This document shows, piece by piece, positions 1-64,000 of a stretch of 64,000 nucleotides of DNA. The DNA comes from an uncultured Rickettsiales bacterium (lineage in GTDB: Bacteria > Pseudomonadota > Alphaproteobacteria > Rickettsiales > SXRF01). Where the stretch lies: NCBI GenBank assembly GCA_964645205.1, contig CAZYBO010000003.1:634-64633 (forward strand), in the 5' to 3' direction. The translations under genes were made by a program, and so were the position numbers. Numbering within the stretch: position 1 is the first letter of the stretch; the number at the start of each line of letters is the position of its first letter. The notes beneath the pieces are model-generated. The model saw nothing but the letters and a program-made list of their open reading frames with translations, did no database searches and was not told the origin of the DNA.

Positions 1-159
1 GATTTACCGGAGAATTTCGGCAAATCGCGGGAGGCTCGCCCATTTGGGGAGTGTCCCGGAAAGGAAGGCCGTTATGACAAAAAGAACCGGGGGTGTCAAG
101 CAGGAAAAATAAGTTTTTTCGATTTTTTTGAAATCCGCTGCCAGAGCGGGTTTCCGCGC

Positions 160-591
160 CTATTCCACTACTCTCTCAGCAAGCTGCACTCCGCAGCGTT
201 CACACACGATTAGTTCCGCCGATTTCATCACCTGTACGCAGGCAGCCTGAAACTCACCGGGATCCTTCAAACGCGCTTGCAGCGCGGATTGTGCAGCTTC
301 CGTATCGCTCTCCAATTTCTCAAGGCGTTTAATAGGCTGGATTACCGCCCTATTCAACGCCCTGCCGATGGCACGGGTGGCAACCATGTGCAACGTATCC
401 TCAAGATCCAGCAAATTGCTGCTGGACGGGTCTTTCAAGAGACTGAGCGCCTTGTTGGTAAGCGCGGGTTTTTCGTGCTTCGGAGTGACGGCCTCCATAA
501 GTCCCGCCGCCTGCAGTATATCCTCGGAATGTATACTGTTGGGATCTTTTTGGGGCAAGGAAATGCGGAAGGTTTTTATGTTTTTAGCCAC
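160..591 (-). CDS. hypothetical protein, 143 aa, no family recognised
   Basis: Longest ORF in the region. The first codon (589-591) reads GTG and there is no nearby in-frame ATG. The C-terminal half looks helical. Confidence 0.4.
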   Translation of the reverse strand: MAKNIKTFRISLPQKDPNSIHSEDILQAAGLMEAVTPKHEKPALTNKALSLLKDPSSSNLLDLEDTLHMVATRAIGRALNRAVIQPIKRLEKLESDTEAAQSALQARLKDPGEFQAACVQVMKSAELIVCERCGVQLAERVVE

Positions 592-652
592 GATACGCGC
601 CTGCGGTTAATATTTGTAAATATTTTACGCGGACAATGCTAAAAGGCAAGGA

Positions 653-1609
653 TTACCTTGTATCCCACCTGCCCTTGTTAGCAAAACGCTCAATCGTGCG
701 CGTATGGGGGTTTATGCCCGCGAACGCCCAATAATCCTCGAGTTTTCGTATATTACCCATGCCGTATTCCTCTATCTCAGCAAGCGCTTCCGGTGCGGCG
801 GGCGTTTGTATGAGTAGATGCCACACGCGCTGGCGGGCGAGCTGAGCCTGCGCATTTTTTTGCTTGTAGTCTGCCTGCGTGCCGGATGCACGACTTTTGG
901 ATGCCCAATAGTGGAAAACGATGGTGCCGCCGGGCTGAAAAATATCCCATCCGTGCGTCCATAATCGCGCTGCATAGGTGAGTTCTTGCCCACGGAAATA
1001 CAGGTGCGGATCGTAGGGAATGGCGCGGATGGCCTCAGCGGGGATGAATAGGAAATTGCCGACGAAAAACGGCGTGGGCATCAGACCGGTGGGCACCCTA
1101 TCGGCAGGCCAGAGGATATTGCCCAGATGCAGCGGTTGCATCGCGCTGTCGTCGCCGAATGCGTGGGCGGTGATGAGGCGGCGCTCGCTATTGTTGATGT
1201 CCAGCTTATCGGGCGGCCAGTAATCGCGTGGGGATGCGGAAAGCGCGGCACGCGGCGTGGGGCAGCTTTTATGCGCGCTTACAAGCAGGTCATCCCAGCC
1301 CTGCACGAAGCGCATGTGCGCGTCAATCTGCAATACAAATTCTTCATCTTGCAGCAGCGAATGCGCCTGAGCACGCGCCCAACAACCGCCCTTGCTTTCG
1401 CCGGCATCAAACTTTTTACTTCTCACCTGCGCAGGAAACGGCGGCGGAAACACGAAGCAATCCTTGTCCTCTACAGGGTCGAACTGCCAGCAGATGCCTA
1501 CTGTGATGCGCTCAGGTTGCGCGGCTTTGGCAAAGAGGTCACGCACGGTGTGCTGGCATTCCGGGTCACGGTAGCTGGCGATGGAAACAAAAATACGCGG
1601 GCTATTCAT
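653..1609 (-). CDS. GT-A fold glycosyltransferase, GlcNAc-transferase-like (PF11397-like by motif memory)
   Basis: N-terminus IFVSIASYRDPEC plus a QIDAHMRF (DxH) motif. Start moved to ATG 1607-1609 (MNSPRIF); the longer ORF would lie inside recG. Overlaps the recG stop by 8 nt. Confidence 0.6.
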   Translation of the reverse strand: MNSPRIFVSIASYRDPECQHTVRDLFAKAAQPERITVGICWQFDPVEDKDCFVFPPPFPAQVRSKKFDAGESKGGCWARAQAHSLLQDEEFVLQIDAHMRFVQGWDDLLVSAHKSCPTPRAALSASPRDYWPPDKLDINNSERRLITAHAFGDDSAMQPLHLGNILWPADRVPTGLMPTPFFVGNFLFIPAEAIRAIPYDPHLYFRGQELTYAARLWTHGWDIFQPGGTIVFHYWASKSRASGTQADYKQKNAQAQLARQRVWHLLIQTPAAPEALAEIEEYGMGNIRKLEDYWAFAGINPHTRTIERFANKGRWDTR

Positions 1610-3731
1610 ATTCAAACACCTGCAATAGTAGGCGCAGCGCCTTACCGCGCTGGCCGGTGAGTTCGGGATCTTCGTCCAGCAACGCGCCAATATCGTCCCG
1701 CGCTTTTTCCAACAACGGATAATGATGCGCGACATTGATAAATACGAAGCGCGGCATACCGCTCTGGCGCGTGCCGAGCAGCTCACCGCCACCGCGCATG
1801 CTTAAATCCACTTCAGCGATTTTAAATCCGTCTTCGCTCTCGCGGAGAATGGAAAGGCGCTGGATTGAAGGATTGGGAACATCTTCCTCCATGCCTGATG
1901 CCTCATGCCTAATGCCTTCATTGTAGAGCAATACGCAACTCGACGCCTTCGCCCCTCGCCCCACTCGCCCCCGCAACTGATGTATCTGGCTCAGGCCGAA
2001 GCGCTCCGCCTGCTCGATCACCATGATAGTGGCATCGGGAATGTCCACACCAACCTCCACCACCGTAGTCGCCACCAGCAACCTTGTTTTGCCCGAGGCA
2101 AAATCCTGCATCGCCGCGTCGCGCGCCTGCGCTTTCATGCGTCCGTGCACCAGCCCGACGATATTACCGAAGCGCGCCGCAAACTCGGTGTGGCGGGTTT
2201 CGGCGGCGGCGATGTTGTCGGCGGCGTCCGATAACGGGTCGATTTCTGGATTTTCTTCGATGAGCGGACAAATCCAATATACTTTTTCACCTTTATCCAG
2301 CGCGGCTTTCAGTCGTTCCATCATATCGCCATAGCGCGACAGCGGAATAACACGGGTGGCGATCGGCTGCCGGTTAGCGGGTTTTTCTTTAAGCAGCGAA
2401 CAGTCCATATCGCCATAGAGCATCATAGTAAGGCTTCGGGGAATAGGCGTGGCGGTCATGTGCAGCACATGCGGCGCATCGCCCTTGCCCATCAGCGCCA
2501 TACGCTGCGCCACGCCAAAACGGTGCTGTTCATCGATGACCGTAAGCGTAAGATTCTTGAATTCCACATGCTCCTGAAACAACGCATGCGTACCGACCAC
2601 GATGGCGGCATCTCCGCTGGAAATAGCTTCCAATGCCTCTTGCCGCGCTTTTCCTTTTATGTTCCCGGTGAGCAGCACCACGTTGATTCCAACCAACCGC
2701 GAAATCGTTTTGTAATGCTGGCGCGCGACAAGTTCGGTGGGAGCCATGAGCGCGGATTGCAGCCCTTGCTCTGCCACCTTGAGCATGGCAAACAGGGCGA
2801 CGATTGTTTTTCCGCTGCCCACATCGCCTTGCAACAAGCGTGTCATACGTCCGCCGGATTTCATATCCGCGTAGATTTCTTCCAGCACCTGCTCCTGCCC
2901 CGCTGTCAACGTGTACGGCAGCGATTCACGCAGCGCGCTAGTAAGCGTTCCCGTACCGCAGATAACGGTACCGGACTGCTTCTGCATACGGCGGCGGATA
3001 AGCGCGAGATGAAGCTGGCTGGCCATGATTTCATCGTAAGCCAGACGCATGCGTGCAGGCGCCGCAGGCAGCAGATCGTCCGGCGTTTGCGGGTGGTGCG
3101 CCTGATCGAGCGCATGTTTCCACGATGGCCATGAGCCAAGAATATCCGTACGTATCCATTCAGGCAGCAGGGGAAGGCTTTCCAGCGCCTGTTCAACGAT
3201 TTTGGCGATACGCCGCGAGGTAAGCCCCAGCGTGAGCGGGTAAACCGCTTCAAGCCGCTGCACCTCCGCCAGTTGCGACACAGGCACGATGATGTCGGGA
3301 TGCGCCATTTGCAAATGACCGTCGAAGCGTTCCACCTTACCGCTGATGACGCGCTTCTGCCCAACGGGAAGGATGTTTTTCAAGTAATCGTCCTGCGCAT
3401 GGAAAAATGCCAGTGTGATGTCGCCCGTGTCGTTTGTGCACAGCACCTTGTAGGGTTTCCTGCTGCCGCGTTTCGGAGGCTCATGCGACTCGACTTCCAC
3501 TACGAAGGTTGCCACCACCCCGTCAGGCGCGCTGTGCAGCGGGCTGGTGAAGCGGCGGTCAATATGGCCGACCGGCAGGTGAAATAGTATATCGCGGATG
3601 ATGGGAATAGTGCGTCCGGATTTTTCCGTGGCCGCCGGAAGCAGGCGCGTCAGCGCCTTGGCCGTAGCACCACCCACGCCCTTGATACGCGTAATGGCGG
3701 AGAACAAAAAGAATAAGGATTCATCGCGCAT
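1602..3731 (-). CDS. recG: ATP-dependent DNA helicase RecG
   Basis: GDVGSGKT Walker A, DEQHRFG, TATPIPR, QLRGRVGRG and the C-terminal GELLGTRQSG motif. Start set at ATG 3729-3731 (MRDESLFF). Confidence 0.93.
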   Translation of the reverse strand: MRDESLFFLFSAITRIKGVGGATAKALTRLLPAATEKSGRTIPIIRDILFHLPVGHIDRRFTSPLHSAPDGVVATFVVEVESHEPPKRGSRKPYKVLCTNDTGDITLAFFHAQDDYLKNILPVGQKRVISGKVERFDGHLQMAHPDIIVPVSQLAEVQRLEAVYPLTLGLTSRRIAKIVEQALESLPLLPEWIRTDILGSWPSWKHALDQAHHPQTPDDLLPAAPARMRLAYDEIMASQLHLALIRRRMQKQSGTVICGTGTLTSALRESLPYTLTAGQEQVLEEIYADMKSGGRMTRLLQGDVGSGKTIVALFAMLKVAEQGLQSALMAPTELVARQHYKTISRLVGINVVLLTGNIKGKARQEALEAISSGDAAIVVGTHALFQEHVEFKNLTLTVIDEQHRFGVAQRMALMGKGDAPHVLHMTATPIPRSLTMMLYGDMDCSLLKEKPANRQPIATRVIPLSRYGDMMERLKAALDKGEKVYWICPLIEENPEIDPLSDAADNIAAAETRHTEFAARFGNIVGLVHGRMKAQARDAAMQDFASGKTRLLVATTVVEVGVDIPDATIMVIEQAERFGLSQIHQLRGRVGRGAKASSCVLLYNEGIRHEASGMEEDVPNPSIQRLSILRESEDGFKIAEVDLSMRGGGELLGTRQSGMPRFVFINVAHHYPLLEKARDDIGALLDEDPELTGQRGKALRLLLQVFEYE
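1891..1918. repeat. tandem heptamer array ATGCCTN x4 inside recG
   Basis: The plus strand reads ATGCCTG ATGCCTC ATGCCTA ATGCCTT. On the coding strand this is NAGGCAT x4, with N covering all four bases. Confidence 0.85.
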
Positions 3732-3753
3732 AGTGCACCCTATGCAAACGGGA

Positions 3754-4689
3754 TCAGCTATCGGCGGCTTTCCGCTTGTCGCCCTCTTCCACTTCGATGA
3801 GCGCATTGACCACGCGCGCGCCTTCGTTGTCGAGGAAAGATTCGCAGTTATCGATTAATTTCCTGTCGCCCAGCCCGCTGACTACACGGCCAAAGCTGAT
3901 ACTGACGCTCAGGCCGATATTGGTTCTATCCGGCAGCGTGTAAGGGTTTGCGGCGATCTGCCAGCGCAGGCGATTGAATACGAGGCGCGCAGACTCCGGC
4001 GTGGTGTCGAGCAGCAAAACGCCAACGCGCTTATTGTTGACACTACCCACCACATCGTCGGGACGCAGGTTCTGGCGGCAGATATGCGCGATATGGCGGA
4101 TGATGGCGACGCAGGCGGGGCGGCCATATTGCGACAGCAACTCGTCGAAATGATCGAGCTGGAGCAGCGCGAAGCAGGTGCGCAGGTCGCTTTTGCTGTT
4201 GTAGTAGCCCATCAGTTCTACGTCTTTGGCCAACGAATTGCGGTCGGGCAGGCCGGTATCGGGATCGAGCACTTCATGACCCTTGAAATTATCCTGAATG
4301 GCTTTGCGCAGCGCTTCGTTCTTGCGGAAACCCATCGTATCCTGCAGCACGAGATTGAACATAAGCATCGCGCCGGTGGATTCTGCACGCACAATTTTAT
4401 GGCGGTAGGCGCTTTCCTTGCCGTCACGCCCGATGATGCTGAAACTCTGCACCTTCGACAGTACGTTACCCACATCGTTGGCATCACTGCCATACTCAAC
4501 GTATTCCGAGAGCAGTTCGGCGATGCGCGCGGGCAGCAGGCTGGCCAGAGGCTTGCTCGCAAGTTCCGAGTTTTCGTAGCCCAGCATCTCCTCGGCGGGT
4601 TTGTTGATATTGCTTATTTCTATCGACTTTGCCTTGTTGTTCTGGCAAATGGTGAGTACGGCGTCGCTGCTGCGGTAGCCAAGCGTCAT
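3754..4689 (-). CDS. PAS domain protein with degenerate GGDEF domain (A-site lost, RxxD I-site retained)
   Basis: DPDTGLPDRNSL start of a GGDEF domain and DHFDELL. NNKRV replaces GGDEF, and RPDD lies five residues upstream. Start at ATG 4689, preceded by GGAAGGA; longer starts would overlap the divergent sdhE. Confidence 0.75.
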   Translation of the reverse strand: MTLGYRSSDAVLTICQNNKAKSIEISNINKPAEEMLGYENSELASKPLASLLPARIAELLSEYVEYGSDANDVGNVLSKVQSFSIIGRDGKESAYRHKIVRAESTGAMLMFNLVLQDTMGFRKNEALRKAIQDNFKGHEVLDPDTGLPDRNSLAKDVELMGYYNSKSDLRTCFALLQLDHFDELLSQYGRPACVAIIRHIAHICRQNLRPDDVVGSVNNKRVGVLLLDTTPESARLVFNRLRWQIAANPYTLPDRTNIGLSVSISFGRVVSGLGDRKLIDNCESFLDNEGARVVNALIEVEEGDKRKAADS

Positions 4690-4774
4690 GGGAGCAATCC
4701 TTCCGGAGTTACATGCGGTATAAGTGTAACCCATAGCGCAGAATTTATGAACAGCAAATGAAGATTTTGTCGAT

Positions 4775-5065
4775 ATGCACGATGAAGTACGCTTAAAGCG
4801 CCTCAAATACCGCAGCGGCCATCGCGGTTGCAAGGAAACCGACCTCGTGCTCGGCCAGTTCGCCAATGAGCGCATGGCGGCGCTGGATGCGGATGCGCTC
4901 GACCTTTACGAAGCGCTGCTCGACGAAAACGACGTGGATATATGGAACTGGCTGACCGGCGCGGATACGCCGCCGGATAGCCGTTATGACGCGCTGCTTG
5001 AGATATTGTTATCTTGTCATTCCTGCGAAAGCAGGAATCTTATAGTTGCGACAAAGGAAAGTTAA
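4775..5065 (+). CDS. sdhE: FAD assembly factor SdhE (SDHAF2/DUF339 family); C-terminal tail encoded by a repeat element
   Basis: RLKYRSGHRGCKETDLVLGQF and DVDIWNWLTG motifs. The last ~17 codons and the stop lie in palindromic element A1. Confidence 0.75.
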   Translation: MHDEVRLKRLKYRSGHRGCKETDLVLGQFANERMAALDADALDLYEALLDENDVDIWNWLTGADTPPDSRYDALLEILLSCHSCESRNLIVATKES

Positions 5066-5090
5066 GATTCCTGCTTTCGCAGGAATGACA
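5015..5090. repeat. palindromic repeat family A, copy A1 (TGTCATTCCTGCGAAAGCAGGAATC ... GATTCCTGCTTTCGCAGGAATGACA)
   Basis: Two inverted copies of a ~25-nt unit that is itself a hairpin, 76 bp in total. Nearly identical to the copy at 60646-60717. Confidence 0.9.
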
Positions 5091-5099
5091 AGCAATAAT

Positions 5100-8000
5100 A
5101 TGAACGAACCCTCCCCCCTTGCCCCCGATTTACCGCCGCGCGTGTTAGGCGGCGTGCCGCGCAATGCCGAGGCGTATGCGCTGAGCGAATTGCTCAAGTG
5201 CGATCACGACATGATCCTGCATATCGCGGTGAATGACCGCGAGCTGGATACGCTGCGCCAGTCGCTGGCGTTTTTCGCGCCCGATGCGGAGATACTCTGT
5301 TTCCCGGCATGGGATTGCATGCCCTATGACCGCGCCTCGCCGATACCTGCGCTTATGGCCGAACGCATGCGCACGATGGCGGCGCTGGTGAACGGCCGGC
5401 CGCGCGGGAAGCAGCGCGTGGTGCTGACTACCGCCAACGCGGTTATCCAGCGCCTGCCACCGAAGGAATTGCTGCGGCGCGTGACGCTCTCGCTGCGCAA
5501 AGGAGATGAGTTTAAACAGGACGATCTGGTGAAAGCGCTGATCCAGCAGGGCTACCGGCGTGCGGGCAAAGCGATGGAGCCGGGTGAATTCGCGCTGCGC
5601 GGCGGGATCATCGACATCGTGCCGCCGACGCAGGAGCGGCAGGGCGGCAACGGGGTGCGCATCGATTTCTTTGGTAATGACATCGAAACCATCAAACCCT
5701 ATGACCCGCTAACACAAATTACCAGCGGCAGCCTCGATTCCATCGAGTTGTTCCCGGTGAGCGAAGCTATCGTCAACGACGAATCGCGCGAGCGGTTCCG
5801 CAGCCGCTACCGCGAAACGTTCGGCGCGGTGACGAAGGACGACCCGCTCTATGAAGCGATTTCGCAAGGGCAGTCTTACCCCGGCATGGAACATTGGCTG
5901 CCGCTGTTTTACGAACATATGGACACGCTGGCGGAGTATTGCGGTACGCCGCTGATTACGATGGACAATGAAGTGCAAGCAGCGATGGCGGAACGCTGGG
6001 AAAGCATCCTCGATTATTACCGCGCACGCACGGAGGCGCTCGGCGTCGCGTCCAAGAAGAATAGTTTTGCTGCGGGTGCGATTTACCATCCGCTACCGCC
6101 GGAAGATTGCTTTTTGATGGAAGCGAACTGGGAAGTGGTAGCTGCGCGTTACCCGCGCGTGATGTTCGCGACGTTTGCGGAAGCTGCGCCTGCGGAAGCG
6201 GGAATGAACCTGCGCCCGACCATGCCGTTTTCCCAGGGCGGCGACGTCACGCCGTTCGACCAGTTGAAGGAACGCGTGAAGATCGCGGCCACGCAGGGAA
6301 AAAACACCCTCCTCGCCTGCTTCACCAACGGCTCGTGCGAACGGCTCTCCGCGCTGCTTTCCGAACGCGGGTTTCATTGCGTGCGCGTGGAACGCTGGCA
6401 GGATGCGCGCGGGGTCAAGGGCAGCAGCATCGGGCTTATCGTGCTGCCGCTGGAAAACGGATTTGAAACGGAACGCACGCTGATCTTAAGCGAGCAGGAC
6501 GTGCTCGGCGAGCGCATCGCACGCACCACGCGCAAAAAGAAAAAAACCGAAATGTTCATGGAAGAAGCCGCCAACTTCGCCGAGGGCGAGCTGGTGGTGC
6601 ATCGCGAGCATGGCATCGGGAGGTTCGAGGGGCTGGTGACGCTGACCGTGTCGGGCGCGTCGCACGATTGCCTGAAGTTGATTTATGCCGACGACGACAA
6701 GCTGTTCCTGCCGGTGGAAAATATCGAAATGGTCACGCGTTTCGGGCTGGAAGAGGAAAATGTAAAACTCGACAAGCTCGGCGGCGCGTCGTGGCAGGCG
6801 CGCAAGGCACGGCTGAAAGAACGCATCACGCTGGCCGCGGAAGCGCTGCTGAAAACCGCCGCGCTGCGCCAGATCCAGACCGGCACCGTCATCGACACGC
6901 CGACGGGGACGTATGACGATTTCTGCGCACGCTTTCCCTACGCCGAAACTGAGGACCAGCAACGCGCGATCGACGAGGTACTGGAAGATTTACATTCCGG
7001 CAGGCCGATGGATCGGCTTATCTGCGGCGACGTGGGTTTCGGGAAAACGGAGGTGGCGCTGCGGGCGGCGTTCGTTGTTGCGTGCAATGAAGACTCCCTC
7101 CCCCCTTGTGGGGGAGGGTTGGGGAGGGGGGAAACTCTCAACGATTCGGATTGTGGAAGCAGCCCCCCCTCCCTGCCCTCCCCCACAAGGGGGGAGGGAA
7201 AGTTGCAAGTGGCGTTGATCGTGCCCACCACCCTGCTCGCCCGCCAGCATTACCGCAATTTCAGCAAGCGCTTCGAGGGATTCCCCGTCACCGTGCGCCA
7301 GCTTTCGCGCATGGTGAACGCGAAGGAGCAGAAGGAAACGCAAGCGATGCTCGCAAGCGGCGACGTGGATATCGTCATCGGCACGCATGCGTTGCTGGCC
7401 AAGGGGGTGGAGTTTAAAAATCTCGGCTTGCTGATCGTGGATGAAGAGCAGCATTTCGGTGTGGCGCAGAAGGAAAAACTGAAATCACTGAAATCGAATA
7501 TCCATGTGCTGACGCTCTCGGCCACGCCCATCCCGCGCACGCTGCAAATGGCGCTGACCGGAGTGCGCGATTTGAGTTTGATTACGACGCCGCCGGTGGA
7601 TCGCCTCGCCATCCGCAGCTTCGTGATTCCCTTTGATCCGGTTGTGTTGCGCGAGGCGCTGATGCGCGAGAAGCACCGTGGCGGAAAAAGTTTCGTGGTC
7701 ACACCGCGTATTAAAGATATTGCGGATGTGAAGGCGCAGCTCGCCAGCCTCGTGCCGGAACTGCATGTGGGCGTGGCGCACGGACAGATGCCGCCTACAC
7801 AACTCGAAGAAGTGATGAACCATTTCTTCGACGGAAAATTTGATATTCTGCTTTCCACCGCTATCATCGAATCCGGCCTCGACATCGAATCGGCCAACAC
7901 GATGATCATCCACAACGCGCACCTGTTCGGCCTCGGCCAGCTTTACCAGATGCGCGGGCGCGTGGGGCGCGGCAAGGTGCGTGCGTACGCGTATTTCCTG

Positions 8001-8732
8001 CTGCCGCATTACCGCCAGCTCAGCAAGAACGCCACGCGCAGGCTGGAAGTAATGCAGACGCTCGACACGCTGGGCGCAGGCTTCACGCTCGCTTCGCACG
8101 ATATGGATATTCGCGGCTTCGGCAACCTCGTGGGTGAGGAGCAGTCGGGGCATATACGCGAGGTGGGGATCGAACTGTACCAGCAGATGCTGGAGGAAGC
8201 GGTAGCGGCGCTGAAAGCGGCCGGCGACCAGCGGTCAGCGACCAGTGAAGCATCTACTGACCGCCGACCGCTGACCGCTACTGATTTTTCACCTGCGATC
8301 AATCTCGGCCTTTCCGTCCTCATCCCCGAAACCTATGTGGACGATTTACCGCTGCGACTCGGACTATACCGCCGCGTAGCGTCGCTTGCCAGCGAAGCGG
8401 AGATAGACAGTTTCGCCGCCGAACTCACCGATCGTTTCGGCGACATGCCGGAGGAAGTGAAAACGCTGATCGCCGTGCTCGGCATCAAAATCCTGTGCAA
8501 AAAAGCGGAGATCGGCCGCATCGACATAGGGCCGAAGGGCGCGGTGCTCACCTTCCACAACAATCTATTTTCCAACCCCGACGCGCTGTTTGCCCTCGTC
8601 GCCAAACGCCCGCGCAGCCTGAAAATCCGCCCCGACCAGAAATTGCTGTTCACCCACGAATGGAAAGGCGCGGACGATACGATCAGTACGGTGAAAAGGC
8701 TGGTGGGGGAAATTGCGGGGCTGGCGGCGTAG
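5100..8732 (+). CDS. mfd: transcription-repair coupling factor Mfd, carrying an in-frame repeat insertion
   Basis: CarD-like GELVVHREHGIGRFEG, helicase motifs GDVGFGKTE, DEEQHFGV, SATPIPRT, MRGRVGRG, and a C-terminal TRCF domain. Start at ATG 5100 (MNEPSP), outside repeat A1. Confidence 0.95.
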   Translation: MNEPSPLAPDLPPRVLGGVPRNAEAYALSELLKCDHDMILHIAVNDRELDTLRQSLAFFAPDAEILCFPAWDCMPYDRASPIPALMAERMRTMAALVNGRPRGKQRVVLTTANAVIQRLPPKELLRRVTLSLRKGDEFKQDDLVKALIQQGYRRAGKAMEPGEFALRGGIIDIVPPTQERQGGNGVRIDFFGNDIETIKPYDPLTQITSGSLDSIELFPVSEAIVNDESRERFRSRYRETFGAVTKDDPLYEAISQGQSYPGMEHWLPLFYEHMDTLAEYCGTPLITMDNEVQAAMAERWESILDYYRARTEALGVASKKNSFAAGAIYHPLPPEDCFLMEANWEVVAARYPRVMFATFAEAAPAEAGMNLRPTMPFSQGGDVTPFDQLKERVKIAATQGKNTLLACFTNGSCERLSALLSERGFHCVRVERWQDARGVKGSSIGLIVLPLENGFETERTLILSEQDVLGERIARTTRKKKKTEMFMEEAANFAEGELVVHREHGIGRFEGLVTLTVSGASHDCLKLIYADDDKLFLPVENIEMVTRFGLEEENVKLDKLGGASWQARKARLKERITLAAEALLKTAALRQIQTGTVIDTPTGTYDDFCARFPYAETEDQQRAIDEVLEDLHSGRPMDRLICGDVGFGKTEVALRAAFVVACNEDSLPPCGGGLGRGETLNDSDCGSSPPSLPSPTRGEGKLQVALIVPTTLLARQHYRNFSKRFEGFPVTVRQLSRMVNAKEQKETQAMLASGDVDIVIGTHALLAKGVEFKNLGLLIVDEEQHFGVAQKEKLKSLKSNIHVLTLSATPIPRTLQMALTGVRDLSLITTPPVDRLAIRSFVIPFDPVVLREALMREKHRGGKSFVVTPRIKDIADVKAQLASLVPELHVGVAHGQMPPTQLEEVMNHFFDGKFDILLSTAIIESGLDIESANTMIIHNAHLFGLGQLYQMRGRVGRGKVRAYAYFLLPHYRQLSKNATRRLEVMQTLDTLGAGFTLASHDMDIRGFGNLVGEEQSGHIREVGIELYQQMLEEAVAALKAAGDQRSATSEASTDRRPLTATDFSPAINLGLSVLIPETYVDDLPLRLGLYRRVASLASEAEIDSFAAELTDRFGDMPEEVKTLIAVLGIKILCKKAEIGRIDIGPKGAVLTFHNNLFSNPDALFALVAKRPRSLKIRPDQKLLFTHEWKGADDTISTVKRLVGEIAGLAA
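7095..7200. repeat. palindromic repeat family C, copy C1, inside mfd
   Basis: The left end CTCCCTCCCCCCTTGTGGGGGAGGG is the near-perfect reverse complement of the right end CCCTCCCCCACAAGGGGGGAGGGA. Each end is itself a hairpin. Confidence 0.9.
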
Positions 8733-8736
8733 CTAC

Positions 8737-9252
8737 TTACCCACCAACCGCAACTCCCTCGCGCGGGGATTCGATGACCTTCAGGGGAATGGAGAGTTGC
8801 GGCTCGCCTAGCGTATCCCTGAATGAGCGGATCGTGCGTAAAATAACCGAGCCGAGGATGCGATGCGCGGTTTCCGGGTCGAGTCCGGGAATGGCAGCGG
8901 CTTTTGGCGCGATTTGTCCGTAGTTTTGTTGTTGCAGCGCTTGGTAGGCTTCGCGCGTGCGTTCGGCGACCAGCCGGTCTATCGCCGATTGCGTTTCGCT
9001 GCCTTGTTTTGTGGCGGATTGCCCGACGGAGGGCGACAGCTTGTGCTTGGTATAAAGCAGCGGCACATAGGCTTTGAATATATGGTTTAATGCGTCCTGC
9101 AACAGCGGGTTGCCCGCGATGTTGTCCCCACCTCTTTCGTGGCGGGCGCTGCTACCGTTGCGCTGCATAAGGTCGCGCGAGTGGCGTTGCCATGCTTCAT
9201 CCAGACGTTGCCGCATCTCATCGGGGATGGGATCAGCGCTTGTGCTCTGCAT
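8737..9252 (-). CDS. hypothetical protein, 171 aa
   Basis: ATG start. Its start overlaps the 3' end of the upstream gene 9233-9829 by 20 nt (operon-like). No recognised motif. Confidence 0.5.
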   Translation of the reverse strand: MQSTSADPIPDEMRQRLDEAWQRHSRDLMQRNGSSARHERGGDNIAGNPLLQDALNHIFKAYVPLLYTKHKLSPSVGQSATKQGSETQSAIDRLVAERTREAYQALQQQNYGQIAPKAAAIPGLDPETAHRILGSVILRTIRSFRDTLGEPQLSIPLKVIESPREGVAVGG

Positions 9253-9829
9253 CTATTTCCCTACTCGCCAGAGCCGCAGCGCTGCGCTCACCTACCGGCA
9301 GTTTTATGATGCGGTCTTCGGGGGGAACTTCCGCTTCCGCACCACGCTGCATGGGCGGGTTTTTCGGATCACGCGGACGGGCAAATTCACGCACGCCGGG
9401 GGCATCGGAGTCATCCCCACCGCTGCGTCCCTGCTTCCAGTCTTTCTTGAGTTTCTCCATGGCTTTTAGCGCGTCTTGCACATGCATAGCCGTGAATTGC
9501 GCACGCAAAACCGGATCGTTTGTCCTGGCTATTTTCTGGAATAGCTTAAGCACTTTTTCGGTTGCGGCCTGATAGGAGTCGCCCTGTTCGGAAACAAACA
9601 ACCGTATCACGGGATCGGGCGTTACAGTAAGCACGCCTGGCTGACGACCAGGCATTTCCTGAGCGTCTACGCCAACCTCCTTAAGCGCTTCAATCAGCTT
9701 ACCGCTTTGCGCGTCTTTTCCATGCACGGTCATGTACATCGCAATCTGCGTCGGCGCCTGCATCCACGGTAAGGCCACGATATGCAGCGTGGTATCTTCC
9801 GTGCGGATTACCTTTAAGGGAGTGGCCAT
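9233..9829 (-). CDS. hypothetical protein, 198 aa
   Basis: ATG with a GGAG about 8 nt upstream. Lies 21 nt downstream of the preceding ORF. No recognised motif. Confidence 0.55.
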   Translation of the reverse strand: MATPLKVIRTEDTTLHIVALPWMQAPTQIAMYMTVHGKDAQSGKLIEALKEVGVDAQEMPGRQPGVLTVTPDPVIRLFVSEQGDSYQAATEKVLKLFQKIARTNDPVLRAQFTAMHVQDALKAMEKLKKDWKQGRSGGDDSDAPGVREFARPRDPKNPPMQRGAEAEVPPEDRIIKLPVGERSAAALASREIDAEHKR

Positions 9830-9850
9830 ACGATTACTCCACCGGCAAAT

Positions 9851-10255
9851 TTATAGACCGCGCGACGTGCCCGGCACATCGTCATTGAGCGCGGAATCTT
9901 CGCCCGTGTTTTTCTTACGGGCAAGTCGCAAGGCAATCCCGGCAGCACCGCCGAAAAAAGCCGTCTTAAAAAGCTCGCGGCCTGCCTTGTCTTTTTCTTC
10001 CGCCAGTACCGCCGCCAGCCTGGTTTTTTCTTTTTCCATGAGCGCCCGCGTATTCGGGGCATTATCCGTTTTAACAACCTGCTCTATCTTATTCAGGGCA
10101 TCGAGTTCCGCGCTTGCCTTGCGCGCATCAAGCACCGCATCGACACCCATGACGCCGGAAGCAATAGCCATACCAGCGCCCAAGGCAGCTGACGTGCCAT
10201 GCAGCGTTTTCTTTGTTGTAATCTTTGTGTCCTGACCGGATTTTTCCATGTACAT
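9851..10255 (-). CDS. hypothetical membrane protein with two Gly/Ala-rich hydrophobic segments
   Basis: Start taken at MYMEK (ATG 10253-10255, GGAAGG just upstream). Hydrophobic segments are SAALGAGMAIASGVMGV and AFFGGAAGIALRLA. First gene of a three-gene orphan operon. Confidence 0.5.
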   Translation of the reverse strand: MYMEKSGQDTKITTKKTLHGTSAALGAGMAIASGVMGVDAVLDARKASAELDALNKIEQVVKTDNAPNTRALMEKEKTRLAAVLAEEKDKAGRELFKTAFFGGAAGIALRLARKKNTGEDSALNDDVPGTSRGL

Positions 10256-10305
10256 ACCCTTCCCAGTGTCTTTGTGTGCCCATTCTATGACCAAATGGAT
10301 GGCTT

Positions 10306-10326
10306 GAATAATGAAGATTTTATGAC
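10306..10326 (-). promoter_or_regulatory. direct-repeat promoter box (Pho-box/OmpR-like), orphan operon 8737-10255
   Basis: The minus strand reads GTCATAAAATCTTCATTATTC, then 18 nt, then TAGAAT (10282-10287). The box is 50 nt upstream of the ATG. Confidence 0.45.
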
Positions 10327-10394
10327 AGGTGGCGGCAAGTTCGCGCAAAACCCTTGAAAACCGGTGGTTTCGTGGTATTAACAGCCCCTGAATC

Positions 10395-10464
10395 TGTCAT
10401 CCTGAGCGAAAGCGAAGGATCCCCTTGCGGTAAAGCAAGATCCTTCGCTACGCTCAGGATGACA
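10395..10464. repeat. palindromic repeat family B, copy B1 (TGTCATCCTGAGCG...GAAGGATC ... GATCCTTCGC...CTCAGGATGACA)
   Basis: A ~70-bp inverted-repeat element, 17 nt upstream of the parE ATG. Confidence 0.9.
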
Positions 10465-10481
10465 ATAGAAAATGAGAACCT

Positions 10482-12461
10482 ATGGCCGACCTGTTCACCA
10501 ACAATAAAAACACCAAGACCAGCTCCTATTCCGCCGAGGATATTGAAGTTTTAGAAGGGCTTGAGCCGGTTCGACGCAGGCCGGGCATGTATATTGGCGG
10601 CACGGACGAACAGGCCATGCACCACCTTGTCAACGAGGTGTTCGACAACGCGATGGACGAGGCGGTGGCCGGGTATGCGGAGTCGATCGAACTGGAAATC
10701 AAGCCGGACAACGTGATCGTCGTGCGCGATAACGGGCGCGGCATTCCCGTCGACCCGCACCCCAAATTCCCCAAAAAATCAGCGCTGGAAGTGATCCTCA
10801 CCATGCTGCACTCGGGCGGCAAATTCGGCGGTAAGGTCTATGACACGTCGGGCGGGCTGCACGGGGTAGGCATTTCGGTGGTCAACGCGCTGTCGGATTA
10901 TCTCGAAATCGAAGTGGTGCGCGATAAAAAAATCTACCGCCAGTCCTACAGCCGCGGCGAACCGACCAGCAAGCTGAAGGAAGTCGGTCAATCGCCGCGC
11001 GGACGCGGTACTACGGTGGCCTTCCGCGCCGACCCGGACATTTTCGGCAAGGCGAAATTCCGCGCGGAAAAACTCTTCAAGCTCGCACGCTCGAAGGCGT
11101 ATTTGTTCCGCGGCGTGCACATTAAATGGATTTGCGATCCGTCGCTGATCCCGGAAGGCTCGGATGTTCCTGCCGAGGCGATGATTCATTTTCCCGGTGG
11201 ATTGAGCGACTTCCTGACGCAGCATTTGGGCGGCAGGCCGTGCGTCACTTCGCAAGCATTCACCGGCGAAGCGGATTTGCCCGGCGGCATGGGCAAGATT
11301 GAATGGGCGATCGACTGGCCGATCGACGAAGAGCCGTATGTTAGCACCTATTGCAACACGATCCCCACCCCCGAAGGCGGCACCCACGAATCGGGCATGC
11401 GCTCGGCGCTGACCAAAGGCATCAAAGCCTATGCGGAGCTTACGAATAATAAAAAAGCAGTGCAGGCAATGGGCGAGGACGTGCTCGGCGGGGCGGTCAT
11501 GGTGCTGTCGCTGTTCATGCGCGACCCACAATTTCAGGGGCAGACCAAGAATAAGCTGGTGAACGTGGAAGCGACGCGGCTGGTGGAAAACGCCATGCGC
11601 GACCATTTCGACCATTATTTAACCGGCGATCCCAACAACAGCAATATTTTGCTCGCCTATGTGGTGGAGCGCATCGAAGACCGCCTGCGCCGCAAGCAGG
11701 AAAAAGACGTGAGCCGCAAGGCGGTGACCACCAAGCTGCGCCTGCCCGGTAAGCTCGCCGACTGCACACGCTCGACGAACAAGGGCACGGAAATCTTCAT
11801 CGTGGAAGGCGATTCCGCGGGCGGCTCGGCAAAACAAGCGCGCAACCGTGATACGCAGGCCGTGCTGCCGCTGCGCGGAAAAATCCTGAACGTGGCGTCG
11901 GCCACGCTCGATAAGATCAAAGCCAACCAGGAATTGTCGGATCTACTGCTCGCGCTCGGCTGCGGCATCGGTTCGCACTACCGGGAGGATTTATTGCGCT
12001 ACGAACGCGTTATCATCATGACCGACGCCGACGTGGACGGCGCGCACATCGCTTCGCTGCTGATGACGTTCTTCTATCAGGAAATGCCGGAGCTGATTCG
12101 CGGCGGGCATTTGTTCATTGCGCGCCCTCCTTTGTTCCGCATCACTATCGGCAACCAGACGCATTATGCGCAGGACGACAAAGAAAAAGATGAGTTAGTC
12201 CAACGCCTGACTAAGGGCAGCGGCAAGGCGGAAATCGGGCGTTTCAAAGGTCTCGGCGAGATGATGCCCGCGCAGTTGAAAGAAACTACCATGAACCCCG
12301 GCAATCGCGTATTGCTGAAAGTCATGATCGCTGATGAAGACATAGAGCCGACCCGCGAACGGGTGGAACAGCTCATGGGGCGTAAGCCGGAACATCGCTT
12401 TGCATTCATTCAGGAGCAAACGAGCCGCGGCGGTGAAATCATGGAACAGCTCGACGTTTGA
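10482..12461 (+). CDS. parE: DNA topoisomerase IV subunit B
   Basis: GHKL ATPase N-terminus (LEPVRRRPGMYIGG, DNAMDE) and Toprim EGDSAGGSAKQARNR. The 659-aa length fits ParE rather than GyrB. Confidence 0.9.
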   Translation: MADLFTNNKNTKTSSYSAEDIEVLEGLEPVRRRPGMYIGGTDEQAMHHLVNEVFDNAMDEAVAGYAESIELEIKPDNVIVVRDNGRGIPVDPHPKFPKKSALEVILTMLHSGGKFGGKVYDTSGGLHGVGISVVNALSDYLEIEVVRDKKIYRQSYSRGEPTSKLKEVGQSPRGRGTTVAFRADPDIFGKAKFRAEKLFKLARSKAYLFRGVHIKWICDPSLIPEGSDVPAEAMIHFPGGLSDFLTQHLGGRPCVTSQAFTGEADLPGGMGKIEWAIDWPIDEEPYVSTYCNTIPTPEGGTHESGMRSALTKGIKAYAELTNNKKAVQAMGEDVLGGAVMVLSLFMRDPQFQGQTKNKLVNVEATRLVENAMRDHFDHYLTGDPNNSNILLAYVVERIEDRLRRKQEKDVSRKAVTTKLRLPGKLADCTRSTNKGTEIFIVEGDSAGGSAKQARNRDTQAVLPLRGKILNVASATLDKIKANQELSDLLLALGCGIGSHYREDLLRYERVIIMTDADVDGAHIASLLMTFFYQEMPELIRGGHLFIARPPLFRITIGNQTHYAQDDKEKDELVQRLTKGSGKAEIGRFKGLGEMMPAQLKETTMNPGNRVLLKVMIADEDIEPTRERVEQLMGRKPEHRFAFIQEQTSRGGEIMEQLDV

Positions 12462-12490
12462 TAATTACGAGCAATATTAATATCTTAAAT

Positions 12491-12508
12491 TGTCATAATG
12501 ATTGTCAT
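12491..12508 (+). promoter_or_regulatory. TGTCAT direct repeat upstream of the 12583 gene (variant box)
   Basis: TGTCATAATGATTGTCAT, with 12-bp periodicity, 75 nt upstream of the ATG. Flanked by ATATCTTAA direct repeats. The -10 spacing differs from the other boxes. Confidence 0.3.
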
Positions 12509-12582
12509 CATATCTTAACATGATGGAGCGAGCGATCTGGCTTATACTGACCCTGTAGCTAATAAACACAGGGAGCCGGCCT

Positions 12583-13026
12583 ATGAGCGGTGAATTAAGC
12601 AGCCATGACGTTGCACGCACCTATAAAGAATTCCTTGATCATTTTGACCATATCTCGCAACGCATTGCCCTGCGCGAAGTGGTACAGAGCAGCACACATT
12701 TAAAAAAGATGCTTACCAACACCAAAAATTCCCAACGCCCCCCTCTTGCGCAGCATGATCATTACGACGGCATTATCAATGCTGCTGCGCTCAACGTATT
12801 GAAAAGTTTTACGCCGGATCAGCTAATAACCACCGAATCCGCACTCAAGAATGCAATAGCAGGTGTTGATGAAGCTGGCGATAAGGCGACGATTGCAGCA
12901 CTGTCTGAGCAAGTAAAAACGAACCTGAAGGACATGGATGCGCAGCTTGCAGAAGGACACAGCCAGCGAATAGCCACAGAAAAAACCGACCAAGAATCCA
13001 AGCCCCGGAATCGCCTTAATCTCTGA
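12583..13026 (+). CDS. hypothetical protein, 147 aa (AT-rich islet)
   Basis: ATG with GGGAG 8 nt upstream. No recognised motif. The convergent neighbour's stop is 4 nt away. Confidence 0.5.
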   Translation: MSGELSSHDVARTYKEFLDHFDHISQRIALREVVQSSTHLKKMLTNTKNSQRPPLAQHDHYDGIINAAALNVLKSFTPDQLITTESALKNAIAGVDEAGDKATIAALSEQVKTNLKDMDAQLAEGHSQRIATEKTDQESKPRNRLNL

Positions 13027-13030
13027 TCGG

Positions 13031-13744
13031 TCACGCCACTTTGGGCATTAGTACTGAAGCAGGGATTTCATGTTGCGCACGACGGTAATCGGCGGGAACC
13101 CCAATATCGATAAAATAATCCAGTTGCGTATACACGCCGGGGCGTAACGCCGATGCACGGCGCGCCATTACATCGCGTTCAAAGGAAAACGTCTCCGGCA
13201 ATGCCATGCCTTTGAAAAACGTTGGCGACATGACATAAAACCCGGCGCTGATCGTGCCGGGTTGCGCATCACCCAGTAGCGCGAAATCACTAACTATATC
13301 ACCTTCGATGGTAAGTTTGCTGTAGCGGCTGCAATCGCTCACACGGCGCGCTGCCATGGTAAGCGATCGCCCGCTGTTGCGATGTTGCGTCATCATGCGG
13401 CGGTAATCGAGCGGAATGTAGGAATCGCCGTTTAGCACGAACACCGGTTGCGCAGGATTGAGCTGCGCCAAGGCGCGTTTCATCGCACCACCCGTGCCGA
13501 GCGGTGATTCTTCTATCGAATATGAAAGCGTGATCCCCGCATAGCACGCGCCAAAATATGCGCGGATCGTATCATGCATGTGGTGCACGCACAGCACCGC
13601 CTCGCGCACACCCTGCCCTGCCATGTAATCAAGCAGCCAGCACAAGAACGGCCGGCCGGCGACATCCGCCATCGGCTTGGGAACGCCCTGCACTGCGGGC
13701 AAGAGCCGCGTACCGAATCCACCTGCGAGAATGATTGCCTGCAT
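13031..13744 (-). CDS. sugar-1-phosphate nucleotidyltransferase (HddC/MurU-like NTP_transferase)
   Basis: N-terminal ILAGGFGTRL...PKPM signature and an EESPLGTGGA motif. Confidence 0.8.
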   Translation of the reverse strand: MQAIILAGGFGTRLLPAVQGVPKPMADVAGRPFLCWLLDYMAGQGVREAVLCVHHMHDTIRAYFGACYAGITLSYSIEESPLGTGGAMKRALAQLNPAQPVFVLNGDSYIPLDYRRMMTQHRNSGRSLTMAARRVSDCSRYSKLTIEGDIVSDFALLGDAQPGTISAGFYVMSPTFFKGMALPETFSFERDVMARRASALRPGVYTQLDYFIDIGVPADYRRAQHEIPASVLMPKVA

Positions 13745-13874
13745 AGGCGCAGGCTAGCCGCACAGCGATGCCGCGACAACGGGAAAATAGTTACTTTTCA
13801 ATATTCTACCTGTGGTTTAGAAAAAGATTTTTTACGCAACTTCTTTTGATGCTACAATCGAGCTTACCTATTTG

Positions 13875-14402
13875 ATGGAGCGTATGCCGTACTGTCTGTA
13901 CAGATTATGGGGATGCGTCGCACTGCTTGCGGTGGCGTGCTTCGCGCTGACGTTCAGCGCTCTGCCCGATCCGCTCGCGATCCGTTGGCGTCTCGATGGC
14001 AGCCCCAAAAACTGGGGAACTAAATTTGGGTATGGTGTAAGCATGGCCATCGCCTTTGCCGTGATTAATTTAGGCATAGTAGTAGCGCTCCGGCAGATCA
14101 AAGACGATAACGATTTACGCATGCAAGAAATACTTTGGCGCTTCCTGCGCGTGCCCAATGCCGACGCATGGTTTGCCACACCCGATAAACAACGCCAGCT
14201 TTATGAAAAACAACGAACCGAGCTTGGCTGGGTCGCGATTATGGTCAACAGCATGTTTCTGGTTTCCAGCTACGAGTTCTACCAACACAATGTCGGCAAT
14301 CCGCCGTTTGCATTGCCGGTATGGACGATGGGCGCGGTGATGGTGGTTTTTATCGGGAGAATAATCTGGGCAAGATTTTTTACCTTCCGCATGAAGGAGT
14401 AG
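13875..14402 (+). CDS. hypothetical integral membrane protein (DUF1648-like)
   Basis: Four predicted hydrophobic helices. The ORF-track start at 13872 is TTG; the first ATG is at 13875. Confidence 0.5.
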   Translation: MERMPYCLYRLWGCVALLAVACFALTFSALPDPLAIRWRLDGSPKNWGTKFGYGVSMAIAFAVINLGIVVALRQIKDDNDLRMQEILWRFLRVPNADAWFATPDKQRQLYEKQRTELGWVAIMVNSMFLVSSYEFYQHNVGNPPFALPVWTMGAVMVVFIGRIIWARFFTFRMKE

Positions 14403-14423
14403 ATTTCTTTCGCCGCCGCTTGT

Positions 14424-15818
14424 ATGCTGGGTCTTATGACCCATCCGCTGAACGTCCTCCGTAAAAATAAATCTCTTTCTATCCCCGTAACGCTGCTGCA
14501 TCAGAAGCAGCTTGCTGCTTGGCTTAAAAAACAGCCCGCAGCAACGCGCACGTGGCTGGACGTGAACACCTTCACCGCCGAACCGGGGAAATTCTGCCTG
14601 ATTCCTGCGAAAGACGGCTCGCTTGCCTCGGTCGCGTGCGGTATCGACGAAGCGCCGGATGTCTGGAGCATCGCGCATTTGCCAACCGCGCTCCCGGCAG
14701 GGCTTTACCATCTCGAAGGCACGCTGAACAAGGAACAGGCGACACAGGCGGCGCTCGGGTGGGCGCTCGCATGCTACCGCTTCGGACGCTATAAGAAAGA
14801 TGAGAAAAAGCTGGCGCAACTCGTAGCTCCCGATTCCTGCGACTCGCGCTATGTGGAGTCTATGGCACGGGCGATATTCTGGGCACGCGACCTTATCAAC
14901 ACCCCCGCTAACGACATGAATCCCAAAACACTCGCAGCCGAAGCGGAGCGCTGGGCAAAGCATGCGGGTGCGGAGGTGCGCGTTATTAAAGGCGAGACCT
15001 TACGCACCGCCAACTACCCGATGATCTACGAAGTGGGCAAGGCCAGCTCGGTGCCGCCGCATCTCGTGGATATACGCTTTGCCTGCGCGGGCGCGCCGAA
15101 GATTACGCTGGTGGGCAAAGGCGTGACGTTCGATTCCGGCGGGCTGGACATTAAATCGTCGGCGGGCATGAAGCTGATGAAAAAAGACATGGGTGGAGCG
15201 GCGAACGTGCTGGCGCTGGCGCGTGTGATCGTGGAGTCGGGTTTACGTGTGCAATTGCGCGTGCTGCTGCCGATCGTTGAAAACGCTGTCAGCGGCAACG
15301 CCATGCGTCCGATGGACGTAGTGCAGACGCGCAAGGGCATCACCGTGGAAATCGGCAATACCGACGCGGAAGGCCGCCTGATATTATGCGACGCGCTGTA
15401 TGAGGCCGACCAGGAAGCGCCCGACCTGCTGATCGATTGCGCAACGCTGACGGGAGCCGCACGTGTAGCGCTGGGCGCCGATATGCCTGCCTTCTTCACA
15501 CCCGATGACGCGCTGGCCAAATCGCTGATGGATGCCAGCAAAGCGCAGAACGATCCGCTCTGGCGCCTGCCGCTGTGGAAGCCCTATCGCAAGATGCTGG
15601 ACACGCAGGCCGCTCATTTAAGCAACGACCCGGACAGCTCTTATGGCGGCGCTATCACTGCGGCCTTGTATTTGCAGGAATTTGTCAGTAAAACACCCTC
15701 CTGGCTGCATCTTGACATGATGGCGTGGAACTTGAGCGCGCGTCCCGGCCGTCCGCAGGGCGGTGAGGCCATGGCAATACGCGCACTCTATAAATTGATT
15801 GAAAAACATTATGGCTAA
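14424..15818 (+). CDS. M17 family leucyl aminopeptidase
   Basis: NTPANDM, VGKGVTFDSGGLDIK and NTDAEGRL motifs. Confidence 0.9.
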   Translation: MLGLMTHPLNVLRKNKSLSIPVTLLHQKQLAAWLKKQPAATRTWLDVNTFTAEPGKFCLIPAKDGSLASVACGIDEAPDVWSIAHLPTALPAGLYHLEGTLNKEQATQAALGWALACYRFGRYKKDEKKLAQLVAPDSCDSRYVESMARAIFWARDLINTPANDMNPKTLAAEAERWAKHAGAEVRVIKGETLRTANYPMIYEVGKASSVPPHLVDIRFACAGAPKITLVGKGVTFDSGGLDIKSSAGMKLMKKDMGGAANVLALARVIVESGLRVQLRVLLPIVENAVSGNAMRPMDVVQTRKGITVEIGNTDAEGRLILCDALYEADQEAPDLLIDCATLTGAARVALGADMPAFFTPDDALAKSLMDASKAQNDPLWRLPLWKPYRKMLDTQAAHLSNDPDSSYGGAITAALYLQEFVSKTPSWLHLDMMAWNLSARPGRPQGGEAMAIRALYKLIEKHYG

Positions 15819-16173
15819 AGAAGAAAAAATCGGTTCCTCCAAAAGCATTCGCGCACTGAGTTTCTGGCATGGCGTCACCGCCGCTGCGCTTCGGCAGATG
15901 CCTCTCGATCTCTCCGCACGGCAGACGGCGGCATTGCTGCATGTCTATCTGGTACAGCAGCAACACAGCATCAAAAGTCTTGCCGAAGAGCTGGGCATCT
16001 CCAAGCCCGCCATCTGCCGCGCGGTCGACGCGCTGGAAAAGGCCAAATTGGTGAAGCGCTCTCGCGACAAGCAAGACAAGCGCAACGTCATCATCCAGCG
16101 CACCGTGAAAGGCTCCGTGTTTTTGAGTGAGTTCGCGGATATTATTTTGCAGGTTTCAAAAGAAGCGGCGTAA
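15811..16173 (+). CDS. MarR family transcriptional regulator
   Basis: Winged HTH SIKSLAEELGISKPAICRAVDALEKAKLVKR...DKRN. ATG 15811 overlaps the aminopeptidase stop by 8 nt; the ORF-track start at 15799 is TTG. Confidence 0.8.
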   Translation: MAKEEKIGSSKSIRALSFWHGVTAAALRQMPLDLSARQTAALLHVYLVQQQHSIKSLAEELGISKPAICRAVDALEKAKLVKRSRDKQDKRNVIIQRTVKGSVFLSEFADIILQVSKEAA

Positions 16174-16180
16174 GTATAAT

Positions 16181-16254
16181 TGTCATCCTGAAAGAGCGAA
16201 GCGACTGAAGGATCTGGCGCAAAGAAAGATCCTTCGCTTACGCTCAGGATGACA
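16181..16254. repeat. palindromic repeat family B, copy B2
   Basis: Same termini. Begins 8 nt after the MarR-family gene stop. Confidence 0.9.
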
Positions 16255-16301
16255 TCTAAAAAACTAACGCTTTTTTAATCCCCTCGGCGTAATGCTTACG
16301 C

Positions 16302-17099
16302 ATGCATACCTATTATATAGATGACAACGGACGCAAAGACGGGCCACACGATTTGGTGAGCATCATGCGCCGCATCCGCAGCGGTAAAATCACGCATGAA
16401 ACGCTGGTCTATGCCGATGAGCATGCAGCCGCTGCGCCTGCTGGCACCATCCACGACATCGCCCTGTTCTTCGACCATGACGCCCAGCAAGCCGCCAAAG
16501 CCAGCACGTCGTCGCTGTCACTCGGAAAATTACTTTTTTCCGGCTGGCATTTCGTTATCGAGCATAATGTGATGACGGTCTATGCGGGCGGCCTCCTGTT
16601 GCTGTCGATGATGGCGACGATGGTGTTCACCTCCGTACTCGGCACCCTTCCCGGCCTGATATTCGGCTGGTGCTTCTTCTTCACGTTCCATAATCTTTAT
16701 CTCGTGTTCATCCTGCGCATCTACCGCAGGCAACCGATCGGTTCATACTTCATCGGACGAAAACTTTCCGGCATCTTCGCGACATTGCTATTTACGAGCA
16801 TTGTACTTGCGCTGATGATCGCCGGCGGTTCGCTGCTTCTTATCATTCCCGGCATCGCGGTGGCGGTTATGTACGCGTTCGTGCCTTTTCTCATGTTCGA
16901 TTACCGCTTCGGTGTGGTGGAGTCGATGCACGCGTCACGACTACTTCTGCACAAGCATAAGCGCGGCTATCTCATGACGCTTTCGCTGCTCATGCTGATG
17001 CACCTTGCCTGTGTGCTTCTTATCATCCCTCTACCCCTCACCCTTCCTATGTTTGCGGCGGCCTTATCTGCTGTCTACGAGGAACTTTCTGCATCCTGA
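16302..17099 (+). CDS. GYF_2 (DUF4339)-like domain membrane protein
   Basis: N-terminal YYIDDNGRKDGPHDLVSIMRRIRSGKITHETLVY, followed by several TM helices. Confidence 0.6.
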   Translation: MHTYYIDDNGRKDGPHDLVSIMRRIRSGKITHETLVYADEHAAAAPAGTIHDIALFFDHDAQQAAKASTSSLSLGKLLFSGWHFVIEHNVMTVYAGGLLLLSMMATMVFTSVLGTLPGLIFGWCFFFTFHNLYLVFILRIYRRQPIGSYFIGRKLSGIFATLLFTSIVLALMIAGGSLLLIIPGIAVAVMYAFVPFLMFDYRFGVVESMHASRLLLHKHKRGYLMTLSLLMLMHLACVLLIIPLPLTLPMFAAALSAVYEELSAS

Positions 17100-17115
17100 G
17101 TCGTGTCAAGTATCG

Positions 17116-17147
17116 CGTGCGAAAAAAAATCGCACGGGATATTTTTT
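17116..17147 (+). terminator. possible Rho-independent terminator after the GYF_2-like gene
   Basis: 7-bp stem CGTGCGA/TCGCACG with an A7 loop, then GGATA and a T6 run. Confidence 0.4.
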
Positions 17148-17210
17148 CATCGCTTGCATTCACCTGGGAAAGATGTTTTTTATCGCAATGTAGGAAAAAT
17201 TTTCCCCTCA

Positions 17211-17226
17211 TTAACGGATAAGTAAC
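17211..17226 (+). promoter_or_regulatory. weak CtrA-box-like site upstream of fliF
   Basis: TTAA-CGGATAA-GTAAC compared with the TTAA-N7-TTAAC consensus (one mismatch). Lies 68 nt upstream of the fliF ATG. Confidence 0.2.
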
Positions 17227-17293
17227 TTTCTCCCGCTATTCTGGCCTTATCCGCACCAAAACGCATAATGAAGACCAATAAGGAGCGATACGA

Positions 17294-18943
17294 ATGAGCA
17301 CAATGGGCAGCAGCTTGATGGGTTTGGGCAAAGGCAGGCTGGTCACGTTGCTGGTCATGGCGATTGCTTCCATCGCGCTGTTCACCTGGCTGGCGTTCCG
17401 TCTTTCCGAAGCCAATATGGTGCCGCTCTATACTAATCTGGCGCTCGACGACAGTTCAAAACTGATCGCCGAACTTGAAAAAACCAGCACACCCTATCAA
17501 CTCGTCGCCAACGGCACGCAGATCATGGTGCCCGCCGATCGCGTGCTGCGTCTGCGCATGTCGATGGCGCAGCAAGGGTTGCCGTCCGGCGGTTCGGTAG
17601 TGGGTTATGAAATTTTCGACCGCGAGGAAGCATTCGGAAGCTCCAATTTCGTCATGAACATAAATATGGTGCGCGCGCTTGAAGGAGAGCTTTCGCGCAC
17701 GATCGGCTCTATCGGCAATGTGGACACCGCGCGCGTGCATCTGGTGATGTCCAAACGCGAATTGTTCACACGCGACAAAGAAAAACCCAGCGCCTCAGTC
17801 ACCGTCAAAATGCGCGGCGGCCATACGCTCGAGCGTTCCGAAGTCATGGCGATCACGCATCTCATCGCTTCCGCCGTACCCGGCCTTGAAGCCTCGAAAG
17901 TTGCGGTGGTAGATAGCCACGGTCGCCTGCTCGCGCGCGGTGACGGCAATGAAGGTCTTGATGCCGCTGCCAGCAATGTGCTGGAATATCGTGTAGCATA
18001 TGAGAACCGTACGCAGCAGGTGGTGGAAGACCTGCTGGAAAAAGTAGTTGGCCCAGGCAAAGTGCGTGCACAAGTGGCCGCCGACATCAATTTCGACCGC
18101 GTGGTAACGAACTCCGAAAAATACGATCCTGATGGACAGGTGGCACGCTCCACGCAATCGAGCAGCGAAAGCGAGAAAGCGCAAGACAAGGCAGGTAAGG
18201 ATAACGTGTCGGTAGCCAACAATCTTCCGCAGGCAGCCGCAGGCGAAGAGGGCGGCAACACCAGCAACCGCGACACCGATCAGTCGAACGAAACCGTCAA
18301 TTACGAAATTTCCAAAACCGTTCAGAACCATATTAAAGAAGGCGGCACCGTCAATAAAGTATCCGTGGCCGTGCTGGTGGACGGCAATTACACCGCCGAC
18401 GAAGAGGGCAAGGAAACCTACGCGCCGCGCAGCGAAGACGAGTTGAAGCAACTTAAGACGCTGATCGCGTCCGCCATAGGCTTCAATGAAAAGCGCGGCG
18501 ACACGATCGAAGTGGTCAATATGCGCTTCATGCAAGAAGCGGATAAAGACGAAGGAGAATCGTTCTTCCAGCGCTTCAAGATCGAAGTACAGGGCATCGT
18601 GCAGACGCTCATCATCGGCGTGGTCGCTATCCTCGCGATCCTGCTGGTATTGCGCCCTGCTATCATGCAGCTTATCCGCCAGGCGCAAACGCCGAGCGAC
18701 CGCGTATCGTCTGAGCTGGCCGCTATCGAAGGCCCGGCGGGTGCTGTGGCAGGCCGCCTCCCCGCAGCGGCGGGCGGTGCTCCGACAGCCGGCGGCGGTG
18801 GTGGCGGAGAGAATGAACTGATGATTGACGTGGCGAATATCAAAGGCGGCATGAAATCGTCGTCGATGAACAAGATCACCGAAATCGTCGATAAATATCC
18901 CGAAGAAACCATGGGCGTACTGCGCCAGTGGGTCTCGAAATAA
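17294..18943 (+). CDS. fliF: flagellar M-ring protein FliF
   Basis: AAGGAG 8 nt upstream. N-terminal TM, YscJ/FliF region, second TM and C-terminal FliG-binding tail. Followed by fliG. Confidence 0.93.
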   Translation: MSTMGSSLMGLGKGRLVTLLVMAIASIALFTWLAFRLSEANMVPLYTNLALDDSSKLIAELEKTSTPYQLVANGTQIMVPADRVLRLRMSMAQQGLPSGGSVVGYEIFDREEAFGSSNFVMNINMVRALEGELSRTIGSIGNVDTARVHLVMSKRELFTRDKEKPSASVTVKMRGGHTLERSEVMAITHLIASAVPGLEASKVAVVDSHGRLLARGDGNEGLDAAASNVLEYRVAYENRTQQVVEDLLEKVVGPGKVRAQVAADINFDRVVTNSEKYDPDGQVARSTQSSSESEKAQDKAGKDNVSVANNLPQAAAGEEGGNTSNRDTDQSNETVNYEISKTVQNHIKEGGTVNKVSVAVLVDGNYTADEEGKETYAPRSEDELKQLKTLIASAIGFNEKRGDTIEVVNMRFMQEADKDEGESFFQRFKIEVQGIVQTLIIGVVAILAILLVLRPAIMQLIRQAQTPSDRVSSELAAIEGPAGAVAGRLPAAAGGAPTAGGGGGGENELMIDVANIKGGMKSSSMNKITEIVDKYPEETMGVLRQWVSK

Positions 18944-18959
18944 CCGATAAGGCAGGACT

Positions 18960-19994
18960 ATGGCGCCCCCACCTAAAGCAGATTCAAAAGAAGATTATCG
19001 CAAGCTGAGCGGCATCCAGAAAGCCGCCATGTTCCTCATCGCCATCGGCGAAGAAACGGCGATCAAGCTGTTTTCCATGATGGAGGACGATGAAATTCGT
19101 GAAATCTCCAACATCATGTCGAGCTTAGGTCAGGTCAATTCCGACACGGTGGAACGGCTGTTCGGGGAATTCGCCGAGCAGGTATCGGCCAGCGGCGCGG
19201 TGGTGGGTAACTACGATTCCACCGAACGATTGCTGGTGAAAGCACTTGGCAAAGGCCGCGTGGACGCGATCATGGAAGAAATACGCGGCCCTGCTGGTCG
19301 TACGACGTGGGACAAGCTCGGCAACGTGTCTGAAGAAATCCTCGCCAACTTCCTCAAGAACGAATACCCGCAAACCATCGCGGTGGTGCTGTCGAAAATC
19401 AAATCCGACCATGCGGCGCGCGTACTGATGAATCTGCCGGAAGATCTGAGTATCGAGGTCATCATGCGCATGCTTTCTATGGAAGCGGTGAAGAAAGATG
19501 TGATGGACGGTATCGAAAAAACGCTGCGCATGGAATTCATGAACAACCTCGCCAAACGCCAGACGCGCGACAGTCACGAATTACTCGCGGAAATCTTCAA
19601 CAATTTCGACCGCAACGCCGAATCGAAATTCATGGGCAAGCTGGAAGAACGCAGCGCAGAGGCCGCCGAACGCGTGCGCGCCCTCATGTTCACCTTTGAA
19701 GACCTTGCCAAAATCGACAAGTCCGGCATCCAGACCCTCCTGCGTGGCGTGGACAAGGACAAACTCGGCATCGCACTCAAAGGCGCGTCGGATACGATCA
19801 AGGAAATGTTCTTCAGCAATATGTCGGAACGCGCCGCCAAAATCCTCAAGGAAGATATGGAATCCATGGGGCCTGTGCGCATCAAAGACGTCGACGAAGC
19901 CCAGATGCACGTGGTTACCATCGCCAAGGATCTCGCGGGCAAGGGCGAAATTTCCATCACCAGCGATAATGCTGAGGATCAGTTGATTTATTAG
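18960..19994 (+). CDS. fliG: flagellar motor switch protein FliG
   Basis: [39 protein letters not shown] motifs. Confidence 0.95.
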
Positions 19995-19998
19995 GGTT

Positions 19999-20775
19999 AT
20001 GAACACATCCGTTCGGGTTGAACCATTTACGCTACGCGAATTCGACGGCAGCATCGCCGTGCGCAAAGCCGCGGGCAACAAACCGTTCTCGAATCTCAGC
20101 AAACGCAAGGACGAAGCACCGCCACCACCACCGCCACCGCCTAGTTTCAGCGAGGAGCAACTCAAGGCCGCCGAGCGCGAGAGCTATAAAAAAGGATTCC
20201 TAGAAGGCGTGCAGGAAGGCCGCAACCAGCAACTGAACGAGCAGGGCGCAATCGAGCGGCAACTGGCGATCACGGTCGAACGTTTCGCGGCTACCGTTTC
20301 CCCCCTGCTATCGGATTACCGCGAAGTGGTGCTGCGCATGCGGCAGGATATGCCAAAAATTGCGCTGTGCGTAGCGCGCAAAGCCGCAGGCAGTTCGCTC
20401 GCCGCCAACGCGCAGGCGGTGGTGGATGAAATTTCCCAGCGCTGCGTGGAAATCATGATCGGCGAGCCGAAGCTCGTGGTCACCGTGCATGAAACCCTGA
20501 AAGACGCTCTGAAAGCCAATCTTGATGCGTTGGCGGCGCGCCTGCAATCGGCGGCGGAAATCGTGGTGGCGGGCGATGCCACGATACCCGAAGCCGATTG
20601 CCGCATTGAATGGAAACACGGCGCATTCGCGCGCGACAGTAAACAGCTCTGGGCGGCGCTCGAACAGGCTATTGACAATATGGTCGCTTCCGAGAAACAT
20701 CAGGCGGAAGCGCAACTGGCAACCGTGCAGGCGGAAATCACCGCACGCGAAACATCCACTGAACCAAAGGAGTAA
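19999..20775 (+). CDS. FliH-like flagellar assembly protein (position of Caulobacter flbE)
   Basis: Sits between fliG and fliN. SYKKGFLEGVQEG motif and a C-terminal ...ADCRIEW... segment, typical of FliH. Contains a run of eight prolines. Confidence 0.65.
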   Translation: MNTSVRVEPFTLREFDGSIAVRKAAGNKPFSNLSKRKDEAPPPPPPPPSFSEEQLKAAERESYKKGFLEGVQEGRNQQLNEQGAIERQLAITVERFAATVSPLLSDYREVVLRMRQDMPKIALCVARKAAGSSLAANAQAVVDEISQRCVEIMIGEPKLVVTVHETLKDALKANLDALAARLQSAAEIVVAGDATIPEADCRIEWKHGAFARDSKQLWAALEQAIDNMVASEKHQAEAQLATVQAEITARETSTEPKE

Positions 20776-20778
20776 CCC

Positions 20779-21084
20779 ATGGCCGATGCAGCAGCTACCG
20801 TCGAGAATAAAGGTCTATCCGAAGCCGCCAGCGCGGACAATATGAGCCTGGAAACGGTTTACGACATTCCCGTGCAGATCACGGTAGTGCTCGGAAAAAC
20901 CAGCATGCAGGTCAACCAGCTCCTCAAGCTGGGACGCGGGGCGGTCATCGAACTGGATAAAAAAGTCGGCGAACCGATCGATATTTTCGTGAACAACCGT
21001 CTGGTCGCACGCGGCGAAGTGGTGGTGGTTGAAGAACGTATCGGTGTGACGATGACGGAAATTATCAAGGCAGAGAAGCATTAA
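20779..21084 (+). CDS. fliN: flagellar motor switch protein FliN
   Basis: SpoA domain: IPVQITVVLGKTSMQVNQLLKLGRGAVIELDK...VARGEVVVV. Confidence 0.92.
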   Translation: MADAAATVENKGLSEAASADNMSLETVYDIPVQITVVLGKTSMQVNQLLKLGRGAVIELDKKVGEPIDIFVNNRLVARGEVVVVEERIGVTMTEIIKAEKH

Positions 21085-21088
21085 GGCG

Positions 21089-21103
21089 TGGCAAACGTGG
21101 CGC
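21089..21103 (+). promoter_or_regulatory. weak sigma-54-type -24/-12 candidate upstream of flbD
   Basis: TGGCAAACGTGGCGC has correct GG-N10-GC spacing, but the -12 element is GCGC rather than TTGC. Confidence 0.2.
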
Positions 21104-21177
21104 GTGATAATCGTGATAACCGTATATCAGCACGACTAACACGATCGCCACGTACCACGATCATCACGGAGTAAACC

Positions 21178-22518
21178 ATGCGACTACTGATTATAGGCGA
21201 CCTCTACGGACAAATCGGCGCGGCCAGCTCGATTGCGCGGTCACGCGGGGCAAAGGTTGCGCACGTTGCCGATATTGAAGCGGCAATGGAATCGCTGCGA
21301 GGCGGCAATGGCGCTGATCTCGTGATGATCGAAGTGCGTGAGGACATTGAGAAGCTGGTGACGCTGCTGATGCGCGAACGCTTCAATCTGCCGGTTGTTG
21401 CGTGCGGCATCAAAAATGACAAAGACCTCGCAGTGAAAGCCATTAAATCCGGCGCGAAGGAATATATTCCCCTGCCGCCCGACGCGGAGCTGATCGCCGC
21501 CGTGCTGGAGGCCATCGTCGAAGAAGCAAAATCACTGATTTATACGTCGGCCGCTATGGGCAAAACCATCGCCCTCGCCGACCAGATCGCGCCAAGCGAT
21601 GCAAGTATCCTGATCACCGGTGAATCGGGAACCGGCAAGGAAGTCATCGCGCGCTACATCCATAAGAAAAGCAAACGTTCCGGCAATACGATGGTGTCGG
21701 TCAACTGCGCTGCGATCCCCGAAAACCTGCTGGAAGCAGAGCTTTTCGGCCATGAGAAAGGCGCGTTTACAGGCGCGGTGGCACGGCGTATTGGCAAGTT
21801 TGAAGAAGCGGATGGCGGCACGATACTGCTCGATGAAATCAGCGAAATGGACATGCGCCTGCAATCGAAACTTTTACGCGTGCTGCAGGAACGCGAGGTG
21901 GATCGTATCGGCGGCAGCAAGCCGGTAAAGGTCAATATCCGCGTGCTCGCCACCTCCAATCGCAATATGCAGGACGAAGTGAAAAAAGGCACGTTCCGCG
22001 AAGACCTGTATTTCCGCCTGAACGTGATTTCGCTGCACATGCCTGCCCTGCGCGAACGCCCGGACGACATCGCACCGCTGGCCGAGCATTTCATCGAGAA
22101 ATATTCCAAGGCTAACGGCATCGATAAACGCAAGCTGTCGGCAGCAGCCCTTGCCAAGCTCACGCAGTACCGCTGGCCGGGCAATGTTCGCGAGTTAGAA
22201 AACACCATGCACCGCACGGTGCTGCTGGCCACCGGCAGTGAGATCGAGCCAGATGCCATCGGCGTGCAGGCCGCTACCGATAATGTGCTTCCCATGCAGC
22301 CTGCCGCGCCAAAACCGGTGGCTGGCGGTGGACTGGTAGGACGTACGGTCGATTCGGTGGAGCAGGAGTTGATTATCGACACGCTGAACTATTGCCTCGG
22401 CAACCGCACCCATGCGGCTAATATCCTTGGTATCTCCATCCGCACACTGCGCAATAAACTTAAAACCTACGGCGAACAGGGCGCGGCGATTCCACCGCCG
22501 CCGACCGGTACGGAGTAA
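21178..22518 (+). CDS. flbD: sigma-54-dependent flagellar transcriptional regulator FlbD
   Basis: AAA+ sigma-54 interaction domain (GESGTGKE, GHEKGAFTGA, ...DLYFRLNV), C-terminal HTH HAANILGISIRTLRNKLK, and an atypical receiver-like N-terminus. Confidence 0.9.
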   Translation: MRLLIIGDLYGQIGAASSIARSRGAKVAHVADIEAAMESLRGGNGADLVMIEVREDIEKLVTLLMRERFNLPVVACGIKNDKDLAVKAIKSGAKEYIPLPPDAELIAAVLEAIVEEAKSLIYTSAAMGKTIALADQIAPSDASILITGESGTGKEVIARYIHKKSKRSGNTMVSVNCAAIPENLLEAELFGHEKGAFTGAVARRIGKFEEADGGTILLDEISEMDMRLQSKLLRVLQEREVDRIGGSKPVKVNIRVLATSNRNMQDEVKKGTFREDLYFRLNVISLHMPALRERPDDIAPLAEHFIEKYSKANGIDKRKLSAAALAKLTQYRWPGNVRELENTMHRTVLLATGSEIEPDAIGVQAATDNVLPMQPAAPKPVAGGGLVGRTVDSVEQELIIDTLNYCLGNRTHAANILGISIRTLRNKLKTYGEQGAAIPPPPTGTE

Positions 22519-22521
22519 ATC

Positions 22522-24669
22522 ATGGCTGAGGCTCCCGCCACCGCTTCACCGATCGGCTTCAATCTTCCAACGCTGCTAATGGTGGGCAAACGGCGCGACA
22601 TTTTCTTCGCGTTGGGCATCATCACCATTCTGGTAGTGCTGATCCTGCCGCTGCCGCCGTTTTTGCTCGATTTTTTCCTCGGCATCTCGCTCACGCTTTC
22701 GGTGTTGATCCTGATGGCGGTGCTGTTTGTGGAAAAGCCGCTGCAGCTTAACTCCTTCCCTACCATCCTGCTAATCGTGACGATGCTGCGGCTATCGCTC
22801 AACATCGCCAGTACGCGACTTATCCTCTCGCACGGGCACGAAGGGCCGGGGGCGGCGGGACATGTGATCCAGGCGTTCGGCAGCTTCGTGATGGGCGGCG
22901 AAGTAGTCATCGGAGCGATTATTTTCGGGATTCTTACCATTATCAATTTTGTGGTGATCACCAAGGGCTCCGGTCGTATAGCGGAAGTTTCGGCGCGCTT
23001 CTCGCTGGATGCGATGCCGGGCAAGCAGATGGCGATTGACGCCGACATGTCCGCCGGCCTTATTACCGAGGACGTCGCACGCGCACGGCGCAAAGAACTG
23101 GAAGACGAAAGCAATTTCTACGGCGCGATGGACGGTGCGAGCAAGTTCGTACGCGGCGATGCGGTAGCTGGGCTGCTCATCACCTTCATCAATCTCGTGG
23201 GCGGCATATTGATCGGGGTGGTAAAAAACGACCTTTCCTTCAGCGACGCCATGCATACCTACACCATGCTCACCGTAGGCGACGGTCTGATCACGCAGAT
23301 CCCGGCGCTAATCGTATCCACCGCAGCCGGTATTCTCGTCACCAAATCCGGCGCAACCGGTTCAGCGGAAAAGGCGGTGCTAGAACAGCTCGGGCGTTCA
23401 CCCACGGCGCTTGGCATCACCAGCGCATTCCTCGGCGGGATGGCATTGTTGCCGGGTATTCCGGCCATTCCGTTCTTCGCGTTATCGGGGATCAGCGGCT
23501 ATCTGTGCTGGTATTTATTCAAGCATCCGGAGATATTGCAGCCGGGTGCACCCGGCATGGCTGCGGCTGGCACACCGGGCGTTAAACAGCTTGAAGGCCC
23601 CGCAGGGCAACCGGGTGTGGAAGGCAAAGCGCCGGAAGAACAGCCGGGTGATTTCCTGATGATCGATGCGCTGCGGCTGGAGCTGGGCTACGGCCTGCTG
23701 CCGCTTATCAACTACCAGAAAGGCCATCGCCTTACCGAGCAAATCAAAGCGCTGCGCAAGCAGATGGCGCGAGAGCTTGGTTTCGTCATTCCCGCAGTGC
23801 GTATTCAGGATAATATGCAGCTGCCGCCGAATACCTATGTCGTCAAGATTAAGGAAATCGAGGCCGCGCGCGGCGACATCCGCCCCGACATGCTGCTGGT
23901 GATGAATCCAAGCGGCAGCAAGGTGACACTGCCCGGCGAGGAAACCACTGAGCCGACCTTCGGCCTGCCTGCGATGTGGATCACCGAAACGTATCGCGAG
24001 GAAGCGCTGTTCCGCAACTACACGGTAGTCGATCCGCCGACGGTCATCACCACGCACATCACCGAGATCGTGAAGGACAACATGTCCGAACTGCTTTCCT
24101 ATGCCGAAACGCAGAAGCTGCTCGACGATCTTGGCAAAACGCAGCAGAAGCTGGTGTCGGAAACCATTCCCTCGCAGATTTCCGTGGGCGGCGTGCAGCG
24201 CGTGCTGCAGAACCTACTGCGCGAGCAGGTGTCGGTACGCGACCTCTCCACTATTCTCGAAGCCGTATCCGAAGCATCGCGCGGCAGTCACAATGTCGGC
24301 CATATCACCGAGCATGTTCGTACGCGACTGGCGCGCCAGATCAGCTTCGCCAATACCAATGCCGACGGCTATATTCCCATCATCGCCATGTCGCCGGGCT
24401 GGGAGCAAACCTTTATCGAAGCGCTCACCAGCAACGGCGACGAACGCATGCTCTCGCTCGCCCCCAGCCGCATTCAGGAATTTATCAGCGCGGTGCGTTC
24501 GACCTTCGACAAGTTTGCCATGCAGGGTGAATTGCCGGTATTGCTCACCAGCCCCGTGATCCGCCCGTATGTGCGTTCGATCATCGAACGCTTCCGCCCT
24601 GCGACCGTGGTATTGTCGCAGAATGAAATCTACATGAAGTCGCGGATTAAAACCTTAGGTCAGTTATGA
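22522..24669 (+). CDS. flhA: flagellar export apparatus protein FlhA
   Basis: FHIPEP family: RFSLDAMPGKQMAIDAD, GAMDGASKFVRGDA. TM N-terminal half plus a cytoplasmic C-terminal domain. Confidence 0.96.
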   Translation: MAEAPATASPIGFNLPTLLMVGKRRDIFFALGIITILVVLILPLPPFLLDFFLGISLTLSVLILMAVLFVEKPLQLNSFPTILLIVTMLRLSLNIASTRLILSHGHEGPGAAGHVIQAFGSFVMGGEVVIGAIIFGILTIINFVVITKGSGRIAEVSARFSLDAMPGKQMAIDADMSAGLITEDVARARRKELEDESNFYGAMDGASKFVRGDAVAGLLITFINLVGGILIGVVKNDLSFSDAMHTYTMLTVGDGLITQIPALIVSTAAGILVTKSGATGSAEKAVLEQLGRSPTALGITSAFLGGMALLPGIPAIPFFALSGISGYLCWYLFKHPEILQPGAPGMAAAGTPGVKQLEGPAGQPGVEGKAPEEQPGDFLMIDALRLELGYGLLPLINYQKGHRLTEQIKALRKQMARELGFVIPAVRIQDNMQLPPNTYVVKIKEIEAARGDIRPDMLLVMNPSGSKVTLPGEETTEPTFGLPAMWITETYREEALFRNYTVVDPPTVITTHITEIVKDNMSELLSYAETQKLLDDLGKTQQKLVSETIPSQISVGGVQRVLQNLLREQVSVRDLSTILEAVSEASRGSHNVGHITEHVRTRLARQISFANTNADGYIPIIAMSPGWEQTFIEALTSNGDERMLSLAPSRIQEFISAVRSTFDKFAMQGELPVLLTSPVIRPYVRSIIERFRPATVVLSQNEIYMKSRIKTLGQL

Positions 24670-25697
24670 GGCTTCGCACGTTCACCGCCGCCGATATGCC
24701 TTCCGCCATGCAGATGGTGCGCGACGAGCTGGGCGAGGATGCAATCATTCTCGCCTCGGAAAAACATAACGGCAAAAGCATCCGCGTGACAGCGGCGATC
24801 GACATGCGCGACGAAACGGCATCGCCTGCCCCCCAAACCAACGGCCACAGGCAACCCCTGCCGCGCAGCGAACCGCGTGCCGATAATCTGCGCTTTGACT
24901 TGCAGAATGTATTGCGGTTCCATAACGTGCCGGAGCTTTATATCGCGAAGATGCTTCAACGCACCACCGACGCCGACCTGTCGGCAGCGGCGGCGTTGCA
25001 CCGTGTGGGCGGAAGCCACGACGAGCAAAATCTTTATAGGCTGGCGCTGGAAAAATTGCTGGGTCGCTGCTTCGCGTTCGACCCGCTGCCGCTCGATTCG
25101 CCATCGATGCGCCTGATGCTGGTAGGCACGCCCGGTATCGGAAAAACGCTGACCATAGCAAAACTGGCCGCGCGTCTGACGATGGACGGGCAGAAGCTCG
25201 CCGTTATCACCACCGACAACAAACGCGCGGGCGGCATCGAGCAATTGCAGGCCTTTACGAATATCCTTAATATCAATTTGCGCCCCGTATCTACGCGGCA
25301 GGAGCTGACGAAGGAGCTGAACGCCCTGCCCTCCGGCATGCGCGTGCTGGTGGATACGGCGGGCTGCAACCATTACAGCGACAGCGAACTCAAAGAACTG
25401 AAATCCCTCGCCACCCTCGAAGACCTCGACCCTGCGCTGGTTATGCCCGCAGGCGGCGACAGCGCCGAAGCGATCGATATGGCGGAAGCGTTTGCCGCCT
25501 ATATGCCGCTGAAGCGCCTGCTGGTGACGCGTGCCGATACCGCACGCCGTTTCGGTGGCATCCTCGCGGTAGCGGCGGCGCAGAATCTTTCCTTCTGCCA
25601 TGTGAGCAGTTCGCCGAGTATCGTTGACACACTCCAGCCGGTCAATGCTGCGCTGCTCGCGCAATTGCTGCTTCGCTATCAACTGCAACCTTCGTAA
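24666..25697 (+). CDS. flhF: flagellar biosynthesis GTPase FlhF
   Basis: SRP-type GTPase motifs GTPGIGKT and DTAG. ATGA overlap with the flhA stop. Confidence 0.85.
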   Translation: MRLRTFTAADMPSAMQMVRDELGEDAIILASEKHNGKSIRVTAAIDMRDETASPAPQTNGHRQPLPRSEPRADNLRFDLQNVLRFHNVPELYIAKMLQRTTDADLSAAAALHRVGGSHDEQNLYRLALEKLLGRCFAFDPLPLDSPSMRLMLVGTPGIGKTLTIAKLAARLTMDGQKLAVITTDNKRAGGIEQLQAFTNILNINLRPVSTRQELTKELNALPSGMRVLVDTAGCNHYSDSELKELKSLATLEDLDPALVMPAGGDSAEAIDMAEAFAAYMPLKRLLVTRADTARRFGGILAVAAAQNLSFCHVSSSPSIVDTLQPVNAALLAQLLLRYQLQPS

Positions 25698-25711
25698 CCA
25701 ACACAGGACTT

Positions 25712-26467
25712 ATGAACGAACCTAGGAAAAATAATATTATCGCCATCGCATCCGGTAAGGGCGGCGTGGGAAAAACCTGGCTTTCGGTCACGCTGGCGCA
25801 TCTATTCGCACGCTCAGGACGTCAGGTATTGCTGTTCGATGGCGATATTGGCCTTGCCAATGTGGATGTGCAGCTTGGCCTCACCCCGCAGCGCGATCTC
25901 AACAGCGTGCTGGCAGGCAGGCACACGCTAAAGGAAGCCATCACCCCTTATCCCGAGGGTGGGTTCGACATCATCGCGGGGCGCTCCGGCTCGGCGTCGC
26001 TGGCGACCATGCCCGTGCAGAAACTGGAAGCGGTGGCCGAGGCCTTGATGGATGTGCAGAAAAACTACGATTTCATCATCATCGATTTAGGCGCAGGCAT
26101 CGAGCAGCACGTGCAATATCTCGCATCACTGGCGGCACGCTGTATCGTGGTGGCTACCGACGAACCGACCTCGCTCACCGACGCTTACGCTTTCATCAAA
26201 GTGGCGCTCACCGGCAAGAACGCGCCGGAAGTAAACGTGGTTATCAACCAAGCCTCCACACAGAAGGAAGGCGAAGGCACCTACAGCGCGCTGAACAAAG
26301 CCTGCATCAATTTCCTCAACATGTCGCCGCAACTGCTTGGCATCATCCGACGCGATAACAAGGTCAAGGACAGTATCCGCAGCCAGAAATCGTTACTCAT
26401 CAAGGCTCCCCACTCGACGGCAGCTACCGATGCGGCGGTGATTTCGATCAAGCTGATGCAAGGATAG
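25712..26467 (+). CDS. flhG: MinD/ParA-type ATPase FlhG (FleN)
   Basis: Deviant Walker A SGKGGVGKT. Lies directly downstream of flhF. Confidence 0.85.
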   Translation: MNEPRKNNIIAIASGKGGVGKTWLSVTLAHLFARSGRQVLLFDGDIGLANVDVQLGLTPQRDLNSVLAGRHTLKEAITPYPEGGFDIIAGRSGSASLATMPVQKLEAVAEALMDVQKNYDFIIIDLGAGIEQHVQYLASLAARCIVVATDEPTSLTDAYAFIKVALTGKNAPEVNVVINQASTQKEGEGTYSALNKACINFLNMSPQLLGIIRRDNKVKDSIRSQKSLLIKAPHSTAATDAAVISIKLMQG

Positions 26468-26550
26468 GTATTAGGCATCGGACATAGGGTTTTTATGAAA
26501 AAATTGCTATACTTCTCCCTAATGCCTAACACCCAATGCCTAGCCCCTAA
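26468..26550. repeat. AATGCCTA-motif cluster with an imperfect hairpin in the flhG / FliK-like intergenic region
   Basis: TTAGGCAT (26471-26478) pairs with ATGCCTAA (26522-26529), and TAGGG pairs with CCCTA. A second AATGCCTAG copy follows. Confidence 0.6.
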
Positions 26551-26556
26551 CTTTTT

Positions 26557-28482
26557 ATGATAGACATCCGCCTCATCACCATCCTGCCGACACAGACTGC
26601 GCAGGGCGTGCAGCAGGCGCAGTCCACCACGTTCGGCGCAGGCGGCGGCGTGGGATCTATTCTGGCCAGCCTGCCTACGGGGTCGATATTGAGCGGCTTC
26701 ATCGTCAACCGCGACCCGGCGGGTAATCCGATATTGCGCAGCGAAAGCGGCGACGTGGTATTTTCTACCAATTTTTTCCTGAAAATCGGCAGCGAAGTAG
26801 TGATACGCGTGGAAAATCGCGCAGGCGCGCCGCAGGCGCATATCCTCACCGTCAACGGCCAGCCACCGGAAATTGCCGAGGGGCAGTCTGGCTTTGCAGG
26901 CGACCCGGAAGTTATTTTAGGCAGCGGACTTACGCCGAAGGAACAACCTGCAGCGCCAGTGCCGCCACAGGCAAGGACAACGCAAGCAGCACCCCAGCAG
27001 CAACCTTTTGCAACCACAACAACCGGCAATGTGCAGGCGCAACCGCCGCGCACGACTCCGGCCATCGTGGTGACCGGCACGCTGCTTTCCACACCCGCAC
27101 CGCAGACAATACAGCAACCGCAAGCAGAAGCGCCGTTGCAGCCGGGCACGCAATTCACGCTTAAAATCCTTTCGCTGTCCGTGCCGGGTGAAACGCCCGC
27201 GCAGCCCGCTGCCAATCCGCAAGCCCCCACGCCGGGGACGCCTGTATCCTACGCGGCATACGCCACGAAGCCCGGAACACCCCTTGCCCCTCCGCCCGCA
27301 AATCCGCAAGCGCCCGCAGCTAATGTTACGGTAGCGGGAAATACGCCGGTAGCAACAGCTGCGCTTTCTACCGTAGCGACAGTGCCGCAGCAGCCACAAC
27401 AACAACCCGGCGGCGCGCAACCTCCTGTCACGATACCGCAAGCTGCGCCCGCGCAAGCAATCCCAGCGCAGGCTACAACGCCACAGTTACCACAGGTCGC
27501 CACGCCCCCTGCCCCCGTGATCAGACCAGAGGTAGGGCAAAGTTTCATCGCCACCGTAATCGGCAACGAGCCGAACGGCGAGGCGCTGCTGCAAACGCCT
27601 TCAGGCATCGTGCGATTGCAGCCGGGCACGCAACTGCCCACAGGCAGCAAAGTAACGTTGGAAATAGCGCGCATTACACCACCGATTACGCAACAGGCGG
27701 TGCAAGCCCCGGGCGCGGCGCAGCCCCTGCCGCCGCTTGTGTCGGTTGCGCGGCAATGGGAATCGCTGCAACAAATCGCAGCGCTGCTTTCCGCGGCGGG
27801 AAGTCCCGGTGGAGTGGACGGCAGCGAGCCGGGCATCGCGGCCAACCTGCCATGGCTGATCGCTGGGGCGCCTTCGCAACAGGGCGCAGCCAACCTCAAC
27901 CCGCAGCATATTTCCGCCGGTTTGATGTTTTTCATGACGGCGCTGCGCGGCAACGATTTCCGCAGCTGGCTGGGCAAGGATAATGTGAAGTGGCTGGAAA
28001 AAAACGGCCATGAGGCGCTGGTCAAAAAAGCCGAGGGCGAATTCGCCAGCATCGCCCGCCCGTTTGCCGAACCAACCCAACCGCACCACTGGCAGACGCT
28101 GTTTTTCCCGCTGGCGGTGGCCGGTGAATGGCAGCAGGTGCGCATGTTCATCAAGCGCGATAAAAAACAGGGCGGCGATCGCCAGCAGACAAAAAGCGAG
28201 GAAGATACGCGCTTCGTGGTGGAAGTGGAACTTTCCCAACTCGGTGAAATGCAGATGGACGGCTTCGTGCGCAGGCAGGAAAAAGACGTGGAATTCGATC
28301 TTTTTATCCGAAGCCTCACGCCGCTGGATAACGCAATCCAGCAAGATATATCCCGCATCTACACCCAGACCGGCGAACTGACCGGCTACCGCGGCCAGCT
28401 TGTGTTTCAAGCGGTTAAAGAATTCCCCGTGCACCCGATGGAAGAGGTGATGGCGCAGGGGATGCGGGATGTGATTGCCTAA
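26557..28482 (+). CDS. Pro/Gln-rich FliK-like (hook-length control-like) protein, tentative
   Basis: Follows flhF-flhG. Long P/Q/A-rich centre. The C-terminal segment RFVVEVELSQLGEMQMDGFVR...DLFIRS resembles the Flg_hook fold pattern. No clear SD. Confidence 0.45.
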   Translation: MIDIRLITILPTQTAQGVQQAQSTTFGAGGGVGSILASLPTGSILSGFIVNRDPAGNPILRSESGDVVFSTNFFLKIGSEVVIRVENRAGAPQAHILTVNGQPPEIAEGQSGFAGDPEVILGSGLTPKEQPAAPVPPQARTTQAAPQQQPFATTTTGNVQAQPPRTTPAIVVTGTLLSTPAPQTIQQPQAEAPLQPGTQFTLKILSLSVPGETPAQPAANPQAPTPGTPVSYAAYATKPGTPLAPPPANPQAPAANVTVAGNTPVATAALSTVATVPQQPQQQPGGAQPPVTIPQAAPAQAIPAQATTPQLPQVATPPAPVIRPEVGQSFIATVIGNEPNGEALLQTPSGIVRLQPGTQLPTGSKVTLEIARITPPITQQAVQAPGAAQPLPPLVSVARQWESLQQIAALLSAAGSPGGVDGSEPGIAANLPWLIAGAPSQQGAANLNPQHISAGLMFFMTALRGNDFRSWLGKDNVKWLEKNGHEALVKKAEGEFASIARPFAEPTQPHHWQTLFFPLAVAGEWQQVRMFIKRDKKQGGDRQQTKSEEDTRFVVEVELSQLGEMQMDGFVRRQEKDVEFDLFIRSLTPLDNAIQQDISRIYTQTGELTGYRGQLVFQAVKEFPVHPMEEVMAQGMRDVIA

Positions 28483-28487
28483 AGGAA

Positions 28488-28517
28488 CATCCCTCCCCCT
28501 TATGCGGGAGAGGGATG
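28488..28517. repeat. solo family C-type hairpin (C4) between convergent FliK-like and curlin-like genes
   Basis: CATCCCTCCCCC-TTATGC-GGGAGAGGGATG, a 12-bp stem with one mismatch. Candidate bidirectional terminator. Confidence 0.6.
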
Positions 28518-28525
28518 AATAGGAC

Positions 28526-30382
28526 TTACTTCTGCACTACCGTCATCACGTTGCCGTTACCGGTCTGCAATACGTTAGCGTTGTTAAAAGTACCGAACTG
28601 CGAGATCGAGACATTATTAAGCATCCCCACCTGCTGGATCGAAGCGAGGTTGCTCATACCGTCCTGGTGGATGGAGGCGATATTCTCCGCACCGTCCTGC
28701 ATCAGACTTGCCTCGTTGAAATCCCCGCGAACTTCGATGCCTGCAACTTCGGTGCTGCCAGCCTGCCTTACTTTTGTTTTATTATCATTACCGGTGATCG
28801 CTACATTTGCCGTGTTACCGCCACCCAATATTTTCATATCGGTGATATTACGGTTACCGATCTGCCTGATCGTATCTTTGTTGTTATAGGCGGCTTCAAC
28901 CACCACGGCCTTGCTTGTCGCATCGGTAAGCGCATCGGTGGCCGCTACGTTGCCGTCACCGGTTTGTTCAAGCGTAAACGCGTTGGCAGTGGCATAGACG
29001 GAAGAATGCCAGACGCCACCCGTATTGCCGTTGCCTTTCTGGGCGATGGTCACGTCATTCGTGCTAACGGAATAGTCCCACTGGCGAGTCCTGAAGTCGG
29101 TGTTGCCTTCCCACGCGATAGCGCTGTTGTTGCTGCCTTCCTGGGTAACGTTCGTGATGCCCCAGAGACCAAGCTGCTTGACGCTGGCTGAATTGTTGTC
29201 GCCGCCCTGCTGAAGAATATTTGCGACGTTCACCCCCTTATCAAGCATGACAACGTACGTGTCGTAACCGGACTGTTCGATAGCAGCCGCGTTATTATTG
29301 CCGTGTTGCGTAATTTTTCCCTGATCCTGATAGGCGAACGAGTTGATAGCAGCACTGTTGGTATTGCCGATTTGCTCAATGCTGGCACTCATGTCACGTT
29401 CAGAGTCTCCATAACCCAAGCGCCCCTGCGTAATACGCGCGCCGTTATTATCGCCCATGATCACAATACTGCTACGCATGTTACTGAACAAATCACGAGT
29501 ACTTCCGGATAATATTGAAGAATTATTACCTGAACCCAATATACTGGTTGTGCTTGTAGTATTATTTGCGATCTGAAGATTAATACTAGAGTTTGAATTG
29601 CCGTATTGACTGAAGTTAATACTGCTATTGGCTCCTACAACAGCAACCGATGCATCATTAAAATTTCCATATTGCTCAAACTGAACCTGAGAATTACTAC
29701 TACCCCCATTAACTCGTGCTTTATTATTTTCTCCTATCTGACTAGCCAAGACGCTATTATTGTCGCCGCTATTTTCTACATATTCCATCGTGTTTGAAAG
29801 CCCTGACTGTGCGGCTTTTATGCGATTATTGTTACCAAATGTAGCAGCGTTCATAATGTTACCATCGCCTTGCTGCGTCAGGTCAAGGCTATTGTTCGTA
29901 CTGATAGGTTCATTATCATGCGGGAAAAAGTGTCTAACTCGCGCATTCAGCTTGTTTCCCGCACCATCCTGCTTTATGGCCACGGTGTTTGCGTTGCCTT
30001 TGACATCCACATCAACCTTATTAACATCTGGAAAAAATCCGTGATAATTCTGCGTAACTGACGTTTGGTTGTCGTTGCCCGCTTGCGACGCATTCAGCCT
30101 GTTTATGCCGGTGCCAGACGTTTGCGAGGCGGAAAGCGTATTACGGTTGCCCTCCTGCGTACCGCCGATGAAATCGTAGTTAGACGGAAAACTGCTTTCA
30201 TTGATCTGCTCGATACTGGCGACGTTACCGTTACCCGTCTGCGTGAACGGCGTAACCGGGACACCCGGTAAGGGAAGTCCCTGATTAACGCCTCCCACCG
30301 TGGCGGCGTAAGCAGGTATAATCGTAACAAAAGCAGAAACGGTCAGGATTGCCGTGGTGGTAAGCAGGGTACGCGTAAGCAT
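28526..30382 (-). CDS. secreted curlin-repeat (CsgA-like) protein, 618 aa
   Basis: Signal peptide ending AYA. About 30 units of G-x-x-N-x-(A/S)-x-(I/V)-x-Q counted by eye, e.g. QDGMSNLASIQQVGMLNNVSISQFGTFNNANVLQTGNGNVMTVVQ. Confidence 0.8.
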   Translation of the reverse strand: MLTRTLLTTTAILTVSAFVTIIPAYAATVGGVNQGLPLPGVPVTPFTQTGNGNVASIEQINESSFPSNYDFIGGTQEGNRNTLSASQTSGTGINRLNASQAGNDNQTSVTQNYHGFFPDVNKVDVDVKGNANTVAIKQDGAGNKLNARVRHFFPHDNEPISTNNSLDLTQQGDGNIMNAATFGNNNRIKAAQSGLSNTMEYVENSGDNNSVLASQIGENNKARVNGGSSNSQVQFEQYGNFNDASVAVVGANSSINFSQYGNSNSSINLQIANNTTSTTSILGSGNNSSILSGSTRDLFSNMRSSIVIMGDNNGARITQGRLGYGDSERDMSASIEQIGNTNSAAINSFAYQDQGKITQHGNNNAAAIEQSGYDTYVVMLDKGVNVANILQQGGDNNSASVKQLGLWGITNVTQEGSNNSAIAWEGNTDFRTRQWDYSVSTNDVTIAQKGNGNTGGVWHSSVYATANAFTLEQTGDGNVAATDALTDATSKAVVVEAAYNNKDTIRQIGNRNITDMKILGGGNTANVAITGNDNKTKVRQAGSTEVAGIEVRGDFNEASLMQDGAENIASIHQDGMSNLASIQQVGMLNNVSISQFGTFNNANVLQTGNGNVMTVVQK

Positions 30383-30440
30383 GGTTTCCTCACAAAAATA
30401 AATTTACATAGTATTCGCCTTAAACCTAAGCCTACTCTTG

Positions 30441-30460
30441 GTTTGTGACCGTTTCATGAC
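30441..30460 (-). promoter_or_regulatory. direct-repeat promoter box upstream of the curlin-like gene
   Basis: The minus strand reads GTCATGAAACGGTCACAAAC, about 60 nt upstream of the ATG. No good -10 at the 17-nt spacing. Confidence 0.35.
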
Positions 30461-30598
30461 GCTCGCGTGAACTTTTTGTTACAAGGTAGCGCATGCAGTT
30501 TCGTGCACCTTCTATATTAATACAGCGATGGAAAGATGCGGGGACGTACAGAGATTTCCCTGTATTTTTCACCCGTCAGGCGCTAAATCGTTAAGCCT

Positions 30599-31606
30599 AT
30601 GCTGAAAACCGCCCCCCGCCCTGCTGAAAAAACCGCCTCGCTGGATTCGCTGTATGCGTTGATCCGCGGTGACCTTGCGCGGGTGGATGAAACGATTTTA
30701 AAACGCGTGCGCAGCGAGGTGAGCCTGATCGAGGACATCGCGCGGCATATTATCGCGTCCGGCGGCAAGCGTATCCGCCCGGCGCTTACGCTGATCGCGT
30801 CGCAACTGTGCGGCTATACGGGGCAGCGGCATATCGCGCTCGCGGCCGCTATCGAATTTATCCATACGGCTACATTGCTGCACGACGATGTGGTGGATGA
30901 AAGCATCCTGCGCCGCGGGATGGACACAGCCAATGTGGTGTTCGGCAATAAGGGCAGCGTGCTGGTGGGTGATTTCCTGCTGTCGCAGGCCTTCCAGATG
31001 ATGGTGGAGGACGGCAATCCGAAAGTGCTGAAGATCCTCTCCGACGCATCCGCCATTATCGCCAAGGGCGAAGTGATGCAGCTCATGGCCGAGGGCGACC
31101 TCGACACGACGGTAGACGATTATTTACGCGTGATCTCTTCTAAAACCGCCGTGCTGTTCGCCGCCGCCTGCGAGCTGGGCGCGGTCGCCGCAGAACGTGA
31201 CGATTATGAGGCGACGCTGCGCGATTTCGGCATGCATATCGGCATTGCGTTTCAGCTTATCGACGACATGCTTGATTATTCCGCAAATCAGGAAACGCTC
31301 GGCAAAACCGTAGGCGACGATTTCCGCGAAGGCAAGATTACCCTGCCCGTCATCATCGCCTACCACGCAGGCACGGCGGAGGAAAAAACCTTCTGGCAAC
31401 GCTGTATGCGTGACCTCGACCAACACGACGGCGATCTGCGCACTGCCACCGCCCTGCTCCTGAAATACGACGCTTCCGCGCAAACCGCTGCCATGGCCAA
31501 ACGCTATTGCGCCAGCGCCGCCCACGCCCTCGCAGCCTTTCCCCAAAGCCCCGCCAAGGCCGCGATGCTCGATATGGTCGATTTCTGCGCTGCGCGGGCG
31601 TATTGA
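30599..31606 (+). CDS. ispB: octaprenyl-diphosphate (polyprenyl) synthase
   Basis: Two aspartate-rich motifs, LLHDDVVDES and QLIDDMLDY. Confidence 0.9.
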   Translation: MLKTAPRPAEKTASLDSLYALIRGDLARVDETILKRVRSEVSLIEDIARHIIASGGKRIRPALTLIASQLCGYTGQRHIALAAAIEFIHTATLLHDDVVDESILRRGMDTANVVFGNKGSVLVGDFLLSQAFQMMVEDGNPKVLKILSDASAIIAKGEVMQLMAEGDLDTTVDDYLRVISSKTAVLFAAACELGAVAAERDDYEATLRDFGMHIGIAFQLIDDMLDYSANQETLGKTVGDDFREGKITLPVIIAYHAGTAEEKTFWQRCMRDLDQHDGDLRTATALLLKYDASAQTAAMAKRYCASAAHALAAFPQSPAKAAMLDMVDFCAARAY

Positions 31607-31607
31607 C

Positions 31608-32288
31608 ATGCCGCCTGTTGCTGCCGCACACCTGCTCAACACGATTATCTGGAACCTTCCCAAAAAAACCTCGAAAAGACTTTATACATTCTCTTCTACG
31701 GCATCTTCCAGTGCGCTGGAATGGTCTCTGGCGGCTAACCTTACCTCATCCGATGCACGTGCAGCTATCTATGTCCGGCATGTGCAGGATGCACGAAAAC
31801 ATTCCGAAATGTTCCTCCACCATGTGAACGATATACGTAAGGAACAGGGCGAGCCCTCTCTACCGCACCCTAGAATAAGCCATGAAGCATTATTCAATTT
31901 GTTAGGCGAGATACGTTTTCTTGCGCTTATCCATCACACTAAGGAAAAAAACACTCGCCGATTCTCTTCTTATACCCGTTATTTTAATCGGAAAGGAAAT
32001 GTTCCCTTGGCCGCCTTATGCAATACCATACTGCAAGACGACATTCGGCATATGAACGCCGCTTATGAGTTGCTGGCCGGGCTGTGTGGCGATAAAGAGG
32101 CTGTACGCAGGGAATTATCGGCAGCACGGCTCCTAGATTTACGCAGACGATGGATGCACGCAGGCCGCATGCTCACCGGCAAGCTGTTTTTTATTATCAC
32201 TCTCCCGGTGTACCCGCTATTCCTGCCCTACAAACTGCTTATGCTGCGTGCGCGTACCACCATATCGCCGCATTGGAGCAAGCTGTAA
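31608..32288 (+). CDS. hypothetical protein, 226 aa, C-terminal hydrophobic helix
   Basis: Starts 1 nt after the ispB stop and ends 9 nt before the carbamoyltransferase. AT-richer than its neighbours. No family recognised. Confidence 0.45.
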   Translation: MPPVAAAHLLNTIIWNLPKKTSKRLYTFSSTASSSALEWSLAANLTSSDARAAIYVRHVQDARKHSEMFLHHVNDIRKEQGEPSLPHPRISHEALFNLLGEIRFLALIHHTKEKNTRRFSSYTRYFNRKGNVPLAALCNTILQDDIRHMNAAYELLAGLCGDKEAVRRELSAARLLDLRRRWMHAGRMLTGKLFFIITLPVYPLFLPYKLLMLRARTTISPHWSKL

Positions 32289-32297
32289 CAGGTTCAC

Positions 32298-34004
32298 ATG
32301 GCAAATATTCTTGGACTTTCGTTTGGGTATCATGATGCGGCAGCGGCGCTGATAATAGACGGAAATCTTGTCGCATGCATGCAGGAAGAACGCTTTACCC
32401 GCATTAAAAACGATGCTTCCTTCCCATACTTCGCCATCAACGCTTGCCTGCAGCAGGGTGGTATAACCACTGGCGATCTCGATCGTGTAGTTTTTTATGA
32501 GGATATATTCCTTAAAACAGAGCGCGTACTGCGAAACGCCGCTGCCGATTTTCCGCGTGCATGGAAACAATTCCCCATAGCAATCGCATCTCAATTCGGT
32601 GATAAAATATGGGTACTCGACCAGATTGCGGGGCGACTCAAAATTCCACGCAATAAAATCATCTGCGCCGAGCATCATTTAAGCCATGCGGCAAGTTGTT
32701 TCTTGCCTAGCCCGTTTACCGATGCCGCGATTATTACCGTAGATGGCGTTGGCGAAGATACAACAACCTCCATATGGCGTGGCGAAGGAAGCGCAGTAAC
32801 ACCGTTGCGGAATATCGCCTACCCGCATTCCATCGGCTTGCTTTATGCCGCGCTGACAGCCTATCTTGGCTTTGAGGTCAATTCAGGCGAATATAAGGTG
32901 ATGGGGCTAGCCGCCTTTGGCAAGCCTGCTTACAAAAATGCGTTCTCCAAAATGGTGAAGGTTTCTTCTGACGGCTCTTACCTTCTCAATCTTGATTTTT
33001 TTGCGCATCATACCGATACCGAGATGGGTTTTAGCGCAAAAATGGAAGCGTTGCTTGGAGCACGGCGCCAGCCCGGAAAGCCTTGGAATATCGAGCACGA
33101 TGCCGATGACCGGCGTTTCGCGGACATTGCCGCAAGTCTGCAATGGATCACCGAAGAATTAATGCTGGCGATTGCAAAGGAAGCCAAAAGACTTACCGGC
33201 TCTGAAAATCTGTGCCTTGCAGGTGGGGTAGCACTCAACTGCGTAGCAAACCGCAGGCTACTTAACGAAAGCGGATTTGCGCGGATGTTCGTGCAACCAG
33301 CCGCGGGCGATGCCGGTGGTGCGCTCGGCGCTGCGGCATGGGGAGCCATACAATGTGGCGACCCAAGGATCGCACCGCTTACTACCTGCGCATTAGGCAC
33401 AAAACCAAATCCTTCACGCGCGATCGCCTTATGCAAGGCGCTTGGGTTGCGCTATTCGCTGCCCGACGACGTTCATAGCGAAATCGCCAGCCAGTTGGCG
33501 CAACAGCGCATTGTCGCAGTGGTTAACGGACGCTTTGAATGGGGGCCGCGCGCGCTCGGCATGCGCTCGATCCTTGCGAACCCGCAGGAACAAAGCGTGC
33601 GTGACCGGCTTAATCTGATTGTCAAAAAGCGTGAGATTTTCCGTCCTTTTGCACCGGCAGTGTTGGCCACTGATGCGAACAGCTGGTTCGATGACATTGA
33701 CGAGGATATGTCGCCGTTCATGACCTCTATCGCTGTGGCAAAGCCTCACACGGCAGAACAAATTCCGGCTTGTGTGCATGTGGATGGCAGCTCGCGCACA
33801 CAGACGGTCACCGAGAATGCTTCCCCGGTCTTTTTTCATGTGCTGGAGCGTTTCAAAAATCTTACCGGCTTGCCGATTTTGCTAAATACATCGCTGAACG
33901 TGAACAATGAGCCTATTGTCGCTTCGGAAGCGGAAGCAATCAATTTCTTCCTCGCCACCCCGATTGAAACTATGGTGATCGAAAACGTAGTGATTGAGAG
34001 ATAG
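32298..34004 (+). CDS. carbamoyltransferase (NodU/CmcH family)
   Basis: N-terminal ILGLSFGYHDAAAALIIDG...EERFTRIKND and the conserved C-terminal carbamoyltransferase domain (...LNTSLNVNNEPIV). Confidence 0.9.
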   Translation: MANILGLSFGYHDAAAALIIDGNLVACMQEERFTRIKNDASFPYFAINACLQQGGITTGDLDRVVFYEDIFLKTERVLRNAAADFPRAWKQFPIAIASQFGDKIWVLDQIAGRLKIPRNKIICAEHHLSHAASCFLPSPFTDAAIITVDGVGEDTTTSIWRGEGSAVTPLRNIAYPHSIGLLYAALTAYLGFEVNSGEYKVMGLAAFGKPAYKNAFSKMVKVSSDGSYLLNLDFFAHHTDTEMGFSAKMEALLGARRQPGKPWNIEHDADDRRFADIAASLQWITEELMLAIAKEAKRLTGSENLCLAGGVALNCVANRRLLNESGFARMFVQPAAGDAGGALGAAAWGAIQCGDPRIAPLTTCALGTKPNPSRAIALCKALGLRYSLPDDVHSEIASQLAQQRIVAVVNGRFEWGPRALGMRSILANPQEQSVRDRLNLIVKKREIFRPFAPAVLATDANSWFDDIDEDMSPFMTSIAVAKPHTAEQIPACVHVDGSSRTQTVTENASPVFFHVLERFKNLTGLPILLNTSLNVNNEPIVASEAEAINFFLATPIETMVIENVVIER

Positions 34005-34006
34005 GT

Positions 34007-34183
34007 ATGATGCAGTTCATCCGCAATAAATGCACCACGCTTGGCCAGCTTTTTCGCTTCTTCTCCACGCCCAAACGCCGGAAATTCCTGCCCATGCTGG
34101 TGGTGCTGATGATCGTATGCGTTCTGCTCGCCTTCGCTAAGGGGCTGTCGGCAGTCGCACCTTTTATGTATACGTTGTTTTAA
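34007..34183 (+). CDS. DUF5989-like small membrane protein (58 aa), absent from the supplied ORF track
   Basis: Hand-translated: MMQFIRNKCTTLGQLFRFFSTPKRRKFLPMLVVLMIVCVLLAFAKGLSAVAPFMYTLF. Starts 2 nt after the carbamoyltransferase stop. The APF(I/M)YTLF ending matches my memory of DUF5989. Confidence 0.65.
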   Translation: MMQFIRNKCTTLGQLFRFFSTPKRRKFLPMLVVLMIVCVLLAFAKGLSAVAPFMYTLF

Positions 34184-34255
34184 GCATCCAGCGCCTAAGA
34201 ACGCCTTCATGCGACTTACGGAAGGCGTAAGCCATCCGAAGCCGAAGGCGTAGGA

Positions 34256-34332
34256 TGGTCGGAGTGAAAGGATTTGAACCTTCGACCCCTGCGTCCCGAA
34301 CGCAGTGCTCTACCGGGCTGAGCCACACTCCG
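34256..34332 (-). tRNA. tRNA-Pro (anticodon CGG), CCA encoded
   Basis: The reverse complement folds as a cloverleaf: acceptor CGGAGTG/CACTCCG, anticodon stem CTGCG/CGCAG with loop TTCGGGA, T-loop TTCAAAT. 77 nt. Confidence 0.93.
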
Positions 34333-34339
34333 ACACTGG

Positions 34340-34370
34340 GAAAAGATGGTCGCCAACATGAGTGGCGACC
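34340..34370 (-). terminator. Rho-independent terminator after the 34444-34632 ORF
   Basis: 8-bp stem GGTCGCCA/TGGCGACC with a 7-nt loop, followed on the minus strand by ATCTTTTCC. Confidence 0.5.
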
Positions 34371-34443
34371 CCGGAAGGCAACCTTATAACCAGTTCGCCG
34401 GGGCAGTGCAACAGCTTATGAGAGACTTTACGGCGGAAAGGGA

Positions 34444-34632
34444 TTAGCGAGCGTTCGACGGTTTCACGGAATGTCCAGAATCCGTATCCGTCTTGCCTAC
34501 CGTATCAACCCACGGCGCATCCACATGACGCAGGGATTCAACGACAGCTTTTGCTTCACTTGCTTTCAACTTCGTCCATTTACGACCTGAATCAAGAATT
34601 TGGTCTTCCGGTTTCTTTTTATCATTGTCCAT
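34444..34632 (-). CDS. small hypothetical protein, 62 aa
   Basis: Charged small ORF followed by a plausible terminator hairpin. No homology recognised. Confidence 0.35.
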   Translation of the reverse strand: MDNDKKKPEDQILDSGRKWTKLKASEAKAVVESLRHVDAPWVDTVGKTDTDSGHSVKPSNAR

Positions 34633-34877
34633 GGTATTTCCTGCGTTATTAGGGTTATTTGCCTTAACTGCCGCCTATTCTAGCGTATTTCGTCGCCCGC
34701 ACGCATGAAGATTTTGTGACAAAAAATCTGGCTGTTTTTCAGTATTATGCCCCCTTGCCAGGGTAATGCGGGCGGAGGGCATGCCGCCCTTCACACAATT
34801 GTCATATATATCCCGTTGAAACAGGGTAATAATTACGATAATTTGAGAGGGTAGAGGCATTTACAAGGCGGATAGGC

Positions 34878-35381
34878 ATGGTTGCGCCCACACCCAAAAG
34901 TGATTTTTTAAAGGATTCTGAAGCACAGCGCGACAAAGAAAAAGTCATGCGCAAGGGGCGCGTAAACTCGTTTTTCTACAGCGCCAGCGATACGTTTAAA
35001 TTTTTAGCTGCGGTAATGCTCGCCGCAGGCATGGGGATCATCGGTTCCGTGCTGAAAGAATTACCGAAAGAAGCGACGCTCAGCACGGCTCTTTCGGCTG
35101 TAGGCGGCTCTCAGGTCGGGCTTATCTTTCTTGCGGTTGCAGCTGTAACGACCGCTGTTGCAGTAGGTTCACAATACATTTCTTCGCGCTATAATCAAAC
35201 CGCGCAGTTTGATTCGCTGGAAATCAACGCCAAACATACCGCTAAATATCTTTCCAAGGAACTCCAACAGGACAGCAAATGCCTGACGGAAGAGCAGGCT
35301 GCCACGCGCGCAGACGGCAAGAGCTGGACGCAATATGTGGATGCGCGCAACCAGCAAGGCACTGCGCCGACGTTGCACTAG
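34878..35381 (+). CDS. hypothetical membrane protein with paired central hydrophobic segments
   Basis: ATG start. Two hydrophobic helices (FLAAVMLAAGMGIIGSVL and GLIFLAVAAVTTAVAVG). AT-rich islet next to the tRNA. Confidence 0.5.
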   Translation: MVAPTPKSDFLKDSEAQRDKEKVMRKGRVNSFFYSASDTFKFLAAVMLAAGMGIIGSVLKELPKEATLSTALSAVGGSQVGLIFLAVAAVTTAVAVGSQYISSRYNQTAQFDSLEINAKHTAKYLSKELQQDSKCLTEEQAATRADGKSWTQYVDARNQQGTAPTLH

Positions 35382-36703
35382 GCTTTACGCACGGCCTTAT
35401 ACATCACCACCACGAACATCAATCCACCGATAATTGCAAGCAGACCGCCCATACCCATGAAGCCGAGCGCAGCTTTAACTGACGGCGCTATGTCGGCTGC
35501 CGCGCCGGGGGTTTTTCGTAATACGCCATATCCGCCCGACCATGCCAGCCCGCTGATATGCATCAACTGCCCACCGCCATATACGATAGGTTGCCAGTAG
35601 GCCAGCCTCCATTTCGATACGTCGCGGTAGCCGAAGCCGGGCAGCAGCGCATACGCCATGCCCATGAAGGCGAGCGTGACCCCGACGATGGAACCGTGGT
35701 AATGCGCGGGGATCACCACATTCTGCCCCTGAATCATGCCTGCTAAAATGCCCCCATAGATAAACAGCAGGAGCGAGGCCGCAAGCGACGACCACAACGC
35801 GTTTTTCTCCTTCCGCGCGCACCACACGACAGGCAGCACGAATAGCGCGAGCACGCATGGCGCGATGCCGCCCGCCCAAATCATCACGTCGGTAAAAAAC
35901 TGGCGATAGGCTTGCGAGGCGACATCGGCAGGCGCGGCAAATACCATCAGCAGCGCGGCGAGCAGGCCAATGCCGAACACACCGTAGAGCCAGTCGTTGC
36001 CGATGCGGAAATCGGGTTTGACGGCAACAGCAAGCAGCAGCCAGCACACCATCAATATCTGTGTGTGGGTAAATTGCAGGATATGACCGCCGCCCCAGAA
36101 CAGCATTTCATAATATTGCTGGCCGTCGATGACCGGCGGCACACGGGCGAACGCCGTGTAAAACACCACCAGCGCGCATACCGTAATCGCGGCTGCCGAC
36201 AACAGCGCGAAATGCAACGGCGTATACGGAGGGCGCAGGCTCAAAGCGCCGGTAAATACCCGCGCAAGCATCAGCGCCGTGCCACACCCGACCAGTGCCA
36301 GTCCCACGAAAAAAACGGGGCTATGGATAACGGGAATATAGTTGCTCATCATCGCCTCGCCCTCGGAATCGAGCGGTGAGAGCGCCATCGCCGCCATGCC
36401 TAGCGCAAAGCACAGCAGCGCGGACTCCTCAAGGTAGGGAATAAATCGCCGTGCGGACGATGTCATCATGCTCCACATGAGGCACGCAATGCACAGGAAC
36501 CATACCAGCACCGACAAATCCACATGCACCACCAGCGCCTGATGGAACAGGCCGGAAAATCCCGGCAGGCGGGAAAGCTGCGGTGTGCGCGCTACCACCA
36601 GCACCAGGGAAAACAAGCCTGCAATGGCGAGCGCAAGGGTGCCGAGGAGAAGCCAGAAGCGGGAGATAGGCCTTGGAGGGTGGGGATGAGGAGTTAGGGA
36701 CAT
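35378..36703 (-). CDS. polytopic membrane protein, distant heme-copper oxidase subunit I-like (tentative)
   Basis: About 12 TM helices. FWGGGHILQF resembles the WFFGHPEVY region and IPAHYHGS resembles the HxH helix X. No HH pair seen. The ORF-track start at 36712 is TTG; the first ATG is 36703. Confidence 0.4.
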   Translation of the reverse strand: MSLTPHPHPPRPISRFWLLLGTLALAIAGLFSLVLVVARTPQLSRLPGFSGLFHQALVVHVDLSVLVWFLCIACLMWSMMTSSARRFIPYLEESALLCFALGMAAMALSPLDSEGEAMMSNYIPVIHSPVFFVGLALVGCGTALMLARVFTGALSLRPPYTPLHFALLSAAAITVCALVVFYTAFARVPPVIDGQQYYEMLFWGGGHILQFTHTQILMVCWLLLAVAVKPDFRIGNDWLYGVFGIGLLAALLMVFAAPADVASQAYRQFFTDVMIWAGGIAPCVLALFVLPVVWCARKEKNALWSSLAASLLLFIYGGILAGMIQGQNVVIPAHYHGSIVGVTLAFMGMAYALLPGFGYRDVSKWRLAYWQPIVYGGGQLMHISGLAWSGGYGVLRKTPGAAADIAPSVKAALGFMGMGGLLAIIGGLMFVVVMYKAVRKA

Positions 36704-36753
36704 AGAAGCCAAGATGTAACATTGCTTGTGAATAAGTCGATACTCTTTTAATA

Positions 36754-37818
36754 ATGCGGCCTATGACCGCCACTACTCCCCTGTCCACACACCCAAAAGC
36801 CCTTATCATCTGGCTCATCGCCTGCCTTCTCCTCGTCACCTGCATGGTTCTGGTGGGCGGCTACACAAGGCTTTCCGGCTCGGGGCTTTCGATTACGGAG
36901 TGGAAACCGATCCACGGCAGCATACCGCCGCTTTCCGCCGTGGAGTGGGAAGAGGAATTCGCCGCCTACCGCGAAAGCCCACAATATATCAAGGTCAACC
37001 ACGGCATGACACTGGATGAATTCAAGGGCATCTTTTGGCCGGAATTCCTGCACCGGCTGCTGGGACGAATCATAGGGTTGGCTTTTTTTCTACCATTCCT
37101 GTTTTTCCTTGCGCGCGGCAACCTGAGCAGGCGAATGAGCTTCAGGCTTCTGGGCATTTTTGCACTGGGGGGATTGCAGGGGTTGATCGGGTGGCTGATG
37201 GTTAAAAGCGGGCTGGTGGACAATCCGCAGGTAAGCCCCTACCGGCTGGCGCTTCATTTAGGGACAGCCTTTTTCATTTTCGCGCTGATTTACTGGACGA
37301 TTCTGGACATTCTGGCTCCTTGGGAACAGCATCCACGTGATATTCCAACCAAAACAGTGGTTTATTTTAAAGTCTGGATGGGATTTCTCATCGCCCAGAT
37401 TATTCTTGGCGCACTGGTCGCAGGCATGCGCGCCGGGCTGGTTTATAACACGTGGCCGACCATGAACGGGCAATGGATACCTGAAAACCTTATGCATGAT
37501 GCGGTCACTTTGGTACAGTTTTCCCACCGCACATTGGCGCTTTTGCTGATTTTTTCTTTTGCATTCTGGTGGTATTCACAGCGCAAATATGTTAAAAAAC
37601 GCTCTGCTACCGCTGGGGGGACGATCCGTGATCCCGGTGTGTTGTGCCTGTGGCTTTTTGGCGCGCTGATTGCGCAGGTCGCCCTCGGCATCTACACGCT
37701 CCTTAGTCAGGTGCAATTGAACCCAGCCTTGTGGCATCAATTTTGTGCCCTGGCGGTGCTTGCAGTCGCGCTCTCGCTGTTGCACGCATTAACGACATTG
37801 CGAGTGAAGGCCAGATGA
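36754..37818 (+). CDS. ctaA: heme A synthase (COX15/CtaA)
   Basis: [16 protein letters not shown] motif, multiple TM helices and conserved His residues. Confidence 0.9.
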
Positions 37819-39041
37819 TCGATTACGAACAGCATTTTCAGCAAAGCATCGCGCAGCTCAAGAACGAAGGTCGCTACCGCATATTCAACGACCTTGAGCG
37901 CAAAGCAGGCTCGTTCCCGCTGGCGAAAAGCCATGTCACCGGTCGCACTGTCACCGTGTGGTGCAGCAACGACTATCTCGGCATGGGGCAACATCCGAAG
38001 GTGATTGCGGCGATGGCGGAAGCGATCGGAAGGCTCGGCGCAGGCGCGGGCGGCACGCGTAATATCTCCGGCACGCATCATGCGCTGGTCACGCTGGAAG
38101 ATACGTTGGCGGAATTGCACGGCAAGGAAGCCGCGCTGGTGCTAACGTCCGGCTACGTCGCCAACGAAGCGGCGCTCGGCACGCTGGGCAGCATGCTGAA
38201 AGACTGCATCATTTTTTCCGACGCGTGCAACCATGCCTCGATGATCCACGGCATGCGCGCGAGTAAAGCCGAACGCCAGATTTTCAATCATAACGATGTC
38301 GGGCATTTGGAATCGCTGCTGAAAGCAGCCGATCCCGCGCGCCCCAAGCTGATCGCGTTCGAGTCTGTTTATTCGATGGACGGCGACGTTGCGCCGATAG
38401 AGGCATTCTGTGATCTCGCGAATAAATACAATGCTATCACCTATCTCGACGAAGTACATGCTGTAGGTATGTACGGCGCGCGCGGTGCGGGTATCGCCGA
38501 ACGCGACGACGTAATGGACAGGGTGACTATTATACAAGGCACGCTGGGCAAGGCATTCGGCGTGATGGGCGGGTATATTACCGGCTCGCGCGCGCTGGTG
38601 GATATGGTTCGCTCCTATGCGCCGGGTTTTATTTTCACCACTGCCATTCCCCCTGCCCTTGCCGCAGGCGCCAACGCAAGTATCCGGCATCTGATGGACA
38701 GCAACGCCGAACGCGAGCGCCAACAATACAACGTGCGCACGTTAAAAGACATGCTCATCAAGGCCGGGCTGCCGGTAATGCCGACGCAAAGCCATATCCT
38801 GCCGGTACTGGTAGGCGATCCCGTGCGCTGCAAGCAGGCGTCCGATATGCTGATCGAGCAATTCGACATTTATGTGCAGCCGATCAATTACCCCACCGTG
38901 CCGCGCGGCACCGAACGCCTGCGCATCACGCCCACGCCCACGCATACGCACGAAATGATGTTCGAGCTGACGCGCGCGCTGGTGTGGGTGTTTGAACGGT
39001 TGGACGTAAAGACAGAGGCAGGGCTGGTGTCGGCGGCTTAG
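37815..39041 (+). CDS. hemA: 5-aminolevulinate synthase
   Basis: [24 protein letters not shown] and the PLP-lysine context GTLGKAFG. The ATG overlaps the ctaA stop (ATGA). Confidence 0.95.
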
Positions 39042-39044
39042 CCT

Positions 39045-39566
39045 TTACCAACGCGGCGTACGTGCCGCAAGATGATCGCCCACTTTTGCCATTTGTTCAG
39101 CGAGCGGCGCTAGCTGCAGCTTCTGCTGCTCCGGTGTTTTATCGAGAAGCTGCCCACTGCTGGCCGCCTGTTCAACCTGACTTACGGCATCCGCCATCCA
39201 ATTGGGAACCAGACCATTATGCGCCAGCCGCGCTACCGTGATCTCCGGTGCGAGTTCGTGCAGATGTGTACTTATCCGTTTCTCACGCAGGAAACTTTCG
39301 CCGGCTGTATCCTGAGGATATTCTCTGAATCTGGAATCCGGAATAATACTCATCCCCGCCAGCGCATTCACTGCATCTGGGTTACGCGGAATAATGCGCG
39401 ACACGATCTCTGTCCCTGGACCGGCATTCAGGCATTGTACATCGACGGCAACAACGGGACTTTTTTTATCCGGATTGACAAACGTCGCGCATAAGATTTT
39501 CCCCAACGTGTGGCTGCGATTTACCACAATATGGTGATCGCTTTGCTGTACTATTTCTTCGGTCAT
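39045..39566 (-). CDS. orphan protein, paralog of 40890-41396
   Basis: Shares IVVNR...KKSPVVAV, GLVPNW and QKLQLAPLAEQ blocks with the other copy. Has its own promoter box. Confidence 0.6.
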   Translation of the reverse strand: MTEEIVQQSDHHIVVNRSHTLGKILCATFVNPDKKSPVVAVDVQCLNAGPGTEIVSRIIPRNPDAVNALAGMSIIPDSRFREYPQDTAGESFLREKRISTHLHELAPEITVARLAHNGLVPNWMADAVSQVEQAASSGQLLDKTPEQQKLQLAPLAEQMAKVGDHLAARTPRW

Positions 39567-39614
39567 AGCTCTGCTCCTTGTCTTTCCAGCTATTATAGCA
39601 GGGTAGCTACAGAC

Positions 39615-39634
39615 GAATATGACGATTTAATGAA
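39615..39634 (-). promoter_or_regulatory. direct-repeat promoter box, orphan paralog 39045-39566
   Basis: The minus strand reads TTCATTAAATCGTCATATTC, then 17 nt, then TATAAT (39592-39597). Confidence 0.45.
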
Positions 39635-39687
39635 GATTGAAAAAATTTATATCACTGAAATAAAATAATTATTTTAGTGATTAGGTG

Positions 39688-40833
39688 CTATCCGCCCGTG
39701 CTGTAATTGATATTTTTGCGGGTAGATTGCTGCATCATGGCGTAGAGATAGTCGACCCCTTCCACATCGCGCCCATCGGAAAGATAGCGCATGCGCTCCA
39801 TGATTTTAAACGGCGTGGGTACCTGTTTGAAGCCGGTTTTTTCCACGCTTTCACGCTCAATGTCGCGGATGGCCTGTAGTGCCAACTCTGCCGCTTCGAA
39901 CATGGATTCCGGCAACTCCGCCTTGAAATACGCAGCCCGGAAACCGGCGGCATCCTGCATCAGTGTCTGCATATTTTTAAACGGAATGCGCAGCATGCGC
40001 GACATGCTTACTTCAAATAATTGCAGATTGCCCATAGTGAGCGCGGAGAATGGAGAAAGTTTGTTGCTGCCGTCAAGATAGTTGATGAGCTTCATCAGAT
40101 CCTGATCGTTCGATTTGTAACCGAGCATTTTCAGGCTGGTGAGCTCCAGGCTCTGGTCGAGCGCCTTGCGCAGCTCTTTCAATTCCACGAGGTTGCCGTA
40201 TTTCTGTTCAAGGTTCTGGCGCATGGTGTCAGACACGCGCTCGATCACTTTTTCCAGTACCGCGATGGGAACCGAGGTACGCTGCAAGATACCGCCCATT
40301 ACATCGGCGCTTTCTTTGTGGCGCTCGGTGATTTTCTCGAATGTTTTTTCGGCGATTTCCGCACCTTCGTTTTCCACGACGGTTTTAACCACCGATTCGA
40401 TACGCGTTTCCACCAGCGCGTCGGTGATGGTCTCCGATACGATTTTACGACGCGCGATGGCTTCGAGCTTCTGCGCATCTTCTGCACTGCTGATAAGGCC
40501 GAGGAGATCATTATCGCTTAACACGGTGGAATGCTCAAGAATGGGCGCAGCCACTTCATTGACGTCCGACGCCATTTTAAGAGCAATATCGGGCGGCAGG
40601 TCGATAGAGTGACTAAGGTTCATTGCCAGCACCGCACGCACCTGCACTTCCGCGCGGTTAAGCAGAAGGCTGAAAATATCGTTGGCAATCGCCGATTGCT
40701 CGTTGTTGAGGCCGCCCTCACCGTCAGCGTTGTAATGCGCGGTGAGTTTCTGGGCGACATTCATCTGCGTGGCCGCCGAACGGTCAGCCATCAATTCGGA
40801 AATGTCGTTTTGCGACAAGGCGCTTGCAGCCAT
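39688..40833 (-). CDS. DUF2336-like helical repeat protein
   Basis: The repetitive helical pattern LSHSIDLPPDIALKMASDVNEVAAPILEHSTVLSDNDLLGLI matches my memory of alphaproteobacterial DUF2336. Confidence 0.55.
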   Translation of the reverse strand: MAASALSQNDISELMADRSAATQMNVAQKLTAHYNADGEGGLNNEQSAIANDIFSLLLNRAEVQVRAVLAMNLSHSIDLPPDIALKMASDVNEVAAPILEHSTVLSDNDLLGLISSAEDAQKLEAIARRKIVSETITDALVETRIESVVKTVVENEGAEIAEKTFEKITERHKESADVMGGILQRTSVPIAVLEKVIERVSDTMRQNLEQKYGNLVELKELRKALDQSLELTSLKMLGYKSNDQDLMKLINYLDGSNKLSPFSALTMGNLQLFEVSMSRMLRIPFKNMQTLMQDAAGFRAAYFKAELPESMFEAAELALQAIRDIERESVEKTGFKQVPTPFKIMERMRYLSDGRDVEGVDYLYAMMQQSTRKNINYSTGG

Positions 40834-40889
40834 AAAACCTTTTTCAGGATACAGTTTTATGTTGATTATACAGGGGATTCGTTAAATAT

Positions 40890-41396
40890 TTATTTAGCAG
40901 AGCCGGAAAGCTTTGTCAGCGTTTTATCCAATCGCTCCAAGCGCTCTGTAAGCGGCTGTAGAAGAATTTTCTGATCTTCTATGTCTTGGCGGGTAAGATT
41001 AAAATTGCTGGCAATGCGTGAAAAATCTTCTGCTGCAGCACCTATCCAACTGGGAATCAATCCTTTTTCATACAATCCTTGAATGTTTTCTCCAGGATTC
41101 AGTTTGCGCGTCATACGCTTTAATCCGGCATTCACGAGAAACTTCCCCGCAGGCTCATTCGCGGGCATCTCACATATGTGGCCATTCGCTACATTGGTTT
41201 CATATCCTTTGCGGGCAACAATCTGTGCCGAAACGTGGGTCACGCTAAGAGGATCTGCGCTGCTCGCCTCCAGCTCAATTGCAGCAATTGGGCTTTTGCG
41301 ATCTTCATTCAGCAGTAGCATATGCACTATGTAGGAGGGGCTATGATCATAGCGATTAACTATAATAAAGCGCTTTCCCTCAGCTAAAATTTTCAT
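40890..41396 (-). CDS. orphan protein, paralog of 39045-39566
   Basis: See the paralog entry. ATG start. Has its own promoter box upstream. Confidence 0.6.
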   Translation of the reverse strand: MKILAEGKRFIIVNRYDHSPSYIVHMLLLNEDRKSPIAAIELEASSADPLSVTHVSAQIVARKGYETNVANGHICEMPANEPAGKFLVNAGLKRMTRKLNPGENIQGLYEKGLIPSWIGAAAEDFSRIASNFNLTRQDIEDQKILLQPLTERLERLDKTLTKLSGSAK

Positions 41397-41465
41397 TGCG
41401 TATCAATCCGATTTTCCAGCTATTGGCTGTCTAATTAGCCTGTATTGTAGCAAAAAAAAATGGGC

Positions 41466-41486
41466 GATTTATTAAGATTTGATGAC
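41466..41486 (-). promoter_or_regulatory. direct-repeat promoter box, orphan paralog 40890-41396
   Basis: The minus strand reads GTCATCAAATCTTAATAAATC, then 16 nt, then TACAAT (41444-41449). Confidence 0.4.
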
Positions 41487-41538
41487 TTCATTAATATCTG
41501 CGCATGAAATAAGTTATTGTTTTATAATGTTTGTGACA

Positions 41539-42651
41539 CTATGCTCGATATAGTGCGCCGCCGGTAACGGCCTTCAGAGCGCCTGTAGTGCTTGGAATCG
41601 ATAGTGGCAGCCGGTGAAGAGAGCGCACAGCAAGGAATGCGAACGCTTGCGCTTCCAGCGCATCCCCGATCCAACCCAGTGATTCCACTGCGTACACATC
41701 CTGCAACCGCCTGCGCAACGCCTGCATCAACGCAGGGTTGTGTCTCCCGCCGCCGGAGACGAACCATTGTTTCGCGGGCATCGGGAAAAACGCCGCACTT
41801 TTTTCCACGGCGGCGGCAGTGAACTCAGTGAGCGTAGCCGCTCCGTCCTCGCTGGAGAGATGCGCAATTTTATCGAGGGTGAAATAATTCCGGTCGAGCG
41901 ATTTAGGCGGGTGGCGTTCAAAAAACGGATCGTTGAGCATGGCAGCAACCAACGCATCATCACATTTCCCAGCCAGCGCAAGTGCGCCGTCGCGATCAAA
42001 ATCCTGCTTGGTTTTTTTATAGACCCAGTCGTTGAGCAACACATTACCGGGGCCGGTATCGAAGGCTAGTACATCGAGCGCGGTGACCGCATCGCCGGTA
42101 TATTCCGAGCGCCCGATCCATGTGATATTCGCGATGCCACCGATATTGACGACCACCACCGGAAGCTCCATATGCCGCGCCAGCGCTGCATGATAAAGCG
42201 GCACGAGCGGTGCGCCTTCTCCGCCTGCAGCCATATCGCGGCGACGGAAATCGCAGACCACGTCGATGCCGGTTTTCTCTGCCAGCAACGCACCGTTGCC
42301 GATCTGCCATGTAATATGTTCCGACGGCCTGTGGCTTACCGTCTGTCCATGGAAGCCGATAACGCGCACGTCGCGCCGGTGCAAACCGGCCTGTTTGAGC
42401 AGCGCTTTTACCGCGTCGGCATGACGCAGGGTAATTTCCTGTTCCACCGCCAGCATGTCGCCGCGCCCGTAGACCGCCTCGCGCAGCCTCAGCATCGTGT
42501 CGTTTTCAAAGGGCTGGGTGAGCCAGCCGCCGAACGCCAGTATATGCTCGCCGTCGGTACGGATCAGCGCCGCGTCAATGCCGTCCAGCGAGGTTCCGCT
42601 CATCAAACCCAGCGCCCAGACGCCCTCTTCCTGCATTTCTTCCATATTCAT
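41539..42651 (-). CDS. anmK: anhydro-N-acetylmuramic acid kinase
   Basis: GLMSGTSLDGIDAAL N-terminal motif. Length and the remaining pattern are typical of AnmK. Confidence 0.92.
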   Translation of the reverse strand: MNMEEMQEEGVWALGLMSGTSLDGIDAALIRTDGEHILAFGGWLTQPFENDTMLRLREAVYGRGDMLAVEQEITLRHADAVKALLKQAGLHRRDVRVIGFHGQTVSHRPSEHITWQIGNGALLAEKTGIDVVCDFRRRDMAAGGEGAPLVPLYHAALARHMELPVVVVNIGGIANITWIGRSEYTGDAVTALDVLAFDTGPGNVLLNDWVYKKTKQDFDRDGALALAGKCDDALVAAMLNDPFFERHPPKSLDRNYFTLDKIAHLSSEDGAATLTEFTAAAVEKSAAFFPMPAKQWFVSGGGRHNPALMQALRRRLQDVYAVESLGWIGDALEAQAFAFLAVRSLHRLPLSIPSTTGALKAVTGGALYRA

Positions 42652-42737
42652 CGTGTTTATCCTGTTGCTTCTTATTAAGAAGAACTTAATCTATATAGGT
42701 TAATAGAACTATAATTCACCCTGCAACAGGTTGCTTC

Positions 42738-44144
42738 ATGACTCAATACACCTCTGAATTCATGCGCGTGATGGAAGAGCGCGGGTTTATCCACCAGTGC
42801 ACCGCTGGCGAAGAAATGGATAAACGCCTCACCAAAGACCGCACCGTCGCCTATATCGGCTTCGATTGCACCGCGCCGAGCCTGCATGTGGGCAGCCTGA
42901 TCCAGATCATGGCGCTGCGCTGGCTACAAAAGACCGGTCACAAGCCGATCGTACTGCTCGGCGGCGGCACCACGAAAGTGGGCGATCCGTCGGGTAAGGA
43001 TGAGGCACGGAAAATTCTCACGCCGCAGGACATCCAAAACAACCTCACCAGCATTCGCGGCACGTTCGAGCAATATATTCGCTTCGGCGCGGGCACTACC
43101 GATGCAATTTTGGTCAACAACGCCGAATGGCTCGATAAGCTGAATTATATCGACTTCCTGCGCGACTATGGAAAATATTTCTCGGTCAACCGCATGCTGA
43201 CGCAAGACAGCGTGAAGATGCGCTTAGACCGCGAGCAGAATCTCAGCTTCCTCGAATTTAATTACATGATTTTGCAAGCCTACGATTTTGTAGAGTTGAA
43301 TCAGCGCTACGGCTGCACATTACAGATCGGCGGCAGCGACCAGTGGGGCAATATCATCATGGGTATCGATCTGCAGCGGCGCATCGATGCGGAAAAACGT
43401 TTCCAGCCCATGTCGATTGAAAAAGGCGGCAAGAAAATGCTCAAGGTGCTGGAGGTGCAACCCATGATCCAGTCCAAACGCACCGACCAGCGCGACTATA
43501 CGCCCGATGCCTTCATGCGTTACATCAATCAGGGTGACGGCCGCGAGCTGTATGGCATGACCACGCCACTGCTGGCAACGGCTGCAGGCGCGAAGATGGG
43601 CAAGACCGCATCCGGCGCGGTATGGCTGAGTAAGGATATGCTCAGCGCCTACGATTACTGGCAGTTCTGGCGCAACACGGAAGACGCCGATGTCGGCCGT
43701 TTCCTGCGCCTGTTCACCGAACTACCGATGAAGGAAATTGCCAAGCTCGAAGCACTCAAGGGCGCCGACATCAACGAAGCGAAAAAGATCCTCGCGCATG
43801 AAGTGACCAAGCTCGCGCACGGCGACCGCGCCGCAAAGCAAGCCGCCGAAACCGCGAAGAAAACCTTCGAGGAAAAAGGCGTGGGTGAAGACATCCCCGT
43901 GTTCAACATTTCCAACGCCGATATGGGGCGTGGCATCCCGGCCTATGAACTGTTCCGGCAGACCGGCCTTGCCGTGTCCGGTGGCGAGGCGCGCAGGCTA
44001 ATTCGCGGCGGTGGCGCACGCGTCAACGACCAGAAGGTGGATGACGAGAACGAATTGATCACGCCTGCATTGTTCAAAAGCGGCGCGTCGGTGAAATTAT
44101 CGGCGGGGAAGAAAAAGCATTTGATCGTGAAGCTGGTCAGCTAA
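42738..44144 (+). CDS. tyrS: tyrosine--tRNA ligase with an internal ~50-aa insertion
   Basis: HIGH-type [22 protein letters not shown]-type KMGKT and a C-terminal S4 domain. 468 aa is longer than usual. Confidence 0.95.
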
Positions 44145-44148
44145 TCGC

Positions 44149-44178
44149 TGTCATCCTTCGCGTACGCTCAGGATGGCA
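44149..44178. repeat. family B remnant, copy B4 (internally deleted)
   Basis: TGTCATCC fused to TTCGCGTACGCTCAGGATGGCA. Fills the gap between the convergent tyrS and yhdP-like stops. Confidence 0.7.
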
Positions 44179-47100
44179 TTATTCGGTTTTCGCAGGCTTA
44201 TCCGCCCCATCGAAAATATTGCGCAGGAATCCCGGCGTAAGCATCGAAAGCGGATTTACCGATACGTCCGGCTTTTCTTCCGTGCCCTTTACGCTGTAGC
44301 GCGCGGCAAAGATACCCTGCTTATCGCTGCCGGTAAGTAACCCGCCCACTAACGGTACCTTGCCCAGCACGTTGTTGAAGGTGTAGGCGGGCACGACGGT
44401 GCCCTGAATATCCAGCGTCTTTTTGGGAAAGGTGATGGTGCCGTCGGCGCTCAGGCCTACCGCCGAACCGAAGGTTTTCGCATCATTTAGCGTCAGCACG
44501 TCGTTTTGCAGCGTAAACGGTGCGGCCAGCTTGGTAAAGCGAATGCCATTGCCCTGCAGCGCGTCGATAAAGCCGGTGAGCGAGGCCAGCGAAAGAATGC
44601 GCGCAAGCACAGGCGCGTCCTTGATGACATGCTCGGTGATGACCGCGCGCCCCTTAAGCGTGCTGCCGGTAGCGGCCTCGTCGTAATTACCGGTGATGGT
44701 CAGCTCGCCGCCTTCCATGCTGTCGATAACGCCGAATGACTTAAGCAAAGCCCCGGCATCTTTGGCGTTGAGTGAAAACTGGCGCTTACCCTTGGGATTA
44801 CGCAGGATGCGCAGGTTGAATTCCTTGGCGTCGCCAACCTGTCCGCTGATATTCGCCTTGCTGCATATCCGTACGTCGCAATTTGCCTCTCCCTTAACTT
44901 TCGCAAGCTCGCCCGTGCCGGTGATAACGCGCGCAACATCGGCATCAAGCCGCAGGGCGGGGAAATTTGCAAACGAGAATGTACTCTCCTCACCTTCGGC
45001 CAACGGGGGATTGACTATACCGCTGATGTCGGCGGATGCGCCCTTCGCGACCATCGCCCTGCCCCCTTCGATCAATTCGTAATCGAATGTGGAAAGCACG
45101 GTATTGCCCAGCGCGATGTCGCGTACGCTGGCGCTCTGGATTTCCGTCAGGTCGCGGTTGAGTACCGCGCTGCCGCCGGCCTTTATGCCATCGCCGCTTA
45201 AGTGGAATTTCGGGATGGTGACGATGCCATCGCGCTTTTCCGCTTCGATGGTGAAAGTCGCCGCCGTTTTTTCCGGCTTCGTCCATGCGATGGTGGCAAG
45301 CGATACGGTAGCATCGGTCAAGTCGATAGTCGCCACCGAGGACTCCGCGTTATCGCCGAGCTTTACCTTCGCCTTCACACCGAGCGTGCCTTTGAGGAAC
45401 GGAAACGCGGGGTAGCCGAATTTCGGCAACGCCTCAACCGGTGCAGCAGCCGTCACGTCGATCAGCGTGTCGAACCCGTCCTCGGGCGTAAACAGGTAGC
45501 TTACATCGGATTCCGATACGGATGCGCCGTTGACGTTGCCCTTACCCTTGAACGTCACCGCACGGCTGTTTACCAGCAATTCGCCTTCCGCACCCTCGAT
45601 GTCGAATTTTTTCATGAACCCTTCCTGCGCGATGTCTTTGAGCTTGGCTACGACATCGTAGGAAACATCGTCCTCGGAGCCCTCGGGCGCGAAGAAATGG
45701 AAGCCAAGCTCCGCATGCAGCGTGCCGGAGCCTTTGATTGCGTCTGCTTTCAGGTTCAGGTGGTCGGCATGGCCGAGGCGCGGGAGTTTCAGGAAAGCCA
45801 CCGCGTCCTTGGCTGTTACACTGGCATCAATGCCGATCGTGATATACGGATTGTCGGCGTTGAGATCGTCGAGCGCGAGTTTGCCTGCGGTGATTTTGCT
45901 GCCTTCGAGGTAATCGGCATGGGCAATGTCAGCGGAAAGCGACACGCCGTCTACATGGATGACACCCTTGACATTATGCACCTGCGGATGCTCCGGCAGG
46001 TAGCGAATAGTGGCGCCTTCCAGCGCAATCGAGGCATCCACGGCCTCCTTCGGCAGCACCGGCTTGGCCAGATCGCCTGCCTGAATATCGACATGCACCT
46101 CCGCGCGGGTCACCTTGCCGTTAGTGATATTGGTGGTGACCCACTCGCGCGATACCGGCGAAAGGCTCGGCGGCCAGAACAGATTGACGCTTCCGGCATT
46201 GCCGTTTTCCAATATGAGTTTGGCGCTGACCGCCGTCCCTTCTTCTTTTAGGCCGATTGCCGCATCGCCGCTGATCAGCGTGCCGTCTACATCCAACGCC
46301 AGTGCGCTGATTCGTATGGCTTTCGCATCATCTGCCAGCGTACCGGCAACGCGCAGCGAATTAACCGGCACGCTTCCTGCGAGCTGGTCTGAATCGATGC
46401 TGCCCTTGCCGCCTTCCAGGGTAAAGGCCATATTTTGCAGGGAGCCTTCCTTGGTGAAGGACAGTTTCGATTGACCTGAAAGCGGCACGTTCACCGCGCT
46501 GACAATGGAATTCTCGACGAACAGCGACGTCAGCAGGCCGGGCGCGACATCCCTGAAATCGAACGCGGCGTCGATGGTGGGCAAATCGCGCCCCATCAAT
46601 ATATGCGCCTGCAACGAGGATTCCTTATCGCCGTAAATCATCTGCGCGGCGGACGCTACCGCGATCTCGCCTTTACGGTTGCGCCCGGCCTGTATATCCA
46701 CATGCGTCAGCTTGAAAAACACGCCCTGTTTCAGATTACCGATGCTTACATTGGCGTCGCGTATCGCAACGCGTTTCAATGCGCGCAGGTTCCCGGCATC
46801 GTCCGATGAGAGCAACGGCGCGAGCAGCGCCACCACGGACACGGTAGGCGGCGCTTCCGCACCTCCTTCGTGGCTACCGAAGCCGAAGCTGATGCTGCGG
46901 TCTTCGTTCTGGAGCAGGCTGATTACCGGCTTATTGATGGTGATGGAGGCGGGCAGCAACTTCCCCATCGGTAACGAGAGCAGGTCGATGCCGAGTGAAA
47001 TTTCCGGGAAGGATGAGAATACGCGTCCCTCCCGCGTGAGCACCTTCACGTCACGCACACGGATGTCAATCGGGTGCCGCCAGCCGTCCCAGATCAACCA

Positions 47101-47295
47101 TGTTTCTCCGACATCGACGGTGTATGTACCGTCGGTCGCCGCCAGCATGCCTTCAATGGTAGGAGTAAGCCTTTCCAGCGAGCGCGGCCCCGTGGCGACC
47201 CACAGCAGAAGCGCATTGAACGCAAGCAGCCCCAGCACGATAATGCCGAGGAGCGAACCTACGATAATCTTGCGTAATTCGTGCTTTAGTGACAT
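44179..47295 (-). CDS. AsmA/YhdP-like (DUF3971) large envelope protein
   Basis: N-terminal TM anchor, a long beta-rich body, and a C-terminal region typical of AsmA-like proteins. Confidence 0.7.
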   Translation of the reverse strand: MSLKHELRKIIVGSLLGIIVLGLLAFNALLLWVATGPRSLERLTPTIEGMLAATDGTYTVDVGETWLIWDGWRHPIDIRVRDVKVLTREGRVFSSFPEISLGIDLLSLPMGKLLPASITINKPVISLLQNEDRSISFGFGSHEGGAEAPPTVSVVALLAPLLSSDDAGNLRALKRVAIRDANVSIGNLKQGVFFKLTHVDIQAGRNRKGEIAVASAAQMIYGDKESSLQAHILMGRDLPTIDAAFDFRDVAPGLLTSLFVENSIVSAVNVPLSGQSKLSFTKEGSLQNMAFTLEGGKGSIDSDQLAGSVPVNSLRVAGTLADDAKAIRISALALDVDGTLISGDAAIGLKEEGTAVSAKLILENGNAGSVNLFWPPSLSPVSREWVTTNITNGKVTRAEVHVDIQAGDLAKPVLPKEAVDASIALEGATIRYLPEHPQVHNVKGVIHVDGVSLSADIAHADYLEGSKITAGKLALDDLNADNPYITIGIDASVTAKDAVAFLKLPRLGHADHLNLKADAIKGSGTLHAELGFHFFAPEGSEDDVSYDVVAKLKDIAQEGFMKKFDIEGAEGELLVNSRAVTFKGKGNVNGASVSESDVSYLFTPEDGFDTLIDVTAAAPVEALPKFGYPAFPFLKGTLGVKAKVKLGDNAESSVATIDLTDATVSLATIAWTKPEKTAATFTIEAEKRDGIVTIPKFHLSGDGIKAGGSAVLNRDLTEIQSASVRDIALGNTVLSTFDYELIEGGRAMVAKGASADISGIVNPPLAEGEESTFSFANFPALRLDADVARVITGTGELAKVKGEANCDVRICSKANISGQVGDAKEFNLRILRNPKGKRQFSLNAKDAGALLKSFGVIDSMEGGELTITGNYDEAATGSTLKGRAVITEHVIKDAPVLARILSLASLTGFIDALQGNGIRFTKLAAPFTLQNDVLTLNDAKTFGSAVGLSADGTITFPKKTLDIQGTVVPAYTFNNVLGKVPLVGGLLTGSDKQGIFAARYSVKGTEEKPDVSVNPLSMLTPGFLRNIFDGADKPAKTE

Positions 47296-47340
47296 GCGCT
47301 ACAAATAATGTATCTTGCCTGCAAAGGGAACATTTAATCT

Positions 47341-50145
47341 ATGCTGAACCTACACGACCCCGGAATGCAGCAACGGCTGGAAACCATCGTACAGGCGCAC
47401 TCGCCGTACCTGTCGCACCTGCTGACCGCCCATCCCGGCATCCTGCCGCAGGTTTGCAATGACGGCGTAGCGGCCCCCTACGCGGAGCTGATGGAATCGC
47501 TTTCGATCTGCAACCTTGATGAAACTGCGGACATGCTTATGCAGCGCCTGCGCGTGGCGAAAGGCAAGCTCGCGTTGATGGTGGCGCTGGCAGACATCGC
47601 AGAGCTATGGAAACTGGAAGAAGTCACCGGCGCATTATCAGCATTTGCCGACCGCGCGGTGGCGCTTTCCATCGATACGCTGCTGCGCATCGCGCACCAG
47701 CGCGGGGAAATATTGCTGCGCGACCTCGGCCTGCCGTCGCAGGATAGCGGTATCGTCGTGCTGGGCATGGGTAAGCTCGGCGCGGGCGAGCTGAATTATT
47801 CAAGCGACATCGACCTGATCATTTTCTACGAACCGGGGAAAATCGGTTATAAGGGGCGCCATAGCGAACAGCGCTTCATGAATAAGCTGGCGCAGGAGCT
47901 GGTGCATGTCATGCAGGAGCGCACGAAGGACGGGTACGTGTTTCGCACCGACCTTCGCCTCCGCCCCGATCCCGCCTCGACGCCCCCTGCCATTACCATC
48001 GACGCGGCCGCAAGTTATTACGAGAGCGTCGGGCAGAACTGGGAACGCGCGGCAATGATCAAGGCGCGCGCCATCGCCGGAGATATTCCGGCAGGCGAAC
48101 TGTTCATGAAAAACCTGACGCCGTTCATGTGGCGCAGGAGCCTCGATTTCGCATCGATCAACGACATTCACTCGATCAAGCGGCAGATGGACACGCGGCA
48201 GGGCAAGGACATGCAGATGCGCGGGCATAATATCAAGCTCGGCATGGGCGGTATCCGCGAAATTGAATTTTACGTACAGATCCACCAGCTCATCTGGGGC
48301 GGCCGCGAGCCGACGCTGCGCGCGCGCCCTACTTGCGAAACCCTTATGCAGCTTGCCGCACTCGGGCGCATTACGCAGGACATCGCCGATGCGCTGAAAG
48401 AAGCATACGGTTTCCTGCGCAAGCTGGAGCACCGGCTGCAAATGGTCGCGGATGAACAGACGCACACCCTCCCGGAATCGGATGCGGTGATCGCCTCCAT
48501 CTCCGCTTTCATGGGATTCGCGTCGGTAGCGGATTTTGAACATACCCTCCTGGGGTATCTGCACAGGGTGCATGATGTGTATGCATCCTCGTTCAAAGGC
48601 GCGGAAAAACTTGGCGATGTCGGCAACCTCGTATTTACCGGCGTGAGCCATGATCCCGACACGCTGGAAACGCTGCGGAAATTCGGCTATGCCAGCCCGG
48701 AGACCGTGTCGGAAATCGTGATGGGATGGCATCACGGCTCCTGCCGCGCCACGCGAACCAAGCGCGCGCGCGAGCTGCTCACCGAGTTAATGCCTGCGCT
48801 TATCAAGCGGCTCGCTGAAACCGCCAATCCCGATGCGGCCTTCCTCAAATTCAACGAATTCCTCAGAAACCTGCCTGCCGGCGTGCAACTTTTCTCACTG
48901 TTTCAGGCGAACCCGCAACTGCTCGGGCTGATCGCGGATATTCTAGGAAGCGCTCCTAGCCTCGCTGAACGCCTGAGTAAATCGCCAAGCCTGCTCGACG
49001 CGGTAATAAGCCCGGATTTTTATGCGGCGTTGCCGCCGGTGGAGCTGCTGCTGTTGCAGCTTCGCGACGCCGTTTCCCTCGATCGCGATTTCGAGGAGCA
49101 TATGGACGGGTTGCGCCGTTTCCGCAATGAAAAGCAATTCCATGCAGGGGTGCATCTGCTCAAAGGGTTGGTAACCGCGCACGAATCCGGGGCATTCCTC
49201 GCCAACCTCGCCGATTTGATGGTGGAAGAAACCTTGCGCGCAGTGACGGAGGAATTCAAACGCAGCTACGGCACGATCGCGGGCAGCCACTTTGCCGTCA
49301 TAGCGCTGGGAAAGCTCGGCAGCCGCGAGATGACGTTCAGCTCCGATATTGACCTTGTGTTCATCTACGAAGTACCGGATTTCGAGCACTGGTCGGACGG
49401 TGAAAAATCGTTCACCGCCAGCGTTTATTTCAACCGTTTCGCGCAGCGATTCCTGCATGCGCTGACTTTCTTGGGCAATGACGGAAGACTGTATGAGGTG
49501 GATACGCGCCTGCGCCCGTCGGGTAAACAGGGGCTGCTTGCGGTGAGCGTGCGCGCGCTTGATCATTATTTCACCGAGCTGGCGTGGACGTTTGAATATA
49601 TGGCCTTCACCAAGGCGCGCGTAGTGTGCGCCAATAGCACGTTGGGCGAAAAACTTTCCGCGTTTATCTGCGAACAGGTTCGCAAACCCCGCGATGCCGC
49701 AAAGCTGAAAACGGATGTCTGCGATATGCGCGAGCGGATGGAAGCCGAGTTCGGCACAAAAAATCCCTGGCACATCAAATATGTGCGCGGCGGGCTGGTT
49801 GACCTCGATTTTATCGCACAGTATCTGCTGCTACTCCATGCGCCGTCTACCCCCGGCGCACAACCCGGCAGCACGCGCCAAACCATAGTGTGGCTAAGAC
49901 AGAACGGCCTGCTGGCATCCGATATCGCCGATAGCCTGCTGGCCGCCGACCATTTCCTCGGGCAGATTTTCAATATGCTGCGCCTGTGCACCGATTCGGA
50001 TTTCGACGACAGAACCACGCCCCCCGGCCTGAAAAAACTCCTGTGCCAAGCCGTGGGAAGCCCGGATTTCGAGACTCTCACCACACAACTGATTACCATT
50101 GAACAGGACGTATACCGGCACTATATTGCCCTAGTCGCTACCTAA
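47341..50145 (+). CDS. glnE: bifunctional glutamine synthetase adenylyltransferase/adenylyl-removing enzyme
   Basis: Two nucleotidyltransferase cores, GKLGAGELNYSSDIDLI and GKLGSREMTFSSDIDLV. Confidence 0.95.
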   Translation: MLNLHDPGMQQRLETIVQAHSPYLSHLLTAHPGILPQVCNDGVAAPYAELMESLSICNLDETADMLMQRLRVAKGKLALMVALADIAELWKLEEVTGALSAFADRAVALSIDTLLRIAHQRGEILLRDLGLPSQDSGIVVLGMGKLGAGELNYSSDIDLIIFYEPGKIGYKGRHSEQRFMNKLAQELVHVMQERTKDGYVFRTDLRLRPDPASTPPAITIDAAASYYESVGQNWERAAMIKARAIAGDIPAGELFMKNLTPFMWRRSLDFASINDIHSIKRQMDTRQGKDMQMRGHNIKLGMGGIREIEFYVQIHQLIWGGREPTLRARPTCETLMQLAALGRITQDIADALKEAYGFLRKLEHRLQMVADEQTHTLPESDAVIASISAFMGFASVADFEHTLLGYLHRVHDVYASSFKGAEKLGDVGNLVFTGVSHDPDTLETLRKFGYASPETVSEIVMGWHHGSCRATRTKRARELLTELMPALIKRLAETANPDAAFLKFNEFLRNLPAGVQLFSLFQANPQLLGLIADILGSAPSLAERLSKSPSLLDAVISPDFYAALPPVELLLLQLRDAVSLDRDFEEHMDGLRRFRNEKQFHAGVHLLKGLVTAHESGAFLANLADLMVEETLRAVTEEFKRSYGTIAGSHFAVIALGKLGSREMTFSSDIDLVFIYEVPDFEHWSDGEKSFTASVYFNRFAQRFLHALTFLGNDGRLYEVDTRLRPSGKQGLLAVSVRALDHYFTELAWTFEYMAFTKARVVCANSTLGEKLSAFICEQVRKPRDAAKLKTDVCDMRERMEAEFGTKNPWHIKYVRGGLVDLDFIAQYLLLLHAPSTPGAQPGSTRQTIVWLRQNGLLASDIADSLLAADHFLGQIFNMLRLCTDSDFDDRTTPPGLKKLLCQAVGSPDFETLTTQLITIEQDVYRHYIALVAT

Positions 50146-50164
50146 ACCCGATAAGGAGAAGCCT

Positions 50165-50659
50165 ATGACAGCTCAAGCCGCACGCAATATTCCCGCCCCG
50201 CTTAATGCCGGAACGAAGGCTCCCGATTTTTCCATGCCGACGGATGAAGGCGACACCGTAAGCCTTGCCGGATTGAAGGGCAAAAACATCGTGCTGTATT
50301 TCTACCCGAAGGACGATACCCCCGGCTGCACTATCGAAGCCAAGGATTTCCGCGATCATATCAAGGAATTCGGCAAGTTCGACACGGTGGTGATCGGCGT
50401 ATCGAAAGACTCTATCGACAGCCACGGCAAGTTCCGCGAAAAATACTGCCTGCCCTTTCCGCTCGCCTCCGACGAAAGCGGCGCGGTGTGCGAAGCCTAT
50501 GGCACGTGGGGCGAAAAAAGCATGTACGGCAAAACCTACATGGGCATCGAGCGCACCACCTACCTCATCGACAAAACCGGCACCATCCGCAACGTATGGC
50601 GCAAGGTGAAGGTGGATGGGCATGTGGAAGAAGTGTTGAATACCGTAAAAACGATGTAG
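50165..50659 (+). CDS. bcp: thioredoxin-dependent peroxiredoxin Bcp
   Basis: YFYPKDDTPGCT active-site motif. Confidence 0.92.
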   Translation: MTAQAARNIPAPLNAGTKAPDFSMPTDEGDTVSLAGLKGKNIVLYFYPKDDTPGCTIEAKDFRDHIKEFGKFDTVVIGVSKDSIDSHGKFREKYCLPFPLASDESGAVCEAYGTWGEKSMYGKTYMGIERTTYLIDKTGTIRNVWRKVKVDGHVEEVLNTVKTM

Positions 50660-50664
50660 AAAAC

Positions 50665-50733
50665 CGTCATCCTGAACGTAGTGAAGGATCCACTTGCGGC
50701 AAAGAAAGATCCTTCGCTGCGCTCAGGATGACA
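50665..50733. repeat. palindromic repeat family B, copy B3
   Basis: Same termini. Fills the gap between the convergent bcp and uvrD stops, so it is a candidate bidirectional terminator. Confidence 0.9.
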
Positions 50734-50739
50734 CTCCGT

Positions 50740-52890
50740 TTACGCAGGCTCCACGAAATCTGCCAGCACTTTCTTATGCCCGGCTTTCTCGAATTCAATG
50801 TCGAGATGGCTGCCGCTGACCGACTGTATCCGTCCGTAACCGAATTTGACGTGGAACACGCGCTTGCCTTTGCTGTAGGGCGATTCGCTAGCGGGTTTGG
50901 CAGCGGTGCCTAAGATGCTCGCCACCTCGTTCTGCCAGTTGGGCGTGGGTTTGCGCGGGGCGGTGTTCATGCCGCCGGGCTGTTTTTCGATATATTCGGA
51001 CGGAATTTCGCCGATGAAGCGCGACGGGATGCTGCTCTGCCACTGATTGTAGATGCGGCGGTTGGCGGCGTGCGAGATGATGAGGTTTTTGCGCGCACGG
51101 GTGATGCCTACATAGGCAAGTCGGCGTTCTTCTTCCAGCCCTTTGCCGCCGCTTTCGTCGAGCGCGCGCTGGTGCGGGAATACGCCTTCTTCCCAGCCGG
51201 GGAGGAATACGACATCAAATTCCAAACCCTTGGCGGCATGGAGCGTCATGAGGCTGACCATGTCGGTGTCATTGCCGGTCACAGCAGCTTCGGTGACCAG
51301 GCTCACATGTTCTAAAAACGCCTGCGCGCTTTCAAAATCGCCGATGGCGCGCACGAGTTCTTTTAAGTTTTCCAGCCTGCCTGCCGCGTCGGGCGATTTT
51401 TCCAACGCCCACATCTGGCGGTAGCCGCTTTCCTCCAGTACCAGCTCGGTAACTTCGGAGAGAGATAATTCTTCCATGCGTTTGCGCCAGCGTTCGCAGC
51501 TGTTGATGAATTGGTTGAGCGCCGCGCCCAGCTTGCCTTTGAGCGCTCCGGTTTGCAGCAGGTGTATAGTGGCGTTGTACAGCGAAGTATTCATGCTGCG
51601 CGCGGTGGTGTGCAACTGTTGCAATGTCGCCTGCCCGATGCCGCGCTTGGGCGTGTTGATGATGCGCTCAAACGCTAAATCGTCGGTGGGAACGACCAAC
51701 AGGCGCAAATAGGCCACGATGTCGCGGATTTCCGCACGCTCATAAAAGCGCAAACCGCCGACCACGCGGTACGGCACGCCGAGCGTAAGGAACCGTTCTT
51801 CAAACGCGCGCGTCTGGAAACCGGCGCGAACCAGTATCGCCATTTCCTTTAGCGGCGTGCCCGCACGCTGCAGCGTTTCCACCTCTTCACCGACATGGCG
51901 GGCTTCCTCGCCCTCGTCCCACAGCGATTTGAGTTTGATTTTTTCGCCTTCTTTCACCGGCGTCCACAGCGTTTTTCCGAGGCGGCCGCGGTTATTTGCG
52001 ATAAGCGCGCTGGCGGCGGCTAATATATGCGGGGTAGAGCGGTAATTGCATTCCAGCCGCACGATGGTGGCATCCGGGAAATCGCGCTCGAAACGCAGGA
52101 TGTTGCCTACTTCCGCACCACGCCAGCTATAGATGGATTGATCGTCGTCGCCCACGCAGCAGATGTTTTTATGGCCGATGGCGAGCAGCCGTAGCCAGAG
52201 ATATTGCGCGACGTTCGTATCTTGATATTCATCGACGAGGATATATTTGAAGCGGCGGGAATATTCCTCCAGCACCTGCTGGTGCGCGGTAAACAGTGTG
52301 AGCATGTGCAGGATAAGATCGCCGAAATCCACCGCGTTGAGCTGGCGCAGGCGTTCCTGATAGAGCCGGTAGACGTTGACGCCGTAGCCGCCCGCCTGAT
52401 CGGTATCGTGCCCGCTGGTGATCTTATCCGGCGTCAGCCCCTGATCTTTCCAGCTCTGGATGATGGCAGAAAATAATTTCGGCGGCAGGGATTTTTCGTC
52501 GATTTTTTGCTCGGCGAGGATGGATTTCAGCAGGCGGAGTTGGTCGTCGGTATCAAGGATGGTGAAGCTCGACGTAAGCCCCAGCTTCTCGGCATGGCGG
52601 CGGATGATCCGTACGCCGATGGAATGGAACGTACCCATCCACAACGCCTGCGACGCACCGGTTAAATGCGCCACGCGCTCGGCCATTTCGCGCGAGGCTT
52701 TGTTGGTGAAGGTTACCGCCAGTATCTCACCGGGATAGGCGAGTTTGCTCATGAGGATATGCGCGATGCGCGTGGTGAGCACTCGCGTTTTGCCCGTGCC
52801 TGCGCCTGCGAGCACCAGCACCGCGCCTTCGGTGGCTTCCACGGCTTTGCGCTGCTCGTCGTTCAGTGTATCAAGCAGGGGGTTGGACAT
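50740..52890 (-). CDS. uvrD: ATP-dependent DNA helicase UvrD/PcrA family
   Basis: AGAGTGKT, VDEYQDTN, YRSTPHIL, HAAKGLEFD, VGITRA motifs. Start at ATG 52888-52890 (MSNPLLD). Confidence 0.93.
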   Translation of the reverse strand: MSNPLLDTLNDEQRKAVEATEGAVLVLAGAGTGKTRVLTTRIAHILMSKLAYPGEILAVTFTNKASREMAERVAHLTGASQALWMGTFHSIGVRIIRRHAEKLGLTSSFTILDTDDQLRLLKSILAEQKIDEKSLPPKLFSAIIQSWKDQGLTPDKITSGHDTDQAGGYGVNVYRLYQERLRQLNAVDFGDLILHMLTLFTAHQQVLEEYSRRFKYILVDEYQDTNVAQYLWLRLLAIGHKNICCVGDDDQSIYSWRGAEVGNILRFERDFPDATIVRLECNYRSTPHILAAASALIANNRGRLGKTLWTPVKEGEKIKLKSLWDEGEEARHVGEEVETLQRAGTPLKEMAILVRAGFQTRAFEERFLTLGVPYRVVGGLRFYERAEIRDIVAYLRLLVVPTDDLAFERIINTPKRGIGQATLQQLHTTARSMNTSLYNATIHLLQTGALKGKLGAALNQFINSCERWRKRMEELSLSEVTELVLEESGYRQMWALEKSPDAAGRLENLKELVRAIGDFESAQAFLEHVSLVTEAAVTGNDTDMVSLMTLHAAKGLEFDVVFLPGWEEGVFPHQRALDESGGKGLEEERRLAYVGITRARKNLIISHAANRRIYNQWQSSIPSRFIGEIPSEYIEKQPGGMNTAPRKPTPNWQNEVASILGTAAKPASESPYSKGKRVFHVKFGYGRIQSVSGSHLDIEFEKAGHKKVLADFVEPA

Positions 52891-52910
52891 GGTTTTTTCG
52901 AGCGGTGCAC

Positions 52911-53525
52911 TCACGGCAGCACCAGCAATACCGGCACTATCTGGTGCGCGTGCAGCGCGGAGATAATCGCGAACGCAGGCAGCGGCAGGAAGAATATCGC
53001 GGCATCCAGCAGTGTGCGGCGGATGAATTTCGGTTTGGCGTCCACCTGCTCCGGCTCGTTCCACAATGCGAAATTGGGAATCCAACGCGGCACTTCGCGC
53101 ACATATGCTTCATACTGCGCACCGAATTTATGGGTGAGGAACGCCTCTTCCTTCGCCACCACCTGCTTGTAGTAACCAACATAGGCGCACACCAGCAGCA
53201 CCAGCACCGCAATCGACCCGAACTGCAACGCAATACCCACCGTGGCAAGGAACGAAAACACGTAAAGCGGGTTGCGCACGATGGCGAATACGCCTTCGCG
53301 CACCACCACATCGTTCTTACGGCCGCCAATAAACGCGGAGCAATAGGCACGGCCGAGCGCACCTGCAATAACCAGCGCATAGCCCAGCCACAGCATGCAC
53401 TCACGCGGGAATGCGCCGCGTGTCATGGCAGGTTCGCTGACCAGCAGCACGGCCACCAGCGCGCCTGCGAAAATACGACTGTGGAACTGGCGGGCTTTGA
53501 GGAGTTTCGGCGTGTCGGCGGTCAT
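52911..53525 (-). CDS. isoprenylcysteine carboxyl methyltransferase (ICMT/PEMT) family membrane protein
   Basis: The VREGVFAIVRNPLY motif and TM helices. The ATG overlaps the comEC stop. Confidence 0.7.
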   Translation of the reverse strand: MTADTPKLLKARQFHSRIFAGALVAVLLVSEPAMTRGAFPRECMLWLGYALVIAGALGRAYCSAFIGGRKNDVVVREGVFAIVRNPLYVFSFLATVGIALQFGSIAVLVLLVCAYVGYYKQVVAKEEAFLTHKFGAQYEAYVREVPRWIPNFALWNEPEQVDAKPKFIRRTLLDAAIFFLPLPAFAIISALHAHQIVPVLLVLP

Positions 53526-55654
53526 TGGGCACCTGTTTTTTCGGTTTGGTGGGGCATCATATCGCGATTACCCGATTGGTAAAGCTCAGAATAAGGAATA
53601 CTCACCCACGGCCGCCTGCCGCGATGCTGCCGCGCGGTTTCCACCTGCACCTGGCCGTTCTCGAAGCGCAGGCCGGTAGCTCCTTGCGAATCGAGGAATT
53701 TGCGGTCGAAACGCATGGGCATGGGAACACAGGTGTTATCGTCGAAATCGTCCGGCGTAATCAATATATCGGCTTTGTACTCGCATAGATCGATCAGCTC
53801 ACCACGGTTTTTGCTACGCCGCACCACGATGTTTTTGCCATAGGCCTGTAGGCTGCATACTTCTTTCGTGCAGCGCGGATCGAGCGAGGAAAACTTTACA
53901 TCGCCAAGCGTAAGCGCACCGTCCCTGCCCTCTGAAGAAAGCCAAGCCTTGGCGTCGAAGCTGGTATCCGTACCGCGTAGGAACAGGTATTCGTTCGTCT
54001 GCTGAAGGCGGATTGCCACTTTAGAGGCATCGTCGCTGATGAGCAGGTCATAAGGCCGGTGCAGCGCGATGGTCGCCGTACCGATGATGACGAGCGGCAC
54101 GCCAAGCAGACGCCAGCGTTGACGCCACAGGCACAGCCACAACCCGCCATACACCGCCAGCACCATCCCCCAAAACGAAGGCGACGGCAGGGGAAATGTG
54201 GACAGCGGCAGGGATGCGAACCATTTCGCGCCTGAGATCATCAGGCCGATGCCCATGTCGAGCACCGCCAGCGGCCACGCTTCCAGACCGAACGGCATGG
54301 CGATGAACGAGACAACCGCCGCGCTCATGATCCAAAATGAAGTAAGCGGCAGCAACAGCATGTTGGCAGCGATGCCCCACAGCGTTACGCGGTTGAAATG
54401 GTAGACCACCAGCGGCGTGGTAGCCAGAGTAGCAGCCAGCGAGGAGAGCATGAGCGCGAAAAAATAAATGCCTATGCGGTGAGATAGGGCTTTGCCGCCG
54501 CCGGTGAGAACGTGGCCGTAACGCTCATACAGCGCCACCACCGCAAGCGTGGCAGCAAAGGAAAGCTGAAAACTCGCCCCGAACAACGATTCGGGGTAGA
54601 ACACCAGAATGAGGCACGCCGCCCATGCCAGCGAATACAGGCTCACGCCGCGCCGGTCGAACAGCACGGCCACCATTACGCACGCCACCATCATGAACGA
54701 ACGCACCGCAGGCACCGGATAGCCCGCCAGCAGCAAATAGGAGAACGCACCCAGCAGCCCAATGCACGCCGCGATTTTCTTCACCGGCAAGCGTTGCGCC
54801 AACGGCATGTGCAGGCATAAAAGGAAACGCGCCAACGCATATACGAGCCCGGCGGCCAGCGACATATGCAAGCCGGAGATCGACAGCACGTGGTAGATGC
54901 CGGAATCGCGCATGGCGTCTTTCACCTTGTCGGATACCTGCGACATTTCGCCGACCATCATCGCCGACGCCACCGCCGCGTTATCGGGCGACATCGCGGC
55001 ATTCAGGCGCGCAGCGATCGACAGGCGCAGGCTGTTGAGCCACGGCACGAAACTTCCCGGCTCGGCGGATTCGGTAACGGCCACCGTGCCCGGCACATGC
55101 CCTACTGCACCAATGCCGTCAAAATAATACGCGCGCGCGAAATCGTAGCCGTGCGGCAATACCGGCGTGGGTGGCGGAAAGAGAATAGCGTTAGCGCGGA
55201 TATGATCGCCCACCTTGATGCCCGGCGCGGCCTGTTTCAGCGTGACGGTGACCGCGTGCGGCGTGGTGTGCGGCTTCACGCCTTCGATGCTCACCGCGCT
55301 TAAAAACAGTTTCAGCCCTTCGTTCTTCTGCTGGATGTCGTCGATGCGGCCTTCTATCGTACGGGAATACAGGGTTTTATGCAGCGCAGGCGCATCCACC
55401 AGCAGCGTGCGCACCCCCGCGCACAAGAAACCAACCCCCGCCAGCGCAAACGCCAGCGCCAGCAGGCGGAGCGAAGCCAGCCGCCGCCCGAACCACGCCA
55501 TACACCCGAAAATGACAGCTACCAAAGCTCCCGACCATATAGGCGGCTCTTGCAAAAGGCCAAAATAGATGCCGATCCCCGTCCCCAGCAACACCGGAAC
55601 CCAAAGGATAAAACGCTCGCGCTCAGCGGCAAATAGGGAAGATAGCCTCGTCAT
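53522..55654 (-). CDS. comEC: ComEC/Rec2 family DNA internalisation channel protein
   Basis: Polytopic competence domain (...VLSISGLHM...). The ORF-track start at 55672 is TTG; the first ATG is 55654. Confidence 0.85.
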   Translation of the reverse strand: MTRLSSLFAAERERFILWVPVLLGTGIGIYFGLLQEPPIWSGALVAVIFGCMAWFGRRLASLRLLALAFALAGVGFLCAGVRTLLVDAPALHKTLYSRTIEGRIDDIQQKNEGLKLFLSAVSIEGVKPHTTPHAVTVTLKQAAPGIKVGDHIRANAILFPPPTPVLPHGYDFARAYYFDGIGAVGHVPGTVAVTESAEPGSFVPWLNSLRLSIAARLNAAMSPDNAAVASAMMVGEMSQVSDKVKDAMRDSGIYHVLSISGLHMSLAAGLVYALARFLLCLHMPLAQRLPVKKIAACIGLLGAFSYLLLAGYPVPAVRSFMMVACVMVAVLFDRRGVSLYSLAWAACLILVFYPESLFGASFQLSFAATLAVVALYERYGHVLTGGGKALSHRIGIYFFALMLSSLAATLATTPLVVYHFNRVTLWGIAANMLLLPLTSFWIMSAAVVSFIAMPFGLEAWPLAVLDMGIGLMISGAKWFASLPLSTFPLPSPSFWGMVLAVYGGLWLCLWRQRWRLLGVPLVIIGTATIALHRPYDLLISDDASKVAIRLQQTNEYLFLRGTDTSFDAKAWLSSEGRDGALTLGDVKFSSLDPRCTKEVCSLQAYGKNIVVRRSKNRGELIDLCEYKADILITPDDFDDNTCVPMPMRFDRKFLDSQGATGLRFENGQVQVETARQHRGRRPWVSIPYSELYQSGNRDMMPHQTEKTGAQ

Positions 55655-55736
55655 AGGCAAAACTTGTAACAAAACCCTAGCGCCAATGCACCATTTTTGG
55701 CATACCGTGACCCTGGAACCCTAAATACATAGATTT

Positions 55737-57140
55737 ATGACCGCTATCACCCGTTTCGCACCCTCGCCCACCGGCTTCCTCCACATCGGAGGGGCGCGCA
55801 CGGCGTTGTTCAACTGGCTGTATGCACGACATGCGGGCGGGAAATTCTTGCTGCGCGTCGAAGATACCGACCGCGCGCGCTCCACGCAGGCAGCGATTGA
55901 TGCGATTCTAGACGGTATGAAGTGGCTCGGTCTGGATTGGGATGGCGAGGTTGTCTACCAATATGCGCGCAAGGATCGCCATGCGGAAGTAGCGCATGAA
56001 ATGCTCAAGAAAGGGCAGGCTTATTATTGCTATTGCACCGCAGAAGAGCTGGAAGCCAAGCGTAATAACGCCAAAGCCGAGGGCAAAGTTTTCCAATATG
56101 ATGGCATGTGGCGCGACCGCGACCCGTCAGAAGCGCCCGCAGGCGTCGCCCCATCCATTCGTATCAAAGCGCCGCGCGAGGGCAGCATCACGGTGCACGA
56201 CAAAGTGCAAGGTGATGTAACGGTAGAATGCAAGCAACTCGACGATATGGTGCTGCTGCGCTCCGACGGCACACCGACCTATATGCTGGCGGTGGTAGTG
56301 GACGACCACGATATGGGCGTGACGCAAATCATTCGCGGCGATGACCATCTCACCAACACCTTCCGCCAACTGCTTATCTACAACGCAATGGGCTGGACAG
56401 CGCCCGATTTCGCGCATATTCCGCTGATCCACGGCAGCGACGGCGCGAAGCTCTCTAAGCGCCACGGCGCGCTGGGCGTGGATGCCTACCGCGACATGGG
56501 CTATTTGCCGGAAGCGGTGCGCAATTATTTGCTGCGACTGGGCTGGGCGCATGGCGACGAGGAAATTATCTCCACACAGCAGGCTATCGAATGGTTCGGG
56601 CTGGACGCAGTGGGCAAATCGCCGTCGCGTTTTGATTTCGCCAAGCTGGAGAATTTGAACGGGCATTATATCCGCGAGGCGGATGATGCGAGGCTGGTGG
56701 AGCTGATTACGCCCATCCTGAAAAAAGACAGCAACCTTAATCCCGATGCGCACAAAAAATTATTGCTGCTCGGCATGAACGGGTTGAAGCAACGCGCGAA
56801 AACCATTGTGGAGCTGGCAAAAAATGCCGCGTTCTATGTGGTGGACGTGCATGTGCCGATGGATGAAAAGGCACGCGAACTATTGCTGGCCAAAGGCGGG
56901 TATGCGCTGCTTGACGGGCTGTTGCCGGAATTGGAAAAGTTTGAAAACTGGCACGCAGAGCCGTTGCAGGCATTCTGCAAGACATGGGGCGAAGCAAACG
57001 GCAAGAAACTCGGCGAAGTCGCGCAACCCCTGCGCGCATCGCTCACCGGCAGCACCATCTCGCCGAGCGTGTTTGAAATACTTGAAATACTCGGTAAAAA
57101 AGAAAGCTTTAGACGCTTAAATGAACGCGTGGTAGGATAA
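55737..57140 (+). CDS. gltX: glutamate--tRNA ligase
   Basis: [14 protein letters not shown] (HIGH) and KLSKR (KMSKS). Confidence 0.96.
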
Positions 57141-57145
57141 ACATT

Positions 57146-57712
57146 ATGGCAACGTTAAAACTCATCATCGCCCCCGACCCGATCCTGAAAACTAAATCGG
57201 CTCCGGTGGAAAAAATTGACGACAGCATCCGCGCGCTCGTGGCCGATTTGTTCGACACGATGTATGCCGAGCGTGGCATCGGGCTGGCAGCCGTGCAGGT
57301 GGGCGTGCTCAAGCGCGTGCTCGTGGCCGATGTCACCTGGAACGAAGGCGAAGGTGCGGGCGAACAATACGCACTTATCAACCCGGAAATCATATCCGTC
57401 TCGCAGAATCCGCATGTCTATAAGGAAGGCTGCCTGTCGTTCCCCGACCAGTATGCCGACGTTACTAGGCCGGAAACCGTGCGCGTGCGCTATCTCGATA
57501 TCGACGGCAAAACGCAGGAAGAAGATTTCGACGGACTGCTCGCCACCTGCATACAGCACGAAATCGACCATTTAAACGGTATCACCTTCGTCGATCATAT
57601 CTCCTCGCTGAAGCGCGACATGATTAACCGCAAGCTCACCAAGCTCAAAAAAGCCGGCGTGTTCGACCACGACCACCATCATCACGTGCATGGCGAGCAC
57701 TGCAATCATTAG
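57146..57712 (+). CDS. def: peptide deformylase with a His-rich C-terminal tail
   Basis: GIGLAAVQVG, EGCLS and HEIDHL motifs. Tail FDHDHHHHVHGEHCNH. Confidence 0.95.
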   Translation: MATLKLIIAPDPILKTKSAPVEKIDDSIRALVADLFDTMYAERGIGLAAVQVGVLKRVLVADVTWNEGEGAGEQYALINPEIISVSQNPHVYKEGCLSFPDQYADVTRPETVRVRYLDIDGKTQEEDFDGLLATCIQHEIDHLNGITFVDHISSLKRDMINRKLTKLKKAGVFDHDHHHHVHGEHCNH

Positions 57713-58649
57713 TTCCCCTCTGCGCCTGATTTTCATGGGGACACCCATGTTTGCGTTGCCGACACTTAAGGCACTGCGTGAGACCGGTCATACCATCGTC
57801 GCCGTATATTCGCAGCCACCGCGACCTGCGGGACGCGGACAGAAGGAACGGCCTTCGCCGGTGCATGAATATGCGCTCGCGCATGGGCTGCCCGTCTATA
57901 CGCCGGTCAGCTTGAAATCTGCAGAAACGCAGGCGGAGTTTGCGGCACACAAGGCCGATGCCGCGATTGTTGTCGCCTATGGATTGTTGCTGCCACAGGC
58001 GATTCTGGATGCGTGCCCGATGGGGTGCATCAACGTACACCCTTCCCTGCTACCGCGCTGGCGCGGTGCAGCGCCGATACAGCGCACCATTATGGCAGGC
58101 GATACGCAAACGGCGATTGTGATTATGCAGATGGATGCGGGGCTGGATACGGGTGATATGCTGATGGTGGAACCGGTTGCGATTGCGCCGGGGACGAATG
58201 CGGCGATGCTGCACGATGAGTTGTCGCAAAAAGCTGCGCCGCTGGTGTTGAAAACGTTGCAGAGGGCTTTCAAGCCGGTGAAGCAGCCCACAGAGGGCGT
58301 GACCTACGCGAAGAAAATCACCAAAGAGGAATGCCGCATCGACTGGAACCGCCCGGCGGCGGATATCCTCAACCAGATTCGTGGGCTGTCGCCTGCGCCG
58401 GGTGCGGCTTTTGTCTATCAGGGCGAGCAGATTAAGATTTTCGACGCGGTGGCGTCTGCAGTACGGGAATGCGATTTCATGCGGCCTGCGCAATCGGGCG
58501 AAGTAATCAGCGCGAATTTCGACATTGCATGCGAAGGCGGGAAAAGCGTGCTGTCGCCACTGGAGATGCAGCGCCCGGGGAAAAAGCGCATGAGCAGGCA
58601 GGAATGTTTGCAAGGGTTCCCGATTCCTCCCGGCAGCGTGCTGGGTTGA
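57690..58649 (+). CDS. fmt: methionyl-tRNA formyltransferase
   Basis: LIFMGTP and HPSLLPRWRGAAPIQ. The only ATG upstream of the FMGTP motif is at 57690, which overlaps def by 23 nt. Confidence 0.92.
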   Translation: MASTAIISSPLRLIFMGTPMFALPTLKALRETGHTIVAVYSQPPRPAGRGQKERPSPVHEYALAHGLPVYTPVSLKSAETQAEFAAHKADAAIVVAYGLLLPQAILDACPMGCINVHPSLLPRWRGAAPIQRTIMAGDTQTAIVIMQMDAGLDTGDMLMVEPVAIAPGTNAAMLHDELSQKAAPLVLKTLQRAFKPVKQPTEGVTYAKKITKEECRIDWNRPAADILNQIRGLSPAPGAAFVYQGEQIKIFDAVASAVRECDFMRPAQSGEVISANFDIACEGGKSVLSPLEMQRPGKKRMSRQECLQGFPIPPGSVLG

Positions 58650-58650
58650 T

Positions 58651-59397
58651 ATGCCACGCTATAAACTCACGCTGGAATATGACGGCAACGGCTATGCAGG
58701 CTGGCAGCGGCAGAACGATTTGATGAGCGTGCAAGAAGCATTGCAGATCGCGTGCTTTAAGTTTTCTGGCGAAGAAGTGAATATCGTGGGCGCAGGCCGC
58801 ACCGACGCAGGCGTGCATGCCACGGCGCAGGTGGCACATATCGATTTACAAAAACCATTGGATGCGTTCCGCGTGATGCAGGGCATCAATTTTTATCTCG
58901 AAATCGGGCACAAAAACCGTATCGCGATTATCGATGCGGAAGAGGTGACGGAGGAATTCCACGCACGGTTTTCTGCGAAGGCGCGGCATTACCGCTACCG
59001 CATCATCAACCGCCGCTCGCGGCTGGGGCTGGAGCATGGGCGGGCGTGGCATGTGGTCAAACCGCTGGATATTGAAAAAATGCAGCAGGCGGCTGCGATG
59101 CTGGTCGGCCACCACGATTTCACCAGTTTCCGCGATTCGCAGTGCCAGTCAAAATCGCCGGTCAAAACGCTGGAAAAGCTGGACATCGCACAGCATGGCG
59201 AGGAAATCATTATCATCACCAGCGCGCGCTCGTTCCTGCACCATCAGGTGCGCATCATGACCGGCACGCTGGCGCTAGTGGGCAAAGGCAGGTGGCAGCC
59301 TCAGGACGTACAGGCCGCGCTGGATGCAAAAGACCGCGCGAAAGCAGGCGTTACCGCGCCGCCGGACGGGTTGTATTTAGTCGGGGTGGATTATTGA
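58651..59397 (+). CDS. truA: tRNA pseudouridine(38-40) synthase
   Basis: GAGRTDAGVHA catalytic motif. Confidence 0.95.
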   Translation: MPRYKLTLEYDGNGYAGWQRQNDLMSVQEALQIACFKFSGEEVNIVGAGRTDAGVHATAQVAHIDLQKPLDAFRVMQGINFYLEIGHKNRIAIIDAEEVTEEFHARFSAKARHYRYRIINRRSRLGLEHGRAWHVVKPLDIEKMQQAAAMLVGHHDFTSFRDSQCQSKSPVKTLEKLDIAQHGEEIIIITSARSFLHHQVRIMTGTLALVGKGRWQPQDVQAALDAKDRAKAGVTAPPDGLYLVGVDY

Positions 59398-59405
59398 CTC
59401 CTATA

Positions 59406-59435
59406 TTCCCTCCCCCCCTTGTGGGAGAGAGAGAA
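59406..59435. repeat. solo family C-type hairpin (C3) between convergent truA and the lipoprotein gene
   Basis: TTCCCTCCCCCCC-TTGT-GGGAGAGAGAGAA. Pairs better as minus-strand RNA (G-U pairs). Candidate terminator. Confidence 0.6.
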
Positions 59436-59441
59436 ATAGGG

Positions 59442-59681
59442 TTAATAGCCGCGCAGCTTGCGATCCCGGTCATCTTGCTTCATCTTCTCGAATTCGCGGC
59501 GCTGTTCTTCCATCATCTTCACGGATTTTTCTTCGCGGACGCATTTATCATATTCGGCGGTTCCGGGCTTGTAGCCTAAGCCTTCGCACTTCGCCATGCC
59601 GTCATAATCCGGCTTATTATCCGCGCAACCGGCGGTAATAAGGACGAGTGCAGCGAGTGTAGAAAATTTCAGCCATGTCAT
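59442..59681 (-). CDS. small lipoprotein, 79 aa
   Basis: Lipobox LITAGC after a signal peptide. ATGA overlap with the upstream gene. Last gene of the fliO-fliP transcription unit. Confidence 0.6.
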   Translation of the reverse strand: MTWLKFSTLAALVLITAGCADNKPDYDGMAKCEGLGYKPGTAEYDKCVREEKSVKMMEEQRREFEKMKQDDRDRKLRGY

Positions 59682-59920
59682 AAATCCTCCTTGCGAGATG
59701 GTTGGGTGATGTCTTTGTATTCTACTTCGATGATAGTGCTATCGCCGCCGGAGCCACGCGTGAAGCGTCGGCGCAGCCACCATTGCTGCACCATCATGAT
59801 GCAAAAACCGATAATGCCCGCCGCCAACGCAAAACCGAGCATAAATAGCCCGAACCAGAGCGCCAGCACCACGATCAGCGCCACGAACAGGGCGAATAGA
59901 ATGCCGAAAATGATTTCCAT
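59678..59920 (-). CDS. small membrane protein, 80 aa, two TM helices
   Basis: The start overlaps the fliP stop (TGATG) and the stop overlaps the next start (ATGA). Confidence 0.55.
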   Translation of the reverse strand: MEIIFGILFALFVALIVVLALWFGLFMLGFALAAGIIGFCIMMVQQWWLRRRFTRGSGGDSTIIEVEYKDITQPSRKEDL

Positions 59921-60744
59921 CAGATCGTTCCAAAACTTTTTACAAGGCTACCGCAAATCATATACCACCCATCCACCAGCACGAAGAAGATGAGCTTGAA
60001 CGGCAGCGAGATCATCACCGGCGGCAGCATCATCATACCCATGCCCATGAGGATGGAGGCGATCAGCATGTCGATCACCACGAAAGGAATAAAAATCAGA
60101 AAGCCGATTTCAAACGAGCGCTTCAACTCGCTGATCATGAAGGCAGGCAGCAGGATGCGATAAGGCATGTCTTCCGGCTCTTTGACTTCCAACCCCGGCG
60201 ACATGTCCATGAACAACTTCACGTCTTTTTCGCGGGCATGCTTGAGCATGAACTCGTGGAACGGTTCGCCGATGCGCTCCAACGCCTGCTCCTCGGTGAT
60301 GGTTTCCTCCAGCAGCGGCTTCACACCGTCGTTATAAGCCTTCTCGAAGGCAGGAGCCATGATGAAGGCGGTGAGGAACAGCGCAAGCGAAATCAGCACC
60401 TGATTGGGCGGTGTCTGCTGTAGGCCTATAGCGCTGCGCAAAAACGACAGCACGATGATGATGCGCATGAATGAGGTCATCATGATTAGGATCGACGGTG
60501 CAAGCGTAATCACCGTCATGAACAGCACGAGTTGGATAAGCCTGCCGGCTGCCGTGCCGCTGCTGGTTTTTCCCAGATCGACCGACATGGACTGCGCGAG
60601 CGCGGGTTCAGAATAGAAAAAGAGCGCCAGTAATGCCGCTATTATTGTCATTCCTGCGAAAGCAGGAATCTTAGATTTCAGCGCAGAGATGAGATTCCTG
60701 CTTTCGCAGGAATGACAAGGAATTGAGAGTGCTTCATGGGTCAT
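59920..60744 (-). CDS. fliP: flagellar export apparatus protein FliP, with a repeat element in frame in its 5' end
   Basis: TSFMRIIIVLSFLRSAIGLQQTPPNQVL and FLIFIPFVVIDM motifs. ATG 60744 lies 7 nt after the fliO stop. An alternative internal ATG at 60651 lies inside repeat A2. Confidence 0.93.
   Translation of the reverse strand: MTHEALSIPCHSCESRNLISALKSKIPAFAGMTIIAALLALFFYSEPALAQSMSVDLGKTSSGTAAGRLIQLVLFMTVITLAPSILIMMTSFMRIIIVLSFLRSAIGLQQTPPNQVLISLALFLTAFIMAPAFEKAYNDGVKPLLEETITEEQALERIGEPFHEFMLKHAREKDVKLFMDMSPGLEVKEPEDMPYRILLPAFMISELKRSFEIGFLIFIPFVVIDMLIASILMGMGMMMLPPVMISLPFKLIFFVLVDGWYMICGSLVKSFGTI
60646..60717. repeat. palindromic repeat family A, copy A2 (72 bp, inside the fliP ORF)
   Basis: Same termini as A1. 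72 bp equals 24 codons and is open in the fliP frame (PCHSCESRNLISALKSKIPAFAGMT). Confidence 0.9.
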
Positions 60745-60750
60745 TGTACC

Positions 60751-61020
60751 CTATTCCTTCGTGATATTCGATTCGATCACCAACTCGCGGCCGTCGGCGA
60801 GTAAAAGCAGGTGTTCCGTATTGTCGCGCCTGACCAACACCAGCCTGCGCTTGGGGTCGAGGGCGCGCATCTCAAGAATAGAAAGCCGCCCCTCGCCTTC
60901 CTTGGTGCCAAGCCAAGGATTGGATTTGCCGAAACGCCGGAGCAATGCGCCAAACACCCCAATCAGTCCGAGGATGAAAAGGGAGGCGAAAATGAACCGG
61001 GGAAAGTCGATGCTATCCAT
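60751..61020 (-). CDS. fliO: flagellar protein FliO
   Basis: Single TM helix followed by RLSILEMRALDPKRRLVLVRRDNTEHLLLL. Lies directly upstream of fliP. Confidence 0.8.
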   Translation of the reverse strand: MDSIDFPRFIFASLFILGLIGVFGALLRRFGKSNPWLGTKEGEGRLSILEMRALDPKRRLVLVRRDNTEHLLLLADGRELVIESNITKE

Positions 61021-61065
61021 GCCCCTGTCATAATGGATCGCGGGGCAAGCCGCAAGGGTTGTGGT

Positions 61066-61536
61066 TTAGTTCCTGCTGAATGGCTTGCCGGAAGAAACAG
61101 AACTTAGTAGCCTTTGAAACCTATTGCTATCCAAACCCACAATGGGTTTGGGCTTGGTTGGCTTCATAGTTTCACGCAGGTGAGGCAACCATTCCGATTC
61201 GATTTTTTTAGACAGAGCTTCATAAAGCTCAACACTGCTGCGGCTTGGCATTAGGGAAAAAGCTGCAACTGGCGTGAAGGTAATAACCTGTAATGGGCCA
61301 TGTTCGGGGTATGTTTTGCTAAATGAATACTCACCTTTTACATTTTTGGCGTCCAGAAACCCTTTGGTGTATGCCATAAGCGTGTCGCCAATGTGAAATA
61401 CCGCCTGATCGGACATCCCTTCAACAGAAAATTCCAAACGTGCCGGTTTGCCTGCTTCCACGACGCGCGATATGCGTATCCATGTTTCGCCGTCCAGCGT
61501 CATGCTTTTGGTTTGTATGTCTGTCTTTGTCTTCAT
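61066..61536 (-). CDS. orphan protein, 156 aa (AT-rich islet upstream of fliO)
   Basis: The ORF-track start at 61542 is GTG; the ATG is at 61534-61536 (MKTKTD). A TATAAT ends 8 nt upstream of the ATG. Confidence 0.5.
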   Translation of the reverse strand: MKTKTDIQTKSMTLDGETWIRISRVVEAGKPARLEFSVEGMSDQAVFHIGDTLMAYTKGFLDAKNVKGEYSFSKTYPEHGPLQVITFTPVAAFSLMPSRSSVELYEALSKKIESEWLPHLRETMKPTKPKPIVGLDSNRFQRLLSSVSSGKPFSRN

Positions 61537-61567
61537 AAGCACCTATTATAACTGAAAATACCGTGCA

Positions 61568-61587
61568 GATAATGACGATTTCATGAC
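61568..61587 (-). promoter_or_regulatory. direct-repeat promoter box, orphan gene 61066-61536
   Basis: The minus strand reads GTCATGAAATCGTCATTATC, then 17 nt, then TATAAT (61545-61550), which ends 8 nt before the ATG. Confidence 0.45.
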
Positions 61588-61671
61588 AATTATTGCCCCT
61601 TCACCCTGATCTCCCCATTGCTTTTCTTTGAAAAATCGGTAGATTAACGCCCCTTTGCAATGAGGAGTCGT

Positions 61672-62706
61672 ATGAGTTTCAAAGTAGCAGTAGTGGGCGC
61701 GACAGGCAATGTCGGCCGTAAGATTTTAGATATTCTCGCCGAGCGCGATTTCCCCGTGAGCGAAGTGGTCGCGCTGGCGTCGCGCGCGTCGGTGGGCAAA
61801 CAGGTGAGCTTCGGTGAAGATAAGATTCTTACCGTGCAGGCGCTGGAAGATTACAATTTTTCTGATACGGATATTGGCCTGTTCTCACCCGGCGCTTCCG
61901 TGTCGAAGGTGTTTGCGCCGAAAGCGGCGGCTGCGGGTTGTGTAGTCATCGACAACACCTCGCATTTCCGCATGATCGAAGGCATTCCGCTGGTGGTGCC
62001 GGAAGTGAACGGCCACATGCTCGCGGATTTCCGCAAAACCAATATTATCGCCAACCCTAACTGCTCCACCATGCAGATGGTGGTGGCACTCAAGCCATTG
62101 CACGGCGCGGCGAAAATCAAGCGCGTGGTGGTGTCTACCTACCAGTCGGTGTCCGGCGCGGGCAAGGCGGGCATGGACGAGCTGTTCGAGCAGACGAAAT
62201 CGGTCTATATGAACAACATCAAGGAAAATACGAAATTTACCAAGCGCATCGCTTTCAACGTCATCCCGCATATCGATGTGTTCATGGAAGACGGCTCGAC
62301 GAAAGAAGAGTGGAAAATGGTACAGGAAACCAAGAAAATCCTCGATCCCAGCATCGAAGTGACCGCCACCTGCGTGCGCGTGCCGGTGTTCGTCGGCCAT
62401 TCGGAATCGGTAAATCTTGAATTTGAAAGCGCCATCAGCGTGGACGAAGCGCGTGAACTGCTTTCCGACGCGGACGGTGTGATGATCTACGACGAACGCA
62501 AAGACGCAGGCTACTGCACCCCTATCGAATGCGCCGGGGAAGACGCGGTGTTCATCTCTCGCCTGCGCGCCGACCCTACCGTGAAGCACGGGCTCTCCAT
62601 GTGGATCGTATCGGATAATCTACGCAAGGGCGCTGCACTCAACGCCGTGCAGATCGCCGAAGAGTTGATAGAAAAATACGGATTAGCGCCGAAAAAATCG
62701 CACTAG
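61672..62706 (+). CDS. asd: aspartate-semialdehyde dehydrogenase
   Basis: VGATGNVG NAD motif and active-site context NPNCSTM. GAGGAG lies 5 nt upstream of ATG 61672. Confidence 0.96.
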   Translation: MSFKVAVVGATGNVGRKILDILAERDFPVSEVVALASRASVGKQVSFGEDKILTVQALEDYNFSDTDIGLFSPGASVSKVFAPKAAAAGCVVIDNTSHFRMIEGIPLVVPEVNGHMLADFRKTNIIANPNCSTMQMVVALKPLHGAAKIKRVVVSTYQSVSGAGKAGMDELFEQTKSVYMNNIKENTKFTKRIAFNVIPHIDVFMEDGSTKEEWKMVQETKKILDPSIEVTATCVRVPVFVGHSESVNLEFESAISVDEARELLSDADGVMIYDERKDAGYCTPIECAGEDAVFISRLRADPTVKHGLSMWIVSDNLRKGAALNAVQIAEELIEKYGLAPKKSH

Positions 62707-62713
62707 GATAGTA

Positions 62714-62860
62714 TTCCCTCTCCCCTTGTGGGAGAGGGCGATTTTCCTTAGGCTTGGCAACGCCAAGTCTTAGGAAAATCAGGGTGAGGGGTACGCTTGC
62801 TTACTTAGTATGTGGAGCCAGCCCCCTCTCCCCTGCCCTCTCCCACAAGGGGAGAGGGAG
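62714..62860. repeat. palindromic repeat family C, composite copy C2 with a nested second palindrome
   Basis: Ends are CCCTCTCCCCTTGTGGGAGAGGG and CCCTCTCCCACAAGGGGAGAGGG. The right half GTGGAGCCAGCCCCCTCTCCCCTGCCCTC matches C1. An internal imperfect palindrome lies at 62740-62780. Confidence 0.85.
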
Positions 62861-62866
62861 AAGAAA

Positions 62867-63514
62867 TTAGGTGCGGAAGAGTGCGGTAGGCCCTGCAGGG
62901 CGGCGGCGTGTATCGGGGGGCAGTAATTCGCTACGAAGCACTTGGGCGAGCGTATCCTTATGCATCAAAAGGCCGGGCTCCAAAGGGGTTCTTTCTACGG
63001 TAAAATCCTGCCTCCCAAACGGGTGTATAGCATCCGGGTGATTGTGCGCGGAGAAAAGCATGCCTAACTGCGTCATCTTAATCTTCCTCGCGTCCTCATC
63101 TTCAGGAAGCGGGATAAACACGAGATCGCCTATCCCAGGCTCTGCATTCGCAAGCGGGTGCATCAACTGGTTGCGCAGCAGGCCAAGCTCAGCCTGAATC
63201 GCCTCCGCATATTGCTGTGCTGGCATCCACGACGGCGGCGCGAGAAGAGAAATGGTATCCAACGTATCGTGATGGATGTAACTGAGCGTATGTGAAAGTT
63301 CCGGGTCTTTTCTCCCCAACACTTCACTGGCGGCTACCGCTATGAATTCCTTGATCGCTGCTGTCTGCTCGCGCGGGGAATCGGAAACGTCGAGCAGCAT
63401 ATGGCCGTTATGCACTTCGATATGGGCGAGCTTCGCAGCCTGCCTTACCGCCTCGTCGAAAACGCTGACATGTTCTTTGGCGATTCCGCTTCTTTTCGTG
63501 AATGATCTCGACAT
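62867..63514 (-). CDS. orphan protein, tandem paralog of the upstream ORF
   Basis: Start at ATG 63512-63514 with AGGAG upstream. Shares LDTI...APP...AIQ..LG..R..L and IP...E...QL blocks with the 63531-63986 product. Confidence 0.5.
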   Translation of the reverse strand: MSRSFTKRSGIAKEHVSVFDEAVRQAAKLAHIEVHNGHMLLDVSDSPREQTAAIKEFIAVAASEVLGRKDPELSHTLSYIHHDTLDTISLLAPPSWMPAQQYAEAIQAELGLLRNQLMHPLANAEPGIGDLVFIPLPEDEDARKIKMTQLGMLFSAHNHPDAIHPFGRQDFTVERTPLEPGLLMHKDTLAQVLRSELLPPDTRRRPAGPTALFRT

Positions 63515-63530
63515 AGCTGCTCCTACTTTT

Positions 63531-63986
63531 TTAAATTCCCATATACCAGCTGGCAAGCGTGCCGGTGCGCGCGTGTTCCGCATAGCTACCGTGCCACAAT
63601 TCGTTTTCAAGCACCACTCTCGCGGCTTGTTTGCTGATCATGATGCCTGCTTTTTTACCGTCTTCCCACACGTACGCCCCGGCGTGAACCTGATCGGCGA
63701 TGCCATGCGCGTTTGCCAGAATATCGAGCTGCGCGGCTTTTACCTCGGCTTCGTGTTGATCACTAACGGGGATGTAATTGTGCGTAGCAGACTCTTTCGT
63801 TTTCGCCTGCCTTAAGGTCGCCAGCAAATCCCTGCGCACATTTCCAAGCGCGTTCTGGATGGCAATCATATATTCGGAGCGCTTCATGCCCGCAGGCGGC
63901 GCCGGAAGCGAAACCGTATGGCCTGCATCATGATGCGCGTATTTCTGGAGGGTGTGGATGGTATCCAAGCCTTCCTGAACATGCAC
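63531..63986 (-). CDS. orphan protein, possibly 5'-truncated by the window edge
   Basis: The ORF is open to within 14 nt of the window end. Paralogous blocks are shared with the downstream gene. Confidence 0.4.
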   Translation of the reverse strand: MHVQEGLDTIHTLQKYAHHDAGHTVSLPAPPAGMKRSEYMIAIQNALGNVRRDLLATLRQAKTKESATHNYIPVSDQHEAEVKAAQLDILANAHGIADQVHAGAYVWEDGKKAGIMISKQAARVVLENELWHGSYAEHARTGTLASWYMGI

Positions 63987-64000
63987 GTCGCTCGCGGCTA

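Follow-up and report, generated by a model that had tools for sequence, protein, structure and literature searches.

An in-frame inverted pair of BoxC repeats inside the Mfd helicase core of an uncultured Rickettsiales bacterium belongs to a family associated with DUF559 genes

How can a palindromic repeat be located inside the core of an essential helicase without breaking the gene, and how did the same repeat come to be present in a dozen other housekeeping genes? This question was raised by the mfd gene (transcription-repair coupling factor) in a 64,000-nt stretch of the genome of an uncultured Rickettsiales bacterium, hereafter the window. The repeat involved was the BoxC/PIT/TMECO motif, whose function, mobiliser and origin have been obscure since the 1990s and which has been described as intergenic.

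The mfd reading frame was open from window position 5046 to 8732, and the 1210-aa product of the gene caller placed the start at the ATG in 5100 (Table 1). According to Pfam, the product contained UvrB_inter, CarD_TRCF_RID, DEAD, Helicase_C and TRCF, each intact, with a DEAD match of 200 residues that covered 165 profile positions. The order within the product was GDVGFGKTEVALRAAFVVACNED-SLPPCGGGLGRGETLNDSDCGSSPPSLPSPTRGEG-KLQVALIVPTTLLARQH. The initial annotation had proposed that a palindromic repeat extending over 7089-7199 lies within the coding sequence between helicase motifs I and Ia, where it keeps the frame open and adds about 37 codons. The insertion was real and the frame ran through it uninterrupted. 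Its extent was adjusted, the DNA element itself being trimmed to 7095-7199, namely 35 codons (residues 684-718, numbering from 5046). The near-perfect terminal repeats of about 24 nt were also found, since the outer 24 nt of the arms showed perfect complementarity; the arms were in fact longer, 37 nt with 89% complementarity (7095-7131 and 7163-7199). RNA folding of the element produced a long hairpin of -90.8 kcal/mol, compared with -55.5 +/- 4.1 for shuffled sequences (z = -8.7; 0/200). In the mRNA, a hairpin of -90 kcal/mol could impede the translation of mfd.

Table 1. Features of the mfd locus and of an intergenic copy of the element (window positions)
Feature	Position	Strand	Basis or remark
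mfd (transcription-repair coupling factor)	5100..8732	+	ORF; frame open from 5046; likely ATG 5100
Helicase motif I / Walker A coding sequence (GDVGFGKTE)	7026..7052	+	invariant in 57-sequence alignment
BoxC/TMECO inverted pair, in frame, 105 nt, encodes SLPPCGGGLGRGETLNDSDCGSSPPSLPSPTRGEG	7095..7199	+	between motifs I and Ia
Left BoxC/TMECO unit, CCCTCCCCC-CTTGT-GGGGGAGGG-TTG-GGGAGGGGG	7096..7130	+	published consensus, <=2 substitutions
Central spacer, 33 nt, kept among copies	7131..7163	+	alignment of 11 copies; frame table
Right BoxC/TMECO unit, inverted	7164..7198 (genome C3:7797-7831, minus)	-	consensus, <=2 substitutions
Motif Ia strand and helix coding sequence (QVALIVPTTLLARQH)	7206..7250	+	sequence; alignments
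Intergenic full copy between convergent ORFs	62716..62859	+	41-nt palindrome nested in left unit

The repeat had been described as a dispersed palindromic "family C", which was correct as to its dispersal and palindromic form. It was not a separate new family: the mfd element consists of two copies of an already known motif, BoxC/PIT/TMECO, in inverted orientation. Namely, the consensus of the element family agreed exactly with the published TMECO consensus, CCCTCNCCC N3-6 GGGNGAGGG N3 GGGNGAGGG (Holder et al. 2015, PMC4666352). There were 18 strict matches to this consensus in the genome and 28 within 2 substitutions, compared with 0 in shuffled sequences. The published table and consensus (PMC4666352) were used as the BoxC reference. 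A BLAST match in E. coli BS-04 was rejected as a reference, being a homopolymer-rich recA-recX spacer. An RNA family identity was rejected as well: the Rfam search returned only generic microRNA-hairpin matches, far below the threshold.

The copies in this genome shared with those of E. coli the three-block motif, a number of copies in the tens per genome, the absence of strand bias, frequent head-to-head inverted pairs and the lack of a known transposase. E. coli K-12 has 23 BoxC units, 5 of which occur as inverted pairs (PMC4666352). In strain MG1655 they were reported to be always intergenic and to have no associated gene (PMC4666352), whereas here roughly half of the copies were in frame inside housekeeping genes. 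Also unlike E. coli, the usual form was an inverted pair of constant length (105 nt) around a conserved spacer, and the motif bracketed DUF559 genes. Triplex formation by TMECO has been observed in vitro, and in E. coli the motif marks variable regions (PMC4666352). Among the genome copies, the variable base of blocks 1 and 2 co-varied perfectly, and the block 3 variant GGGAGGGGG, a mirror of GGGGGAGGG, was seen only together with the matching hairpin variant. This co-variation could support a triplex at the sequence level, and the shared descent of subfamilies would explain it equally well.

A search of the 2.17 Mb genome with nhmmer located about 17 full-length and about 15 partial element loci. 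Far from being unique in the genome, the element was a multi-copy dispersed inverted-repeat family, and housekeeping genes carried no fewer than 14 of its copies, full or partial, in their reading frames. In-frame hosts confirmed by Pfam were queA, truB, nadC, cca, surE, recF, cysS and aat, and inspection of the ORFs showed further in-frame copies in valS, serB and others. An intergenic match at 62821-62860, noticed in the initial annotation, was real and represented the right half of a complete element. The palindrome nested in the left unit of that element (62738-62778) was considered as a further repeat family and rejected, as it occurred only once in the genome. The flanks of the copies were AT-rich (0.68 vs 0.435). 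No direct repeat indicating a target-site duplication flanked the 17 full copies, and there was no signal of homogenisation between the arms within BoxC copies (0.78 within vs 0.77 between).

The family consensus carried a TGA in the frame used by mfd. This stop codon was missing from the mfd, aat and C5:6332 copies, the spacer of the mfd copy belonging to a subfamily without it, and its absence points to selection for an open frame. Since the length of the element was a multiple of three and no stop occurred in the frame used, mfd remained open and the element was most likely translated. It is from this frame and stop-codon evidence that we infer translation. Two element peptides recurred among the copies, PSPLVGEG...PLPNPLPQGERE and SLPPCGGG...SPTRGEG.

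The place of the insertion in the protein could be defined precisely. E. coli Mfd was aligned to both flanks, and 38 extra residues stood in place of a single one, residue 649 of the E. coli protein; the product could likewise be aligned to solved Mfd structures. The segment from motif I to motif Ia contained exactly 34 residues in 77/79 other alphaproteobacterial Mfd genes and 71 here. Thus, alignment with orthologues delimited the insert as a segment missing from most of them, and not as conserved protein shared by relatives. The site is a short loop that connects the helix following Walker A to the strand of motif Ia in the first RecA-like domain. An AlphaFold2 (AF2) model built with the 57-sequence alignment placed a helix before and a strand after the insert, both with pLDDT of about 91-92, and the insert itself was coil with pLDDT of 28-37. 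A single-sequence model (mean pLDDT 35) was set aside in favour of this run. Low pLDDT is expected in any segment that is missing from the alignment, and the disorder call for the insert was therefore weak. Most likely, the insert is a translated, Gly/Pro/Ser-rich disordered loop of 35 residues that is tolerated by Mfd. A loop accepting 20-60 extra residues, as the Mfd loop does, would be useful for tagging or engineering.

The BoxC family was tied to small genes encoding DUF559, a Vsr-like PD-(D/E)xK endonuclease. There were exactly 2 DUF559 genes in this genome, at C8:48937-49251 and C2:131987-132295, and both were bracketed by inverted BoxC units. Across 44 genomes, 23 had both BoxC and DUF559, 3 had BoxC only, 2 had DUF559 only and 16 had neither (Fisher p 3e-7, Spearman 0.86), and the presence pattern flipped within four genera. 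Moreover, in relatives, entire DUF559 genes occupied in-frame positions within the coding sequences of IleRS (two genomes) and of an oxidoreductase. We know of no transposase activity for DUF559. A RAYT gene (PF01797, IS200/IS605-type Y1 transposase) was absent from this 99.3% complete genome in a search whose positive controls fired in 6/14 genomes. On these gene associations, DUF559 is the best candidate protein for recognising or spreading BoxC, which turns an old question about this repeat into a testable one. The DUF559 cassettes and the 105-nt element had the inverted BoxC ends in common; the likeness between the element spacer and the inner ends of the cassettes was weak, with two 7-nt words only. 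The 105-nt form probably derives from such a cassette that no longer has the gene.

The explanation that we prefer, with a probability of about 75%, combines these observations. A dispersed MITE-like element of 105 nt, consisting of two inverted BoxC units around a 33-nt spacer, would have entered the mfd loop, having arisen from a DUF559 cassette by loss of its gene. Its length and the stop-free frame of its subfamily would have kept mfd open, and the resulting loop would be translated and tolerated. More generally, there would have been a high flux of hairpin insertions, followed by selection for those that were in frame and stop-free in tolerant loops. The Mfd loop is among a restricted number of helix-to-strand loops in the housekeeping proteins of this family that have been colonised repeatedly.

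Repeated colonisation was seen directly in relatives. About 14/36 genomes of the family had inserts in the Mfd linker, and these comprised BoxC pairs from three independent insertions, hairpins of several other families and one tandem repeat. In the closest relatives, the extra residues at this spot were different hairpin repeats, independently acquired, rather than conserved protein. At least 6 separate events (13 on the ML tree) were required in a linker of about 7 residues among these 36 genomes, and 23/120 wider homologues had an insert in the same linker. The surE, queA and nadC sites behaved like mfd, being hit again in other genera by different repeat families (4/4 sites tested). The recurrence at the Mfd linker and likewise at surE, queA and nadC was new, as were the tracking of BoxC by DUF559 counts, the in-frame DUF559 genes and a group of inserts with compensatory changes in the hairpin (see below). 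The linker was of constant length in most Alphaproteobacteria and was hit many times in one family; this natural experiment could separate insertion targeting from structural tolerance.

Such recurrence might instead be mechanistic: hairpin families would prefer this DNA site or an existing hairpin, or a nuclease cassette would home into the conserved mfd sequence and then decay to a hairpin pair. The number of events in so short a linker, the inserts in wider homologues and the recurrence at all four tested sites all favoured this possibility. So did the foreign palindromes nested in a BoxC unit at 62716-62859 and in the queA copy of G012, and the homing-element-like position of DUF559 genes in essential genes. 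However, the three BoxC inserts in mfd differed in frame, junction and spacer and had no junction motif in common, and none of the 44 genomes or 120 homologues had a nuclease gene at the mfd site. The empty linker was no more AT-rich than its flanks, and an AT-rich island was rejected as the cause of the hotspot. Furthermore, the mfd and surE sites were both helix-to-strand loops, which are expected to be insertion-tolerant. We consider a mechanistic cause possible, on the unlikely side. A candidate assignment of the G018/G037 mfd insert to decayed BoxC was rejected: its sequence was a hairpin of the ATTCCCCGC...GCGGGAAT type and was neither NTS nor SRM.

A single ancient insertion in the ancestor of the family could also be envisaged, with many subsequent losses and with its sequence overwritten by gene conversion from local repeats. 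Empty linkers in the family were mostly 36-38 residues long rather than the 34 that are invariant elsewhere, and these could be excision scars. Moreover, five orthologous inserts diverged in sequence and yet kept their hairpin by compensatory, concerted changes. On the other hand, many clean losses would be needed, even between the sister species G050 and G053 or G042 and G040, and the conversion of a repeat family into an unrelated one is not a known process. In frame and boundaries, the BoxC inserts were unlike each other, and the insert of G013 had no second copy in its own genome that could have served as a donor. This scenario appeared improbable.

It was less probable still that the insert was kept because it was useful, whether as a loop modulating Mfd, as a hairpin or triplex in mRNA or DNA that tunes mfd expression, or as a target for recombination or a nuclease. 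The compensatory maintenance of the hairpin in one clade agreed with usefulness, as did the behaviour of TMECO in vitro and in variable regions of E. coli. The Ssn/NTS pair provides a precedent for a hairpin repeat that serves as the target of a nuclease and affects transformation (PMC11893778). However, most family members and 77/79 of the other alphaproteobacterial genes had no insert at all, the inserts of different lineages were unrelated in sequence, and the same element was present in a dozen unrelated genes. The mfd insert contained no promoter or convincing terminator, and its peptide was of low complexity and predicted to be disordered.

An artefact, in which a repeat was misassembled into mfd or is bypassed by the ribosome, was hardly credible: metagenome bins are liable to assembly errors at repeats, and metagenome scans for empty and filled mfd junctions gave 0 matches and thus no independent assembly of the junction, but the contig was 394 kb long, both junctions preserved the frame of a 1210-aa Mfd that was intact in all other respects, independent genomes had like insertions at the same loop, and the preserved frame and missing consensus stop would argue for ordinary translation. 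An exact look-up of the Mfd protein returned no record, a related-locus search with this single protein as query found none, and there was no relative closer than about 69% identity.

A wider synthesis can be offered only tentatively, and we regard it as rather unlikely as a whole. The helix-to-strand loops of Mfd (649), SurE, QueA and NadC would be true integration hotspots common to unrelated hairpin repeats, some of them associated with nucleases: BoxC (DUF559), NTS/SRM (Ssn) and hairpins of heptamer repeats. Such repeats would use a common route directed by single-stranded hairpins that keeps genes readable, compensatory change, either templated or selected, would then actively preserve the hairpins, and the DUF559 cassettes in frame within essential genes would correspond to homing elements that do without splicing.

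Returning to the preferred explanation, the element that it describes resembles several known systems. An analogy to Rickettsia palindromic elements (RPEs; Ogata et al. 2000 and 2002, as reviewed in PMC10969869) had been drawn in the initial annotation, and it was apt as a way of life. Both are palindromes of alphaproteobacteria, 100-150 nt long, that are inserted in frame in many unrelated housekeeping genes and encode a conserved peptide compatible with protein fold and function. Unlike the RPEs, the sequence family here was BoxC, which is found across many bacteria and whose units account for the whole element, and there was a candidate protein partner (DUF559). In the RPE review (PMC10969869) we found no report of independent hits of the same loops by several unrelated repeat families. 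The element also resembled prokaryotic MITEs such as intragenic ERIC, Coxiella QMITE1 and the Anabaena MITEs (PMC10969869), which are small and multi-copy, have terminal inverted repeats and AT-rich targets, and occasionally form translational fusions. It differed from them in lacking a target-site duplication and a related transposase gene, and in having ends that were self-folding motifs of the triplex type.

A parallel to the DUF559 cassettes was Ssn (GIY-YIG), a single-strand nuclease, with its NTS/SRM repeats, where copies of a dispersed hairpin repeat lie on either side of the gene for a small single-domain nuclease (PMC11893778) and the repeat and the nuclease co-occur across genomes. 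In contrast, the nuclease here was a PD-(D/E)xK DUF559 protein, the repeat was different, and the link between BoxC and DUF559 is a genomic one. Neither the NTS nor the SRM pattern matched the mfd element. The assignment of all foreign hairpins to Ssn-related motifs was rejected; among them, only the queA insert of the relative G018 had these patterns, and there an NTS-type pair occupied the site at which this genome has BoxC.

The mfd frame was open from 5046 to 8732, with an ATG start at 5100 implied by the 1210-aa gene-caller product. As the initial annotation had claimed, a palindromic element lay in this frame between helicase motifs I and Ia and kept it open; it measured 105 nt. The terminal inverted repeats, put there at ~24 nt, were present but longer: the inverted arms measured 37 nt each with 89% complementarity. 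The single-strand fold of the element reached -90.8 kcal/mol vs. -55.5 +/- 4.1 in shuffles (z -8.7). The flanks aligned to E. coli Mfd (6X26, 2EYQ) at residues 575-648 on one side and 650-813 on the other, so that the insert took the place of one E. coli residue. This position is in the first RecA-like domain, in the loop that joins the helix following Walker A to the strand of motif Ia. Every Mfd domain was intact in Pfam, and the DEAD match exceeded the profile length by 35 residues. In an AlphaFold2 model built from a 57-sequence alignment, the flanking helix and strand had pLDDT of ~91-92, and residues 684-717 had pLDDT of 28-37 without secondary structure; because the insert was missing from that alignment, this is weak evidence that it is disordered. 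The collections searched held no close relative and no second assembly of the mfd junction. The expectation that orthologues lack the extra sequence was borne out: the stretch running from motif I to Ia was exactly 34 residues in 77 of 79 Mfd genes across Alphaproteobacteria, and in most relatives the Mfd match stopped at about residue 680 and restarted at about 717. The reported finding is real and its interpretation correct in kind.

The analysis added a hotspot in the Mfd loop, which is its main new result, together with a family-wide correlation of BoxC repeats with DUF559 and compensatory hairpin evolution. Extra sequence occupied this linker in 14 of the 36 family genomes examined (see the table); one further linker (G041a), 5 residues above the usual length, fell under the cut-off. 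The three BoxC pairs differed in frame, junction and spacer, and congeners of each carrier had an empty site. Other inserts had arms built from repeat units, which were heptamers in G013 and G025 and octamers in G015 and G012. A tree of 226 flanking Mfd residues required 13 state changes, 6 of them forced by well-supported branches alone, and filled and empty alleles occurred as sisters. A broader search of proteins found inserts at the linker in 23 of the 120 top-ranking Mfd homologues. Empty linkers of the family were mostly 36-38 residues long vs. 34 elsewhere, and could be scars of earlier insertions lost imprecisely. The G041 bin had two mfd copies on separate contigs (L029, L030), one of them near-identical in its flanks to that of G042, and the bin may be mixed.

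Features in the source genome (G000) and recurrent inserts in its family (plain coordinates refer to the window; G0xx, relatives; C, contigs; L, loci)
Feature	Location	Strand	Remarks
In-frame element in mfd	7095-7199	+	35 extra codons between GDVGFGKTEVALRAAFVVACNED and KLQVALIVPTTLLARQH, encoding SLPPCGGGLGRGETLNDSDCGSSPPSLPSPTRGEG
Left BoxC unit	7096-7130	+	consensus match
Right BoxC unit	7164-7198	-	consensus match
Intergenic BoxC pair	62716-62859		nested 41-nt palindrome
Second hairpin family, inverted pair	5013-5091		TTGTCATTCCTGCGAAAGCAGGAATC ... GATTCCTGCTTTCGCAGGAATGACAA, directly upstream of mfd start codon
DUF559 cassette	C8:48897-49293	-	between gatA and gatB, inside inverted BoxC units
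DUF559 cassette	C2:131947-132363		inside inverted BoxC units
DUF559 in IleRS	G017, L144 (G017:C72)		bracketed by two strict BoxC units
DUF559 in IleRS	G041, L146 (G041:C13)		position differs from that in G017
DUF559 in large oxidoreductase	G031, L145 (G031:C95)		
Mfd linker, BoxC pairs	G000, G031, G042		
Mfd linker, AT-rich family with octamer-repeat arms	G015, G012, G050, G051		dozens of copies per genome
Mfd linker, TCAGGAT-heptamer family	G025		dozens of copies
Mfd linker, GATGATG-heptamer hairpin	G043 (L022)		three loci
Mfd linker, unique hairpin	G013		
Mfd linker, ATTCCCCGC-type hairpin	G018, G037		
Mfd linker, 174-nt tandem repeat	G044, L023 (G044:C23)		15-nt units (SSEIN x3, NSSAT x3), no hairpin
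Mfd linker, shorter insert	G032		
surE site of G000			BoxC pair in G037; other hairpins in G038, G042; empty in most genomes
queA site			BoxC pairs in G012, G055; other hairpins in G049, G011
nadC site			inserts in G038, G043

Recurrence was found at all four sites tested (mfd, surE, queA and nadC). The hairpin at the surE site of G042 belonged to a family of ~12 copies, and the queA site of G018 held two true NTS-type units (hairpin repeats tied to Ssn nucleases) in inverted orientation, which differed from the published NTS by 2-3 mismatches and matched the SRM pattern. Both the mfd and surE sites were helix-to-strand loops of an alpha/beta fold, which in folds of this kind are generally remote from the active site. 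We favoured a high flux of insertions, filtered by tolerance, as the explanation of this recurrence, since the empty linker was not an AT island and neither a common junction motif nor a target duplication was found among the BoxC copies or the compared mfd junctions. Structure-directed targeting, or hairpins attracting more hairpins, is possible; the latter is hinted at by palindromes nested in the intergenic pair at 62716-62859 and in queA of G012. Flanks of BoxC copies were AT-rich (0.68 vs. 0.435 +/- 0.026, 0 of 5000 samples), and an AT island was rejected as the cause of the mfd hotspot on the composition of its empty linker.

The repeat, called "family C" in the initial annotation, is the known BoxC (PIT, TMECO) repeat in an unreported setting, because the genome matched the TMECO consensus, CCCTCNCCC N3-6 GGGNGAGGG N3 GGGNGAGGG (Holder et al. 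2015, PMC4666352), and the mfd element consisted of two such units. Exact matches numbered 18, and 28 sites matched with up to two substitutions, vs. 0 in shuffles; Rfam gave no family above threshold. In E. coli K-12, the 23 copies, five inverted pairs among them, are intergenic throughout and without link to mobile elements (PMC4666352), whereas here BoxC was often in frame inside genes. Within the units of the source genome, the variable base of block 1 co-varied perfectly with block 2 (C-G, T-A), and GGGAGGGGG, a variant of block 3 that mirrors GGGGGAGGG, was found only with the C/G hairpin variant. The latter restriction fits the requirement of an antiparallel purine triplex; common descent of a subfamily is another possible explanation.

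BLAST and an nhmmer profile built from 11 aligned copies detected ~17 full-length and ~15 partial loci in the 2.17-Mb, 14-contig genome, many within genes, so the element was not unique. The genome is an alphaproteobacterial MAG, and NCBI gives some members of its family the label "Rickettsiales bacterium". The core was a uniform 103 nt, and 105 nt (35 codons) with the flanking T and A. Long open frames spanned many of the copies. Pfam matches were split around the element in QueA, TruB, NadC, CCA-adding enzyme, SurE, RecF, CysS and Aat, and further copies were read directly from the ORFs of ValRS, SerB, an RlmI-like methyltransferase, an NtrY-like kinase, AmpD and the CcmA C-terminus. The intergenic sequence at 62821-62860, described as matching the right half of the mfd element, did so as the right half of a complete pair. 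The left unit of that pair was interrupted, between its hairpin and its third block, by an inserted perfect-stem palindrome (GATTTTCCTTAGGCTTGGCAACGCCAAGTCTTAGGAAAATC) with no further copy in the genome.

The BoxC-pair consensus was open in four of six frames, and its spacer had a TGA in the frame used by mfd. The copies in mfd, in aat and at C5:6332 formed a subfamily without this TGA. Such a pattern is expected from purifying selection for a readable gene, and it is our main argument that the mfd element would be translated rather than skipped.

No RAYT-type transposase was present in the source genome. Its only two genes for DUF559 (PF04480, a Vsr-like endonuclease family; E 7e-44 and 6.5e-43) both lay in cassettes enclosed by inverted BoxC units ~330 nt apart. 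Over the 44 family genomes, DUF559 was present in 23 and absent from 3 of those with at least one strict BoxC unit, and present in 2 and absent from 16 of those with none (Fisher p 3e-7, Spearman 0.86; kinship inflates such tests). The pattern, however, flipped inside genera g10, g11, g12 and g6. Moreover, entire DUF559 genes were in frame within host genes of relatives. At the IleRS gene of G041 and the oxidoreductase of G031, no BoxC unit was found within two substitutions, and the flanking peptides were BoxC-like. The G041 IleRS additionally held three VIPSEAEGS-type hairpin inserts. Two 7-nt words were common to the 105-nt element and the inner ends of the DUF559 cassette, which is only suggestive of derivation by internal deletion. 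We found no paper linking DUF559 to BoxC repeats in a literature search. In the C8 cassette, the start ATG of the DUF559 frame shared bases with the gatA stop (ATGA), and the frame continued through both BoxC units; judged by these frames, the cassette appears to be coupled at the translational level to the gatCAB operon that contains it.

Five orthologous Mfd inserts, from G043 and four metagenome proteins (L022, L140-L143), had about four tandem heptamers per arm. The variable bases were lineage-specific (GATGAGC, GATGACG, GATGATG) and had changed in concert over most heptamers, with the matching complementary change in the opposite arm. In their alignment, 86% of cells paired vs. at most 55% in slid controls, and the covariation score was 0.236 vs. 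0.073 +/- 0.029 (0 of 500 shuffles). The comparison, of only five related sequences, shows that the hairpin structure persists; selection would account for this, as would templated repair inside the hairpin.

The second hairpin family, upstream of mfd, was represented genome-wide by at least 9 copies. By hand count, the repeat differed from the 28-nt Neisseria NTS consensus by 5 mismatches, two of which formed a compensatory stem pair; despite this resemblance, it matched neither of the patterns published for NTS and SRM. Starting with TTG at 5046, the long ORF ran through the repeat as ...KIPAFAGMT...

Follow-up and report, generated by a model that had tools for sequence, protein, structure and literature searches.

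Does one short motif mark the promoters of the orphan genes scattered through this genome and, if so, which regulator would read it? The window analysed here is a single 64-kb stretch of DNA from a flagellated, as yet uncultured alphaproteobacterium of the 'Rickettsiales bacterium' MAG clade. The original prediction described a Pho-box-like direct repeat upstream of unrelated AT-rich orphan genes. We find that the Pho-box-like motif before orphan genes is a real, evolutionarily conserved feature: at least eight small lineage-specific genes in the window have it at a set distance upstream, and it appears to mark an unusually dense putative regulon of function-unassigned genes. The identity of the motif, its enrichment, its clade-specific conservation, its phased geometry and the absence of a -35 element are all observed directly.

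The motif is enriched and matches E. coli PhoB sites

The PHO-box has been defined as direct-repeat units of 11 nt, in which 7 positions are conserved and the other 4, rich in A/T, less so (PMC4415409); the window sites consist of two such units. Allowing up to 3 mismatches, GTCATNAAATCGTCAT has 9 matches in the window versus 1.67 expected, a count reached in 0/100 shuffles; the pattern TCAT-N7-TCAT has 6 versus 2.0 expected. As an independent source, we used a matrix of the 59 E. coli PhoB ChIP-seq sites in Table 1 of PMC10294691. The nine best matches of this matrix in the window are exactly the boxes of the eight promoters that we describe below, as the proposed OmpR/PhoB-type, Pho-box-like architecture would have it. 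Their scores on this E. coli-derived matrix, 13.8-18.0 bits, are comparable to those of sites bound experimentally (E. coli median, 16.2). At 13 bits or more, there are 10 matches in the window versus 2.6 in shuffles. The expected association with AT-rich orphan genes also holds: 8/12 low-GC3 genes in the window have a site, versus 0/46 of the other genes (Fisher p = 2.6e-7).

Eight promoters in the window

The six sites quoted in the original prediction are all present where it placed them; two further promoters (starting at 34720 on the minus strand and at 34790 on the plus strand) and the second box of a tandem pair were missing from it. A common layout of a 16-mer, 21-23 nt and TAnAAT is found at 10326, 39634, 41486, 61587 and 34720. 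The window's best site (18.0 bits) is GTCATGAAATCGTCAT at 61572-61587 (minus strand), with a -10 TATAAT at 61550-61545, at an offset of 37 nt from the start of the box; its target is the ORFan 61066-61536, followed 45 nt on by an 89-aa ORF and fliP. The minus-strand boxes TTCATTAAATCGTCAT (39619-39634; 13.9 bits; -10 TATAAT at 39597-39592) and GTCATCAAATCTTAAT (41471-41486; 13.8 bits; -10 TACAAT at 41449-41444) also have offsets of 37, and they precede the ORFans 39045-39566 and 40890-41396, respectively. The latter box possibly drives the DUF2336 gene 39688-40833 as well. Box GTCATAAAATCTTCAT (10311-10326, minus strand; 16.5 bits) has its -10 TAGAAT at 10287-10282, offset 39, and targets the ORFan 9851-10255, which is probably co-transcribed with 9233-9829 and 8737-9252. 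Box GTCACAAAATCTTCAT (34705-34720, minus strand; 16.8 bits), one of the two that the original list lacked, has its -10 TAGAAT at 34682-34677, offset 38, before a 62-aa ORF at 34444-34632.

The three other promoters show variations on this layout. On the plus strand, GTCATCATATCTTAAC at 12504-12519 (14.4 bits) is separated by a gap of 23 nt from a -10 TATACT at 12543-12548, offset 39, and its target is the ORFan 12583-13026. The variant proposed at 12491-12508 is present as a sequence, but its spacing is 12 bp; it is the box at 12504-12519 that is in phase, with an additional out-of-phase GTCAT at 12492. The second promoter missing from the list, also on the plus strand, has the box TTCACACAATTGTCAT (34790-34805; 17.7 bits) followed after 10 nt by a -35 TTGAAA at 34816-34821 and, 17 nt past it, a -10 TAATTT at 34839-34844, offset 49. 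It faces the membrane protein gene 34878-35381. The curlin-repeat protein gene 28526-30382 is preceded on the minus strand by tandem boxes at about 30445-30483 (15.8 and 14.3 bits), in which the half-sites GTAAC, TTCAC, GTCAT and GTCAC follow one another in 11-bp phase; after a gap of 10 nt comes a -10 TAGGCT at 30434-30429. A weak and doubtful site (TCGACAAAATCTTCAT / TTCATTTGCTGTTCAT) at 4758-4773 on the minus strand, upstream of the GGDEF gene 3754-4875, does not reach the threshold when scored with the E. coli PhoB matrix.

Promoter geometry

The sites are uniformly oriented toward the downstream gene, and the offsets from box to -10 peak at 26, at 37-38 (15/43) and at 48-49 (14/43), that is, in 11-bp steps. 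The placement of the box where a -35 element would be expected, as proposed, is borne out: most box promoters have no -35 element, -35 matches are at random level (2.3 vs 2.4 of 6), and a two-hexamer sigma-70 promoter scan called none of the box promoters. Repeats of 10-11 bp in direct orientation, a set phase to the -10 and no -35 are the features of OmpR/PhoB-family activators. The box promoters show all three, and the phased offsets together with the missing -35 are, on the sequence evidence, the signature expected of a winged-helix response-regulator activator.

From the end of the box to the -10 there are 21-23 nt in most sites and 33 nt in one class. The claim that the box lies one turn further upstream than the classical Pho box is right for most sites, but the curlin-like promoter has the classical 10 nt. 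Only this promoter and one in L008 have the box in the classical position (~10 nt before the -10), and both have arrays of four half-sites with the classical 10-nt gap. When 18 promoters are aligned, we see no similarity beyond the box and the -10; two sites do have the weak third repeat that had been noted, but the alignment shows no conservation of it.

Conservation and clade specificity

In 470 kb of loci from related MAGs, KTCAYNAAANYKTCAY has 36 matches. The outgroup, 788 kb from other alphaproteobacteria, has a single match, and its loci with GC <=0.55, about 253 kb, likewise contain only 1. The box is kept upstream of the orthologues of 34878-35381 in 8 related MAGs, where the flanks have diverged, and the promoter in L004 that is orthologous to the one at 39634 retains both the box and its 37-nt offset. 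The window has 8 promoters per 64 kb, and relatives have roughly one site per 15 kb. TTCAC half-sites are present in several of the clade's sites.

Target genes

Most targets are low-GC3 ORFans that lie one by one among housekeeping genes. The original prediction took them to be dissimilar to each other, but the products of 39045-39566 and 40890-41396 are paralogues (25% identity, E 6e-16). Pfam and NCBIfam identify only Curlin_rpt and Peptidase_M48 domains in target proteins, and none of the about 20 target proteins that we examined has a phosphate-scavenging function. Many targets have a bilobed hydrophobic stretch of 40-60 residues (hydrophobic hairpins). When two ORFans were used as queries in a homologue search, nothing beyond the queries was found. 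For the 39045-39566 product, AlphaFold gives a confident model (pLDDT 82) that has no fold match in the PDB (best Foldseek E-value 0.44). In L105, an alphaproteobacterial metagenome contig, one box-driven gene encodes an ankyrin-repeat protein. The Rfam scan found no family besides one tRNA.

Candidate regulators and rival explanations

As the original prediction noted, the regulator lies elsewhere: no OmpR-family regulator gene is found within the 64-kb window. No pst or pho gene appears in the window or in the 470 kb of related loci, and tblastn of E. coli PhoB, PstB and PhoU (approximate sequences) against the window and 83 loci returned receiver domains only. A box of the same geometry does sit beside Pho genes in other bacteria. 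In L144, an orthologue of phoB (53% identity) comes first, followed by a kinase, the box and an MFS transporter, and L137 has phoU, ppx, the box and nupC. The two cases are anecdotal: with about 70 bacterial loci, chance alone would give about 0.5 such neighbours. The metagenome scan likewise provides anecdotes and not statistics, because AT-rich chance matches contaminate the matches listed, among which many are in AT-rich contigs without a downstream gene.

From these observations we infer that the sites serve activation, and we also infer which regulator binds and what signal induces it. With modest confidence, we favour predicted sites of a winged-helix response regulator of the PhoB type (OmpR/PhoB family), in all likelihood this lineage's PhoB orthologue. 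Each site, read in the direction of transcription, consists of two 11-bp direct-repeat units of (G/T)TCA(T/C) plus an A-rich tract, on which a dimer of the phosphorylated regulator would bind head-to-tail and recruit sigma-70 RNA polymerase. The promoters so served have a good -10 (TAnAAT), usually without a -35, and the box starts mostly 37-39 nt before the -10, 26-27 nt if in tandem and 48-49 nt if a -35 is present. Since the offsets are stepped by 11 bp, the activator would always be on the same helix face. The regulon would be mainly one of small low-GC3 lineage-specific genes and, if PhoB is the regulator, its targets would be induced jointly under phosphate limitation. Against PhoB, the density is 5-10 times that of known PhoB regulons, the box is one or two turns upstream of the classical position in most promoters, and the target proteins examined include no phosphate scavenger. 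For comparison, E. coli PhoB has 65 bound regions (PMC10294691), and the Caulobacter PhoB regulon has 47 genes.

The density and the position of the box make a different binder worth weighing: a PhoB-like paralogue specific to this lineage, or some other OmpR-family regulator, that answers to a different signal (contact with host or prey, or envelope stress, for example). We regard this as a real contender, though clearly a less probable one. Such a regulator would control a large set of secreted or membrane ORFans, much as dispersed effector genes are under PmrA and CpxR in Legionella, a precedent with winged-helix regulators (PMC6989116). We keep the paralogue as a candidate because no pst or phoB gene is among the sequences searched, and the targets without families, the bilobed hydrophobic stretch in many of them and the ankyrin-repeat protein of L105 fit it well. 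The motif, however, scores as a typical PhoB site with the E. coli-derived matrix, and the DNA specificity of PhoB is widely conserved; moreover, neither a candidate paralogue (in the window and related loci) nor secretion-system genes (in the sequence examined) are seen, and the related MAGs are largely freshwater, where a large phosphate-starvation regulon is plausible. A PhoB-type regulon expanded by this lineage to well over a hundred ORFan promoters, with the box marking an effector-like set for interaction with host or prey akin to the PmrA/CpxR regulons of Legionella, is a more speculative proposal that we hold to be rather unlikely. The set may comprise small membrane-hairpin, secreted, curlin-like and ankyrin-repeat proteins, and the activator may work one or two helical turns above the classical PhoB position.

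CtrA is the alphaproteobacterial master regulator of the cell cycle and the flagellum, and its sites are likewise 11-bp-phased direct repeats near the -35. That our sites are CtrA boxes, and the targets part of its cell-cycle and flagellar regulon, is very improbable, even though some second half-sites are TTAAT, TTAAC or GTAAC and the target 61066-61536 is just upstream of fliP. The dominant core in the window sites is TCA, and TTAA-N7-TTAA is not enriched (1 match vs 0.59 expected). In the near-canonical CtrA box TTAACGGATAAGTAAC upstream of fliF, the cores are TAA and the spacer is not A-rich, and this box is not among the matches of the PhoB matrix; since it is distinct from the motif, CtrA specificity looks canonical and separate. 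On the lack of enrichment and this separate fliF box, we reject the identification as canonical CtrA boxes. Repressor operators, sites of a protein other than a response regulator (an AraC-type monomer) or copies of a mobile promoter cassette are also improbable, if slightly less so. Monomers with two HTH domains can read direct repeats spaced by one turn, PhoB itself can act as a repressor at certain site positions (PMC10294691), and two of the promoters precede paralogous genes with which they were possibly duplicated. That a -35 is missing and that the box keeps strict helical phase with the -10 nonetheless point to activation, the lack of similarity outside the box and -10 in the 18 promoters argues that the sites are not a repeated element, and the motif fits a response-regulator matrix. 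Chance similarity among AT-rich intergenic regions is scarcely credible: PhoB-like matrices favour AT-rich DNA, and many of the AT-rich metagenome matches listed have no downstream gene, but we reject it on the shuffles, the uniform orientation, the set and phased -10 offset, the boxes kept at orthologous positions and the clade specificity at matched GC.

Comparison with known systems

In the classical E. coli geometry, the Pho box takes the place of the -35, with about 10 nt between its end and the -10. Like it, the sites described here have two 11-bp direct repeats with a (C)TGTCA(T/C) core and an A/T-rich tract, in the same orientation relative to transcription, before a -10 without a -35. 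Tandem arrays at some promoters and scores like those of genuine ChIP-seq sites are further likenesses to E. coli PhoB promoters. Unlike in E. coli, where the box starts about 27 nt from the -10, here it mostly starts 37-39 or 48-49 nt away, and the targets are ORFans at a density about 5-10 times higher, not phosphate-acquisition genes. The phased series of 26, 37 and 48 nt is a natural set for contacts of a PhoB-type activator with RNA polymerase at varied distances. If the regulator is PhoB, an unusually large and odd gene set would be devoted to phosphate limitation, of relevance to P-limited freshwater.

The effector genes under PmrA in Legionella number about 40, and those under CpxR about 30 (PMC6989116). 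As for PmrA and CpxR in Legionella and Coxiella (PMC6989116), we find a winged-helix-type direct repeat at a set distance from the -10, before scattered lineage-specific low-GC genes. A motif of the PmrA/CpxR type can enumerate a gene set that is otherwise unrecognisable. The box would in the same way provide a handle on ORFans beyond homology classification and a highly specific pick of a predicted co-regulated set; the ORFans that it marks are much of the lineage's accessory genome. Were a paralogue the regulator, the candidate effector repertoire of an uncultured group would be outlined by the motif. The repeats themselves differ, cTTAATatT for PmrA and GTAAA for CpxR, and the sequence examined here has no secretion-system genes. 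The CtrA box (TTAA-N7-TTAAC) shares with our motif the OmpR-family type of regulator and an 11-bp-phased direct repeat overlapping or adjoining the -35, and differs in its TAA core and in a spacer that is not A-rich, where we find TCA and an A-rich spacer. Finally, the cre tag of CreB, TTCACnnnnnnTTCAC, also has an 11-bp period, and the TTCAC half-sites of the clade resemble it; CreBC is a gammaproteobacterial system, whereas in the sites described here GTCAT predominates.

A Pho-type box in front of orphan genes

The box, two 11-bp direct-repeat units each made of (G/T)TCA(T/C) and an A-rich tract and read toward the gene, is a real, clade-conserved and functional-looking feature. Judged from its sequence, it is best described as a Pho-box-type activator site, a kind of element already known; what appears to be new here is its shifted, helically phased position and the unusually dense set of ORFan genes that it marks. 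The original prediction of a direct-repeat Pho-type site before orphan genes finds support in its main points, and all six of its quoted site strings occur where it placed them.

In the 64-kb window, GTCATNAAATCGTCAT with at most 3 mismatches has 9 matches (1.67 expected), and none of 100 shuffles reaches 9. Five minus-strand promoters, named by their box starts (10326, 39634, 41486, 61587 and 34720), share a layout of a 16-mer, 21-23 nt, and TAnAAT. The last of these had been overlooked (34720-34705, GTCACAAAATCTTCAT, 22 nt, TAGAAT) and precedes a 62-aa ORF. Two of the quoted sites are present but need correction. The plus-strand pair at 12491-12508 is out of register, since its half-sites are spaced 12 bp; the in-phase box is GTCATCATATCTTAAC at 12504-12519, with TATACT 23 nt downstream. 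The site quoted for the curlin-like gene is incomplete, the actual array being four half-sites (GTAAC, TTCAC, GTCAT, GTCAC; 30482-30445, minus strand) in exact 11-bp phase, followed after 10 nt by TAGGCT. An eighth promoter, at 34790-34805 on the plus strand, lies upstream of gene 34878-35381.

The unit structure agrees with the PHO box as defined in the literature, two 11-nt units (PMC4415409). Independent support for the Pho-box-like label comes from an E. coli PhoB matrix derived from 59 binding-site sequences (Table 1 of a ChIP-seq study, PMC10294691), which include no window sequence. Its nine best window matches are 61588-, 34789+, 34721-, 10327-, 30461-, 12503+, 30483-, 39635- and 41487-, all intergenic and oriented toward the gene downstream, and they score 13.8-18.0 bits, against a median of 16.2 for the E. 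coli sites. At 13 bits or more there are 10 window matches, compared to 2.6 in shuffles.

Conservation across relatives

We counted matches to the degenerate consensus KTCAYNAAANYKTCAY, allowing at most 1 mismatch. There are 7 in the 64 kb of the window, 36 in 470 kb of 30 related loci, and 1 in 788 kb of more distant alphaproteobacterial loci (1 in about 253 kb for those with GC of at most 0.55). Upstream of the orthologues of 34878-35381, a CTTCACAAAACTGTCAT-like box is kept in six loci of related MAGs (L008, L012, L015, L020, L025 and L026) while the flanks diverge, and L006 and L011 also have the box at genes homologous to 34878-35381. In L004, the promoter orthologous to that at 39634 consists of TTCATTAAACTGTCAC, 21 nt, and TATAAT. 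Four-half-site arrays are found in L008 and L017 directly downstream of anmK, the place of the 41486 promoter in the window. A divergent COX1-like membrane protein of 444 aa (35378-36712, minus strand), which adjoins ctaA and matches PF00115 with an E-value of only 4.6e-11, keeps its synteny with the box-driven membrane protein 34878-35381 throughout the clade.

Promoter anatomy

Among 43 clade matches, strong -10-like hexamers cluster at offsets of 26, 37-38 (n=15) and 48-49 (n=14) from the box start, peaks spaced by one helical turn. When 18 promoters of the 37-39 class are aligned, the box and the -10 are the sole conserved blocks. The best -35 match in this class is 2.3 of 6 positions, against 2.4 at random, and a conventional two-hexamer promoter scan calls none of its promoters. 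The 48-49 class, the 34878-35381 family, has a TTGAAA-type -35 situated 10 nt after the box. Taken together, the missing -35, the fixed helical face and the direct-repeat site are characteristic of activation by a winged-helix response regulator bound to the DNA, and it is from this combination that we infer activation itself.

Genomic setting and target genes

The window is an ordinary chromosomal region from a motile alphaproteobacterium, with recG, mfd, a GyrB/ParE-type topoisomerase subunit, pepA, fliF/G/H, a sigma-54 activator, flhA, flhF, ispB, ctaA, tyrS, anmK, glnE, uvrD, comEC, gltX, def, fmt, truA, fliP and asd. The closest genomes are uncultured "Rickettsiales/Alphaproteobacteria bacterium" MAGs (AnmK identity at most 76%). 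Box-preceded genes have a GC3 of 0.43-0.56 versus 0.65-0.74 for housekeeping genes, and the proposed tie to AT-rich genes is confirmed: 8 of 12 low-GC3 genes have a box, compared to 0 of 46 others (p = 2.6e-7). Apart from the curlin-repeat protein, no box-preceded gene of the window has a Pfam or NCBIfam match, and searches with two of the ORFans retrieved only the queries themselves among 5.8 billion proteins.

The target genes had been called unrelated, which fails for 39045-39566 and 40890-41396, whose products are paralogous (E 6e-16). These two minus-strand ORFans have a box promoter each and a DUF2336 gene (39688-40833) between them; in L004, the closest MAG, two tandem ORFan copies instead follow the DUF2336 gene. 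The 39045-39566 family has a confident AlphaFold model (pLDDT 82, pTM 0.80), with no fold match in the PDB. A bilobed hydrophobic stretch of 40-60 residues is found in many box-driven proteins, from the window as well as from its relatives, one target family is an M48-type peptidase, and in L105, an alphaproteobacterial metagenome contig, a box promoter precedes the gene for a 226-aa ankyrin-repeat protein (4738-5418, minus strand). These are hints, short of proof, and would suit a set of genes connected with the cell surface or with interactions.

The curlin-like protein (28526-30382, minus strand; 618 aa) combines a signal peptide with many repeats of the curlin (CsgA/CsgB) type; its gene has no evident csgEFG-like neighbours, and a strong terminator-like hairpin follows it at 28517-28488. 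An 89-aa ORF and fliP (61020-59920, minus strand) lie downstream of the box-driven ORFan 61066-61536. Because a mere 45 nt separate them from the ORFan and no terminator is obvious, these flagellar export genes may be co-transcribed from its box promoter.

Candidate regulators

The best candidate regulator is PhoB, since in quantitative terms the motif is a PhoB site. The window and all of the related loci lack phoB, pst and phoU genes. We scanned metagenomes for a box, 20-23 nt, and TANAAT; many of the matches listed are AT-rich chance matches. Also among those listed are contig L144, where the element lies between an MFS transporter gene and a phoB orthologue with its kinase (product 53% identical to E. 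coli PhoB), and L137, with the order phoU, ppx, box, nupC. The geometry one turn upstream is therefore found beside genuine Pho genes elsewhere, which is anecdotal support for PhoB.

A serious rival is that a paralogue of the PhoB type or some other regulator of the OmpR family acts at the boxes, since targets, density and box position all depart from a classical Pho regulon. Of about 20 box targets examined, none is a phosphate-acquisition protein. The density is about 1 box promoter per 8-17 kb, whereas PhoB binds 65 regions in the 4.6 Mb of E. coli, and its regulon in Caulobacter comprises 47 genes. In most promoters of this lineage the box position is non-classical (in E. coli the box starts ~27 nt from the -10). 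An analogue for such a regulator is found in Legionella, where PmrA and CpxR control scattered effector genes (PMC6989116). That the boxes are CtrA sites is unlikely: TTAA-N7-TTAA is not enriched, and a separate near-canonical CtrA box, TTAACGGATAAGTAAC (TTAA-N7-GTAAC; ~17207-17222, plus strand), is present before the fliF (17294)-fliG-fliH cluster. L105 also encodes ChpT and an adjacent OmpR-family regulator, probably CtrA.

Other repeats and metagenome contigs

Between 15799-16173 and 16302-17099 lies a long imperfect inverted repeat (tgtcatcctga...tcaggatgaca; 16178-16258, plus strand), which may be a REP-like element or a terminator. At least seven metagenome contigs of GC about 0.52-0.54 (L127, L135, L138, L142, L162, L175 and L187) encode a 287-aa di-iron oxygenase/desaturase-like protein with weak FA_desaturase_2 and AurF matches. 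Upstream is GTCACCAAATCTTCAT, 21 nt, TAAAAT (GTCACCAAATCTTCAC in L162), and the gene may belong to the Pho regulon of a different abundant lineage. Finally, an identical box-plus-TAGAAT string recurs in two AT-rich contigs (GC about 0.3), L112 with three matches about 777 bp apart and L148 with two about 803 bp apart. Most of these copies have no ORF downstream, and the recurrences suggest a tandem repeat that has nothing to do with the box promoters.

Follow-up and report, generated by a model that had tools for sequence, protein, structure and literature searches.

The curlin-repeat gene and its locus

The window analysed here, a 64-kb stretch of contig C3, belongs to a 2.17-Mb genome (99.3% complete) from a MAG-only alphaproteobacterial clade. 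Between a fliK-like gene and ispB it carries an uninterrupted frame of 1857 nt, which encodes a 618-AA curlin-repeat protein (Table 1). The original prediction had described this place, beside flagellar genes and ispB, as an AT-rich islet, and the description is accurate: the GC content of the islet is 0.41–0.53 vs. 0.57–0.64 in the flanks. The GC3 of the gene, 0.548, lies in the lowest 3% of the long ORFs of the genome (median 0.714). Composition alone was ruled out as the source of the AT-richness, since GC3 itself is low (3rd percentile).

Table 1. Features of the 618-AA curlin gene and its immediate surroundings (window coordinates).
Feature	Position	Strand	Basis
CDS, 618-AA curlin-repeat protein (P0001)	28526..30382	-	ORF, PF07012, periodicity, AF2
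Predicted Sec signal peptide, codons 1–26, MLTRTLLTTTAILTVSAFVTIIPAYA, expected cleavage after AYA	30305..30382	-	sequence reading
C-terminal ~100 residues (519–618), most canonical and conserved repeats, presumed docking/templating end	28529..28828	-	
Ribosome-binding site GAGGAA, 3 nt before ATG	30386..30391	-	sequence reading
Candidate -10 hexamer TAGGCT, 10 nt downstream of the box	30429..30434	-	inferred from sequence
Direct-repeat promoter box GTCATGAAACGGTCACAAAC	30441-30460	-	
Core of the box, GTCATGAAACGGTCAC	30445..30460	-	PWM 19.6
Weak second box GTAACAAAAAGTTCAC, 22 nt upstream of the first	30467..30482	-	PWM 12.1
GC-rich hairpin with 12-bp stem in the space where the fliK-like and curlin genes converge; minus-strand tail T-rich	28488..28517	.	

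The hairpin that had been noted next to the stop codon is present (dG -26.4 kcal/mol, z = -3.95); it lies 5 nt past the fliK-like stop and 8 nt past the curlin stop and appears terminator-like. Its assignment to a "C-type" repeat family was rejected, as the hairpin is unique: no second copy occurs in the genome at ≤6 mismatches. Judged from the sequence, the ribosome-binding site, the promoter box and the hairpin would make up an intact expression unit.

In relatives the fliK–ispB junction is otherwise empty, and the 618-AA gene is a lineage-specific, low-GC3 insertion there. An exhaustive phmmer search of 1.84 billion representative proteins returned no ortholog; the subfamily recovered at E < 1e-30 has only 3 members, and identity to the nearest relatives is only 31%. 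The exhaustive search was needed, since a word-indexed homolog search gave generic curlins only and missed a 664-AA paralog encoded in the same genome. No relatives of the locus came from a protein-based related-locus search of genome contigs.

Curlin repeats and signal peptide

The curlin-repeat identity proposed originally was borne out by the Curlin_rpt model (PF07012), which matches the protein in 11 stretches with 110.6 bits (E = 3.2e-32; gathering cutoff 20.7 bits). Curlin_rpt was the sole Pfam match; in particular, no autotransporter barrel, RTX or other secretion domain was found. Self-comparison by BLOSUM autocorrelation gave the highest signal at a lag of 11 residues, with harmonics at 22, 33 and 44 (z = 10.5, 8.1 and 7.2 at 11, 22 and 33 residues). 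The repeats are thus real and well above chance, and their 11-residue register is held along the full length of the protein, with many of the middle units degenerate. The number of units varies with the method: a strict G-x-x-N-x-[AST]-x-[IVLMFA]-x-Q pattern finds 10, a self-trained 11-mer HMM ~26, and the AF2 model has 44 strands, so that the "about 30" counted by eye was a fair value.

The N-terminus (MLTRTLLTTTAILTVSAFVTIIPAYA/AT) can be read as the n-, h- and c-regions of a Sec signal peptide, in agreement with the cleavage at IPAYA/AT suggested before. In this reading of the sequence a lipobox Cys is absent from the N-terminus, and the signal peptides of the genome's other five curlins can be aligned with it. 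In the AF2 model residues 2–15 are helical and lead into a linker of low pLDDT.

Conservation is concentrated at the two ends. Comparison with the 664-AA paralog and its ortholog gave 44–56% identity at the termini vs. 18–34% in the middle, and residues 531–606 hold five of the ten strict motif matches. Residues 444–617 are 37% identical to the entire 200-AA curlin of the csg operon described below. All six curlins of the genome can be aligned in their signal peptide, in the first repeat (GN.N.A.IEQ) and over the C-terminal repeats. The protein scored below the cutoffs of both NCBIfam equivalog models, CsgA (NF007470; 107.8 bits, cutoff 160) and CsgB (NF007506; 109.2 bits, cutoff 165), and these models therefore assign it to neither the major (CsgA) nor the minor (CsgB) subunit. 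Its sequence features nevertheless place it within the CsgA/CsgB-type curlin-repeat family.

Predicted structure

The AF2 model (pLDDT 70.2, pTM 0.69) contains 44 short strands in a continuous run, arranged in ~22 strand-arc-strand rungs with nine insertions of 7–33 residues; 32 of the 43 strand connections are 4-residue arcs. At the sequence level, phmmer matched the protein to the solved curlin fibril subunit PDB 8C50 (E = 2.9e-23), and this homology to a solved solenoid supports a two-sheet beta-solenoid fold. A Foldseek search of the model against the PDB gave nothing significant, 8C50 included, the best match being to generic beta-helices (E = 0.24). With the moderate model confidence and no Foldseek match, the predicted solenoid geometry rests on the secondary-structure pattern together with sequence homology. 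The degenerate and interrupted repeats could impede regular stacking.

Curli genes elsewhere in the genome

No match to csgG, csgF, csgE or csgH was found within the window, just as the original prediction had stated, yet the absence of assembly genes does not extend to the genome. On contig C2 lies a csg operon of the order cur200-cur321-cur170-csgF-csgG, in which csgF and csgG follow three genes for curlins of 200, 321 and 170 AA. The CsgG match (C2:325-1371, 163.9 bits) and the CsgF match (C2:1407-1823; cutoff 25.8 bits, reached with 28.0 when the genome was searched and with 28.8 for the translated protein) are each the only one in the genome. A 664-AA paralog is encoded on contig C1 and a sixth curlin gene lies at C2:382.7 kb, giving six curlin genes at four loci. 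The 618-AA gene is thus not linked to csgGF, which lies on another contig; still, a csg operon elsewhere in the genome removes its orphan status, as the original prediction itself had foreseen. Neither CsgE (PF10627) nor CsgH (NF041112) was matched anywhere in the 99.3% complete genome, no recognised nucleator was found in it, and no gene for a CsgD-type regulator was seen at the csg locus.

In the sample of the family, CsgG is encoded by each of the 16 genomes with curlin matches, and none of the 25 genomes lacking CsgG has a curlin match (16/16 vs. 0/25). In genome G013 a box-curlin-csgF-csgG operon opens with the gene for an 819-AA curlin, the only curlin of that operon, suggesting that such giants can serve as the main subunit. 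Genome G017 encodes a 670-AA giant orthologous to the 664-AA paralog on C1. In the near-complete, two-contig relative G056, csgG is the last gene of the operon, and nothing like CsgH follows it. The co-occurrence and the position of the G013 giant are comparative support for a putative CsgG-dependent secretion of the 618-AA protein.

A promoter box shared by all curlin loci

The direct-repeat box reported upstream of the gene is present and recurs at every curlin locus: it precedes each of the four curlin transcription units (PWM 19.6–33.2). In the window there are 4 copies of its core, GTCAY-N6-KTCAY, where 0.56 would be expected. Two curlin promoters on C2 carry tandem boxes 22–23 nt apart (C2:4234/4211 and C2:382592/382614), and the tandem layout at the 618-AA gene resembles both. 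The candidate -10 hexamer was chosen from the sequence and from a geometry that recurs at other box sites, namely a box, a 7–10-nt spacer and (TGn)TAnnnT. The box is also found upstream of the csg operons in two other genera (genomes G017 and G013). Upstream of the 670-AA G017 ortholog of the C1 paralog, the candidate box proved to be a degenerate look-alike only (TGTAATAAAACATTAAT). Taken as a sequence element, the box common to all curlin loci looks like an activator site, suggestive of co-regulation of the curlin genes.

The same box stands at ~40 unrelated genes of the genome, which indicates a common regulon and no dedicated curli switch. The box consensus resembles the Pho box, CTGTCAT-N4-CTGTCAY, and the genome encodes a PhoB equivalog; its full-length response regulators of the OmpR/PhoB family number nine. 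A classical Pho regulon was ruled out: no site was found at the pst operon, the pstS-like gene or phoU, and only a weak one at phoB (best PWM 4.6 upstream of the pstB operon and 11.0 upstream of phoB, vs. the values given above for the curlin loci). More speculatively, the box (consensus TTGTCAYAAAAC-TTCAY) might define a ~45-promoter regulon of the clade under a putative OmpR/PhoB-type activator, which would join all curlin loci, the CsgG/F channel and dozens of lineage-specific Pfam-less proteins in a programme of surface remodelling or of contact. In it, fast-evolving giant curlins that have entered hot spots, the fliK–ispB junction among them, would act as variable fibres or adhesins. We regard this wider scheme as possible but doubtful.

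Probable role of the 618-AA protein

Export genes in the same genome and one box for all curlin genes indicate that the 618-AA protein most likely adds one more subunit to a curli system that is ordinary, albeit multi-gene. In the reading that we consider probable, it is a Sec-exported curlin beta-solenoid of ~22 rungs, a diverged and lineage-specific paralog within the six-member family, which is driven by the box together with the csg operon, secreted by CsgG/CsgF, and polymerises or co-polymerises. Transcription would start from an activator-dependent direct-repeat-box promoter, jointly with the csg operon and the other curlin genes. The product would be taken through the inner membrane by Sec, pass unfolded through the CsgG/CsgF outer-membrane channel and fold outside the cell into a stack of strand-arc-strand rungs. 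It may then polymerise on its own, or co-polymerise with the smaller curlins, via its conserved canonical terminal repeats, while the variable surface that it exposes would be made up of the diverged middle repeats and their insertions.

The closest alternative keeps the export route and gives up the polymer. The protein would leave through CsgG as a monomeric beta-solenoid of ~10 nm, forming no fibres of its own, and would cap, branch or decorate the fibres of small curlins or act as a surface adhesin. Confinement of the canonical, conserved repeats to the termini would fit such a role, as would the degenerate middle with its nine insertions of 7–33 residues and the lineage-specific, fast-evolving nature of the gene, expected of a variable surface protein; the likeness of the C-terminal 170 residues to the whole 200-AA operon curlin would suit docking on its fibres. 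Yet the giant of G013, as the only curlin of a csgFG operon, is apparently a main subunit, and even for CsgA homologs of the degenerate class, which carry insertions, the published prediction is a solenoid fibre subunit (PMC10192328). We consider a non-polymerising role unlikely, though less so than the two readings that follow.

Independence from CsgG/CsgF, with a periplasmic location or another export route and a function unrelated to curli, appears very improbable. It would accord with a gene that has no linkage to csg genes and was gained in a separate event at a hot spot for insertions, with the lack of a CsgE-type adaptor in the genome, and with the occurrence of curlins in some alphaproteobacteria that have no recognisable export genes (PMC3521004). 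Against it, csgG and csgF are encoded in the same genome, the promoter box is common to the 618-AA gene and the csg operon, curlins of the family are restricted to CsgG-bearing genomes, and Curlin_rpt is the sole Pfam match, with no secretion domain of another type. We give marginally less credit still to a decaying duplicate, i.e., a recently inserted paralog drifting to loss, whose degenerate repeats no longer fold or assemble. The low GC3 (3rd percentile), the missing ortholog, the mere 31% identity to the closest relatives and the many degenerate repeats would be in keeping with such drift, but the 1857-nt frame is unbroken, the ribosome-binding site, box, signal peptide and terminator are intact, the 11-residue register spans the full length and the termini are conserved.

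The main effect of the analysis is an annotation clean-up: an apparent orphan amyloid gene becomes one of six curlins, presumably served by CsgG/CsgF encoded elsewhere. "Orphan" curlins are best judged against the whole genome and shared regulatory motifs. The box that joins the scattered curlin genes and ~40 unknown genes into one putative regulon of an uncultured alphaproteobacterial clade offers a handle on the regulator and on the condition that triggers fibre production. At the same time, the two giant paralogs of this genome, the G017 giant and the sole-giant operon of G013 provide natural material on repeat number and degeneracy vs. curli assembly.

Comparison with known curli systems

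In E. coli and Salmonella (csgBAC-csgDEFG, type VIII secretion), curlin subunits likewise occur in one genome with the CsgG lipoprotein channel and CsgF, and the pathway proposed here, Sec, then CsgG, then extracellular polymerisation, would be the same. The 618-AA protein with its ~22 rungs is several times longer than E. coli CsgA (151 AA, 5 repeats), as had been pointed out originally. Unlike in these species, the present genome gave no CsgE match, has six curlin genes at four loci, and appears to regulate them via a direct-repeat box common to ~40 other promoters.

Alphaproteobacterial curli with CsgH (Dueholm et al. 2012, PMC3521004) share the context, the absence of csgE and large CsgA homologs; csgC, csgD and csgE are absent from Alphaproteobacteria (PMC3521004). 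They differ in CsgH itself, for which the genome gave no match (NF041112) and the G056 operon has no counterpart after csgG.

The nearest likeness is to the long CsgA homologs of the "curliome" (Sleutel et al. 2023, PMC10192328), e.g., Pontibacter korlensis CsgA R15.5 (PDB 8C50). With these the 618-AA protein has in common PF07012, a strand-arc-strand repeat of ~22–23 residues made of two 11-residue motifs, in which N-x-psi-x-psi-x-Q strands are linked by short X-G-X-X arcs, N/Q ladders and the Sec signal. CsgA homologs have 4–62 repeats and occur in up to 30 copies per genome, with secondary maxima of repeat number at 15 and 22, and only 2% of genomes with CsgA are without CsgG (PMC10192328). 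The ~22 repeats found here therefore fall on a reported secondary maximum, and multi-copy genomes are likewise known. Also among the closest known to the 618-AA curlin is the "degenerate" class, in which arcs or strands carry insertions (Sediminicola and Roseovarius examples). In contrast to the curliome homologs, the gene of the 618-AA curlin is neither part of a csg operon nor next to one, the representative proteins yielded no ortholog, the middle is strongly degenerate with nine insertions, and the clade is MAG-only. Long, multi-copy CsgA homologs have thus already been described, and the 618-AA curlin is a further member of that family.

Curlin-Repeat Assignment

Profile search bore out the original prediction of a curlin-repeat protein: Pfam Curlin_rpt (PF07012) matched the 618-aa product in 11 stretches with E = 3.2e-32 and 110.6 bits (gathering score 20.7). 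Between the ATG of the gene and the stop before it lie only seven in-frame codons. BLOSUM autocorrelation against 300 shuffles revealed a sharp 11-residue periodicity (z = 10.5, 8.1, and 7.2 at lags 11, 22, and 33), and the composition is high in N (13.6%), G, S, A, T, and Q. The N-terminus, MLTRTLLTTTAILTVSAFVTIIPAYA/AT, is organised like a Sec signal peptide, as had been claimed, with no lipobox. Scores with the NCBIfam CsgA and CsgB equivalog models (107.8 and 109.2) lay below the cutoffs of 160 and 165; given these and the Pfam match, the protein is a curlin-repeat protein but unassignable as an E. coli-type CsgA or CsgB. Its top PDB sequence match (E = 2.9e-23) was 8C50, the cryo-EM structure of Pontibacter korlensis CsgA R15.5 (PMC10192328), and E. 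coli CsgA (8ENQ) was matched weakly (E = 0.006).

Predicted Architecture

AlphaFold2 was run on a 20-row alignment (A1) of the protein, its paralog on contig C1, two operon curlins, and 16 database curlins. The resulting model (mean pLDDT 70.2, pTM 0.69) places 44 strands of about 7 residues each after the signal helix; 4-residue arcs make up 32 of the 43 strand connections, and successive strands are most often 11 residues apart, so that about 22 strand-arc-strand rungs are predicted. This number coincides with a secondary maximum among CsgA homologs, whose repeat numbers range from 4 to 62 with secondary maxima at 15 and 22 (PMC10192328). Nine longer connections, most with low pLDDT, break the strand run, an arrangement that matches the CsgA homologs with inserted arcs that Sleutel et al. 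class as 'degenerate' (PMC10192328). A Foldseek comparison of the model with the PDB gave no significant match (best E = 0.24, generic beta-helices). The secondary-structure pattern and sequence homology, rather than structural superposition, suggest a two-sheet solenoid geometry.

Curli Genes in the Source Genome and in Relatives

The host is a member of an uncultured alphaproteobacterial clade; its closest FlhA homologs (72-85% identity) were all metagenome-assembled and labelled Rickettsiales, Alphaproteobacteria or Pseudomonadota bacterium, and genomes of its family are mostly 1.6-2.7 Mb. The source genome (2.17 Mb, 14 contigs) is 99.3% complete. The 618-aa gene had been described as an orphan, which holds for the window, where csg assembly genes are missing, but not for the genome, since csgG and csgF are present on contig C2. 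This contig opens with a minus-strand csg operon, which is probably complete despite lying at the contig edge, because the equivalent operon of G056, a near-complete relative in two contigs, has csgG as its last gene. Profile searches of the whole source genome gave no match for CsgE (PF10627) or CsgH (NF041112). In Alphaproteobacteria, missing csgC, csgD, and csgE are reported as normal; the additional lack of CsgH is less usual, yet not unique (PMC3521004).

In the source genome and in relatives G017 and G056, the position directly upstream of csgF is always taken by a conserved small curlin (158-172 aa) that has few repeats, is rich in Lys/Glu in its middle, and ends in an acidic tail. This protein may be the functional analogue of the CsgB nucleator in the host's family. 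The 664-aa paralog on contig C1 shares the signal peptide and the C-terminus ...VQK with the 618-aa protein. Its gene and three tandem prepilin-type genes with an N-terminal GFTLLEM motif (L012 3217-5668 (-)) are transcribed away from each other, and the next gene after that of the paralog encodes a Fur-family regulator. A 314-aa curlin is the sixth of the genome.

In relative G013, a box is followed by an 819-aa Curlin_rpt protein (98 bits), the sole curlin of its operon, then directly by csgF (81.8 bits) and csgG (179.9 bits). Because of this gene order, giant curlins can be operon-encoded channel partners in the host's family, and the compact operon offers a natural minimal system for testing giant-curlin secretion.

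A Promoter Box Shared by the Curlin Loci

The direct-repeat promoter box claimed upstream of the 618-aa gene was found as GTCATGAAACGGTCACAAAC, which fits the core GTCAY-N6-KTCAY. This core is present four times in the window vs. 0.56 expected and 63 times across the genome, with an A/T-rich spacer in 47. The majority of sites are intergenic and oriented toward a downstream ORF, with a (TGn)TAnnnT -10-like hexamer 7-10 nt past the box; about 45 intergenic promoters carry the arrangement TTGTCAYAAAAC-TTCAY followed by this -10. All four curlin transcription units have the box upstream; if roughly 3% of promoters carry it, four of four would arise by chance at about 1e-6, a rough estimate rather than a formal test. 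The box also precedes the csg operon of G017 and the G013 operon. Three of six downstream genes scanned against Pfam had no match; the non-curlin box genes mostly encode proteins of this kind, and include one TPR protein and one ResIII helicase. About 2.3 kb separate the 314-aa curlin locus (C2:382592-383665 (+)) from C2:380324 (-), the box of a box-regulated 652-aa protein on the other strand.

The box consensus resembles the Pho box. The nine full-length OmpR/PhoB-type regulators of the genome are candidate activators, and a PhoB equivalog is present. We rejected a classical Pho regulon, because no box site precedes the pst operon (best upstream PWM score 4.6), phoU, or the pstS-like gene, and that of phoB is weak (PWM 11.0). 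Neither the PstS-like gene nor phoU lies with pstCAB or with the other, so phosphate-uptake genes are scattered in this genome.

Coordinates of the features (window positions unless a contig, C, or a stretch, L, cut from a genome, G, is named; contigs are those of the source genome G000 unless stated; PWM, match to the position weight matrix of the box)
Feature	Location	Strand	Remarks
618-aa curlin ORF	28526-30382	-	
Ribosome-binding site GAGGAA	3 nt 5' of its ATG	-	
Its box	30441-30460	-	PWM 19.6; weak second site 12.1, 22 nt upstream
Hairpin	28488-28517		12-bp stem, dG -26.4 kcal/mol, z = -3.95; T-rich tail on curlin strand
fliK-ispB gap	28483-30598		2116 nt
Longer connections, 618-aa model	residues 61-93, 113-120, 150-164, 295-301, 322-330, 371-385, 427-442, 461-467, 482-501		AlphaFold2
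Further boxes	10311-10326, 34705-34720, 61572-61587	-	
Further boxes	C1:63614, C2:380324, C3:95669/95717, C5:69515, C8:68989		
664-aa giant curlin paralog	C1, L012 5846-7840	+	box PWM 33.2, ~90 nt 5' of ATG
200-aa curlin	C2:3526-4128	-	csg operon; two boxes, each PWM 28.5, 23 nt apart
321-aa curlin	C2:2468-3433	-	csg operon
170-aa curlin	C2:1833-2345 (L011)	-	csg operon; Lys/Glu-rich linker, csgF-adjacent
csgF	C2:1407-1823	-	28.8 bits, cutoff 25.8
csgG	C2:325-1371	-	162.7 bits
314-aa curlin	C2:382721-383665	+	boxes PWM 31.7 and 29.1, 22 nt apart
Small csgF-adjacent curlin	G017, L038 1594-2112	-	
Small csgF-adjacent curlin	G056, L037 5549-6025	-	
Giant-curlin operon	G013, contig C5, L040 2307-6427	+	
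484-aa leucine-rich-repeat protein	G042, L036 4262-5716	-	fliK-ispB junction, opposite strand
110-aa secreted protein	G021, L025 5476-5808	-	fliK-ispB junction, opposite strand
Sole PBP_like_2 (PstS-like) gene	C3:113956-114981	-	
phoU	C2:353689-354393	+	
pstB	C3:305359-306102		

Origin and Divergence of the Gene

Eight relatives, spanning seven genera, have flhG, the fliK-like gene, and ispB side by side and a fliK-ispB gap of only 8-97 nt. The far longer gap of the source genome, which contains the 618-aa gene on the opposite strand, identifies this gene as a lineage-specific insertion. Most relatives in the family have nothing at this junction; G042 and G021, of other genera, carry different genes there, and the junction appears to be a hot spot where accessory genes insert. 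The claimed AT-rich setting was confirmed: GC3 of the gene is 0.548, within the bottom 3% for the genome's long ORFs (median 0.714), and since GC3 is low the AT-richness is not merely a matter of Asn-rich composition. Between the convergent stop codons of the curlin and fliK-like genes lies a terminator-like hairpin; the original prediction of a 'C-type hairpin' stands as to its presence but not as a repeat, no second copy being found in the source genome.

When 1.84 billion representative proteins were searched exhaustively with phmmer, 730 curlin-type matches emerged, only two of them with E < 1e-30: the paralog on C1 and a G017 protein of 670 aa. These two are probably orthologs, because they share 43% identity over their full length; the 618-aa protein is 31% identical to each. 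Sequence comparison indicates that it is a divergent paralog, and its ortholog was not found among the 1.84 billion representatives. Identity is 46-52% over residues 1-50 and 44-56% over 551-618, and falls to 18-34% over 101-450. Across all six curlins of the genome, the opening repeat (GN.N.A.IEQ) and the final repeats can be aligned. The whole 200-aa operon curlin is 37% identical to residues 444-617.

Discussion

The best-supported reading is that the 618-aa protein is an accessory giant curlin subunit. We infer secretion, co-regulation, and fibre formation: it would cross via Sec, would be secreted via the unlinked CsgG/CsgF channel, and would stack extracellularly into or onto curli-type fibres via its conserved terminal repeats, its gene being co-regulated with the remaining curli genes. 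A non-polymerising decorator or cap is a less probable role. A truly CsgG-independent protein likewise has a lower probability. Among 44 genomes of the host's family, CsgG occurs in 19 and Curlin_rpt matches in 16; CsgG is present in all 16 curlin-bearing genomes, and the 25 genomes lacking CsgG gave no curlin match, a co-occurrence that is descriptive rather than statistical because the genomes are kin. That the gene is a decaying duplicate also seems less probable; its 618 codons run without interruption.

Mildly new are the absence of both CsgE and CsgH by profile search, the apparent insertion hot spot at the fliK-ispB junction, and a promoter box that links scattered curlin loci to about 40 unknown genes. 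The literature already describes CsgA homologs that are long, that occur in many copies in one genome, or that have degenerate repeats, as well as CsgE-free systems in Alphaproteobacteria (PMC10192328, PMC3521004), and to this known curlin family the 618-aa protein adds a highly divergent member.
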